Assembly (NCBI GenBank): GCA_003344405.1
Contig: NOWV01000120.1
Location: 62,001-126,000 of the forward strand
DNA length: 64,000 nucleotides
Origin: Trichoplax sp. H2
Taxonomy: Eukaryota
Reading direction: 5' to 3'
The notes beneath the pieces are model-generated. The model had not been told where the DNA came from, searched no databases, and was given only the letters and a program-made list of their open reading frames with translations. Below are positions 1 through 64,000 of this stretch, in pieces. Made by a program: the position numbers and the translations under genes. Positions within the stretch are counted from its first letter, which is position 1; the number at the start of each line of letters is the position of its first letter.

Positions 1-170
1 GCTGTAATACCATCGTAAACATTACTTAAAAAGCGATACGGGAGTAAAATCTCTTCTACCCGTTGCTGAACATTAAGGCAAGTATATTGTCCATTGCATA
101 ACTTTTTAGCTTCACCAAAATCCGGTGCATGTACTCGATAGTCATTGGTCTCCTCACATTCGTCAGCCAT
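1..170 (-). CDS. 5' coding exon of an unidentified gene, truncated by the window edge (MADECEETNDYRVHAPDFGEAKKLCNGQYTCLNVQQRVEEILLPYRFLSNVYDGIT...)
   Basis: ATG at 170-168 in an AAAATGG context. The frame is open to the window edge. A CAGTA island lies directly upstream, as for other genes here. Confidence 0.6.
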   Translation of the reverse strand, partial: MADECEETNDYRVHAPDFGEAKKLCNGQYTCLNVQQRVEEILLPYRFLSNVYDGIT

Positions 171-404
171 TTTATCTTACTACTAACCGAAGAGATAATG
201 GGAAGCAGCTACACACAGTAATCTAACATATAAATCGAAAAATGTTTCTGTCTAGATAGTCAAAGAATATGATCTTGGGATTGCTCTATCTTTTAGCTCA
301 GCTTTGCACACCGATGGCAGAATTTGTCCATGGGTGCATTGATTGCTTCAGCGTGGAGAGGCGACTGACACTACTTGCAACGAAAGTACAACTACGCATG
401 TGCT

Positions 405-635
405 GTATGTTACAGTGTACTGTATACTGTACTGTACAGTGTACAGTGCATAGTACAGTACAGTAACAGCTGTACAGAGTGCTGGACAGTATCGAGCGAT
501 TCAGTGGATTGTACAGTACAGGACAAGTGTCCATTATACAATATACAGTACAGTATTACACAACCACCATGATCGTACTACAGTATAATGTGCAGTACAG
601 TTAGCACATCGACTGTTCACTATATACAACATACA
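405..635. repeat. CAGTA/TACTG low-complexity island 1, upstream of the minus-strand gene at 170
   Basis: Dense degenerate tacag/gtac/tactg units, e.g. 'tacagtgtactgtatactgtactgtacagtgtacag'. Confidence 0.85.
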
Positions 636-643
636 GCTATTTT

Positions 644-1595
644 ACAAACCTTAAATGTTATTTAGCATACATACCTAGACCTTTACATTGATCTGATATC
701 TTATCACCATTCTTACTTCGTATTACTATTACTATTGCATTGATAGTCTGTACAGACATTGAATTGAAAAATCAAATTCACAATTTACAGCTAATCATCA
801 TCGAAGTAAAGCTACGAAACAATGGATTGAGACGTCTTTGACTTCCATACGCGTATAATCGTGAAGTATAGTTTCACATGCGGAATAAGTAATACGCCTC
901 AATACGAGCTCGAGGACTCGTTGTACATAGTTGCACAAAGATCTTGGAGAGTGTCCGATACTGCATCCCAAATTTAACTATTTCTCAGTCTCGGAAATTT
1001 CAAACTGTTACTCTAAACGATTAGCAACTATAGTATTATTAAAGTACATTAATTCAATAACACCANNNNNNNNNNNNNNNNNNNNACAAACCTTAAATGT
1101 TATTTAGCATACATACCTAGACCTTTACATTGATCTGATATCTTATCACCATTCTTACTTCGTATTACTATTACTATTGCATTGATAGTCTGTACAGACA
1201 TTGAATTGAAAAATCAAATTCACAATTTACAGCTAATCATCAGCGAAGTAAAGCTACGAAACAATGGATTGAGACGTCTTTGACTTCCATACGCGTATAA
1301 TCGTGAAGTATAGTTTCACATGCGGAATAAGTAATATGAAGAGAAAGCTAATTCTGCCACGCAATACTTCATTTCTATTTTCTTCACACTATTGTAATTG
1401 TTGTGTTGTCGCGTACTTGCTGTACGCCTCAATACGAGCTCGAGGACTCGTTGTACATAGTTGCACAAAGATCTCGGAGAGTGTCCGATACTGCATCCCA
1501 AATTTAACTATTTCTCAGTCTCCGAAATTTCAAACTGTTACTCTAAACGATTAGCAACTACAGTATTATTAAAGTACATTAATTCAATAACACCA
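644..1595 (+). repeat. Near-identical direct duplication (644-1065 and 1086-1595) across a 20-N gap; probable uncollapsed haplotypes
   Basis: The copies match apart from about 4 substitutions and an 88-bp segment (1335-1422) present only in copy 2. Both copies abut the gap at 1066-1085. Confidence 0.9.
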
Positions 1596-2469
1596 TCTAC
1601 TGGTATCGGATTGACCATCAATCGTATAATCACGTACAGTACAGTACGTTACTAATGCAGATAAGCAATCCTGTATACTAGGTACAGCAGAATGCAGGAG
1701 ATAGAGTATAAATATTATGAAACATGAAAACCCGATACGAGCTAATTCAAATTTGATAATTAGTTTCCTGAACTATTTCTCACAAACAGTATTATCAGGA
1801 TAAATCATAAAAGTGCAGAAGTATAATTTAGATTTATTTAATTTAATTTGTGATAATATTTTTCCATTTATAAAATGCAGTTGTCAAAGTTTGCGTAAAT
1901 TCTTTTAGATTATCATGCTCATGCATAACTTGTCTAAATTGCATTAACATACATAGCAATCCCATCATGGTCTACACAAGGTTCGTACATATAAATTAGA
2001 TAAAACGCTTCATACATATGCAATATCACAGCACATACAATTCGATAAATCCTGGAATTACCACAATCACAATGAAATCGAGTATTTATTTGTGTTACCA
2101 ACCTACTGTGATATATCTAGCAAAGCCTGAAGTGTCACACGGTTAAATTAAAATAATAATCTTCATCAAGTATTTCCATTAGAAGTAGCAAAAAGCACAT
2201 ATAACATTATACTAATATTATGATCAAATGATTTCTATCCATCCATGAACATTTCTGTCAATCTACATTATGTGCACACAATCCGTCAAATCCCATCACG
2301 AATTTATTGATCAAATGGTGACCCGTGCATACGTACAATCCATCAAATCTTCATCGACGAAATTTAAAGCTATCATTAATTTGATGCTCTAAGTGTAAAT
2401 CAACAAAAGAATTGCTAGAGTACGCTGCATAATAGAATAAGAATTAGCTTATATTTACTTTCAAATATT

Positions 2470-5400
2470 TTATTTATAATCGTATTTGTCGTATTTGCTG
2501 AAGGTATTGACGCGATTTCGTGGTAATTCCCCAAAAATATCGGTACTTTTCTTACTGATGCTATTTGCGATAGCCTTCATACTTTCGGCTATATTATCAT
2601 GCCTTTCTGGTAACGGCTAAAAATAGATAAATTGGTCACTATCGCCTTCATATTTCAAAAGTGACTGCTATGTTACTAAGAATATATTTAGCTATAACTG
2701 CATTATTACGTACTTCAATGTCAATAGGCTTCTTCTGACTGCGTTCTAATAAACCTATATTTATTGGCAAGGAATTTGCACAAGGCCGACTTATAGAACG
2801 CAATCGAGTAGCTGGTAGCCCAACAACTACATTTTCAACTTCTTCGGACAAACTATTATCTGTAAAAAAAGAACATAGAATGAGTAAGCTACTGATTCAA
2901 TTTCATAATATTTCTCTGAAATCACAACTCTCTTTTATAGTGACTCCACAAACCGTCGCTATGGCTATTACTGTTGCTAGATAAATCATCCGATTCGCAT
3001 TGCATAGGCTTTTCGATGGTAGTATCATCTTCATCCATTGCAAACAATGCATCAGCTACAGTTGTTATAAATTCATGAAATTAGTTTACAGTTAAATTTA
3101 TTTATCAATATCTTAAAAATGAACATACGATCTTCGTCCTGGTAACCACTAGTATTCATTTCAGGTACATTATTTTGACGACCGGCAGATCTCTGTAGAA
3201 ATTTATAGTAAAATAAGAAATTCTAACGTACCCGTCACTAAAATCTCAAAAGTTCTTACCCTCGACGTCTGAGATAAATAGGAACTAGTTTTGTCATCAT
3301 TCCAAGGCTTTTTCTGCTTCCATTGAGATCGATTGGCTATATTATCTATATTATGATGATTATGACTATTGTCTTCGGTTATATCATCAGCTACTGGTAA
3401 CTCATCGCCATCATCTTCTAACATTGCATCTGAAATATTGCTTTCAATATCTTCACCAGTGGCATTAATGACAACTCTATGAAAATGAAAAATTACGGTA
3501 AAGAACTTGTTTAGTAAGTGTTTGTACAGAAAACTCTTAATAAATTTTCAGGAAATAGCTATGACTAAATTCTCACTTTCGCAGAGAGGCTTCATGGCTT
3601 TTTATCAGCACCTTCAATGCAGTGTATTCTGCTTTCTGTTTTGCAATATAAGAGCTGCAATGTACAGTTAATAAGTCAATAAGATAGCATCGCTTGTAAA
3701 TTATCAATTACTTGAGCAAATCTATAGATATCAACGTTTAAATACTTGCATGCTTGCAAGTTACGAAATACTATCATTGTAATAACTTTACACTACAAGT
3801 CTATCGATAGCATTTGCAACTACATACTTGATTCTTTCCTTCATAGCATGTTCCTCGACTTCCAAGTACTTTTGTGAAATTTTATCAATAGAATTGAATA
3901 CAGATCGAATTTTTTCTCCAAAAAGGACAGCTCTTGAATCTATAATGTGTGAATAATACTTGGTAAGATTATCTATACGAATACTATTTTACTACTACCG
4001 ACGCGATTCTTGAATATTATACGATATTGTAGCTATATCAATAAATCTGATCCAAAATTTACATAATGCATATACTCGTATATACTGTGCATAAAATTTT
4101 CTGCTTAAATTATCTAGCATACGAATTGATTTAAATCGGAACAAGTATGCTGTAACATACTGTAGATATCTTAAAAGTTTCTCGTACGTAAAATTTTACT
4201 CGCATAAGTAATCAGAAGCTAAAGCAAATTAAGCAAGCATTATTCGAAATAACTACTATGGCAGATTCTTTACTATTGTAATTACAGTCCTCTATATAGT
4301 TTCATTATTAGTCCTTATCCATAATAAATCTGAACAGTTGAAACGTCATAACAAAAGAGTAAGAATATGCGATTTAATGCGTATCCAGTAAATAATAGAA
4401 TTATAAATTTAATCTTTACATCATTAATCGAGAATTTGCAGAACTCTACCCACTGAATCCTATTTTAATAGTTTCTGGGTCATGTGCAAATATATTTTAT
4501 TTTAAGTAGGTGCTCAATACCTATTTCTACTGTAGACCTTACACAAAATACGAATACAACGTACTGGTAAAAAGTTTAACTATTTCAGGTATTAATATAG
4601 TAAATGACAACTGTAATGTATGATGCAGATAGTTAGCGAGCTATATGTATAGCGATATAAGTTATAAGATGAATGTAATCCTATCGTAACATTTTAGTTA
4701 GTTTAAAGACCTTGTGTTATACGACTCGGAAAGGACTTACGGGTATACGAGAGATTTATTACAAGAAAAATAATAATTTCACATAGAATCGTTAAATCTA
4801 TATACTCCAAACTTACCGTTTGGTTCTGTTCCGTTTCTAAGGCCAATTTTAATACGAAACGCCGGACAAAATCTCATCTTATCCGACTTTGTGGCAGCGA
4901 CCTCATCGAAAGGCTAGTATAAATAAAAAACAATATTTCGGATCATAAGTAGAGTAAAGGCAAATGAAAAAGTGTAAATGAGGAAAAAGTTTCGTACGGG
5001 TACAATCCTAAACATAATAGTGCAGTATTACTCGTTTCGTGTTAATTTTTAATTTGTACAACACCCAAAGAAGTATTCACTTTATTTATCTAGTAAAAGT
5101 GACCCAACTTTTAATTTGAGAGATAGCAGTGTACTTTAATTTAGGTAATTCCAAACATTTAATATACATTTACACTCCAACCAGATAGCATTACTTTTCA
5201 ATTGAATAAAAAAGCTCACAATTCGCCGCAGAGATCAACACAGTCTTGTACTATATTGGTTGCGCTAAACAATCTCGTAGTTGATAGAGGTTTACATTTT
5301 ACCTATTCTATTAGCTACAAATTATCATCAAATAATATCATACCTGTAATTCTCGAGTGGCCAGTACCATATCTAAGCCAATGCGAGAGTGAATTGCATG

Positions 5401-7309
5401 TGTATCTGTATTGCAATTGACGCAACTACATATGATCCATTCCTTAACGGCTCTTTGCCGAACTAGAAATTTATGTTCCTGTAAAGCCATTTGAAAATAA
5501 CATCGGTGATCAAGATTGAAAATATCTTTTATCTAGGAGTTCCGTATTATTAAGTAAACTCATTATTGCAGTACTTTTATCCTTTAAGAAGACAATGTAA
5601 GACAATTTCCGAACCATATTACTGTACAGTACAGTAAGGCACTCAGTGTTATATCTATATAGATCTGATACGTATCGTCTGTAAAGTTCATAGAAAATGA
5701 TCAACGGAAGCAAACATTGGGAGTAAGCGTAGATGCACCGCCGTACTGTACTTTACGTAGGTGGTCCACAACAACAAAATATTTTTCTTGCAGTAGTTGC
5801 GGATGCACATTTAAGTAAACACAATCTCTCATTCTATATCACCAGTTCGCAGTTACACCTAGTCATTTACAGTTCGCTGATACAAAATCTACCGTACACG
5901 AAGAATACAGCATGAATGACGAGAGTATACAAAATGTTGCTACAACTAACGATTAAGGCAGAAAACTTACGAAAGAGTACTGTATACATAGTACTCGTAG
6001 TTCATAAGATATCGTAATTTAACCCCTCTGCGGAGTCTAGCTCTAAGGCCTTCTGATCGAACTGTACGCTCGAAGTTCGGTTATCTAATTGATGTACTAT
6101 AATGTCCTGATACAACTACGCATAACCTTTATCGCAACAGGAGTAATAATACCAACGTCGTCGTCTACTAGTAGCGATTTTATAGTTTGTAAAATCTTAA
6201 TCTTCAAATACTGTGATGGAATAACTGCACTGCACAGACTACACAGATAATCATAATGTCTCTGGCCATACGACCATGTACATTGTACAGTACTGTACTT
6301 CTTTTATACGTAATAATGCATCCATCATTCACGATCGCATAGGAAGGATGTTTATTAGCTGGCATGCCGCTACCTCTACCCGATGCAGCTTATTCTGGAT
6401 GCAACAACTTGTATTGAAATTGTAGCAATAATAATGTCTGACTGATAAGATCCAATCTCGATGTATTATAGAAACGTTAAAACAATACGTACTAAGTTGT
6501 ACATTTTTAAAAGTGCAATCGAACGAGAAGTCAAGAATAGAATCTTTGCATCAGTGGGCATACAGTATAAGAAATAGTCAAGGCCCGCATACGATAAGAC
6601 TTACGATTGACCTATATACATTTACTTCAACAATTCCAAAATATTCTGTGAATGGCAGTACTTTAAATCCGTGGGATATCAATCTATTTGGTCAAGTGTC
6701 CAACAGCGTAGCAATGAAAAGTTATCTATCATAGCATAATATTTATTTATCATTCGCTACGTCTGCCGGTTTACATTAAAGCAAATGCAGTACTGTACAG
6801 TACAATTATTGTCAGCTTTGAATGCTAATACAACGTCGATTCCACCTCTGGGAAAGAAGATAACAGACGGAAGAAAATTCATGCGAGTTTGGGTTCTAGG
6901 TGTTAAATCGTCATTTCTCAATCGCAGTACGAACCTCTTTTTATCACCTGTATTGAGTAAAAGCAAGTACACAGTACGGACATATAGTATAGTCATCCGA
7001 TAGGAGAAAGTAGGAATATGGAAATTGGTCTAAGCTTGAAATCCATGCAAGAGTATTTGCAGTAACATGTTGGACTGACACTATGACACATTTTCAAAGC
7101 AAAGTTGGACTAGCCAAAGGCAAATCCATCTGCAATGTACATTTACTTTTGCATACCTGATTGATACCTCCCAAGTTTAATTTTATTTGATCCAGTGGTT
7201 GATTGAAGAACTTATCTTTATGCTTTAACTTCTCCATTGTATCAATAGCTTGCTTTTCTCGCCAATGGATAGTAATATTCAAACACTGACAAGTTAGCTT
7301 TTTGGCCAT
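2470..7309 (-). CDS. AKT1S1: PRAS40 / proline-rich AKT1 substrate 1-like mTORC1 inhibitor, 10 exons, ~416 aa
   Basis: Exons 7157-7309, 5344-5478, 4817-4913, 3828-3939, 3577-3654, 3260-3476, 3129-3192, 2954-3055, 2714-2859, 2470-2616; all GT-AG and phase-consistent (1251 nt). Motifs: TOS-like FAMDE (cf. human FVMDE), ANSLPINI (cf. AKSLPVSV), and C-terminal IAESMKAIA...IFGELPRNRVNT with an Akt RxRxxT site (cf. FGDLPRPRLNT). Confidence 0.85.
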
Positions 7310-7723
7310 CTTGAATTGCTACTTTCCTACCGTCTACAATGAATTAATCAAAATACGTGTCTACAACGAGGTCATTAACTCGCTTTCCCCCACTTTACGT
7401 CCAACGACGTCAATGGCAAAATTGCTTAAGCCCAGCGGCGGAAATGTCAAGGGTAGTACCAACAAGAGTACGGGCACTTTGAAAGCAACCAATAAAGGTA
7501 AAATAGACTGCTGAAATGGGTAATCAACTCGTTGAACTACTATCAGCTAGCGATTGGAAGGCAATTGAAGGTATTCGAGGGGCTAACTTTGCCAACCAAT
7601 GGACAAAATGATCTCAGTGAAATTTGCAGTGAAAAAAAAAAATTTTCAATTGCAGTTACGTCGTCGACTGCCCGCTAAGTCCCATATATAAGAACAAGTC
7701 TTAAAAATTTGGGGGGGGGTTTT

Positions 7724-7895
7724 ATACTGACTGTATTCCCCCTATACTGTACTGTAGTATAGTACTGGTCCGTCTACACTGTACGGTACTGTACTGTACT
7801 GTAGAACACCGGTGTCTTTGTGTACAGTACTGTACAGTACTGCTGACGGTGGGGATTTCCTTGCAGTTTACAGTACAGTACTGTAGGAACTTACT
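7724..7895. repeat. CAGTA/TACTG island 2, upstream of the PRAS40-like gene
   Basis: 'gtactgtactgtactgtag', 'gtacagtactgtacagtactg' about 400-600 bp 5' of the ATG at 7309. Confidence 0.85.
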
Positions 7896-9726
7896 GTAAC
7901 ATTGCGCCCGCGCAGTGTCACAGCGCATCCATCACAAAGCATGTGACTCTCATACGACCATCACTCACCTCTAAACGATGTCGTTGAGAGTCGGTCAGCT
8001 TAGTGAAATCATACTGAATTTGCGCAGTGGAGCTGTACAATACTGCCTCGATCGATGACCAGCAGGCTTAATGAAGTAGATTGCCAAGCGATGCAATCCA
8101 TCAATCAATACATTGGCTCATTAAAATCAATTTATTAGTCATGATTATTTTGAGTCTTGCTAAAGAAGAAAAAAACAATGTTATACGCGTACAGTATTAT
8201 CATTGTCATGTCTACTGGGTCCCAAGCAAGGACTACTGCAAACGGCAATCCTTTTTTTTCTAGTAGTCCATGACCGCTAGACTTGAAATGGACTGGAGAG
8301 AATGCGATACCCAGATACCCAGTAGTCTAGAAATTCCAAAATGAAATCCTTTCGTCATGACAAGAACTTATCGGAGATGCAGTATGCCAATAACTTTGAA
8401 TAACCTGCCAAACAAGATGACATTATATTGGCCATCTTTCAATGATGTAGTTTATATTCAAGATGTTACAGTTGATGTTTAGTGCATGCCCTGGACACGA
8501 ATCATATATTATAATCCGTCAATGTTATTGATAAATATTATTGTTATTAATTGAGCGTCTACTCCTTCAAGATTTATCTTGGCATGGAAGGTTATCCTTA
8601 TTGGCATAGTAGTTCAACTTGTAAGGACAGACACCCAACAGAGCCAGTAAGAAAGATAAAATTGAGCAAAGGCAACATACATCTAATTTCAGAATCTTTG
8701 AATAATTCAATTTTTATTGCTTGAACAATCTTGGTAATAAAGATATTGTACGAATACGTATATCAATAAATGTCAATGATGAAGAAATTAATAAATAATT
8801 GATTATTTTCATCAATACACGTACATCTGTTAGATAACTCGACTGAAAGTCAAGAAAGTAGACTAGTACTGTACATTACTCTTGGGTACAATATTACAAT
8901 CCTTTTAACAATAATAATTACAATAACGATGAAACACTTGAGTCAAAGCCCACATATTATTATTTATTTTTTAATCGTACGATTTGGCATGTTGACCAAG
9001 AAGTGAAATGGCTTAATACCGCTATTTGGCAACTAGTTGACTTATTCTATATAATAAACTAGGCACAAATAAGCAATCGTAACAAGATTTGATCATTTAC
9101 TCAATTTTTTTCATAAAAAAAAAAAGACAAATATAAGACCGCGGCTGAACGGGAATATTAATGCAAGCAATAAAGATAACATGAAACAGTGCTAGAAGCC
9201 TATAATAGAAATAAAATTCTAAGAGATTGAAGTATACAAAGGTAGGTAAAGATGATTACAACCTTTCAAGGAATTTGTTGATCAACTACAGTACTAATAC
9301 TTTCAAAAATGATAAAACGCATCGAAGCGGTGAACGATGCACAATTGAATAGTCATTTACACTTAGTCACTGTAGTGGCGTAAAAATTCTGTATCCTACA
9401 TCGTTCTTACAGATATTTTAATTTAATCTATATATAAATTGATGTTGTATAGAGTAAAAAACAAAAACAAAGATTCATCAATACATTATCTACTGTACGC
9501 ATACAAACGTATATATGCTGCACTTATGTGTACATGTAACCACATACAAATAATCTTAGGTATTTACTATTAAAGTAATAATTTAATTTAAATTATTTTT
9601 TTACATCAAAATTAAAATGGTGCCTTCGTCTCGATGATTTAGCGATCAATGTAATAATAACATACGTATATTTGGCAATAGAACATTAGAGTAGAAATAT
9701 AATTACGGTAATATTATTATTTATTA

Positions 9727-12700
9727 TCATGCTTCAATACTAGCACTTGATGGAAGCGGTAATGTACCATTAATTTCAGTAGTATTTTCGGGAATAGGTG
9801 GTAAAATTTCTGATTCATATATATCATCATCGGGCACATCCACAATACTACGCACTGTTGTGATAGTCGTTAATGATTCACGTCTTGAATCATGACTAGC
9901 ATTCAATCGATCAATGTAAGCTTGTAATGTTGGCGGTGGTTGAACCACACGATTAGCACCATCTCGGTTTAATTTTTTGTTGCCGTTGCCGCGTGAATCT
10001 TTCCTTCTTTCTCGACCATGCACCGGACTGACTCTTTTCGTACCTGCTCTAGGATGTGTGGTTGTTTTATTTGTGGCACTTAGCGTTGAATCAGTAGATG
10101 ATATTCTATCGAATCCTGAACTTGACCAATCTGGTCGTTCGGACTCATTAGCTAATGTAGCATCGATTGCCTTGATTTTCATCTTTTTAGGCAATTTAGC
10201 TTGTGCTTGAGCGTGATTGTAGTACAACGAGAAATTATTAACGATAACAGGTACCGGCAGAGCAATGGTTAATACTCCAAAGATGGCGCATACTGAACCA
10301 ACAATCTTACCCATCGTAGTTTTAGGTGCGATATCACCATAGCCAACTGTAGTCATTGTAGCGATAGCCCACCAGAAGCCTTCAGGTATACTATAGAATT
10401 TATTATGATATGAACCTTTCTCGGTGTAATAGATTATTGTAGAAAAGAAGAGAACTTGAATAGTCACGAATATAACCAGTAAGAGTAACTCTTTCCAACT
10501 ACTGCGCAACGTATGATACAGAATTTTTAATCCAGTTAAATGCTTCGATAATTTAATTATTCTAAATAGACGTACTAATCTGAAAAAGCGAATAACTTCA
10601 GAAAACGTTAGTACTGATTCTGGTATCGAAATATACGCTGGTGAGGTAGACGTTGAATTATTAGTAATATTGCTAGCCAGTGATTCTATCGATGTGCGTG
10701 ATACCGTTGTGGCTGCAGCAGTAGCATTACGAATGATGGCACCTTGGATGACACGAGATAGCGCTAAATTGATATAGAAGGGGATCAATGCTAACAAATC
10801 GATTAGGTTCATAAAACTCCTGAAAAAGTATCTAGGATCTGGACAAACGGCAAAGTGTACTATGAATTCGAGAGTGAAAAATGCATTGCAAATATAATCC
10901 ACAACCAGTATTGATAATGAAGGGAATAGCTGCTTTTGTATACGACTTGCATTTGTAGTAAGGATGCTAATATTTTCCTCATATGTAATATTTGTATCCG
11001 GTTGCATGGTTTCCAAGCAGAAAACGAGGATGGAAACGAGAATTAAAAACAGTGAAAAGATGGCTAAAATCTAAAAACGAGAAAAAATACATAAATAAGG
11101 ATTAAAGCATATTTTAAATTTAGCGTAAAATAAGCGAAAATGAGACAGGAACTATCACGAAATTGGCCGAAATATGGATTCCCTCATGTGAAATTATCCA
11201 AGGCTATTTCCTCTTACAAATATCGATAGCTAATTGTATTTGTTTTACTATTTGTACAGAATGTTTTAAATTATCGAATAACACGCTGTCTTACGGTAAC
11301 GTGGCAACATACTGCAGTCTTGCGAATGTTGCTTCAGATATACCTATACATTAGCTTACTCCTTTAAAATATCCTGAAATTATTATTCATTAAGCGATAG
11401 AATAGAATCGCAAAGGAAATAAAGAGATTAGTCTCCAACGGTGAAATTTTTAAGAAATCACTTTCTTTCGACGTTTAGCGCTGAGTACTGTACGGCGTAG
11501 GGTTATTATTTTCGTTCTTATCCTTTGATGCGGTACTTGTTGCAAGTTTTAATTACTTCAAATTTTTACTCTACGCAAATCTCCCTTACTCTTACTGACT
11601 CTCTACAGTGGCCTATGTACTTCTTTTTATATATATTTCTTGATGCCGTACTTTGTAATGAGTTTAAGTACCTCTAACATTTTACTCCATGTAAACTGAC
11701 TCGTACTCCTGCTTACTCTTGAAGCTGTACGAATATCATAAAACATCACTAACTAAATAAATAAATGCCTACAGCAAGAACAGCAGAGAACTATTACAGC
11801 ACCAGATTCTGTTTGCTGAAGGCGTCTACTTTGTCTTGTATTCTAAAATAATCAACAATTTTGCAATGAATCATTCCGTATACAATATAAAACTTTTAAT
11901 TTGATATTAATGCCTTTGGGTATAAAATGAATAAATCTATACAGAAATTTACAGTTCTTTATTTTATGCAACAACAGCCCTTTTATAGAGATAGCGAGGA
12001 ATTCCTTTCTACCCAACAAAATGAAATATCCATTCCGAATACCAAAGACTGCAGCGGACTTTTGACTGTTTATTAAAGGATAGAATATACATGGTGCTGT
12101 CGAAAATATTGCTATAAAAATCTTAATTAAAGAAAAAGGGAAATTTACGTTGATGCGGTAGACGGGAAATGCTGACGATGTAGGCGTAAGACTAGTTATA
12201 GCCCTGCACGAATTATGCTAAGCCGCTTGGGTCGGTAAAGTTGCAACCATATAAATGCAGACTAGCTAGTTTTATGTGTATGATGTTGTCATGCAGGAAT
12301 TTTAGTTGCCAATTCAAAAATCCTATCAATACCACTTACAAGGCCCATTTTGACCGGTCTATCTGCTCTTTGTCTCTCTCAAAATGTATTTTTTATAGTT
12401 ATTATTACGGATAAATGATACCGCAGAATCTGGATTTACTTAAATAAGATTGGATTCGAATTCCATAACAAGAAAATAATTGACTTTGCTTTGGAAACGC
12501 TAGATTTGAACATTAAAATAAGCCCGATTTGAAATACATAGAAATGGTGACTGTAATTAAAATTTTCAATCCTTGAAATAGATCTGCCCTTTTAATACAA
12601 TCTAATCGCATTTAAAACTGTAAGCTAATTGTACGGTTGTCTAGTCAATTTGGAAGGAGAAGGGGGACAAAGAAATAAATCTTCCTTATATAGTACTATG

Positions 12701-13371
12701 ATAATGTAATCGATCGAACTTACTTTAGCAGACCGTGATGAGTATGGGTCATCGACGAGCTTCCATAACTTAGGCTTTAATTTCTGCCATCGCGTTTGAC
12801 GTCTATTTTGTATACGATCAAAGAAGGTTTCTTCAACATCTCTTTCTTCCAAATCATCGGTTTCGTAAAATTCAATGTTTCTTAGTGTATCTTTAGCGTC
12901 GCGATGCTCACGATAACTTAACCAACAACATGCCTCAATTTGATTTTCGTCGATACCCCAATAATTTAATTCTTCTTCAAAGAGCGGACCGCATACATTA
13001 GACGGTTTATGTAATTTACCAGTACGATAATAATTTAAAATTGCAGCAAATACATGAGGATGACGATCAAAAAAATATTCATTTTTCTCTGGATCATAAT
13101 CTGTAGTATTCTTTGAATTAGTATCACATAGCCAAGACAATCGTGTATCAGGCAATTTCTTTAATGTTGCCCAATAAGTTTCATGGCGTGTACCGCCACA
13201 ATTGATAGTAATGCGCTCTTTAGCCGAAGCCGATACCGACGCCTTAAATGATGGCCTTCCAATGCTACCATCATCACCCGAATCAACTTCTCTGACAGAA
13301 GTTGAGGCCTCATCGCCGTGATAAGTTAGTTTACTATCACGATGCGAGAAGCCTTTCGAGCCGCGCTTCAT
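9727..13371 (-). CDS. KCNC: Shaw/Kv3-family voltage-gated potassium channel, 2 coding exons, ~663 aa
   Basis: Exons 12724-13371 and 9727-11070, phase 0. T1 domain ([24 protein letters not shown], Zn site HKPSNVC...ACC), S4 [17 protein letters not shown], pore TTVGYGD, gate PVPVIVNNF. Confidence 0.95.
11527..11720 (+). repeat. Degenerate two-copy direct repeat (~115-bp period) in the Kv3 intron
   Basis: 'tgatgcggtacttgttgcaagttttaattacttc...ttttactc' at 11527 vs 'tgatgccgtactttgtaatgagtttaagtacctc...ttttactc' at 11641. Confidence 0.55.
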
Positions 13372-16300
13372 AATGTCTAACTTCTATCGGTAATGTTGCA
13401 ATTGCTTGCTGTTTGATTTCGATCAATAATATTGTTATAAAAGTAACCTTAGTAATGGAGATCCCACAATAATAACGTATAACTTACTGAGAACTCTTTT
13501 TTCATCCCCGTAGATAACTTTCTACCTCTTCTAGATCTACTTTATTCGATTTTTTCCACGTCTTATCCTCGTTAACAAGTATAATATAAGATAGTTGATT
13601 TTCTGAGAAATGTGTCGTTTCAGTCTAAGAATGATGACAATGAAAAAGAAATCGGAATAGAAATTAATTTTCTCTTTTTCAACATAATTATTTCTAAACT
13701 TTTTAATAAATTTTCTTATAGTCGTCACAGACTTTAGGATTTTATTTTTTCAACCTCAATTTTAAAACTTTACTTTTAATTTAGCTCAATTGCCGAGAAT
13801 ATTATCGATATATGAATAGGCTCTGAAACGCCGCTCCTACAAATATAATATTACGTGATTACTTTTATCGTATTTTAAAGTACAGTTAATTTGTCACTAA
13901 CTACACCTATGTATCAAATTAAGCTGCAATGATTATAGATGATGAGAAAGATATAATTTCATTTTGCTGTTCTAAACTATGCCTCTTGATCGCGGTAGTG
14001 AAGCGAAAAAATTAATTTTGTCTGCTAGATATGATGGCAAATTTTTCGTATGCTTCATCAATAGAAAAGTTAAATTGTTCATACCTTTCTAGAAATTAGA
14101 ATGACTCTCTTTTTCTGTGATCGACATCCATAGGATAGTCACTGAACACTATTTAAGGAGAAAAAGAAAGGAAAATGTCAAAAATTTTAATGGCAATAAA
14201 TAGCAGAGTGTATACTAATGCTGAAGAAAAAGCATGGAGATGCAGCAACTATTTCTTGGCTTCTATAACCAAAAATAATGCCAACAGAAAATTTTGTATT
14301 ATTAATTACTGCTTTCAATATCCATTAGCTATTGACTGCTATATCGCGTTTCATAACAGCTATTTGTCTTTAACATTAATGCCATGTTTTTTTTTATTTC
14401 TCACTATTTATTATAGCATCAAAAAGTCTTCCATCGTCAAGGTAAATATCGATATCTATCTCACATATTTTTTTGTTTATAGAGAATGAAACTGAAGTTG
14501 TTAAGCTCTAGGGTATATTAATAAGAAGAACGGAAAAAAGGAGATGATTTAGTAGTCTGCGATATAAAATTCAAAAATCTTGAAAGACTATCGTCTAAAA
14601 ACTTTCAGTGCAACCAATCGCCATGACAGAACAAGACAAGGAAATAATTTAATCATCAACAAAATATGAAGTCTATCATGAAAGACTCCATTCATAATTT
14701 AACATCGATTAAAAAATTGATTTTTTTATTTGGTTAAAATAAGCAAGAAATACTAAACGTAAAAATTTTTAACTTTATACGTTTAATTTTCAATCTTAAA
14801 AAGTAGTTTCTACCTGATTTTCTTTGACGCTTTACCAAGATATTAATAGTGAATAGTTTAAGAAATTTTATTGCTAAGTAATTTTTCTTTCCTTCGATGC
14901 CTTCTTTTAAATTTAATTTTTTCTTGATACTGGTCCAATGATGATTATTTTTTTATTGAATGACTGGTTGAAAATTAATAATAATACTTTGATGAAATGG
15001 ATAGGAAAACAGACCTAGGCTCTCTTTCCCTCTCGCTAACTATGCGTATCGATTTTTTGCGGCAGTTGACTTATTCTTTCCCAACTTTTTCTTGTGATCA
15101 AATGATATGTACGCGGTAATTTGCTATATCAGGGCTTATGTTAAGTGTTGAAAAGATACGATGAAATAAAAAAATGGAGAAAATGGATGGTAATAATACA
15201 CTATAGCATAACAAACCCAACTAAATAAAACTTTAAACAAATTTAGCTGTTGAATATCGTCTCAGTCGTCGATTAAGATTTCTTTTTCCCGTTGCTATGG
15301 GCAACAATGATGAAATCATTGTTCAATTGTAGTTTGCTAAATAATAAGCTTGAACAAGATTGGCCAACAACAAATTGATAACGCATGCCCTCCAATAGGA
15401 CAGGATGCAATGACAATACATTTTGCAGATAGCATAATTTACCGTTTATAATGAGATGACGTAAATGATGAAGGTACACCTGCCTGGCAGACAGCAATAG
15501 CTTACACTACCGTGTCCTTACTTCATACTATCATCCTATTATTCTATTTATACTATATATTGCTCCATATCACGTATTACATTTCTATTCAGGTGTAAAA
15601 TCGCAAAATCTATTCTAATTGATACAACATTTCGATGATATATATATACATAGTATTCTATTATACCGTAGAAAGGGGTAGAAATGATAGAGCTTTGTTA
15701 ATTTTGAAAGATTAAATTTTTTATAAAATAGTCAATTCATCACCTACGGGGTAGAAAGAAATACCGCTCCAAATAATGAATACCGAAATTAAAAATTACT
15801 TATCAGTCTTCTCAATGATTTTATACTCTATCAAGAGCAATCTTTTACAAGCTCGATAGCTTGATGAATAGTGACTCATTTATAGATACCTGCCGCTTTC
15901 TGGCTTGTTTTCACAATCAATGCAATAAGTTGCTACGCGGGCGACCAAGCCTCGTTATAGATTCTATATTCAATATAGGGAGATCAGAGATAAAATGGTA
16001 CAATTATATACGCTATAGAAGCGCTTTTTTTTCAGTACTGTATTCATCGTCTTATCCTATTCTCTCGTGATCACAATGTGAATGGCCGATTGATGTTTTA
16101 CAAGCCATTATTAAATGGTAAAATTCGTGGGCGTAAGCAAAGTTGTTGTAGCAAGGTGTGATGTACTTGAAAACGATTTCTACATTTTAGAGTTATTAGT
16201 ATGTCCTTTGCACTATATAGTAGCATTGCGTCCTCGTGACAGGATTATATGTCAAGATGCTATCAAAATAATCTCATACCACGTACTTTTCTGTCTGAGT

Positions 16301-17554
16301 AACACATTCTGAATATAAAGAGCAGTTAGTCTAGTTTCCACTTCCACTGGTCAGCTCAAGTTATTGATAGTGATATTTCTATGCGATAAGTAAGCAACTT
16401 ATGAATCATGATAATGTGCAACTCCATCTTGCTTCATTTCGTTCACTTTGTCTTCTTTATGATATAATCTTATCACATACATCAACAGTAAATAATAATT
16501 GGCGTTTAAAAACGAAAATAAATTAATATCTATATTTTTACGAATATTTAATACCTTACTCTTCGTAGTAGCAATATTATGTTTACTCGTAGATTAAATG
16601 TATTTCGTACAGTTAGGAAAGTTATCAATAATAAATCGATTAATAGCTATGCAAATATTAGAATGTTAAAATCCAAGCTTAAAATTATATACCAATCGAT
16701 TGATAATAACAATAACTTCGCTGACAGTTCATGGAATACATGCTCATGTATACAAATCAATTGGACAAAATCTAATAGTTTACCTATAAGTGTTGTAGTT
16801 TTGAGATTATAGCTTTTGTAAGCTGAATGAGAGGCTCCTAATGTCGCTGTTTGATAATTTTACAGTCTTAAACTTTACATAAATATTACGCAACATATTC
16901 GATTTATGTGTTGATAATTCTATATCAATATATATAAATAAATATCTATGTATTTATAATTCGTATATGTCATAAAGCTTGTAATATACAGCAAATAAAA
17001 TATGGTTAATTACAATAGTTAATCAATATAATATTTCTTAAATTTAATTTTCAGTTATAAGAAGCAGTCAATTCATTTATAATGATAAAATTTTGAAAGA
17101 ATTCGATTATGGATTGTTATTATCGCTATGCATATCATCTAACTATCAACGTAACTATTAAATTATATTGATCGAATAAAGTATTTTTTATATTGCATTT
17201 GTATCTTAAGTATTTTGTAGTAAATTTAGACACTAATAAGGGCCTGTTACATTAATTTTAAAAGCTAAAACTTAGTAGCTTCAACGAACGCATATATTGT
17301 AAATAATCTGAAAATTTTTGTGATCTTAAGCCCTCTTTCGTTATTAGCTATTAGGAGAATAATAACTAGTGAATATTATTTCGGAATATATTTTTACTAT
17401 AGCAAGTTATTAATATACTTCCAATACTTGCTATAATAATATCTCCATATAAGACGTAATGAACGAAATTTTGTCTATTGTATAATCTATAGTAATTATA
17501 ATAGTTATTACGATATCTATTAATATTGAACTAAATATTTACATAGGATTAGAG

Positions 17555-20500
17555 TTAATTATGGACTTTCGCCTTATCGCCCAAGCTTTTTCCAACATAT
17601 TGTTTTACCAGTAACTTTATTTTCTCCTTCTTAAAGCGTTTAGGATCATGTTTAACTGAATTATAAACCTGTAAGACAACAATATTTATTTTAATCCTAA
17701 ATTTAGATGATAAATATCTTATATTTCAGTATATTAGTATATGCAATAAAGTAAGTCCTACCTTATCGATAGTTTTTTTAACGATGACTTTGTATTCGTT
17801 TTTATCAATATCTCCATGACGAAAGTACTGCTTAGCATACGATCTTACGGTTTCTTTAACTTTATTAAATAGCTGCATGATAATATAACAATAATACAGA
17901 ACGTGCTGCATCAAATATGTATCAAAAGTTATCGTAAATTGATAAATAGATTTTAATTATAAAGATACCATATTAAATAATAAGGCGGTTGTAAATATAT
18001 CATAATAATTGTGATAAATCAGCGTATGAAATTGAAACTTTTATTTTTACCTCAGATCGCATCGACTCTCTAAATTTTGGCTTAGAATTAGCTTCCACTG
18101 CACTGGATAGAGAAATACTAGATGTTGATTGCTTACAATTATCCACCTGATCTTCCGATTGCGAGGAATTTGGTGAATATGTACTACAGTCGATCGCAGA
18201 AGTACTTGATACAACTTCATTGGATGACTTCCTCGCAGTAACTTGATTGTTAGGGGTAGCTAATATATTTGTAAGATCGCAAAATACAGTAAATAAAAAT
18301 TTCAGCAAACCCAATTCGTAATTCAAGCCTAGGCTCGTAAGTAACAATTATGGTCAATATGATACATTACCATTAGACTTTTGCATGACAATACTTCCAT
18401 CAGGTAGGACAGAAGCATTTTTAATATTTCTTAAATTCTCAATTTCTTGGGTTATTTTAGATACATAATCGACTATCGGTGATACAGTTTTGATTTGATT
18501 ATAATTATTATCATTTCTAAATACAGTTAGAAATAGTGAAAATTAGGATTATTACGATACAGTCAACATGATATCACAAAAGTTCAGATATTTATCTATA
18601 GTGTTTTACTTCAGTATTTATAGTATGAACAAGTTATCTATAAAAAGCAAATACCTATTAAAAGCCTCTTGATGTTGACTGGAATGATAAGTTACAACCA
18701 TTTCCATATATTTCGTAGAGCCTTTTCCGTGACCACGGGTATCATTATTTCCTAAAATTCATAACTTGCGAATGTAAAGCAAAAAACTATGCATTGCTAA
18801 TAAAACATAACTATCTAGTCGTACCTCGATGATTTATATCTTCATCTTCGTTCGGGTAAAACGGTAAAAGACCATTGTCACTCGTTATGCCTAAAACAGA
18901 CGGTCCAGCGACAAAACTTTTACTGTGCATATTACTGGTCATAATCGACTTTGGCGTTGATTTGCTCGGAAGAAGGTTCTTAGCCTCTAGATTACTTCGA
19001 ACTCTGTCTAGTAGGAATTGCAAGTGTCTGCTTGCAACTGTTCGAGCTGATTGACGTCGGTTATTTTGTCTTCTACTTATAGATACTTTTGATCGCGTGC
19101 GCCTTCTCTTTCTACCCTTTTTGCTTCTAGGTTTTGATCTCTTAGTACTAGTTTTAGCACTAGTTTTCTAAGATCCAATTAATTGATTTGAGCTAATATT
19201 CTCACTTAAAAGGTAATAATCTTAGCAAGGTGCTACTCACACGTCGTTTCCGATACGTTTTCTCCCTTCTCCTGCGTCCAGTATAGGTATCTGAGTATGA
19301 TTGTGTTACTTCCAACTCGTTCTCATCATTGTTGGTATTAGACTGATTTCTACTATCTGAAATAATACTTGGCGCATTCGTTACCTCTACTCGATTAGCA
19401 TTGATTAAAGAACCTATATTTTCAGTAATTGAGCAATTAGGGCAAAACCAATCGTCGATAGGAATATGTTCCAATGGTGGAGTTAGACATTCACAATGGT
19501 ATCTAAAGTAAAAGCAAACGATTTATTAAGTTATCAGATATTATCTTTTACGGCATTTTTCATTCTCCTAAATGTCAATTTGGATTTGTATTCGAAAAAT
19601 TTCATTAAAGACTAGTCGATCCCTCACTCGTTATACTTCATGCACCATACAGGACCTTATACTTTACATTATCATGATCTTAGACTGTCGCGATATAAGC
19701 TACAGCCGTGTCCTTTAAATACACTAATATACGTATAGTATGCGATTAAGCATGCATCTACTTTAGTCCAACCTATACAGTCTGTATTGCTTTGATAGAG
19801 TTTCTCTACTTACCCTTTATTACATCCATCACACAATAACAAGCGATCCTCGCGATTGCATTCGCTGCATACCTTTAAATGGTAAGGATGAATTTGGATC
19901 GTAAATAGTAGTAGTTTACAATCGAGCTAAGTTAATAAAAACTGGTAATTGTTTACATTAATACACACTTCGTTTCTATTTGTAAATATGTGATTGTTTA
20001 CTAGAACTAGCATCACAATCTAGCATAGAAGGACAATATATTGTAGCTAATGAATTCAGTGTCAGCAAGTACAGTACAGTACATATAGGCAACCATGATT
20101 ATGGCTACTGGTACATGTATTCATGTAGTATTGTATCATTATGATGCACTCCTTACTTCACAGTAGGTTAGGTCGAGATCACTTTCGTCCGTATCTTCAT
20201 TCATTTTTTCAATGACTATCTACAAAATAATTCGGTAAAGTGTATTTCATAATATAGTTTCATCTTTTTAGTATATTGACGAGATTGACTTTGCTCGTGC
20301 TTACTTCATCTACTTTATCTCCATGAATGAAACGAAAAACGCGTAGTGTTTGAAAGGTGACACGATCAATAGGGCAAGTGTTAGCCAGCTGTAAATTGAA
20401 ATAGATTTAGGTCATCCACTTGATTTTTTCGTTTATTTCGTCATTATATTCTCGATTTAGTTATGCATTAACTTGCAGTTAGCTATGTTATTGTGTACTA

Positions 20501-21750
20501 GTTATTATATCCCATATAAATATACATCGATTTGATGAAAAAATTTGAGGACCTTATTAGGTAAGCAGACACTATTATAGGCGCTTTGAAGATGATCGTT
20601 GTAGCAAATAGTAGCTTTCACTTTTATCCTAATGTTCAAAATTGGATCGTTCTATGTTTTAACTTTTTCAATATTGTAATTATGTGCTCTTTGAGGACAG
20701 TTAGACATGCAGATGTTTATCCACAGGATAATTAGAGGTCTCAAGTTAAGCAAATTGTACTGTATTTGACGCACACGAGTGCTGCAAGAGTACAGATCAC
20801 TGTATATTATCTATTTTAGTCAATCTATTGCAAGATTTTACAATGTCAATTCTAAATCAATCTACTTCAAGTTCATATGTATCAGAACGTGGAGAAATAG
20901 CATACAGTATTCCATTGATAGGCATGTTGTTATTGATTAGAATCAAAGCTACGTTGTATTGTACATTTGATAGGAATATTGATAAGTGAGTTATGATAAT
21001 TTTACCTTTGACCATTCATTGATACAAGGCAAGCAGAAGATATGCTGACAGGAATTTGGTATGGCAATAATTTGATCAGTAAAGTGAGATAAGCATATTG
21101 CACAGCTTTCTTCCACTGTTTCCCCTATATTGTTAACACGAATAACAGCAATTCAGAGCTGAGTAAAATCGACAGTTGATCGCAATCTCAACTTCTGTTG
21201 TGCGATAATCCGGGTATAGAATTGATGAAGTACTGTATTTCACAACTGATGACATTGGAAAATTGAGCAATGCAATAGTATACGCGCACAGTATGGATAA
21301 GATTGAAGATGTGATTAGCGAAGAACCCTGTAGAGCAATTGCTATGAATTGGTACATTTGTTGACAATCATGGCAGCGATGATGGAAACAGCGAAGTGGC
21401 ATCCTAGTTTGCTTTATTTTGCTGTCTGTAACATAATGATGAGGCTACTAGAATTGAATGCCGTCAGCTGATTACATTAGTTTCAATGGAGAAGAACAGA
21501 CCCATACTGTCATAATCGATCGTGCATAACTCTGCTGCAGTCATGAATTCTTGCTAGTCTTCCTACAGTGTCGTCCCATTCATTCATAACATTGACTACA
21601 TTTGAATACTGTGCACGCCTTTTATTCCCTTCATTAAAAACCCTTCTACGCTGTAGATACCGTACCGTTGTCATCATCGTCTTGTATCCAGGAATCGTCA
21701 TCACTGGAGGTAGAATCTGACAAAATATCATTGATTAATGCCGTTGCCAT
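17555..21750 (-). CDS. PHRF1: PHRF1/SCAF11-family RING-PHD-SRI protein, ~12 exons, ~563 aa
   Basis: Exons 21666-21750, 21006-21124, 20305-20388, 20157-20219, 19814-19872, 19241-19502, 18825-19167, 18655-18751, 18371-18516, 18051-18259, 17762-17872, 17555-17668; phase-consistent. RING CAICLSHF...SCQHIFCLPCINEWSKLANTCPIDR; PHD CEVCSECNREDRLLLCDGCNKGYHCECLTPPLEHIPIDDWFCPNC; basic RS/K-rich middle; C-terminal SRI-like GDIDKNEYKVIVKKTIDKV...KIKLLVKQYV. Confidence 0.85.
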
Positions 21751-21844
21751 GATTGATTATACTACTCCCAATTTTCAATGACGATATTATCATTTGGAGA
21801 AAATGGCGAAGACCAAGATTGCTACGAGTAGACGTCACACCATG

Positions 21845-22700
21845 TACTACATGTCGTGTATACTGCGCAATCGTACGGTACTGCAGCCAGTCCAGTTGAC
21901 TGTCCTGTCCGTACTGTACAGTGTACACTGTACAGTATGACTATCACTCCGTACAATGTACTGTACCAACTTGTACCAACTGTACTGTACAATGTACTGT
22001 ACCAACTCTACCGTACTATACACTGTACACTGTACAGCATTCAAAGTTTTTCTACCGTATACTGTAGTACTGTACTGTACTGTACTGTACGGTACAGTAC
22101 TGTACTGTATAAATACGGAATAAATACTGTACAGTGTACAGTATGGACACTATACATGTACTGTACAGTACTGTACAGGACAGTACAGTAGAACGCTTTT
22201 AGAATCAAAGGAGTGGATCATTTTCTACGAGAATCTGGAATTTGTAGTTGGCATATTTAAAGTTTTTACACACGACCGCATAGGAAGGTTCACAACCATT
22301 GGTCTTTCTTGAGCATTTTACTAATAGTTTGAACTATTCAAACATATCCAAGAAAACGGATGACATTGTACAGTACTGTCACCACTGGAAGTGTGAAGCA
22401 GTCTACAGTACTCAGTACTGTACTGTACTGTACGTACAGTATCTTGGAATTTGTAGTGTACAGTACAGGGTGTAGAAATTCGATCTAGATTAAAAAAAAA
22501 CAGATAATATGATCAAAACTTTAAGCAGATATACAGTTTTATGGGTTTTATTCGAAAATAAATCATAAAACTATTCACTGATTTATCTAGAAAGAAATTC
22601 TACACCTTGTACTGTACAGTATTTCAAGTTTGGACACAAGACCGTACAGTACGGTACTACAGTACGACACGCCGTACTGTACAGTACTGTATGACTGGAA
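21845..22700. repeat. CAGTA/TACTG island 3, between the divergent PHRF1-like and orphan genes
   Basis: Long runs such as '(tactg)n' at 22068-22090 and 22416-22432. Confidence 0.9.
22466..22609. mobile_element. MITE-like hairpin element, 144 bp, with CAGGGTG-type terminus and TA on both sides (Tc1/mariner-like)
   Basis: Left 'ta|cagggtgtagaaattcgatctagat'; right 'atctagaaagaaattctacaccttg|ta' (reverse complement caaggtgtagaatttctttctagat; 4 mismatches in 25). Inner inverted pair agttttatg/cataaaact. No ORF. Confidence 0.6.
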
Positions 22701-23052
22701 CGGTGGAACCTCACTAGCTCCGGACTAGACCTGAGAAAGGTTCGGTTCAAACCGTTAGGCTCTATGCCTCCGACTGACTGTCAACACTTGCAAGCTTGCC
22801 AGTGGAAACGTTTGACTGACGTTTTGGCCAAGAATGCAGCAGGTCGGCATGATTATGGATGCAGCGCAAACAAGTTTGGACACAAGACCGTGCAGTACGA
22901 TACTACGACATGCCGTACTGTACTGTATGACTGGAACCTCACTAGCTCTGGCTGACTGTCACACTTGCAAGCTTGCCAGTGGAAACGTTTGACTAACGTC
23001 TTGGCCAAGAATGCAGGAGGTCGGCATGATCATGGATGCAGCGCAACAAGTT
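22625..23052 (+). repeat. Tandem duplication of a ~180-250-bp unit (22625-22870 and 22871-23046)
   Basis: Both units begin 'caagtttggacacaagaccgt' and share 'cacttgcaagcttgccagtggaaacgtttgact...ttggccaagaatgcag...ggtcggcatgat.atggatgcagcgcaa'. Unit 1 has about 70 extra bp. Confidence 0.9.
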
Positions 23053-24762
23053 CACGACATGTTGAGATGGGCAAGCATGTTTTACTTCTTATCCAGACTT
23101 GGCCGTAAGTATACAGTATAGAGTATGCATGAATAAAGAAGATAGAATGAAACGTTACAGCCAACAGACGGTTCAGTCATCACTGATAGTCTTGGGCAAA
23201 TGGTCGTTTGTAGCACGTGGAAAAGAAAATTGAACCCGTAAAATAGTAGCTCACTACCGTAGGTGGACCCCAACTCCATAGCGATACTGTGCATCATTAC
23301 AAGTGTCTCTCTACCTTTGGCAATACCTCAAAGGAAACTAAATTGAAAAACGTAAATTGAGCTCTCTCTCTCAACCTAGCTACTACTGCTTCAATCATAG
23401 ACGATAAAATGATTTATCATTACATTATTCCGCAGTATCACATCATCTGAGTTTGGCGTGTTTCAGTGGAAGAAGGCCTGTCCGTCGCTTTCGTCATTAA
23501 CATGAATGTTAACTCATAGGCACACTTAACCTACAACATTTTATAATTTTACTACCATTAAAATCTGTGAAAAGGATTTTCTTAGCTTATAAAGCGATTG
23601 TACGTACTGTAGATCGACGCTTAAGCCTTGAAGTCGCGCAGCCGCTATCTTAATATTATTACCACAGGTGTGTACGCTACTGTACTGTATAGAAGAGAAA
23701 AATGAGGGTTTCCATAGTATCTGCAGCACTGATCAATACGAGATCGAGCTGGGAAAAAGTGAAGTTCAAGTCTCACTTTTTTTTCCATTTTGATCGCATG
23801 TAGATGCAATTTACCAACATTGGCGTTGAATAGTGGTGTAAAATTCCCATATTTTCCAGATTGCAGCCAATAAAATTGCCAATGGAAATACCTTTTCTTC
23901 ACAGCCTGACACGCTTAGATTGCTCATACGATGGTTGTGGCCGGTTGGTCCACGATTAGTTGTCTTTGGACGTAGTAGAAGTTATTCGCACCATTTTCAA
24001 ATCAACCAAAACATCAGAAGTATTTAGAATACCATCAATTGTAAAAAGCAGAGAGGTGTCAAGTTAAACATAGCAACAGTCTGGAATGTAGGATGATACG
24101 TATAGCTACAGTAGTTTGAGAGCTGTCATAACATGTTTTGCCTTTATACGGGTATGTCATCACGATCGCAGCTACTGACTGTACCTTATGAAATATTCAC
24201 ATCCAGTTATGGGATTACTAAATACTATAGTATCTGTGCTACAGTGTGAAGAATGGAATTTGCTAAGTGTCTCCCTCTATATTTGTATTTCCTGCTGTTA
24301 AATTTACAATAAAAAAAAACATATACGCGTAAATCTAGCAGAAGTCTTGATGAACTACGTGGATACTCTACTTAGTAAAATTCTACTCTACATTGTGCAA
24401 TGCTGTAGACCAGTACAGTACAGCACTGTAATTTTAGAATTGTAGATTTGCACAGTCGAAAGTCTAGAAGCTTGTTTTGATGTTTTAATTTCTGCTAAAT
24501 GGGACCGTGACAAAGCTCATACGCATAATTTTCGACTTAGCCTTGACTGAACTCGCTACCATACGCGTATTGAAACTACTTAAATCAAAGGCCTATTTGC
24601 TACTTTTTAATTAATATACACGCATTGCACTGATTTCTAGAAGTACTGAAGATCTGTGCACTTGTGGGGATATTTTGGTTTTATAAAAGATTTCCTTCGT
24701 TGGACGTCGGCTAAGGCAGAAATTTACTTTTATCAGACGTAAGAAATCAATTACTTGCCAAT

Positions 24763-26828
24763 ATGGAGAGGAATGACACCAATCAAAACTACCACTCTTA
24801 CAATTATTCTGGTGGATATAGCAACGTTCGTCGGGTATATCAGAAAATACGCTTAGAATAAAATTGTAACGTTAAATATATTAATATTATTAACGTAAAG
24901 AATTTGAAATTTGTTAAGTGATTGGATTTATACTCTATTTATCAGTCAGTTTGTCTCGTAACTAGATAGAATTTCGTAAGTCGTTAGCTTAACTTAAGTA
25001 CTCATATTTTTATGCGTCAACGCTATTAGTGTAGACTTCCGCCTTAAATAAATTCGCTAAAATTATAATAATCGTAATATTGCGTAAGGGTCGTTTTTGT
25101 ATAGATTTGTAGTAATTGTACTCTCTTTAAAGGTAACCTCTCTAAGTGATTAACTTAATGAACGACAATACGCTGAAGGACAAACATTTTCTAAAGGTGT
25201 TATATTTTATTTAATATGATTTCAATCGCTAATGAAGAGAAATAGCTATGCTGATAGTTTGCTAAAGAACCGGGCGGTGACTCAAGATCTGAGAGGTAAG
25301 AAATCTAGGCTGTAGTATTGATTGCAGTATCTCTTAGGAATAAAACTGAAGTGATGATGTAATTTGCGTCAGAGGAGAGATTTGGTTACAGTTGCCTGCT
25401 GTAATTATGCCATTCTCCTACTGTGACGACACTTATTTCGTCTGATCACGTTGTAGCGATTCAGTGTTGCAAATAATGAATTAGGTATTAACGAATATTA
25501 CGGCAGAAAGTGCTTTAGATCATGATAATACTGACTCTGTGTTACAAATTCAGTTGACAATGTAACTTTATCAGTAATTCTGATCCAAAAGGGATCTACC
25601 GTTGAGGAAACTGGCAAGCTGTAATATTGTTAACCATAGAACGGAGAGATCAAAGAATAAACTCTTTGAATTTACTGTAGATATTTGGTTAATTCTGCGA
25701 TATTTAAACTTCAACCAGTGGATGCGCTATTAATAACTAAAATGATTTTTGGAATATTTATGCAGGTAGAAGAGAACACTACAATTTTAGGCCTGTATTG
25801 AAGCGGTATTCACCTTCCAGTAATTATGGCATGAGGACCGGAAAACAATACTGGAATGCATTTCGAGAGCAGGAAGGTAGTTAAAACAAATCGAAGTTGT
25901 GTGAGAGTTGTTTGTTTTAGTGATAAATCTATAAATTTCAGCTTTCTATCCTTGCAAGATAATTTGATAATCTGATTTTAAGTAAGCTTAATAAAGTGGC
26001 ATCTATTAAAGGGTTAAACAACATAAAAAGCAATACCGTATTATACGCGTATAAATAGGGTTTCTAGATGGGTACTTGGATCTTTCTATACTTGTAGGAT
26101 ATGTAAATTGTTTGCATTTATTAAATTTCAGGCTGTTTTTCGTATAATTACAACTCGAGACGAAATAGAGATCCGAAAGGACAGTCCCAAAAGGTTCATA
26201 AACAAATAGGTTCTTTCCATTTCAGAATGTGTTGATGTTGTTATGTCTAGCGACTGGATAAATAGTGATTTGAGAATGAAAATCTCGTATTGCAGTGAGA
26301 ATTTAAGCTAAATTCTTTATAAATTTTTGCAATTTAGAAGCATGGGATGCTCGAGTCGGGTGATTGCAATACTGTAAGAGAGCAAAACGTTCATCCAAAC
26401 TGTGAAAAAAGTAATACTAACGCAAAGAACGACATAGAAACGTATCAAGCAACAGACGTAACACTTATTAAGAAGACAGCTACTTGTGAAGATAGCACCG
26501 GCATTTCAGAATTGAACGTCAGTACTTCGGAAGCATCGTGCGATAACGCTGAGCCAGAAATTAGGTTAGAGTGACAACATCTGAGCGATTGTGACTATCT
26601 CTTGTATTTGTTGTAGGGTAATGGTTGACAGCCATTAATTCGAAGTTGTTCGTACTTTTTTTTATTATTAGTCAGACTAGTTTGGCGTGTGAAGATGACT
26701 ATTTAAATATTCCTCTGCGCGATCTCTTGGGAGATGTAAATACTGACAACTGGGAATTGATGACTGAGGAAGAAATAAAGCAGTTAGAAGGAGAATATTT
26801 GGGGGAATCTGAAGATTCTGAGAGCTAA
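24763..26828 (+). CDS. Uncharacterised 228-aa protein, 6 exons; Tyr/Asn/Arg/Ser-rich N-terminus and acidic C-terminus
   Basis: Exons 24763-24834, 25238-25295, 25766-25876, 26132-26193, 26338-26564, 26672-26828; all GT-AG, phases 0,1,1,0,2, total 687 nt. No family recognised. Confidence 0.7.
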
Positions 26829-27607
26829 ATTTATTATAACTTGAATTTTTGCTGTCAGTTTTGGAAGCTATTATAACAATTGCGAGCATGAATCACATCC
26901 AGAAGTGTTGAGTGATTGCTAAAAACGTATTGATATAGAAATCTGCTTTAGCTTTTTAATCGGAATTCTTTTTTAAGTAGCGATTATGCGATGTGAAGTA
27001 CTTTGATATGTAATATGTTGGATATTGCTTGATATGCAATACGTCGATATACATAAATGCTGTACTGCTAAATTTTTACGTATAAATGATTACATTGAAG
27101 GAATATTTTATTTTATGTGCAATACCTGTTTGTTGCTGCGGTAATATCTTATAAAAAGATCGAATTTAATTTAATACAATGAATTATTATACATAATATC
27201 TGGAGTGGAACGTTGTCAACAACTACAGTACTGAAAAATACATAAATGAGTACACAGAGTTGTCATAACTAGCACAGTACGATTAATACATTGTTCACCG
27301 TTCCTCATATATTACACAAAAGAATGACTTTTGATCATTGATTCGATTGCAATGGAATTTTAAAAGCTTTTTCCAATAGTAATTTGCAAGTCAATAAGTG
27401 TTCATGTACAATCAAGCGACACTAGCATCCACCATTGGTGATCTTAAATTCATTGCGATGTATGGCAATCCTATTTTTGAAATTAGACTGGATAGTAGGC
27501 GTCTATCAGTAATAAAGCTAAATTATTATAGTAGGACATAATTTTAATCAATGAGTGTACTATACATATACATAACTAACATTTCTTATGTAATACAAGG
27601 AAGTATT

Positions 27608-28642
27608 TCAGTTCTTTACAAAATCGGATAACATATCATGTAGCCTATTGACACAATCAACATGGCTTTTTATTTCATCAACGTAGTCCTGACTATACGT
27701 AGTATTATTCGTCACAGCGTTCGATAGAATTTCTCCCACAATTGACTTGTACTTAATTTCTTCGATTCGTAATTTGACCTAAAATTCAAGAGGTAACTGA
27801 GATATACTTGGAGAAGGACAAGATCGCTTAAGTTTCTAACGGCAATCTACAGTAAGCATTTAATTGACAGGAAATATCTGGAATTTACAAATTATTGCAT
27901 AGTGCATGTCGAACGACATGTGAGATAACAAATTAAGTCAAATGAAATCAGCTGTACTGTATTTACAACTGCAATGACTTATCAATGTCAAAATCATCCA
28001 TTTTACGAAAGAAATACTAAAATGCGTTTAGTCATCCTTTCAACTTACGTTTATTTCTAGTTGATCACATGCAGAATAAAATCGCGTCAGTGCTATGTCA
28101 AGTTGTTTGCTGAAATTCATCAAGCTAGAGTGGACAGCTGCTGGGCTAAGAAAGCAGTGAGACAATTAATTCATGTACCTTCACATGGAAGATCAAGGTA
28201 TTTTCTTTCCATGTGCGCTCATTCATTATCAGTGTATAAGTATGCCTATCCTCGGAGGCAAACCATTAATACTGGCGTGAAGTATAGCGTCTGCTATTAG
28301 TTGACTTTCAAAGCTCGTGTAGTGCCGTGAGTTTAGCACTTTAGTTCAATTCTTATTTACCTAATATGCACTACAATAAATTAGCTTGACTACAGCTCCA
28401 CGTACACGTAAAGTTGCTACTTGACAGTATCAGTTGACTCAATCAGTTGTCTCGAAATACAAGACTATGTGTCTGCAATCTCCTCGTTCATGATCTACTT
28501 ACTTGGGTAATTCCGTACTCGATGAAGTAGCCATATTGACATACTTCTGTAAACTAAAGGAAATAAGCCTCATAACATTGAAGATTAACTCTTGCATCTT
28601 CTGGGTTTTCTCAGACAGGTTAGTATTTGCTTCTTGTGACAT
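27608..28642 (-). CDS. MED29: Mediator subunit 29 (intersex) homologue, 3 coding exons, ~128 aa
   Basis: Exons 28503-28642, 28049-28124, 27608-27778; phase-consistent. FSKQLDIALTRFYSACDQLEINVKL matches MED29 FDKCLEEFYALCDQLELCLRL, and YVDEIKSHVDCVNRLHDML matches YLAVIKAQISCAKDIHTAL. An alternative short last exon near 27470 is possible. Confidence 0.85.
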
Positions 28643-29399
28643 CTTGTATTTCCTAAGAGTTGTAGGAAAAAAGCGAGTAATTTACGTTCAATCATATTTG
28701 AATGCAGGCGATGTCTTACAGTACGATATATTTCTGTACCACTGCATTTTCTATTCAAAGCATCACTAGATCTAGCAAGCATAAGAGTACATCATCCATT
28801 GTAGAGTACTGCAAAAGAACTATAACTATACAGTATGCATACAGTAAGTGTGCTACAGCACTGCTACTAGACTTGATAAAGCATAAGGTTTTATCTTGTG
28901 TAGTAAGTAGTTTCGAAGTAAATTTAACTTATTTCAAGTCGAGATCCATTTCCAATACTATACTGTACAGGATATCATGACTAGTATGCATTGATATCGT
29001 GACTGAACAATTTCGACTTAACAATAATTACTACTGTACTCGTCTAAGTGTACGCGTTGTGTCGATATATTTGGACGCCAATTCTTAATGACGACGCTAT
29101 CAATCAATCAGGCATAAAACGTCGAACATCAGCTTACCAATTTCAATTTTTAGGCAGAGACTTTCTGCTTTCTCATTTGATTTCTTGCAAGTTGTGTACA
29201 ACAGTGTCCAATTTCTGACTAATGCAAAGTACTCGTAAGCTGGTAGTAGCCTTCTCGTTGGGATTGCGGCCCGGCCACTGTCATACAGTTTAGTATTGTC
29301 GTGATCTTGGACCATGTCTGAACCAAACCATAGTTAAAGTTACTACACTATACAATGAGTATAGCCGCTGCAGCGGTATTCAGTGATACACTTGCCAAC

Positions 29400-30540
29400 A
29401 GTTCCAGTACAGTCTACAGTCCATACACTGTACACCGATTACAGTACGCTGTACATGTACTCTAACTTTTCAGCTGCAGCTTTATGATACAGTCAGTAAA
29501 TTTGGACGTGTAAGTTGTTCATCTGTTATAAGCCTCTCCTTATTATTAAGCTACGTTGATAGTACGGTATGAACTTTTTCCGGGAGTTCGAAGTCTTCGC
29601 TAGACCCCCGCCAGTTGATGGAAAAGTTCTTAATGTACTTAGCTGAAATGGCTGCCAGTTTCAGCGAAGAACTTTTCATAAACTGACACAGTCATGGACT
29701 GCTCAATCTACAGTACAGTACTTTCAGTAGCCCATGACACCGTACAGTGTACAGTACAGTTGTGCAACGTGGACCAAGTGGACAATTCAAGTCAATGAAG
29801 TCAAAGGCCAACTTCAAGACTCTGGATGTACAGTCGCTGTCGTACAGTCCTGTAGAATGGAGTATTCTGAATACTGTACATCAAATTCATGAAACAGGCC
29901 TGTATAATAGGATAACACTATCCCTCTATTTGATTGTCAACTTTAATTTTACTTGAAACAAAATTGAGTCATTGCACGCCTAAGTTGCGCTACCGCAATC
30001 GACAGCTTTTTTTTTTGGACGACGTCCAAATTGCTTTCGTCGTCGTTTGTTTAGCGAGTTCTACAGTAGAGTACAGCGCAGTGGAAGCGCACAGTACAGT
30101 ACAGTGTACAGTACGCTAACGGAATACTGTACACTGTAATATGGGAGTACAGCACAGTACATACTGTACTGTACTGTACTGTATACAGTACAGTATGTTG
30201 TACCGTAAGCAAGTACTGTAGAGTTCCAGTGCACAGTACACTGTACTGTACACTGCACTGTAGATGGTGTAGAAGTCGCTGATGAAAGCAATGTGGACGT
30301 CGTCAAAAGCGCTGCCAATTACGGTAGCGCAACTTAGAAGCACAACGACTCAATTTGATTTTAATTCAATTTCAAATTGGTATTCAAATAGAAGAATACA
30401 GTAGTGTTATCCTATTATGATAATAATACAGGCCTATTTATTGAATGGATTTGACATACTGTACTGTACTGTACTGTACTGTACTGTATTCAAAATACTG
30501 CATTCTACAGTACTTACTGCAAAGGACACTACGGTACACT
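29400..30540. repeat. CAGTA/TACTG island 4, in the MED29-CEPT1 bidirectional promoter
   Basis: Tracts at about 29400-29460, 29705-29760, 30060-30265 and 30455-30540. Confidence 0.85.
29850..30510. mobile_element. 661-bp foldback / long inverted-repeat element (arms ~29850-30064 and ~30268-30510) with a CAGTA-rich spacer
   Basis: Colinear inverted blocks: ctgtagaatg.agtatt.tgaatac / gtattcaaaatactgcattctacag; aggcctgtat...ataataggataacacta / tagtgttatcctattat...atacaggcct; aaattgagtc / gactcaattt; ctaagttgcgctaccg / cggtagcgcaacttag; gacgacgtcca.attgctttc / gaaagcaatgtggacgtcgtc. Confidence 0.75.
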
Positions 30541-30826
30541 ACCATGACATGCGCAATTCACGGTGTCCATCAAGTAATATCCTTTTGTCTAAGGTCAAGC
30601 TGTGGTAGGTCCATGATGGGCCCCATCTAGGTCACACCATCATCTGTCATGCGCACTGCTCATCGGGTGCATGAGCAGAGGCAAACGTGAGTGTTTGGAT
30701 CGCCAACATTTGAAAGCGGACTGGAAAAGAAATTGAGCAAAGTGAAGAGTGTACACAATTAATTTGACTATTTCCTTGAGAGACAAGCTCCAATCTGACA
30801 GTCATTATTCTCATTAGCTAGTAGAG

Positions 30827-33772
30827 ATGATTGGCTACCTAACAAAACAACAATTAGATCGTCTTAAGCAGCATCAATATTCGGTTATTGGTCAGTCTGC
30901 AACGGAAAGCTTTCTGCAACCGTACTGGTGTTGGTTAGTCAAGCAAGTGCCACTATGGCTAGCTCCAAATCTTATTACCTCCCTTGGGTTAGCAGTCAAT
31001 GTTGTAACAACAGTCATTTTAGCTTGTTACTGTCCACTGATGACCGAAGCGGTGAGTAAGATTAACTCCAATCTTTCATACCATAAATCAATCATAACCC
31101 AATTGCTCAATTGATTTGTCTACCCTTCCAAAGTCTTGATCAATCGGTACTCTGTCCACGTTAAACTACCGTATAGACTCTAGTCAGACTGCAAAGGCCA
31201 TAAGGTAGCCAGTATCGTTTCAAACGGTCTTGACAAATGGCGATCTTGTAGCAATCTTATAGCATATAGGATAGATCGATCCTAGGTAGTCCCTTATTTT
31301 GTAAGTCCATCTCTTTGACTACATTGTCGTCCTTATTGCAGGTTTCCGTAATATTAGATCTCACAGCTAGTTTACTTTCTGAATTCACTCCTAGTATTTT
31401 CTAGAGACAGTACAGTATATACAGATGTAGTAGTATGAGTACAGCGCCATCCTTGGACATAGTTGCATAATGTTGTCAAGATTCGAATCGATGTTTTCTA
31501 TTATGATAGCATCATTCGAGATAGACATCTTGGTCAATGTTAGACCTGAAGCTAATACTTACCATGGCTGTCATTGATCTCTTTTAAAGGCGCCATGGTG
31601 GGTATATTTCCTGTGTGCCGTAGGCCTCTTTGCCTATCAATCGTTAGATGCAATCGATGGAAAACAAGCTAGAAGAACCGGCAATCAGAGCCCTTTAGGT
31701 GAATTATTCGATCATGGATGCGATTCTATTTCTATGATATTTGTCTGCCTTGGCTTGAGCATCTGCATGCAGTTTGGATATAATTATGCCCCGCTATTAA
31801 TCTTCACAACTTCCGCTCCATTTCTATTTTATTGCTCTCATTGGCAAGCTTACGTCACTGGCACTTTACGATTTCATCAGTAAGTACAGTAGAAGGAAAT
31901 CTTCAGGCATACTCTGATACTATCGAGAACGATGATAATGAATATGCTACAAATTAAGATGTACACTCTCTTTTAAAGTACTCTAATGTAAATCAATGTC
32001 TTTGACTATAGCTATTATTATACAATTTTGCCACCCTTACAATTTGCTAGTTTAGTAAAATAAACTATAGGTACGAGCGTAGATGAAGTATTCCATTCTT
32101 TGAATAACGTAATTGATAGGCAATGACATTCGATGGATTCAACTGAAGTTATCGCTAATGAAAATAGAGTTGCTCAACCTTATTAATTGACCGACTTGTG
32201 CTGTACATCATCAACCTATCTTTTAGACTGATTAAATATAAATCAATTTCTTTCTGATTGCCATAGATAAAAACGCTAAAATAACATGAAATCAGTGTAG
32301 AAGCGATTCTATTTGCTAGTTACAAAGAAGTTAATGTCCATAATAACAGAGTATATGTCCTAAAGATGAAAATTGATTTTTTCTTTTGTTTTGCTTTCCT
32401 TATCGATGATGATCAATTATGTTCATATGGCATATAGTACTGGACATACTCCAATTCTGTGATAGAATGTTTATTATTAATGATTACCATTTCTAAGTAC
32501 AGCTCATTTTTGCCGATAATGCTAAAGTTACTCTATAAAGTTCATCGGCGAAATGGGTCTACATTGAATTTGATTTCCACAACTGGTTCAATGAACATAA
32601 AACATGCATTTCGCATTTTACTGTAGATTTGATGTGACTGAAGCTCAATTGATTGTCATTACGATGTTCATACTAACATCGATTTACGGCCCGCAAATTT
32701 GGTCATTTCAGGTTAGAAAACTGTCCATAACTAAAAAGTTTTATTTACTTTACGGTCATGGACGTAAGCTTACAAGATTATTATCAGTATAAAATAATCA
32801 CATATATGTTATTGCTCTCATTATTTAATTTGATTCTTGATCCATTCTACGCGTATAAATACTATTTAGACGGACTGACTGAGTCCAAATATTTTTATGA
32901 CACCCTTCGTGTCTGTATGACACTCAATACAAAAGTAATATTAAACGTGGAAACGCTGTCCTATCTTAGCTACTAGCACTAATTGCATTCTTTTATCAAT
33001 AACTTTCAGATCTGGAATACTGGCCTTAATATTAAGGAAGCCATAGTTATTTCCTCTATAACAGGGGGATTAATAACAATTGGTCTACATTTAAGAGCCG
33101 TTCTAGGAGGAGGTCCAGGAAAAAATGGAACAACTATTGCTGTAAGTGTTTGTCTTAAGTGAATTATAATTCTAGGAAACAATTTTAATGATTAGGTCCA
33201 CTTCGTTATATTCTTAATTAATAGGGTAACAGCGTTATATCACCAGCAATTCCAATTGGATTTATGATGGTTGTATTTTCTTATATATGTGCAAAATCTG
33301 ATATATTACAAACGCATCCGACCTTGCTTGTCCTGGGCGTATCGATTGCCTATGCGAAGTTAACAATGCGACTTGTGGTCAGCATAGCTTACATAGTTGC
33401 TGCGACAATTGAGTATACGCTTCTTATGACATTTTCCTTTTGTATTTTTATTTAAAGGTAGCTCATATGTCAAAAAGTGCTATGGGATTTGCAGATAGTG
33501 CTATGATATCTCCTATTTTATTGGCTCTAAATATTTACCTTGGCAACATAGTTAACCCTTACATGTTACTATTATTTTGTTCGGTAAGTGAAGCTGTACC
33601 AAGTAAAAATTATAAATTATCCTTTACCATTAGTTTATTTGGTTCGTTATTTTCCATGTAGGTACTCTCTTGGTATGATGTTCTCCATTACTGCTGGGTA
33701 GTTGTATTACAGATAGCCAGGCATTTAAGAATTAACGTCTTTACAATCACGCCAAAGTTATCCAGTAATTAA
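30827..33772 (+). CDS. CEPT1: Choline/ethanolamine phosphotransferase (CEPT1/CHPT1 family), 7 exons, ~373 aa
   Basis: Exons 30827-31051, 31590-31879, 32627-32711, 33010-33141, 33225-33377, 33458-33583, 33662-33772 (1122 nt). Motifs [13 protein letters not shown]-alcohol phosphotransferase [55 protein letters not shown]. Confidence 0.93.
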
Positions 33773-35692
33773 ACGTTAATATCTCCATATACTATTGTAT
33801 ATCGCGATACACTTTTAAGCCAATCTTAAGTCGTTTAATTAGAACGAAAATCTTATGGTATAGTGGAAATTTTATTACAACATGCAATGAAGCAACATTT
33901 ATTATAGTAATTATAAAATTATTGTACATGAAGTATTTTCAAATGTGCTAATAGTATCGAAATCAATCTTTGTATGCATATTTGATAAAAAATTTTATCG
34001 TAATGCAACTGCATATCAAGGTACAGTTTATGAACTTCTCAACAGGCTCCAAGTAATATCAGCTAAAACTATAATTATTACTGTCTCATAAGCTGTATTC
34101 TATATAACTTGAATACAGTACGTCGAAGTGTCTTATCCTATAACGTTTGACTTTTGGAAGCGAATTGAAGCAACTTCATTTTCATACCATTTAGTAAGAA
34201 ATGATGGTGTTACTCATTGTACAATTAATAGACTACGGTATTTGATGTGTTTATTGTCAACTTGATATATGGTTGATAACTACTCTTTTGTATGCTGTTC
34301 TGCTTCATTCTGTTCTACATTTCTTTGATTGCTACTAATCTTGGAGATAATAATCTCATTTTCGTAATCAAATAACTCTATTGGTGAACTTATGTAAGTG
34401 TTTTGAAAAGTACTTATTACAGACCTATCATTGAAGTGAACTGTAACGTCTTCATATTCTGTAAAGCACTTACAATCCGATATCTAGATGTGCGGATCTG
34501 CGTCTCCTACTGATCTCAATTCTGTGTAGGAACTATTTACAATAGCGAATTAATTACAATTAGAGGATTTAATCTTTCTGAGAAGAATAATAGTAACTTT
34601 ATGATCAAAAGTTACATTACTTCAAAAATTAATCAATTACTGTCTTAGAGCGAGACTAACTACTTTCTGAATAAGAATCTGACGAGTAGGCAATTGACAC
34701 TTTTACTCCGTGTATTATTGATGTACAGTATATTTGCTCTTGCGAATGTACGCGTATGCATATATATATATATATATAATAAGAATTGCTGTATCGATTC
34801 TATTTTGACATTATATCTGTGCAAATAAAAGACAATTCACAATTTTTTAGTACAAGCTTATTTATTAGTGAACTGACGAATTTTTGCTCGATGTAACATC
34901 CACTGCATAAAAGCTGTAAATATACAAGTTAGAATTTAGTATCGCTATTCAACAATACGAACCAGCTTTTGTATATTTAAAATGGCCAATGATCAAATTA
35001 TGCATAATACAAGAAGAGCTACATGCAAAAAGTTATTAATGTGCATACGTACATTGCCATTGTGGCAAAGAAAGCTGATTCATCACTAGCCAGCTATTAC
35101 ATAAATTGCTATCCGTTATAATTATTATTTATTTATTCAAATTTCGATTCAATTTCTTACCTGGGTCAGTTAATAAATATCAGCAGAAATGCTTATATAG
35201 TATAATTACATTACCTTCACTACAAATACTTTACATACTTTATAAATTTATTTATGAAATTATTGTAACGTTAGACTTCATTTGTACCGTTTTTTGAGTA
35301 CTCTATATAACGGCGAACGTAAAATCATTTTATCAGATTTGATTAACGAAATAATTCGTTTAAATTACATAAAACTCTTAATACAGTTACTTCGTAGATA
35401 AACATAATGTACAAAAGATTTGATATCCACGGTAAGATTATATGATACACTTAGCTGATATCAATCTGATAAAATTTAAATTTAAACCTTTAATAATATT
35501 TAATTCTGAATAATTCAACCCGAAACCTATGATCAAATGTGTTGCTATTATAAAACTTCAACGGACTTGAGCTGAAAGTGAGTTAACACCAAAGGACTAT
35601 GTATTATTCATGGAACGACTGTATCCAAGATCCCAAATTACAGAAAATTCTATTTATTATAATATTATTTAATACAGTATAAGAAGTTAATG

Positions 35693-38600
35693 CTACACTT
35701 TGAGTGGTTTTGGTGCAGAACTAGCTAAATCTAATAGTGCGCCAGCGCCCGCATAAGAATCCATCTCAACTGGGTCCTTACAAGTTTTTAATTTCTTCTT
35801 ATGTGGTAGACTACTATTGCTGGTAGATAAATCGATATTGACATCATCGGCTGCGTATCCACTATCGCATAAGCTACTCCCTTTATTAGTATTACTTTCA
35901 TCCTCATCCGCGGTGAAACTATTATTTAAGACGTCTGATTCAATAAATCCATCATCCACTTCAGTCATTTCATTGTCTTCAGTCTTTAACTGTTTTCCTG
36001 TGTCATTGCTGACAGTAGAAATAGATTTCTTTCCTGGTACATTAACTATTGCTCCTGCAGCAGCTAGTGACATCAAACCAGGAGCTAGACTTTTGTTATT
36101 TGTAACAGCATCGGATTGGTTTCTATAAAATGAGAAAGATAATGTTAACTGTAATTGAATATGCTGCTGCTTAGAAATAGTTATTAGTTTGCCGTACTTT
36201 TCGGAATGATCATGGCTATCAGTGGAGGATAGATGATTTTTACTTTGATCTGAAACATTTTCGGATTGTGTTTCTAATAATTCCCAATGAATGATGTTAG
36301 ACAATAATTTTAAATAAGTGAAATCATGTACTATTGTACAAAAATGTCTCTAATAAAGCTGTAAATACTGAAGACATATTGTTAAGTATAAATCCATTCA
36401 CTAAGCTAAGGAAATGACTACCTGAAAGCGTTTCCGATTTTTGTACAGCCTCCGTATCATTGTTTAAATTCATTTCTTCTCCTTCACAACCTAGAATTAA
36501 ACAGAGTTCAATTTCGTTTATTCATTGTACGAAACATATCATACTAGATTAGTAAAATGATGGTAATATTACTTCTTAAAAGATTTTATTTTTACAAAAT
36601 TACCTTTGATTAGGCTAGATTGGCTTTCATTGCCTAGGCTGTTAAGTTTGAAAATTGAATTATAATATTTAATATAATTATAGAAACCAAAAAATAAGTC
36701 TTAGAATTCGATTGAATGTTGCTAACGTGGCAACGTTGCTGTAGTATATAATCTAAATTTCTATTTACTTGATATTTCCAGCTTGTCGTTTAAATGTCAT
36801 ATACGAAGTTTTCTTCAGAGTTTGTAATAGATTTGGACGATATTCCTGATCTACACACCATAATGACCCTTTGCCAACCGCCTATAATTTATGATAAAAA
36901 ATATAAAGCATTTATCTTTAGTAAACAAAATCATACAAACTGCAGTGTTGTAAGACAGCATACGACGAAGCTGTCTATTTATTATTGCTTGAAATATTTT
37001 ATAGGATTTTATTCAGTAAAGAGCTACAATTTTTGACATTCTATAGCCGTCTTATGATAAAGTACAATGAGCCGATCAAAGATAATACGATTAGTTCCAT
37101 AATATGTTTATATAGGACGATACAAGTGCATTAGTTACAAATATTCCATACTTTAAGTTGTTAATATTATTATAAAGTACCATGATATGAACATAATTAC
37201 AATTATCTGTACATAAATACAATATACGTATATATTACAACAAGAGCACGAGAAAATTTATGTCTGATATCGAATATTGTACTGGGAATACTTCATACTA
37301 CCATTATAACAAAGGTATATGTACTTTCATCATCAAGTATCGTATTTAATATTATAAAGCATACAGTATTCTTTTATATTGCGGCTAGATGCCTGAATTC
37401 TATTAGATAACTCACGATTTTACGACATAATTAGATGTGAGGAAAAGTTTTACTAGTATAAAGTATTATCTGGCTTTATGCTATAATAATTTTTAGGACT
37501 GATACATTTTCATCTCATCTATTTCACTATTTTAAATCATATTATAAAGTGAATTTAATATATTCATCTTTCATTGAATTTTTGTGACCTTCGTATCTAT
37601 TTATTCAAATTGCCAATTTTTACTGGAGAAATGCAACAAAAATTATAATAAATTCATAGACAGATGTCACAAGGATTGATTGAGCCATTATATATCAAGG
37701 AGAAATGGTCTTTTACAACACAATTTTTCTCATAATAATAATTATTATAATTAATCCGATGAAATCGCAATTAGATCTACTGTAGCTACGAAAATTAAAT
37801 GGAGGCCTCTAGAAATTGATTGTGTTACTATGACTTATAATCATGCTGATTTGCAGTGTGTTTATGTTGCATCTATATTTAGAACCTTTCTGCTTCCGTG
37901 CTAAAAGTAGTAAACTCTAATAAGCTATGTCCTATTATTATTGAATACGTAAATAAACGCTTAAATGCCTTTAAGTTTTAAGTGTAAGTTAAGGCTCGAG
38001 TATGGTTCCCAACGAAGTGCTATTGCAGGACATCTTGTGAAACTGAATAAAACTGATTATACTCGTAGTATTGAAGTATTCACTACCTGCTTGTGATTTT
38101 AAAACAATACTATTATTTTAAATTTATTCCGGTGTTAAACATCTGTGATATCAAGATAAACCTTTAAGCTAATTGTTACGAACTTAGCGGTTAACAAGTA
38201 TTTATAACAATTGAGTCATTAAGAAAAAATGAACTTTCGAGAAAATTGCGTTAGGAACTAGCATACAAAATTATGCAGATCGATGTCGTTAACACTCTTT
38301 TCATGTTTTGTTATTAGCTAGGAATTGATAGATCCCTTATCAATGGGGAATAAAATATTTTAGTAATATAGCAGAAGCCATTTAGTATGTAATTCAGTTT
38401 GTGTTTTGACTACTTATTATAACATTAAAAATATTTGAGGCAAAAAGTAATTTATGGTAGTAATCAATTTTGGCGATATGGCTCTAGATTGTGCTCAATT
38501 TTGGGCCTTAAGTGTTACTCCAGGCACGATCTTGGCATGTTAATGATATCATAGTTATTTTAACATCAATTTGAATACTCAATTTTTTCTTATCTTACCT

Positions 38601-39264
38601 GCCCTTTTTCTCTATCGACTTTCTTAAAACATTTATTCAACGATAGATTGTGACGAACGGAATTTTTCCAACCAGTAGGGGCACTTTTGAAGTAAGGAAA
38701 ATGCTCCAAAACCCATGTATAAATATCTTTAACAGGTAACATTTTACGAGATGAGTTTTCAATAGCCATAAAAATTAATGAAGGAAATGAATAAGGCGGT
38801 TTACAGTTGATATCATGACAACTATCATATTTATTATCGTCGTTGTCAACATGTTTATTATTGTGATTGCCAAGGCTAGCACGTTTATGGGCAGCTGCAG
38901 CTGTTACAGTCGATCTTAAGCTTGATGTGGAAGAAGTGGGTGCCGATTTACTCCTAAAATGACCATGATGATTCCTCTTATTTGAATGGCCTGATAAGCT
39001 TGCACGATAGCCATGATTACCAGTTGCTAATACAGTTGGTATATTATTGATTAAAGATGTTGACTGTAGCCAGTTTAAGTTGGTTAAGTCATCATCACCT
39101 CCATTGCTTTTAAATAACGCAAAACAACTCTGGGATAAATTATGCTTAGCATGCTGAGGTCTCTTGTGCTGTTGTAGTGCGGATGCCAAAGTAGCTGCAT
39201 CAGCAGAGAATGATAAAAACTGCTTTTGCCGATTATTACCTGTTTCCTCTTGATTTGCCATCAT
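35693..39264 (-). CDS. FOXN2/3: Forkhead transcription factor FoxN2/3, 6 coding exons, ~462 aa
   Basis: Exons 38599-39264, 36769-36881, 36604-36638, 36422-36490, 36198-36273, 35693-36122 (1389 nt). N-terminal [10 protein letters not shown] motif; forkhead [15 protein letters not shown]...[44 protein letters not shown]-terminal AGALLDLA. Confidence 0.92.
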
Positions 39265-42200
39265 TGCTAAATGTAGAAAATTCTTTAAAATATTTTCTTT
39301 TTTTTGTCACTCTGATGCTAGTCAGCGGTTACAAAGTGACAAGGGCGATGAACCTATTAACATCATCATAGTAATAGTCGTCAGTAATAAAGGATAAGAA
39401 ATTGCAAACTACGTACAGTTTGCTTTTAGCCAAAGAAAACGCTGTACATTATCTTCAATAAGACATACATGTATGACCAATAGTGCATGTTGAAGTAGTC
39501 TACTAGTTATTAAATTTCAATTATCCTTAGTGTGTCAAAGTGATTGCATCAAATACGTGTACAAACGAAGAATTTAGTTTGAATCATAGCTAGCTGTTTT
39601 TCGTAATGGTTTGTTTTAACAATAAAGATATATAGCATCATGTTGTAAGGAAATAAAAGCTAGCTCTAAAGTAATAAAAAATATTTATGTTAGCCTTTCT
39701 CAAAGCGATTGTAATAATAGGTTAGTGCTAATGAGACAATTTAAAGGTAGAAGTGCTACAAAGTAATAAGGTGCTTTGATGTCCGTTCTTTTCCTATATG
39801 CCGCTTTATGTATTTGTAGCACTATTACGTTTCAATAATAAGTGCTGGGCCACTCTGCAATATTTACTGTCAAATATAAATGTACTAAGTCTTGGTTTAA
39901 TTCTTTTTATCGCATCTGTTATCATCTCGTTACGATTTATCCTACACAGCATCGATTATCACCGAAGAATGATAGTATAAAGATGTATTCATGAAGCAAG
40001 AAGCCACTTCAATAATTCACACTATATTCAAAATTGATGTCGAATCTGTAACATCAGTGGCTTTCACTTTTCTCGGCTATAAGGCAATAGATGGTCGATT
40101 TAAGCTTTCATTAAAAGTTTTTCATGGAAATAGGAATGCACAGTACGGCATTGAATTGTCTGAGTAACCGAATTAATCTAAAATTAAGGGTAAACGTAAC
40201 GAAGTTTCCTAGCCATGCCGATGCTAGAAAACGTAATACATTTTTGTGCCGCTGTATTGCATAGTATAGCCAAAGCATGATGATTGATCTTACAGAGATA
40301 GAAAGTACTGTATTTTAATCATTTGAAACGATTGAATCTTATTACAGTATTAACCTTTAGTATTACGATCAATTATTAGCAGTAACCGTTTCTGAAGTTA
40401 TAAGTAAGTTCATGTTAACAAAACTGATTCTCTAATCGATGATAATAGCTTATAATCATGTTTAGTCGTTGATTCTTGTTCATAGTTAGCAGGATAAAAA
40501 ACTATACGAGATGATATTTATGATCGGTTAGGTATAACTACAAGCACAAGTTCGTAGAAGAGTATAGAGTACAACGGTTCCAATCAGAAGGGATAATTTT
40601 CTATCTACCCCCCAAAAGTCAGTTGAATTCATGCATTCAATGAATTAGTTGCCGATTGATAGGTGAAAAAGGTAACTTTTAAATTTGTTATTCTAATCAT
40701 TATTAGCATTGAATTCTAAAAGTGAACAAAACTTACTGATGGAGAAGGAGATACCAATCAGTTCCCAAGTGAGTACTATCCTATTACAAAATCATGTAAA
40801 CTAGAATCAATTTTAAAAGCTTATTCGATGCGATGATCAAAATTTGTCTTGTGTCGACTGCAGTCGATGAATCTTTGCTTTATCAATTCCAGTTTAATAT
40901 CCAAGGCAATTATCAATATAGCGATTCCTTAGGACTTTATCTTAATTGTCTGAATTGTATATATACAGAAGTTAATTCACAATTATAGTTACGGTCGACA
41001 GATAAAAATAAAGACCCTTTGGAAGTTTTTTGATCAGACATTCAGTAATTTCAACTTCTGTACACTGAAAGTACAAAAGCTACCAAGCAACTCGTGACCA
41101 AATACGTTTTACCATGGCAACGCTGGACCAATCATGGAACTAAAGAGAAGTAATTACTTTAGTCGAGAGCGTCTTAACTGATTACTTCCACGGTATGGCG
41201 GTAAAGAGCAATAGTTATGATTGGTCAAGCGCATTTGTCAACAGAATTGTAGCATTTTGTCGTCGTGGCGACCATCTAAACGTAATCAAATGGGAGGTAC
41301 AAAGTTAGAAAGTAGTTACATCCAGCTGTGTCCTAGCTAGGTAGCATAGTATACTGTACACATAGCATGGCCAAATAATTGGCATATTTAGACTATATTT
41401 GTAACCAGTCGTTATGGTATTGGCATTTCATTTGATTTAAATCACTACTCTCTCTTTGGTCTCTCGTATGCAATCTTGTAGGACAATACGATCTGAATAT
41501 TGGCACACTAGTACCAACATCATTAATAGACGATCGGTCAAGGAGAAGAGTTTCCAACTTCCACCCACGCGACTATTTCTTCCCTGTAAAATTGATTTTT
41601 TGTCTTTCGGCATTTTAGAGTAGCAATAGTGATATATTTTTGAAGTCATTTGACCGACTTCAAGAGACCACCCCAGAACATACTCAAAATAGATGCATAG
41701 ACATGCGAGCTAGGCGCATATTGAAGATGCAATAGTTTTCTACCGACACATTAATTGATTGATCCATGATCCATCTGGTCAATAATGAGTTCTTAATGCC
41801 ACTTGCGATTGCGTGGTGACATCATTGGATAAAATGCATGTGCTTTGCAACAGCTTTTATTGATTCTACATTTTAAACCATTGCTTTGTGCCTTTTTTGG
41901 TGAAATACGTCGATAGACTGCAAGTCATGTGAATCAATCGCAATGTGGTCAACACAGTGTGTGATATCATGACTATATCTTCAAGAAAGCATGGGAAGCA
42001 ATTGACTTCATCGTCATTGCATTTTATTTTTTGAAATACGATACTTCTTGCAGCTATGTGTCAATTCATCATAGACATGAATACAATCACGCATTGTGAG
42101 TCATAGTATCGTCAGAAATTTCTACATGGGAATAATTATATATGAAATCGCTGTAACGCTGGTTATCTGGAATTGAAATAGTAGATTCTCTACTACAATA

Positions 42201-43189
42201 TTGCGCATTGATAATTTGAGATAAATAATTAATTAAAATATAATTAAATATACCATACGGTCTATACGCACTGTACAATATAATAGTTGATAACAATGTA
42301 GCGCTATAGAAACTACTAATACAAACCATATTTACATTCATCACAGCATGGATCATTTACTATATCTCCAAATATTAGGGATAACTTAATTTTTTTAACT
42401 TGCTAGTCATTAATATTGATTTTCGGCTTTAACACAGTACAATATACTGTAGTCAAGGCTACACCTATGTTAGTCAAATATATTTATAGTTTACACCTGG
42501 AAGAGATGATGGATTGTTGACGATCCGTGGCGACTAGTGATAATTATAATGGATAATAAATCATTGTAGAGATACTGGAAGGTCGATTTGATCTCAACTT
42601 AATTTTCACACAGATACCTACAAAGGGACGAAAGGACACCTTTTCAGTGACTTAACATTCTGTCATTTTACTATAGTGTGAATAATTTGAAGCTAAATTT
42701 TGCCTCTACTGCCTTGATACATAATATATTTGCTTTCTATAATCACAGAAATATCATACAGATTTTTACTGTACTAAACCTCACTCAGAGTATCACTATA
42801 TACATACTCCTTGTATCGCATATGTTCTGAGAAAGTAAAATCGTACTGCTATAGCCAAATACAAGGGAACTATTACTTTGAAGTGGACACGGAGGCTTTC
42901 ATACAGTAGCGTATAAAAGTATAGCGGTACCTCGTACGCTACATCCATCTGTAGAAATACGTTGATACAATTTAATATATATGTTAGCCTAACCTTCATG
43001 CAATAGCATTTCTGCAGCATGTTTTTCTGTTAGTCTATTTATCAGCCATGAATCTGCTGAAGCAATATTCTGCTAAATCTCGTTGAACACGTATTTAGGA
43101 TTAATAACGAGGTTATAATTATTGTTAACTTCTCAGAAATCACAATCCATATTTATGATACATCGACTCCATATGCATAGTCTTGATAT

Positions 43190-44001
43190 CTATCCAGCAT
43201 TACGTCAGCGATGATTTACAGTTTATAAATTGATGAGTAATGGCTGATGAATTAAACCTTATAAGTAAAATGTTTATAACGCATCCGAAAATGTATTGGA
43301 GAGACAGATAGTTTTGATAATGATTAAGCTATCAATATCGGTGACTATGCACGAACTGTACAGCTTATAAACTTATGAATAATAATTCATGAATCACACT
43401 TCATATATATATCTTATTGGTACAGACTCTATAACATACATCCGAAAATGTTTTCAAGAGTCAGATAGTTATGATAATGATTAAGCTATCAGCATCGGTC
43501 ACAATGAACAGATTTTACAACTTATAAACTCATGAGTAATGGCTTTTGAATTATACCTTAGATATATTGTAGGTTTAAAGTTTAAAAACATGCATCTTAA
43601 AATATATTCAAGAGCCAGACAATTTTGATAATTAATGATTAAACTATCAATATCAGTCACTATGATTGGATTTTGCAGCTTTTAAGCTTATACGTAATGA
43701 TTTTTAAGTCGCATCTTATATATATATATCTTATAGGTAAAGACTTTATAATACATACATCGAAAATGTATTCAAGAGCCAGATATTTTGATAATAATAA
43801 AGCTATCAATAGCGGTCATTATGCACGGATTTTACAGCTTTTAAGGCTTATGAGTAATGATTTACGAATCACACCTTATATGTATACCTTATAAGTAGGT
43901 AAAACGGTTATAATAGATACATCCAAAAATGCGTTCCAAATTTAGATAGGTTTGATACGGTAATAATTAAGGTATTATTATCGGAAACTGTGCACGGATT
44001 T
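43190..44001 (+). repeat. Degenerate tandem array, ~5 copies of a ~155-165-bp unit
   Basis: Anchor 'catccgaaaatg...cagatagttttgataatgattaagctatcaatatcggt.actatgcacg' recurs near 43283, 43439, 43593, 43757 and 43920. Confidence 0.88.
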
Positions 44002-47000
44002 CGTATAATTCAATCTAAATTACCGGTAATAAGCGAATGAGTCATAAGTAATTAAACCAAATGACTAATATCTGGTAAGAATAAGTTTGCCTGTAATCTT
44101 TGGTAGCTGGTAAGCCTATGTATGACTAATGATAAATTATGGAATGAGTAATGGCTACGTAGGGATTATTAAATTATTTCTAAAATATTAGAAAAATTCT
44201 TTCGCTATAAATAATATAATCATGTAATGTAATATTCTAATATTTAGCATTTAAAGAATAATATGGTATCAACTAGCACTACATCGATTACAGACCCAAT
44301 TTATTAACTCAGCCACAGATTTACTATTAATACTCAACATAACTATAAGTTTTATTTACGGCATTGACAGATTATAACTGTTATTATAGGTGTTTATACA
44401 GTATTACTGCTGTAGTGCCACACGGACGTAATAGCAAATTACTTGAATTAAGATTTAAATTACATAAGGTTCTGCTATATTCAAATTTTTGCTACCCTTT
44501 ACTGCTTTATTATAGACTGTAGCTATTGTATCAGCTTTTAGTTTCTACACTTACCTTTACGCTTTATCGCATTAAATTTCAAAATATTAATTTGCTAAAC
44601 TTTACTTCTTGAATGCATCGGAAATTTGCGATTAAATTAGATTATTATATGTTATAGTAACAGCGTGTGTTCAAACTCTTCTATCAGCCAGTAATTTGAC
44701 AGATGTATACGTAGCATTGCTAAAAAAAAGAATCGATAAATTGTAATCTTCCAGATGTATCGTACTTTTAAAATGTCCTTCTTTTGCACTTAAGTGTTAT
44801 AAACTAAAAATAAACACCACAGGGTTATACCTACATTCATCACAAGCTCTAATACCACGAGAAGAAATGATGTTTATTTTTTAATTTTGCATCTGTTTAG
44901 ATACTGTATGCGGGATAGCATCGTAAGATGGCGTGATTTGAAGCCTATACAACTGCGCAATACAAATTATATCATGCGATTTTCCAAAATAGTGTTGCTT
45001 ACCCATTTTTAAATGAGAAGGGTTCCTGTAATGACATTTAGACTTTTCAGTGAGTTTCTAAAATTACGTAAGAATAATTGTCACTTGTTTAATGGTGCTG
45101 CATTATTGCAAACTCCTATGCCTAAATATGTGTATGTTGAACATGTATACAGTACATTCATTGATATTGTTGAAATCCATATATCTTTATTAGCCATAGT
45201 ATTTCTTACTTTGATTATTGACAACCTCTCATATAGTGTTACAACAATCAACATGGTTAAACTCTACGATAAGATAATGGGTGATATTCTAGGAGGAAGC
45301 TTCTAGAACTATATTTTTACGTTTATCTTATCCATTGCATCATTACTACGTACACCATCTTTACGAATTAGCATGGATACTTCTAAAGAAATGTGCTAGG
45401 TGATTATATCACGGTACGTTTAATTTACTAGGTTGTTCAAATCAATCACTCCATAAATGATAACTAATAATGGTGAGAGTTTGCAGTTTACGTGAAATGT
45501 AGCATTACAATTCATTTACTACAACAATATCAGAGTTTATACAAAAGCAGCATTGACGAGAAAAAATTGTACGCAACCGTTCGCGTTTAGTTCTCTCCAA
45601 AGTACGGGTGAACTGTAGAATTGATAGGCAGTTACTGCAGTGTAATGCTGTCATGATTTAAAACTGGATTTAAGCATCCAGTAAAATGATACTGATTAAT
45701 AATTTGATTGGTATCGTAAATTTTTTCATAATATGACATATAAAATAAAATAAATACGATAAAATCTTTTTTTACGACTGTGTTCTATGAATCCAGTACA
45801 GGAAATACGAGTACTTGGAATATAGTGCTACCGCGGTTGCGTATTCTGTTTAGGAACGACAGAATTTCTGGCATTGGGTGTGATTAGCCTTATTAGGGGA
45901 TTAAGAACAAAATCGATTTTAGAAATGGTGTTTTATTACAGATATGAATATCAGTCGCCAACAGTAGAACACCCAGGCAACGCTTGCTACTTTCTAATAT
46001 TTTCATCTTGACCGCACGATGTCATAATATCAGTAAAACTTTCCGACATGAAACACCACTGTAAATCAAGTTATGTTGAATGTCGTTTTATCAGCTAAAA
46101 TTTCTATTAATATAAGAGTAATAACACTGAAAATAATGCAGATATTGTACCGTAATTATTTGCTTTATTATTCATGAATTCGATCTTTCTGGTGATAAAA
46201 TATTTCTAAAATCAATTGGTCTACGTGATGACCACTTTCCCATATCGCCAAATACCTAGGAAACATACGAGTATTCGAGAATTTAATTGTACGTTAACTA
46301 ATACATTATTAGTTTACTAAAAAAAAATCTATTTCACTGATTACTCATGTTATCAAAGCAGGGACCTTAAAAGTACATTTTTTGCATTCCTTACGTAATT
46401 TTAGGAAACAAATCAGAAACAAAATCATTAACTTTCCCTGCATGTACAACGTAAATAGAAACGGAAAATGAGTCTGTCTTATTTTACGTCATAATCTGTT
46501 TTTGTAAACATTGCGGCATATACTATACTTGCCGTCGTTTGGATTTATCTTATTTATGGATAACTAGTGGTGATTCATTACATTTTGGTATGCCAAATAG
46601 TGCTTCCAAGATAAATCTTATAATAATAGCCTAAATATGATGTACTGTACGTATGGTACTTGTACTAATTAAATCCGGCCAATACTTCCACCGAGATGAT
46701 TTCTATTCAATGAACAGCACGCTATTGTTTCCAACACCATACTGAGAGTACAAGACATGGCGTATATATCAGTAGGTGGCCATCGCTTTTAATAGAGCTC
46801 TCTCCTTATAACTGTATATATATATAACTATGAGTCATACCAGAATTTCAGAAAGACAAAACATAGTTATGCAATATTGTCTTTATTTCAGATAATTTAT
46901 AGTATATACCAGAGCATTTCGTGGAATTGATATAAAATTATCATATGAGTCAATCAACTGACTGTGTGTAGACTAATTTAATTGACGTAATCATAGTGAC

Positions 47001-48478
47001 GCTACCATATGGACTCGTGTCTTTGCATATTCAATAACGTGTGAGTAATACAGTAGTTTATTATTATTTTGATTATTAAACAAGGCTTTAACCGTAAACA
47101 GATGTACAGCACTTCTAACCTAAATGTCAGCCCATAAAAGTATATGGGATACTGACTATAATTTCCTGAACACATTGAACCTATTGCCAAGGTCCTATCC
47201 ATGGACAATTGGACATTGAACATTGTTGATAGATATTCGTATCAGGAATCGTGCATACTTATGGCTTATTATGATACAAGATACGATGTGAAATTAAAGT
47301 ACACCATCGCATATTATTAACCATCTGATTACTATATTACCGTAATGGTAATCTAGTCCACACATAGCTATGATCATTTCTGTAGGTTTTACACTGAATC
47401 TTTAATACATGCAAAACAAGATTAATTTAATAAAATATTGTACCTTATACCAATTTTGCTAATATTATATTAACTAAATTCGTACAGGTACAAGCATAGG
47501 GTAGTTCTTTTTAGAGATAAAATAATTAAGCTACGTTATCGAATATATGCTCGCAGAGCACAGATGAATTGAGATTAAAGGCTTTATGGCAATTATAACT
47601 TCTTCAAAATAACGCCAAGTTCAGATTTGCTTATAAGCACTGGATAAAAGATACCGTACTATGTCTTGCTTATGTAACACCGTAATAGTTTTGACCATAA
47701 GAAATAACAGAATACCCTGCTTCAAAGATGAAATCAATCAAAATTTAACATTAAACTGTGTCAAGGGAATTATATTAAAAAATGCGAGCGCACAAGTAAT
47801 AAGCCCCTTCTTGCTTAAGGCATGAACAAATGATAGTCACAAACAGAATAATACAGCCGTTGTGAGATTAACTCAGTATTTACTAACAATTCAGCCAAAT
47901 TGTGCCACAAAATGCTATTGCTACAGCAAATGAATACCAGGAGAGCTACCTACTAATATTACTCTACAATTTTGGAAAACAATGAATGTTGATACTGCGA
48001 AGCAACATACCATTACATTTCAGATTTAATGGTTAGTTATATTAAATCACTCAATTTCCAGACTTAAGTGCAGTTTGCTTTACTGTAACGATATTGGTGA
48101 TTTAAATTATACATATTGTTGGATATCTACTTTTCCTTCAGCGGACTGTACAAAATTCATCTAATTCTAAACTGCTTGCTATATCAAAGTAGTCAACAGA
48201 TGATCATGAAATAAATATTACGGTGTTCGTTTGACTATGTTACATTACAGTATTTTGACCGTATTAATATTATCAGGCTGCAGCTTTAAAAAATGCAACG
48301 ATAATCTTTTTTTATACAACCTAGCATAGTTATTTCATATTACTTAGATCACAAAACATGATAACAATTCGAGTTATCGCAAGAAATGCTATTTCCAGTG
48401 CGATTTAACTCTTGACGATCGCTCAATCTCTGATTAAGCCAGCAACCTAGTTACAGCAGGTCAGTTAATTACCAATTG

Positions 48479-50294
48479 TTACTCAAGTGCCAACTGACTG
48501 CCGCCGATCGTGTCTTCGTACATCTTTAAAGCTCCAACAAAACTGATATTAGGTGATACAATTGGTCTCATCTTCTTCACGTATTTATAAGCATCATCGA
48601 AGGAATGTCCGTTGTGTCTCATCAAATAAGACACCACTATAGTTGTTGATCGTGATATACCGGCTTGACAATGTACCAAGCAACCTTTACCAGAAAGGCG
48701 AGCTAACTCTATAAAATAGTAGTCAAAATTAGATTATAGATACCGCGATTTAAAATCATTAAGGCAAAGCACATTTTGTATCAACAACTACGTTCAATGG
48801 AGCTAAAGTAAGTTCCGCAATACCATGCTAAACTGCTGACTTAGTTGCATTATATTCAAATTTAATGATTATTCAATATTTTAGAGAGGAGCGTCCTGAC
48901 TACTCATATATTTATTAGAAATTGAAGCGATATAGGTATTTAATATATTGTAGCCTCGATTTATTGTATGCCACTCTCCGAGGACACGTAGTCTATCTAA
49001 TAATATACTTTACATTTAAAACACTATTCTAAACTATCTATATTTGATATAGCATACTAACCGATAAAATGGAAGGCCGTATCGAAATGTTTACTAATAT
49101 CTTCTCTAGAGCTATCGTTCACAGCGATTCTAAAATACTTGATATCTTTACGCTTATGCTCAAAGACATTAGGCAAGTTGGCAGTAACATTTATTACAAA
49201 AGCGATATTCAAACGATCTAATAAGTCCTCGTTTATCGAATCTGATTCACTACCTAAGAATAGAAATTTTAAAATGCGAGTTGCAGGCACTTCATCTTGA
49301 CAAGGGGATGATTGCGTCGGATCCGAAACAGGACATGAATAATGAGATACAGATAATGTTAAATGACCTATAAAAATGTTAATGCGGAATTATCCGGGAT
49401 TAGTCAAGTCATACCAAGTCATACCGATAGCATCGTTCTTGGATTTACAATACTATACGACAGCTTGTACAAATTTGACCTGCTGTCAGTACGAGTATAG
49501 ACAGTATATTTATTATATTACGCAGTAGCGCTTTCTTGGACTCTACTTTACAATATTTCATGGTTTAAATTGATGGAGTAATATCCAAAACTACAGTTTC
49601 TGATTTTACCTTTAAATTTCGATTTTCGAGCTTTTTTGTCTCTCATTGAATCGCAAATATTAGAACTGCTACCAGCAGAATAAGATAATGAATGAGGTCG
49701 GCGATTCGTTATTAATTGTAGAGTTGCTTTTTCATTACCAACACCATTAGAAGTAGCATCCGTATTTCTTACAACTTGTGATTCAGAATTTTCTACTACA
49801 GGAGTACCAGTACCACTGTCTGGGATAATTTTTCTTTCGTTGATTGATCCATTAGTATAATCGCCATAGGCTTGAGCCATCTTTATAGGTCGTAAAAATA
49901 CGTGTTGATTAAGACGGTCAGGATTTGGATTTGCAGTCGTAGGACTTTCTTCTTGCGATCCTCCGTAACCTTCATCATCCGACAAAACATGGCCATTGCG
50001 TAGTTCATGCTTATTAAATGGTTTGAATACATAAAAGTGTGATGCGCCATCATTTCGACCGATGATGGGGCTCGATTTTCCCTGGTCCATTGTCGTACCG
50101 TTAAGATAAGGAGCTCTAGGTAAAAATTGACTTTGTAGGCATAGCGAGGGGCTACGTGGAGGGGAATTAGTTGCATTTGCTGACGAAGCAAGAGAGCATT
50201 TTGTCGCTAAATCGCTAGATGGGATTATTAATTTGGGCGATTTAGTAACATTAGTAAAGCAATTAGAAAAGTTGGCCATGTAGTAATCTACCAT
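48479..50294 (-). CDS. Dual-specificity (MAP kinase) phosphatase, 3 coding exons, ~406 aa; start codon uncertain
   Basis: Exons 49610-50294, 49062-49367, 48479-48708, phases 1,1. ATRILKFLFLGS, VINVTANLPN, catalytic loop VHCQAGISRS, AYKYVKKMRPIVSPN. Confidence 0.88.
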
Positions 50295-51699
50295 TTGTTG
50301 CTTTAGCTTTAGTTGCAGAAGCTCATGAATACGGTACCGTATGGCTTGACAATTTGATGAATAATATGTATATTGCAGTTGCACTCCAACAGTATCGAAC
50401 GTAGGCTACGTACGCTAGTCGAATCGATATAATAAAAAAGACTTTAGGTGTTTATATATTTTCTCGGTAGCAATACAAAGTAGATTAGGAATGATCTAAC
50501 TATCGTCACCTTGAAGCTCGACTTTTCGAACTTGTTTACTTTCAAGCTGTGCTGTACACAACTTGAAATTATTTTAGCTTTCACAGATCACAATAATAAT
50601 AGTAGTTCTTTTTTTTGTATATTTAGATACTTGAACGATATCAATCCGTTTACTTATGGAGATGAATTTAATTCGCTCAACGTGTACAACCAAATTGACT
50701 TTGAATATCCAAGTAAAAAAATAGGACTTGGTGAATTGAACAACTTTACTTGATAGTTTCAGACGTTACTTTTTTAGCCGCCGTAAGTAAATTTCCCTTT
50801 GTCCATTACCCTAAAGAATGGCATTCACCAACAATGAGTCACCGTTTCGAAGTGAGAGGAGGAAAATCGTGAAGTCCAATTTTGGCATGGACTAAATTCG
50901 CTCCAATTGAAGGAGCAAAGTGGACGTTCGACGGAGTTAACTGTTTGGAAGCGAATTCGAAAGAGCGATGATATTCGATCAGGATTGATTGACTTTAAGT
51001 AGTCGCTTGATCGCAATGAGAAAAGTATATATATATATATAACTTAATAACGGCAGATACCCTACGGCAATAGGACTGTATTTACACTGGCGTTTTCTGT
51101 ATTGTATTATACCAAACACTATACAGTAGTGGTTGTATTGTCCGCAAGAAAAGTTGGCTTTTCCTGACGAGAGCGGATTGTAGCTGAAGAATTAATCAAC
51201 TGGATAACTTGACTTGTTCTCTTGATCGAAATCAATTTGCTATCTGTGATATCCAATACCAATCAACAATTCAAGTTACTACACACTTTTCAATCAGTGA
51301 CGGCAATAATTTTCCAGGATAGACCGAGTTCTAACTGATGGTCTTTTCTTTCACCATTTCCAGAGAGTGAAGGCAGAAAAGGCGTTGGTAACTGATGTTA
51401 GAACGTAAGGTGCGATCAAGACAATGCTTATATATTCTGCAAGTCATTTGTAACGCTACTAATGATAGCAGCAGTCTACAGTCGACTGATGACGTAATGC
51501 TGCTGCTTGGCTGGTTTCGTTCGTCTCGCGATCGAATCAAACATCTATTTAAATATCAAACAATAGGCTATTCTTTGCCACACAAGATAACACATTCAGC
51601 TGCAATCCTATTGGCTGTACGGTAAATAAATACCTACTGTCGACGATGATCAGCATGATGAGTAACTATGCCGTAATCTACGGTGACTTGTATTGTAAG

Positions 51700-53465
51700 T
51701 CTCAAAACGACTGTACAAATCTACAGTGTATGTACTGTACTGGAGGATCCAAACCAATTTCAGAGTGGTGAGAAAATGTTCCACCTCCAACTTCTCCTAA
51801 CTTTTATTACTGTATACTGTAGTACAGAATCAGTGAGGTTGACGTTTTTGCTAGGCCTAGGGTGTAGACTATCAGTGATTTTTTTGCCATCAAAATTGAT
51901 TCGAAAGTTTAAAATTAGTCATTTTGACGCTAATTTGGTAGTGTATCCGGATCAACGAAATTATTCTAAATATTGTACTACTGTACACTACAGCAATAGC
52001 ACAGTACAGTACAGTAACAAGCTCTGTACTGTACTGTACAGTAGTTTGCGTTTGTCATCCGATGCCATCACCTCCTCATTTACAGTACAGTACCCCAGAA
52101 GCTGTGGCTACAGTACTTACAGTAATTTATTAATATTGATTAATTATACAGTACAGCATAATAATAATTAATTAATTAATTAAAAGGGGGAGAAAAGTGC
52201 TGTTGACGTACCGTCTGTACGAGGCTGAGTTGGCGTTCTAATTTGGAGATATTTTTAGTAATCCTTCAAGGCAGTCAATGCGGTTATTTGTTCTGGCCGA
52301 AAATAACCTTTTCATCATCAATTATCTGGCCATAAAGTCATTATTATCAGCTTTTCCATGGTGAAGGTCTCACAGATAATCTCTACGAATGTTATTGTAC
52401 CCGAATTACTTTACATTGACTACTCAATTGCTGTAATATTACTGTAAAATGTAACATTGTTTATTATCATACAGATTCGATTTACCATTTATAATAGTAA
52501 ATAATATAAAAAATCAATAAATTCTAAATTCTAAACATATAGTATACAGTACAGTAATATATTGATGAAGCTTTCTAGTAGAGCTGGGGCAATAATTTCG
52601 TCTTGTAAGAAAACAAGAAGCGTGTGCTCATTGGCCTGATCCCTACTCAAACAAACGGTAGCTAGAAAATTTGTGGCGATCAGACCAATGGGCAAACGTT
52701 TCCTATTTTCTTCTGACGATGCCGCAAAAATTGGGTTTGATAAGAAAGTAAGTTTTCTCATAGCTCGCTGTTGTCTTTCGTCTGCACCTACAGTATAATC
52801 ACCTTAAAACTGTTCTCAGTAGTACTTTAGAGAGCTTCAATCTGCTTCATCTTTCATAAGACGTACATGTACTGTATTCGACATTCTCTCAATCAGTACT
52901 ACAGTATACTGTGCCAGTTCGACTCCGAGTCGACTTTGAATCGGACTTTTAAAATACTGCACACTTGTGCACAGTACAGTACAGTACAACATACAAGATC
53001 TGCTAAAGTTTTGACTCGATGTCGCAGATTCCTGCTGAAATCAAATAATTAGGGACATCTAAACATCTCAGTACCCTGTACTTTACATTCCTAACGTGGA
53101 CTTCTAGTGTAAGTTCTGCTTGAAAACAGTTACATAGGATCACAGACGCTAAGAAAACAGACAGAAGATCCATACTAAGTACTGTACAGTGTACTGTAGT
53201 GTTATTACTGCACAATATGTACAGTACATTACTTACAGTACAGTACAATCCTGTGTTGTACAATGTACAGTACTCTAAACTGTACTGTACTGTACTGTAC
53301 AGTACTGTACATACTGTATGTAATCATTTTTCATATTAACAGCCTCGTTTAGTAAAGAAAAGTCTGTCCATCCGAGGTCAGGATCAATCCAGGTCTTCTC
53401 CCAGTCCATTGGTACCGTACAGTACACTCGTACAGTACCGTACAGCATGGTTAAGATGGTACTGT
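51700..53465. repeat. CAGTA/TACTG island 5 (two clusters, ~51700-52160 and ~52860-53465) between the divergent DUSP and SPATA17 genes
   Basis: For example 'ctgtactgtactgtactgtacagtactgtac' at 53280-53310. Confidence 0.8.
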
Positions 53466-53486
53466 ATGGTAAATAAAGTGCTAAAT

Positions 53487-53500
53487 GTTACTATAGCAAC
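53487..53500. promoter_or_regulatory. RFX X-box upstream of SPATA17
   Basis: GTTACTATAGCAAC fully matches the X-box consensus GTYNCYATRGNAAC, about 340 bp 5' of the ATG of a ciliary gene. Confidence 0.65.
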
Positions 53501-53837
53501 AAGTACGCCGAAGAAAGCAGTATACATCACTCCTGCAACACACAAAAATTAAGCAGAGCAATCTGGAATATTATACATAAAAAGGTTAAAAGAAGCCATT
53601 TCTTATTTGAGGCACATATAGGTACAGTATTTTATCGTATTGGCAATCGTATTTATATTCGAATAGTTACGATTTAGTAATATACAAAACGTTATTTACT
53701 CTAATCGTATTGAAAAGTATGTGCTGATCGAGTTTTGCATGATCCTAATATTGTAGGCAAAGTAGTAGACGCGTATATTGATAACATAAAATACAGTTCG
53801 TGTTCATAGTAATCAATTAATTATCATTCTATAGATA

Positions 53838-56625
53838 ATGGCTTCCTTCGTTAAGTTATGGTGCTCAAAACATAGACTTATTGATGATTTAATCGACGCA
53901 ACAAGGTAAGTGCTAACGTATTCAAACATAGAAAGTGTAGTTAAAATGAAAACCACATTCAGTTCTTCTTTGATTATAATTATTATCGATCGATCTTTTA
54001 AAGTAAAACTACACCACATTAAATCTTCATGGAAAGGATGATAGTAATTCAATGAATATAGTAGTCGAGACTTCATTTATTACTCTTTGCTTGTACGTGT
54101 AATTTTAGAGAAGCCGAGAAGTATCGAGATACAGAATATCGTGCTGTCGTCGTAATACAGAGTTGGTATCGAGGTGTCAGAGTCAAGGCGTTAATAAAGT
54201 AATAAGAATATGTCGTTTGTAATCCTATAATCACTTTTATCAACAATTTTTTTACCATCGCTTGATACCCATTCATATCGTGTCTGTACAGCGATGGAGT
54301 TATTTGTTAAATGATCGTTATATTATAAGGTAAACTTTTATTATTAATCATTGATCATCCTCACTGACATTTTACCTTATTGTATATTATAGACACTTGC
54401 ATCAAGCGGCATCGATCATACAGAGGTGCTTTCGGGCCTTTCGAGCTAGGAAAACTTACAGGATAAAATTAAAGGTTACTATTTTGTTGCATACTCTTTG
54501 AGATTAGTACATCCATCATAGCTTATCACCTGTAGAATAAACTAATTTTTATTTAAAAAATTAAAATTGTAGGAAGCTGTGACTAAGATGGAGTGGAAGT
54601 ATTACTATAATATGGCAACAATTGTAAGTAATCTATTGACAAAATGGTGTAATTTTACAATACCTTGTATAGCAATAGCAAGGAAGTTTCATAAGTACAG
54701 TACTTATAGTGGTCTGTATGTACGATAAGAGAATATCGATAAGCTTATATCCATTCAGATCGCTTTATGCTATAAAGAGTATTGCAAAAATTAAATATAA
54801 TTTATAAATTCACTGTATTTTTCGGTATTATAATCAAATATTAATTTCATTATATTTATGTTATATTTTATAGATTCAAAAAACTTGGAGAGGTGCGTTG
54901 AGTTCAAGAAATTGCTCAAATTAAGATATATTTTCCTGTTAAAAGTTACTTTTGCAAAGAATTTAGGATAAATTAGAAACGGAAACTGCCTATAGCATAA
55001 CTACTTACTACAATAAGCTTATTTTTGTCACAACAACTTTTACCTAACTTAGGGTATTGGACTAGAAAATACGAGTTTAATTATTACGCACGTAAGAAAT
55101 ACCTTGAAGGATTAGCTTTAAAGAATGAATTTGTGAGGTAATTTTAAGACTATATTTTTCAGCTTTCTGTACAGTAACTTTTAATATATCTATAATTTAC
55201 GTTTTCATACACGTCTGCGCAGACATAGACTTGAAGAAGTGGGCAGAAAACTTAAGGAAGAAGTAGAACAAAATCAAAAGAATGAAGAGCAAAAGGAGCT
55301 TTATGAGAATGCATCTAGACTGCATTATCTCGTTAGTACTCACCAGGTTTGTGCACTAGTATATGCATGGTAATTTTTCTGTAGAAATATTTGCCATGCC
55401 TTTCATCTAATTTATTTATTTATTTGGTGAATGCATTAATACTTTTAGATACCTGGTGTGTACAATTCTCCTTTCAATAGGTATTGCTATTATAACCCAC
55501 TTATTATAGCATAAGCTGTTCTATTAACTTACAAACGAGTACTATAAGAAATATCATCAAAAATATTAAATCCGTCTTACAATTTACTCATAGATATCCT
55601 AATCAGATGGAAAATCATCTGCGTGAAGTTAAAATGGCCAGTCTAAGAAGCCAGTCATATACACAAAAAAACAACCTGAGTAATGGTGGGAATATCGTTG
55701 TATTGCCACCGTTACAAACAACAAAGCAGCAGGTAGTCTCGTACTAAATATTAATTATCCAATTTTGGTGCGAAATAATATCAATTTAATAAAAATATTA
55801 GGGACCATTTCGATCACCTGAGAACGTAGTCACGCAACGCAATAAGGAAATTAATCTTAGCCTTCGTGCTGAAACTGCTTACACATCTGCTGATGATACA
55901 AGGTAAAAATTAATATCGCTTTTAAAAGTATACGTGGCATTTCCAATAATCATGATAATTTTGCTAAATATGGGTCAATTGATCTTAATTTTTAGACGTT
56001 ATATGAAGCAACTTGAAAAAAGAATGCGAATACAAGATAAACCGTAAGTTTAAAATGATTAGACTTTGACAGTTTTCTCAGTAGTCAGTTATAAAATGTT
56101 TATTTAACTGCTAAGAAACTTTCGCTAGTTCACAGAAAATAAGTAGAAAAAAATTCGATGCTCTTATTAACTCAGATTTCATTGTTTTACAGATTTCAAC
56201 CATTTTCTCATAGAACTATACCCTATGAGCCTACATTACATGGTTCGACATCATACGGAAGGTGAATGCCATTGTCCATATTATAATATGTAAATAGAAT
56301 GTGTTCTAATCAAGTTACTGTTAATCAATTTTCCAGGATTGCATACGGAACCGATCATTTTAGGGAAACTGACCACGATCTCGATAAGCATGATAAGGTA
56401 TTAGATGCAGCCTTAACATCTTTAATTTGTCGTAATCATTTTAAGTAATTTACTTTTTTACCATGATAATCACATGAATTATAAATGTTATAAAATAAGA
56501 CATAGTGATTGTTTATTAAATGCCTAAGTTAACAAATTTTCCTTTAATATAAAATGGGTATTTAGCCGTTTCAATCAGTTACTGGTAAAATTGAAATATT
56601 CGATAAGATTGGAAAAACCTACTAA
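53838..56625 (+). CDS. SPATA17: SPATA17, an IQ-motif ciliary/flagellar protein, 14 exons, ~342 aa
   Basis: Exons 53838-53905, 54109-54198, 54393-54474, 54573-54623, 54874-54892, 55053-55137, 55223-55346, 55449-55480, 55594-55732, 55802-55902, 55996-56043, 56193-56261, 56337-56397, 56566-56625 (1029 nt, phase-consistent). Three IQ motifs (IQSWYRG, IQRCFRA, IQKTWRG) plus family signature LHYLVSTHQIPGVYNSPF and QGPFR. Confidence 0.9.
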
Positions 56626-57621
56626 AGCTTGCTACCAGTCATTGGTCTGCAATATTGACCTCAACTTGACGCTTTGGCATCTCTGGAGAAGAAAAATGAC
56701 GAATATTGATGACTCTATAACTCTACGGCCTACTGTATTTAATCCTGTAATTTATGATTGGTACTGTATATATAGGGATGTGTATACTGTTACGTGAAAG
56801 GCTTGACTAATTTCACTTTGATGCAGTAAAGACGCTTTCTGTTCAGAAACTTTTATGAAAATAATTATAACTATGTAAATGTATTATTGCTGGTACCTGT
56901 ACGCGTATGCTTAAGATTCTAATTATACAGCATCCGCGATGTTGCAACCGTCTATTACGTTACTAATATCGATAAACAATGACAAATAAAATGCGTTGTG
57001 TAATAAAAAGCTCTATTCGTGTAAATCGCACTTGCTAATATCCTATCTTAGTACGTCATCAAGCATGCAATTCTTCGAACTACTGATGCTAAAAGTATTA
57101 CCATAAAATACACAGAGTGTAGTAGATTCTTGCCAATAGATTGTGTAAATTCTTTGATTGATATGAAATAGAATCAAGTTATCAGTTCGTCATTTCACTT
57201 CAATTTGAAGCACACCATCAGGATTCATTTGATACTATCATAATATTGGTGATGAACGTTTAACTGCATCAACTTACAGCATCTGCATATTGTATCATTT
57301 ATTCGTTAGAGAAAATCACAGAAAGATTCTACAATTAAGGTACAAAGGCAGTAAAATTATGGGCACTTCAAGCTTGTATAATTGTTAACAAATTAAGCAC
57401 ACCCGGCAAATGCATGGTGATCTGGAATAACGTACAATAGTATGATAGCGGAGAATGGCTGGTTTCGTTCTCCGACAATTTTTTAATCAGCGTACAGAGT
57501 CATACTATGATATTGCCATCACTATTACTGACATTGTTTAGCAAACAGTTGTAAAACGTTACGAAATAGGAATATTGAGATTACTGTACATATAACAGTG
57601 AAGCAGTCAAATAGATGATAT

Positions 57622-58978
57622 TTATTCATTTTCCGCTTTTAGAGCACGTTCCTTCGCCTTTTGACCAACATCTAGTCCAACGACTAGAGGAATACCAAGG
57701 ATGCATACGCTAAAGAAAGCGAAGACTCCAACTATACCACCTAAACCCTGAAAAGAAGAATTTTTATTGAACAGTCAATAAATATCAAGATGTGGAACTA
57801 TCACTAACCGCCACTAAACAAATGAGCTAAAGGTAGTAGTCATGATTTTAAAACAAAATCCGTCGACAAATGTACGCGCACACGGCGATAAAGGATCTAC
57901 TCGCATTCAATAGCTCGCTATTATTATATAATTACTAACTGCTATACTCGTTTAAGACATATACACTAATGAGCAATTATTATTTAATTATTTACTTGAG
58001 TTAAGACTAAATTGAGGAATTGCTTTGTAGTACTGTCCATTGAAAGCAGAATACCATAAAAGCAACAACCTTGAACAGTTACCTACTATACCATTGAATC
58101 AATTCGTGCAGTATAGTACTATCGTGACTTAATGTACAGCGAGATGAGAAAACTCTATTTGTCTTCTAATTAAAATAGTGTGTAGTGGTTAGAAATATAG
58201 AATAAGCGTAATTTCCGTATTTCTACTTTCCCCTATCATGCACGTCGATTATATTAATCATCAGCTGATGGGATAAAGTGTAATAATGGTTCATGGTTAA
58301 CTATAAACAAGAGACATTCTTACAGCCCTATCAGACACTATGCCGCCAATTTCACTATAATTAGATAAAAAGTAATATCATGACTTTTTCCTAGACTAAA
58401 TAAGTTAACTGGATCAACTATAATCTATTTACAGAACTAATCAACATTATTATTTACGCCCTTTATTCCGTTCTATGCTATCGTATCTGAAATTTCATTT
58501 AGCCACTGCTTTCACGCGACAATGCGGTATCGTATAATAAGTGCAATAGTCATCTATAAGCAATACGGCTGGCCATGCAAAGACGTGCAATGTATTTTCT
58601 ATGGTTGTACAGAATGAAGACGACTTGATGTGGAAAGACAACCGAGAGAAAAGGACTCGCTCATGTTTCTCCGTAGGACTAGTTACTGTATTCAAAGTTT
58701 TGACTTTAAATTGTCTGGAAGCAAGTATGATTCTGATGATAAGCTCCGTCCAACTTTTTTGACGGTTTGCAACGTTTATCAAGACAACAGCCAGCAAGGG
58801 TTGATGGAAATCGCTTTGTACTCACAAGATCTCTTTTAGCACCGGCGCCTTCCGAGCTGCTATAACGTACTAAAGAATTTCTTTTTGTTAGGATAGCTTG
58901 TTTAGTTTGTCCAGATAAAAGACCCTGGCTAAATCGGCGAGAAGCCAATGCACGAAACGCAGAAAAACCAGATGCCAT
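57622..58978 (-). CDS. Small mitochondrial single-pass membrane protein, 92 aa, 2 exons; COX8-like (tentative)
   Basis: Exons 58826-58978 and 57622-57747, phase 0, with donor GTGAGT and acceptor TTTTCAG. Arg/Ser-rich, acid-free presequence MASGFSAFRALASRRFSQ..., then one TM segment GLGGIVGVFAFFSVCILGIPLVVGL and a short charged tail. Confidence 0.75.
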
Positions 58979-59049
58979 TTTTTTCAACCTTGAAAACGAA
59001 GTATCTGATGCTACGCATGCGTCGTCGATTCCAGGAGTGCCGTACGTGA

Positions 59050-59920
59050 GCTACTGTAGTAGTGAGTCGCGTTTGTACAGTACAATGTACAGTACAGTAC
59101 AGTTTGTCCCAGTTCACTACTGTGTGTACTGTACTGTACACTGTACTGAGTGGACAGTACAGTATGAACGAAACCAGATAATTTACAGCATTCAATTAAT
59201 TTTACCCTGTACTGTACTGTAGACTGGAAGATTGAATAGGGTAAACTATTCAATCCACCCTTGTCATATCAAAACAGATACTGTACTTTACTGCATTGGA
59301 TCCATTTTGCAGTGTATAGAATTGAACGCTGCTAAAGTATTCAATTCATCCTGGTAATATCAAATCTACAATGATATTGTCTCCATCCTACCGAGTGTAC
59401 ACTACAGTGTACACATTAGTGACAGTAGTGACAGTACCAATACCAGGTTCTAGGGCGTGAGTGTACAGTACAGTGTACAGTACAGAATGTACACTCAGTA
59501 CTGTACACTGTACGGCGTCGTTGATTTCGCTTTCGAGGAAGCACAGTACTAAAACTAACCTGCAAATACAGTCGTTTATACGGACTTCGAACACAATCGA
59601 CATCACTATCATGCAGCCGCGTGCTGATACAGTAGTAACATTACTGTTGATTTCTCTGAAACGAAAAGGATCGCGCTCAGCGTCGTTTATTTCGCTTTCG
59701 AGAAAGCACAGTACTAAAACTAACGTGCAAATGCAGTCGTTTATACGGACATCCAGCATAATGGACACCACTTTCATGCAGGCGCGTGTTGATACAGTAG
59801 TACCGTGTACAGTGTACAGTACAATATCACGCTACAGTACTGTATTGTACTGTAGATACTGTAGAAATGTGCTATACTGTACAGTACACTAGTGTACAGT
59901 GTACAGTACTTACTGTACAA
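59050..59920. repeat. CAGTA/TACTG island 6, upstream of the small mitochondrial gene
   Basis: Tracts at about 59050-59225, 59395-59512 and 59795-59920. Confidence 0.85.
59515..59802 (+). repeat. Two-copy direct repeat of ~123 bp (59515-59638, 59680-59802; period 165) inside island 6
   Basis: 'gcgtcgtt.atttcgctttcgag.aagcacagtactaaaactaac.tgcaaat.cagtcgtttatacggac...tcatgcag.cgcgtg.tgatacagtagta' occurs twice. Confidence 0.9.
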
Positions 59921-60790
59921 CACTCGGCCCAAACACCGCTGAGTCACTACCATATTGTATGAAGTCTAATGAAGGACAAATGAAGACCTTTTAGTTGATG
60001 GCCTAAATTTGTTTCGCCATCACATTTGCTTATGTGGCTTTGCTTAGGCATCATTCATTCGAGAATAGGATAATATCGGATTGACATCAATCATTGTCAT
60101 ATGAAGGGAATCATATTCCAGTTTACATTTGTCCCTCATTAATTATTATTGATTGAATAAAATTCTCTTCGACGAGCATTCACGATACCTCCAGTTGAAA
60201 GTTGAATATCATTCACGAGAACGATTTATCGCTGCTGCTCTAGCCTATACTGTCCAAACGAAACTCTGTCCTAATTGATGTTGCTACGTGTTGCATGTTG
60301 ATACAGTATAGAAAGATCGTTTTTGGGGACGATTATTTGTATATTTGGTTTTTAATCTTGTTTTAGTTATACAATAATTGTATAATAGAATTCTCGTTGG
60401 ACTAGTTAATACGTCGATACACAGGATGAATATAATGGTAGTAAACTTCCATTCATATTCTTAATCAGGATTTAAACTAAGGAAATTATTACAAACGTAT
60501 TGCCCATAATGAAAATATTATATCAAAAGTATATTAATAAACTATGCAACATAAAGGTTACACTAGGATATCAGCAGTCAACTTTGTATCAATTAAGAGA
60601 TGTACTGTACGTATAGCATAATGTCCACGTTATAATATAATAGATAAGATTACAAGGCTAATAGTATCTTGCTAATAGTAGACCTTTACACATTTAAATG
60701 ATAGTATTATCTAGACGTAAAATTTCACTTAAATGGTATACCATTATCCAATCCACTTCTGATAAGAAGCTGTTATTTCTAAGTAGATAT

Positions 60791-63700
60791 CTAGAATGGT
60801 TCATTAGCGTAGCAAAGACCCTCGATCAGAGCAAGGTTAACTTAAAAAATTCTTAACGCTGTACAATCATATTGATACTTAAAACTAGAGTCTTATATGC
60901 GTATACCTTATTAAATTCTTAGCATTTTATATGACTTACCGTTTCCGCAGGAAAGCCACTTATTGCAATGATGACCTATATTCAAGACAGAATAGAGTAA
61001 GTAAGAAAGATATTTAACCCTGGCGATTTGTACATCATTACGTTAAGTAAATTTATTATCACGCAAAACGCAGAAACTTGAGTTCTAAAATTGATTTTTA
61101 TCTAATTGCATCTATACTAAAGTATGACAAAATTGATTATGATTGAAATTAAGTCTTATCTATAAGGTTACGAAGGCGTATTGCAATAACTGATCTACTT
61201 CTTTTATTGATGAATACAATACCTCTATCAAAAATTTTTTCCAATGTGGTCTTGTGGCTACCTATAGCATATTTAGAGTATTCTCCTTTTTCATAATAAC
61301 AAACTTTAAGCAGTAGTATAGAATCAGCATTCGCATTGATGGCACCTTTAAACTGTGAAAATGAAAGAAATTAAAATAAAGCTCATGACCATGACTGGAT
61401 ATTGGATAGTGTAGTCTATCAACCAAATAGAATTAAAAGATGTGAAATAAGCTGTATAGTTTTGCTACTTGTATTTCAAATAAAGTAACCAAAATGCTAA
61501 CGATAAAACAATGCTGACATTCCACGTAAATTTAAGAGAGTAGATGAAGTTGATAGGATTGATTACGTAGGTATTAGAATAAAATAGGTTAGTTTTAGAG
61601 GGCGAACCCAGTCTTTTCAAATATCAAGTCAACATGATATATGGGCCGATCAACGACCAAGATATAAAGTCATCAAAAATAAGATATTATTAATGAAGAT
61701 GATTGTGTTTTTTTCGAAATAAGTATTGTAATATTCCTTGTTTACTCTTAATTAGCTTAATTCTTGGAACAAAGTTAACCTTATAAAATAAAGACAAATT
61801 ATAAATTGTAGTAGTGAATTTATTATAGCTTTTTTAAAACTAACGTCGGCTTCTTCTCGCCATTGTGGGTTAAAACAGGTAGGTAACTTTTTAGTTTTAT
61901 ATTCATATGATTTCTTATTAACCAGTAGTCGCCTATGCCTGGAACTAATAGTAGATATAGGTAAAAAAAATTGCTTAGAATTTTTTAAGGCAAACTTACA
62001 ATATAAATAATTGCTAACATAGGACAGTTTAGGTGTATAATACGATTTTATGATAGTTTGCTAGTCGACTTACATGTCCAATTTTGCCTTAATGCAAACT
62101 TTTACATTTTCTATAATTGAAAGTAATATGTAACCAAATTTTAATCTTGCAAAGCATTAGAAAAAATTTTAGTTGCATTGGTAGCAATTACTTAATAAGG
62201 TGCTTATGAAATTGCCAAAGTTTTATTAATCGATGTTATTAACTATTACAAAGCATATTTACATTTCCAAAGAGTCAGATAAAAAGTAGATTGAACATTG
62301 ATACAGCCATAAATACCGTTTATTTTGCATCCAGTGGCTTGAATAATCGTCAATTTAAAGTTATTATACGGTAATGGATGTGAACCAAGATTTGCCTTAT
62401 CATTATCATCTAGACGGTAGTTATTAATAACATACGCCTTAGCGGTAACTAAAATTGGATTTATATAAATATTTAAACGATAGCTAGATATATAACATAT
62501 ACGTATTCTCTTTACCAATATAAATATCGACATGCGAATCTAAGGCATTAACGGTATGTCGACGATCGGATGGATATGACTGTTGCATATCATCCAGGGT
62601 GTTGGGCTCTCTTAATTTCGGAAATGATTTGCTACTAAGCAGTTTATAATCATTTTTTTCGGCTTTTCCATCCATAGAATTGGCTCTTAGCTCTGTTGTA
62701 ATAGTCCCGTTACCTAAGGAATTTGATAACTTAAGCCATTCATCGTATAAAGCATATAAATTATTTTCTTAGATAAAAAGCATACTTAGCAGGGATCTTG
62801 TTTCACTATTACTCCTTACAATAGCGTTATCCTCAAAAGAATCAAGCATATCCAAATCAGGAATAAAGTCGAAAGTTGATGAATGATCGCTAGGCGTCTC
62901 TGATTGACTATCTAATATCAATTTTATAGGAGATTTCCTAAATTCATCACTTTCTTCATCTTTACTTGAATTCCTAATATAAGTAACACATTAGTTTTAT
63001 ACTAAAATTTTAGTTTCGATATTAGATTTCTGCCTTAAGTGAATCTAGAAATCATTATTATCTGTAGCTCCATTCACAACTATTCGATTAAAACTATCAG
63101 AAAAAGTAAAAGTTTTGATCATATAATTAGTTTATCTTATTTTAAGAGCATAGTAACGAAGCTGACCTAATTTAATTAAACTGGCTTGAAAAAGCTAAAT
63201 GTAGAAAACTATTAAATTTGCAATCTTATTTACAGTTCAATTATTTGCTGCATGCCGATATGCTCTATTTGATAAATTATAAAACGAAGCAGATATGCAA
63301 ATTGTATAGATATAAAAGTGATTCGCAATTATAAGTATTATTTAAGAATGCACTGAATTGAAAAATTAGTCTGGGAGAAGATTACGATTAGGAATTTAAC
63401 ACCGATTTATTATAGGACAAGTACTTCAAATCAACTTGCCGATTTTTCCTAATTTGAGACTGTGGATATTTGATTTCGCTATCTATTGCAAGAAGGGCTG
63501 AGGAGGAATTTCGTGTTGGTTGCAATTTTGAATCATTCGCAAACTCTTTACTGTCCTGTATACAGTACACGAAGTGATGTGAATTAGCGAAGGCATAAAC
63601 ATTGTTAATAAGTAGCGGTCATGGTATCATATATAATCGCACGTAATTTGAATCCAGAGCTTGAAAGGTCAATAGAATTTGGCCGTTCTTGCTGTGATTT

Positions 63701-63966
63701 AGCTGATACCATTTGCCTGCAATCTATTCAAAAGAATTATTAACTTGAGATTGCAAGTACTGGTATTTAGTGTATATCTTTCAAAGTCCTCAATAATATT
63801 CCCGTTATTGAGCAAGAAATTGATCTTTTAGTTGTTTTATGTACAAAATAGGAGCACGTAATGTACGCAGAAAAATTTGGGCCACCTTCACTTGCTTCAT
63901 AATATCTTCAAAATTGAATTTTATTGATCCAGCCACAGTTTTAAGTAATCCTTTCTCGATAACACT
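60791..63966 (-). CDS. 3' part of a multi-C2-domain protein (C2, long polar linker, C-terminal C2; extended-synaptotagmin-like layout); 5' end lies outside the window
   Basis: Phase-consistent exons 63886-63966, 63643-63723, 63425-63555, 62786-62973, 62516-62713, 62317-62448, 62074-62110, 61845-61932, 61223-61352, 60940-60975, 60791-60840. C2 hallmarks KWYQLNHSKNGQILLTF, FKLTIIQATG, YKTKKLPTCFNPQWREEADF, LLLKVCYY...IGS. Confidence 0.7.
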
Positions 63967-64000
63967 CTAACAAATATGAGAATATAATTTTAAAATAGAT

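What the first reader, a model, noticed from the sequence alone, without database searches (positions are those of the whole stretch)
405..59920. CAGTA/TACTG islands mark gene starts: a candidate repeat-based promoter code
Seen: six dense islands of degenerate CAGTA/TACTG pentamers and GTAC/TGTACA/AGTACT palindromes (about 405-635, 7724-7895, 21845-22700, 29400-30540, 51700-53465, 59050-59920). Each lies directly 5' of a start codon or between head-to-head genes (PHRF1/orphan, MED29/CEPT1, DUSP/SPATA17). Only short scattered copies occur in introns and 3' regions. The two genes with long upstream regions and likely cell-type-restricted roles (Kv3, FoxN2/3) have no island. Inference: the islands may be a lineage-specific promoter class, functionally like CpG islands. 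They could be multimeric binding sites for one factor, nucleosome or chromatin-hub organisers, or decayed transposon ends co-opted at broadly expressed genes. I recall placozoan promoter hubs being linked to DNA-transposon-derived sequence but cannot verify it here, so novelty needs a literature check.
Basis: partly seen in the sequence, partly recalled or inferred. Interest (0 to 1): 0.8.

Follow-up and report, generated by a model that had tools for sequence, protein, structure and literature searches.

The report
Placozoan promoter GTAC-repeat islands, already described
Six dense clusters of short TACTG/CAGTA repeats really do sit at the starts of broadly used genes in this Trichoplax-like genome piece, and they most likely are the promoter-hub motif that a 2025 Nature paper already linked to Mutator transposon ends.

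Summary
CAGTA/TACTG occurs 403 times against 149 +/- 11 in shuffles. The sharper core CWGTACWG occurs 105 times against 3.3 +/- 1.9, and 79 of those 105 lie in 6% of the window.

Spliced RNA contigs show that islands 3 and 4 are divergent promoters. Seven of 11 gene-start markers have an island within 600 bp upstream. The Kv and Forkhead genes have none. Island 2 has no verified neighbouring start. The DUSP start lies 1.4-1.7 kb from island 5.

The window is Trichoplax adhaerens or a very close relative. Kim et al. 2025 (PMC12221973) already describe placozoan housekeeping ("GP1") promoters that form chromatin-loop hubs. Their anchors carry a motif found in Mutator terminal repeats. The motif's letters appear only in figures I could not read, so identity with these arrays is inferred (about 0.75).

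New here is the anatomy: short, strand-switching GTAC-core arrays spaced 5 or 7 bp apart. They also mimic "TIR plus 9-11 bp target duplication" on their own, so the Mutator label may be partly structural.

Verdict: real, functional-looking, already known.

The parts
385..636 (.). Island 1. GTAC-core pentamer/heptamer cluster, 52% covered by the pentamer family. An ORF-level ATG lies at about 170 on the minus strand, 215 bp away.
7725..7898 (.). Island 2. 58% covered by the pentamer family. No verified neighbouring coding start.
21843..22700 (.). Island 3. Lies between a minus-strand PHD-like gene (RNA contigs reach 21672) and a plus-strand SNORD16 host gene (exon 1 ends at 23104). It contains a 113-nt near-palindrome at 22078-22190.
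22454..22621 (.). 168-bp MITE-like inverted-repeat element inside island 3. The arms are 40 nt and 85% complementary. Their outer ends are the GTAC-core motif and their inner parts are unique sequence. No clean target-site duplication, and no second copy in the window.
29688..30540 (.). Island 4. Lies between a minus-strand Med29-like gene (exon 1 starts at or above 29137) and the plus-strand CDP-alcohol phosphatidyltransferase gene. It holds the longest pure array, 32 nt at 30457-30488.
30664..31050 (+). First exon of the CEPT1-like gene. RNA contigs start at 30664 and 30709. The ATG is at 30827. The last array ends about 176 bp upstream of the first contig start.
51974..52156 (.). Island 5, left block. 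It faces the DSPc phosphatase gene on the minus strand.
52789..53466 (.). Island 5, right block. It faces the IQ-motif gene on the plus strand, whose IQ exons begin at 54065.
59052..59919 (.). Island 6. An ORF-level ATG lies at about 58978 on the minus strand, 74 bp away. The island encloses two copies of a roughly 110-nt non-array unit (59515-59623 and 59680-59788, 84% alike).
5620..5631 (.). Single palindromic 12-mer of the motif, 130 bp upstream of the PRAS-like gene's ATG at 5490. This is a one-site version of the island.

Best explanation
The islands are homotypic clusters of one short motif. The motif has a GTAC core flanked by W and G (CWGTACWG). It is repeated every 5 or 7 bp and flips strand every two to six units. 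The clusters occupy the space between or just upstream of the transcription starts of broadly expressed placozoan genes.

They most likely are the sequence that Kim et al. 2025 found enriched at chromatin-loop anchors of 'GP1' housekeeping promoters and inside Mutator terminal repeats.

Proposed working:
1. A still unidentified placozoan DNA-binding protein reads the GTAC-core site.
2. Dozens of sites per island give multivalent, orientation-free binding.
3. This binding keeps the promoter open and lets neighbouring island promoters stick together in hubs.

What is shown here: the anatomy, the position next to gene starts, and genome-wide repetition. What comes from the paper: open chromatin, H3K4me3, loops, the housekeeping bias and the Mutator link. 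What is inferred: the binding factor, multivalency as the mechanism, and the identity of the published motif with this one.
For: - Enrichment and clustering are far beyond shuffles.
- The GTAC core is invariant with a symmetric consensus. Spacing peaks at 5 (77 pairs), 7 (21), 10 (35) and 12 (28), against 1, 3 and 0 pairs at 6, 8 and 11.
- Runs are short and of mixed orientation: 95 runs of 9 nt or more, 45 in one orientation and 50 in the other, the longest 32 nt. This looks like a site cluster rather than a pure microsatellite.
- Islands share nothing else with one another once the pentamers are masked, so the motif itself is the common element.
- Islands 3 and 4 are divergent promoters by spliced RNA contigs. 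Contig ends lie about 170-180 bp from the nearest array.
- 7 of 11 gene-start markers have an island within 600 bp upstream. Random independent placement gives a mean of 1.3 and P = 5e-5; circular shifts give P = 0.004.
- A single site sits 130 bp upstream of the PRAS-like ATG.
- In a DNA-like run, summed contig depth over island bins is 189 to 11,136 against 60-141 elsewhere, and 2,956 contigs were laid. The sequence is therefore repeated very many times in the genome.
- The window is Trichoplax-like.
- The paper reports a loop-anchor motif at 2,978 GP1 promoters, absent at cell-type-specific GP3 genes and conserved across four placozoans.
Against: - The published motif's letters were not readable: 0 hits for GTAC, TACTG and similar strings in the text and in three spreadsheets. 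The PDFs were not readable at all. The identity is therefore not proven.
- No chromatin, loop or expression-breadth data could be laid on this locus.
- Island 2 has no verified gene start.
- The DSPc and PRAS-like starts are 1.4-2.2 kb from the nearest dense island.
- Four of the eleven start markers rest on ORFs or predicted proteins rather than RNA.
- The sample is one 64-kb window. No whole genome was available.
- An exact 24-mer of the array also occurs in at least 107 unrelated metagenome contigs, so the array type is not unique to placozoans.
- No binding protein is known.
Confidence: 0.7

Rival explanations
1. Passive transposon scars. Mutator-like elements or their MITEs insert preferentially into open promoters and leave decayed terminal repeats. 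On this reading the islands mark promoters but do nothing.
For: - The paper itself offers targeted integration as an alternative.
- One 168-bp element with 40-nt inverted arms, whose outer ends carry the motif, lies in island 3.
- The sequence is massively repeated genome-wide.
- Preference of maize Mu elements for gene 5' ends is recalled knowledge, not checked here.
Against: - No transposase family appears among the 260 ORFs scanned with Pfam (111, 149).
- 0 of the 10 'TIR plus 9-11 bp duplication' candidates inside islands have a duplication made of non-repeat sequence. An eleventh candidate spans the two blocks of island 5, and its duplication is also repeat sequence.
- Islands share no inner terminal-repeat sequence once the pentamers are masked.
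- The paper reports the motif at orthologous promoters across four placozoan species, which neutral scars would not easily keep.
Confidence: 0.15
2. Intrinsic DNA-structure element. The strand-switching arrays form cruciforms or slipped structures, or disfavour nucleosomes, and keep promoters open without any sequence-specific protein.
For: - 5 of 6 island pieces fold as single-stranded DNA with z = -3.6 to -6.0, and 0 of 200 shuffles fold as well.
- Two control pieces give z = +0.6 and -0.1.
- A 113-nt near-palindrome lies at 22078-22190.
- TA steps recur every 5 bp.
Against: - One island piece has z = -1.7 only.
- A single 12-mer site at the PRAS-like promoter cannot act through large-scale structure.
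- Specific promoter-promoter looping (paper) is easier to explain with a bridging protein.
Confidence: 0.1
3. Neutral microsatellite growth by slippage, placed near promoters by chance or by transcription-linked instability.
For: - Tandem Repeats Finder reports period-5 and period-7 arrays in the islands.
- The same 24-mer occurs in at least 107 unrelated metagenome contigs.
Against: - Runs are short, with frequent inversions: 37 of 95 runs are only 9 nt and the longest is 32 nt.
- Placement next to gene starts is non-random.
- The paper reports conservation across placozoan species.
Confidence: 0.05

Closest known systems
Placozoan GP1 promoter-hub / loop-anchor motif carried in Mutator terminal repeats (Kim et al. 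2025, Nature, PMC12221973)
   Same: - Same organism group.
- Same location at promoters of housekeeping-type, often neighbouring genes.
- Absent from cell-type-specific genes.
- Highly repeated in the genome.
- Inverted-repeat structures with Mutator-like 9-11 bp flanking repeats are present in the islands.
   Different: Nothing is demonstrably different. The published logo could not be read, so sameness of the letters is inferred. The readable text does not describe the motif as strand-switching pentamer/heptamer arrays with a GTAC core.
Vertebrate CpG islands
   Same: A composition-level mark of broadly active, often bidirectional promoters. The islands are somewhat richer in G+C than their surroundings: 0.40 against 0.34 for the whole window.
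   Different: There is no CpG enrichment. Observed/expected is 0.71 in the islands against about 1.0 elsewhere. The mark is a specific repeated word, not a dinucleotide bias.
Ctenophore loop-anchor GC-rich motif bound by CTEP1/CTEP2 (same paper)
   Same: A lineage-specific motif at loop anchors that is linked to transposable elements.
   Different: - The sequence is different.
- It mostly joins enhancers to promoters.
- Its binding is methylation-sensitive.
- The binding proteins are known there and unknown here.
Mutator-like elements and their MITEs
   Same: Inverted terminal repeats. One 168-bp element has 40-nt arms. Flanking direct repeats of 9-11 bp can be found.
   Different: - No transposase in the window.
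- All flanking repeats are made of the array itself.
- Islands share no inner terminal sequence.
Promoter microsatellites that act as factor-binding arrays, such as (GA)n bound by GAGA factor in Drosophila (recalled, not checked here)
   Same: A short repeated word at promoters that gives many sites for one factor and is linked to open chromatin and promoter tethering.
   Different: The word is different. The repeats switch strand and run at two periods. The factor is unknown.

Membership tests
Placozoan GP1 promoter-hub motif (Kim et al. 2025) | Lies in a placozoan genome | tested here: met
   A window ORF retrieves TRIADDRAFT_63504 of Trichoplax adhaerens. That protein maps back exon by exon at 63-100% identity, and three exons are 100% identical.
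Placozoan GP1 promoter-hub motif (Kim et al. 2025) | Sits at promoters of housekeeping-type genes and is missing at cell-type-specific genes | tested here: met
   7 of 11 start markers have an island within 600 bp upstream. Divergent promoters are shown by RNA contigs. There is none near the Kv or Forkhead genes. Expression breadth itself was not measured.
Placozoan GP1 promoter-hub motif (Kim et al. 2025) | Same letters as the published HOMER motif | not testable with these tools
   The logo exists only in figures. There were 0 text hits and 0 hits in three spreadsheets. The supplementary PDFs are unreadable.
Placozoan GP1 promoter-hub motif (Kim et al. 2025) | Micro-C loop anchor with ATAC and H3K4me3 peaks | not testable with these tools
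   No chromatin tracks are available. The runs laid are contigs only.
Placozoan GP1 promoter-hub motif (Kim et al. 2025) | Overlaps elements that EDTA labels Mutator | tested here: inconclusive
   My own simple scan for 12-nt inverted ends plus 9-11 bp flanking repeats finds 11 candidates. Ten are inside islands and one spans island 5. This imitates the authors' pipeline but is not that pipeline (EDTA v2.1.0).
Mutator-like transposon / MITE | Terminal inverted repeats | tested here: met
   40-nt arms, 85% complementary, at 22454-22493 and 22582-22621. There are also many array-made inverted pairs.
Mutator-like transposon / MITE | 9-11 bp target-site duplication of host sequence | tested here: not met
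   0 of the 10 candidates inside islands have a flanking repeat outside the pentamer family; mean family coverage is 0.92. The 168-bp element has no matching flanks (read directly).
Mutator-like transposon / MITE | Transposase (MULE / Transposase_mut) or multi-copy internal sequence | tested here: not met
   No such Pfam family among 260 window ORFs. No shared non-array sequence between islands. This holds for this window only.
CpG island | CpG observed/expected and G+C clearly above the genome background | tested here: not met
   CpG observed/expected is 0.71 in islands against about 1.0 outside. G+C is 0.40.
Pentanucleotide microsatellite | Long head-to-tail pure array | tested here: not met
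   The longest pure run is 32 nt, or 6.4 units. 37 of 95 runs are 9 nt. Orientation alternates.

The most novel reading that the evidence does not exclude
The 'Mutator' link in the literature may be largely a by-product of structure-based annotation.

Strand-switching GTAC-core arrays generate inverted ends flanked by 9-11 bp direct repeats on their own. The favoured length is 10 bp, which is two pentamers. An annotator that relies on inverted ends and duplication length could therefore label them Mutator. How EDTA classifies is recalled, not checked here.

If so, the islands are not transposon relics. They would be a self-propagating, promoter-specific binding-site microsatellite, a placozoan counterpart of CpG islands read by an unknown GTAC-binding architectural factor.

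In the window:
- All 11 TIR-plus-duplication candidates are array-made.
- Exact duplications peak at 10 bp: 4 candidates, against 1, 1, 2 and 2 at 8, 9, 11 and 12 bp.
- No transposase was found.
- No shared inner terminal sequence was found.

Against this reading, one real-looking 168-bp inverted-repeat element carries the motif at its tips. The authors also report a Mutator family shared across four species.
Probability: 0.3. Interest if true: 0.55.

Novelty: already known. Interest (0 to 1): 0.3.

Why it matters
Placozoan promoter hubs are one of the earliest-branching examples of sequence-encoded three-dimensional genome wiring, and the protein that reads the motif is unknown.

This window gives a concrete, readable anatomy of the element:
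- a GTAC core;
- spacing of 5 or 7 bp;
- constant strand switching;
- from one site to dozens of sites per promoter.

That anatomy is what a pull-down or DAP-seq probe design needs. It also raises a checkable caution about whether the transposon origin is real or an annotation effect. The finding itself does not add a new kind of element.

Tried and rejected
- **Whole-genome test.** No genome is held for this window, so genome-wide enrichment at gene starts could not be computed.
- **Motif letters.** They are not in the paper's text or in its three spreadsheets. The three supplementary PDFs cannot be read.
- **Other literature.** Six further searches found no other paper on a placozoan promoter repeat. 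One search was badly designed and returned primer and microRNA noise.
- **Metagenome scan with an exact 24-mer.**
  - At least 107 contigs hold it.
  - None resembles the window outside the repeat.
  - I generated 333 ORFs of 130 aa or more, of which 165 passed a complexity filter. I sent 71 to Pfam. None of the 71 hit a Mutator transposase.
  - This shows only that such arrays exist elsewhere. It says nothing about placozoans.
- **Gene next to island 2.** The 74-aa ORF at 7094-7318 gave no relative among longer proteins. Shorter proteins were not searched.
- **DSPc gene start.** The search returned two partial relatives at 63-64% identity, not the full Trichoplax model.
- **'Empty site' idea for the 168-bp element.** Alignment of 22190-22455 against 22600-23110 showed only array-driven similarity.
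- **Small RNA genes in the non-array parts of islands 3 and 6.** No tRNA was found and no Rfam family passed gathering score there.
- **FHY3-type Mutator-derived factor as the reader of the motif.** A preprint reports none in Trichoplax (10.1101/2022.12.18.520930, passages).
- **RNA contigs over the arrays.** Their raised depth and loose ends come from many loci, so they cannot show whether these islands are transcribed.

Full report

The window is 64,000 nt with 33.8% G+C and a 20-N gap.

- CAGTA, read on both strands, occurs 403 times. In 100 dinucleotide-preserving shuffles it occurs 148.9 +/- 11.4 times, at most 180.
- I counted bases covered by the ten cyclic forms of TACTG and CAGTA. The densest 200-nt window has 140 covered bases. 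None of 100 second-order Markov sequences exceeds 68.
- The stretches above that ceiling are 385-636, 7725-7898, 21843-22537 (shorter runs continue to about 22700), 29688-30262 (plus a 32-nt array at 30457-30488), 51974-52156, 52789-53466 and 59052-59919.
No other place passes.

**2. Anatomy**

- The invariant element is GTAC: 190 copies in the 3,866 nt of islands (49 per kb) against 296 outside (4.9 per kb).
- The flanks give a symmetric consensus, roughly TAC-W-GTAC-W-GTA.
- The 8-mer CWGTACWG occurs 105 times against 3.27 +/- 1.85 in shuffles. 79 of the 105 are inside the islands.
- Distances between GTAC cores peak at 5 (77 pairs), 7 (21), 10 (35) and 12 (28). At 6, 8 and 11 there are 1, 3 and 0 pairs. 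So a pentamer form and a heptamer form share one core.
- The commonest island 12-mers are direct pentamer repeats (33 copies inside, 6 outside). A heptamer form has 12 inside and 0 outside.
- Pure runs are short. Of 95 runs of 9 nt or more, 37 are just 9 nt and the longest is 32 nt. 45 point one way and 50 the other, alternating within each island with no polarity towards the flanking genes. 68 of the 95 are in islands.
They also create larger palindromes, for example arms of 56 nt with 79% complementarity one base apart at 22078-22190.
- As single-stranded DNA, five of six island pieces fold better than all 200 shuffles (z = -3.6 to -6.0). The sixth has z = -1.7. Two control pieces have z = +0.6 and -0.1.
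- With the pentamers masked, the islands share no other sequence with each other. Only local duplications remain.
- The islands are not CpG islands. CpG observed/expected is 0.71 against about 1.0 in the rest, and G+C is 0.40.

**3. Surroundings**

Pfam on 111 ORFs of 70 aa or more, and on 149 shorter ORFs near the islands, gives these hits:
- a Kv-type channel (Ion_trans, BTB_2; minus strand, 9730-13383);
- a weak PHD hit (19205-19522, minus);
- CDP-alcohol phosphatidyltransferase (31578-31880, plus);
- Forkhead (38593-39306, minus);
- DSPc (48482-49389, minus);
- a weak Med29 hit (27611-27778, minus);
- IQ motifs (54065-54498, plus);
- a near-threshold PRAS hit (2473-2616, minus).

No transposase family appears. 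A 114-aa ORF retrieves TRIADDRAFT_63504 of Trichoplax adhaerens. That protein maps back exon by exon, with its ATG at 5490 on the minus strand. The window is therefore T. adhaerens or a very close relative.

Contigs of one DNA-like run and three RNA runs were laid on 12001-32000. The RNA contigs carry:
- six GT..AG introns of a plus-strand gene between 23104 and 26667;
- three CT..AC introns of a minus-strand gene between 27776 and 29137;
- one intron of the phosphatidyltransferase gene (31050|31589).

Rfam places SNORD16 in an intron of the plus-strand 'orphan' (25347-25448), so that gene is a snoRNA host.

RNA contigs of the PHD-like gene reach 21672 and 21648, about 171-195 bp short of island 3. 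Those of the phosphatidyltransferase gene begin at 30664 and 30709, about 176-221 bp past the last array of island 4, and its ATG is at 30827. Contig ends are only weak hints of true starts. Still, islands 3 and 4 clearly fill the gap between divergently transcribed genes.

The other islands:
- Island 1 lies 215 bp from an ORF-level ATG at about 170.
- Island 6 lies 74 bp from an ORF-level ATG at about 58978.
- Island 5 lies between the DSPc gene and the IQ gene. The DSPc ATG suggested by two partial relatives is at about 50294, 1.4-1.7 kb away. The first IQ exon is about 600 bp away.
- Island 2 has no verified start beside it. The best ORF found no relative.
- The PRAS-like ATG has no island. 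It does have one perfect palindromic 12-mer 130 bp upstream and a second short run nearby.

In all, 7 of 11 start markers have an island within 600 bp upstream. The mean is 1.3 under random independent placement (P = 5e-5). Under circular shifts P = 0.004. Four markers rest on ORFs or predicted proteins only, and head-to-head pairs are not independent.

The Kv gene splices to an upstream exon near 15070. Neither it nor the Forkhead gene has an island anywhere in its upstream region.

**4. Genome-wide repetition**

- In the DNA-like run, summed contig depth is 60-141 in ordinary bins.
- Over island 3 it is 787, 11,136 and 274. Over island 4 it is 189 and 1,129.
- 2,956 contigs were laid, and 1,033 of them fit two places.
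- Loose ends next to the arrays agree poorly with one another (about 0.4), which means many different neighbours.
- The island sequence therefore recurs at a very large number of loci. The exact number cannot be derived from contigs.

**5. Comparison with what is known**

One paper in the searchable library covers this: Kim et al., Nature 2025, PMC12221973. It was found. I read passages of the section on placozoan promoter hubs, the legends of Fig. 3 and Extended Data Fig. 8, and the Methods on motif analysis and repeat annotation. I also searched three spreadsheets.

It reports:
- thousands of promoter-promoter contacts in T. adhaerens and Cladtertia collaboinventa;
- 2,978 T. adhaerens 'GP1' genes with ATAC and H3K4me3 peaks and loops, higher expression and housekeeping functions;
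- GP3 genes that are cell-type specific and lack these marks;
- an enriched motif at loop anchors, present at orthologous promoters in four placozoans;
- frequent Mutator insertions at GP1 promoters whose terminal inverted repeats contain the motif.

The authors offer two readings. Either an architectural protein evolved to read the terminal-repeat motif, or Mutator targets active promoters.

The letters of the motif are not in the text or spreadsheets, and the PDFs that may hold the terminal-repeat consensus cannot be read. I put the chance that the published motif is this GTAC-core array at about 0.75. It is by far the most enriched word at exactly the kind of promoter described, and a de novo search of anchors against genomic background could hardly miss it.

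**6. The transposon link, looked at in the window**

Repeats in the paper were annotated with EDTA v2.1.0. From my own knowledge, not checked here, that tool classes inverted-repeat elements largely by structure, including duplication length.

- A simple scan for 12-nt inverted ends (two mismatches allowed) plus a 9-11 bp flanking direct repeat (one mismatch allowed) finds 11 candidates in the window. Ten are inside islands, one spans the two blocks of island 5, and none is elsewhere.
- Every flanking repeat inside an island is made of the array itself: mean family coverage 0.92, and 0 of 10 below 0.3.
- With exact flanks, the counts are 1, 1, 4, 2 and 2 for lengths 8, 9, 10, 11 and 12, all in islands. 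The numbers are small, but the peak at two pentamers is what self-mimicry predicts.
- Against pure mimicry, island 3 holds a 168-bp element with 40-nt arms. Their tips are the motif and their inner parts are unique sequence. It has no clean duplication and no second copy in the window.

The window therefore neither proves nor disproves a Mutator origin. It does show that the arrays alone can produce a Mutator-like structural signature.

**7. Mechanism**

Most likely (0.7), the islands are multivalent clusters of sites for an unknown placozoan protein that reads the GTAC-core word on either strand. They sit in the nucleosome-free gap of constitutive, often divergent promoters and mediate the promoter-promoter contacts described in the paper.

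- Shown here: anatomy, position and repetition.
- Taken from the paper: chromatin state, loops and the housekeeping bias.
- Inferred: the factor and the role of multivalency.

Rivals are passive transposon scars (0.15), a protein-independent DNA-structure effect (0.1) and neutral microsatellite growth (0.05). A preprint that looked for Mutator-derived FHY3-type factors found none in Trichoplax, so a domesticated transposase is not an obvious reader.

**8. Verdict**

The feature is already known at the level of kind and function.

The added value is a letter-level description and a testable doubt about the Mutator label. No genome-wide, chromatin or cross-species test could be run here.

Noticed in passing
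window 25347-25448 (+): SNORD16 box C/D snoRNA (Rfam 61.9 bits, gathering score 45) lies inside the 25293|25764 intron of the plus-strand 'orphan' gene. That gene is therefore a snoRNA host gene.
   Followed up: partly
window 10234-10347 (-): The Rfam potassium-channel RNA editing signal (RF00485, 86.3 bits, full length) matches inside the Kv channel coding exon. This may reflect coding conservation or a real editing hairpin in a placozoan channel.
   Followed up: no
window 22625-22860 and 22869-23050: A tandem duplication of roughly 240 bp lies directly upstream of the snoRNA host gene's first splice donor (23104). Each copy contains a short array and the promoter-proximal sequence. Exact shared pieces of 17-19 nt are offset by 177-246 bp.
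   Followed up: partly
window 59515-59623 and 59680-59788: Two copies of a non-array unit, 84% alike over 109 nt, are embedded in island 6. There is no Rfam or tRNA match, and its nature is unknown.
   Followed up: partly
window 644-1142, with the N gap near 1080: A 57-nt stretch at 644-700 recurs exactly at 1086-1142, and the ORF translations from 692 and from 1134 are nearly the same. This is a duplication of about 440 bp around a 20-N gap, and may be an assembly artefact.
   Followed up: no
window 43317-43897: A 158-bp tandem repeat with 3.7 copies and 72% matches lies in the gene-poor stretch between the Forkhead and DSPc genes.
   Followed up: no
window 22095 (loose end of run X15): One RNA-library contig joins the array to a CCCTAA-type telomere-like repeat. 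Arrays may therefore also lie next to telomeric repeats somewhere in the genome.
   Followed up: no
L001-L107 (metagenome contigs): An exact 24-mer of the strand-switching array occurs in at least 107 metagenome contigs with 31-57% G+C. These share nothing else with the window. Some carry several kb of the array family, for example L059 with 2,975 of 5,671 nt covered. The organisms are unknown.
   Followed up: partly
window 5600-7900: Isolated strong copies of the motif lie between the PRAS-like ATG and island 2: palindromic 12-mers at 5620 and 6791, and a 10-mer at 6287. This suggests a diffuse extension of the promoter region or an unannotated transcript.
   Followed up: partly
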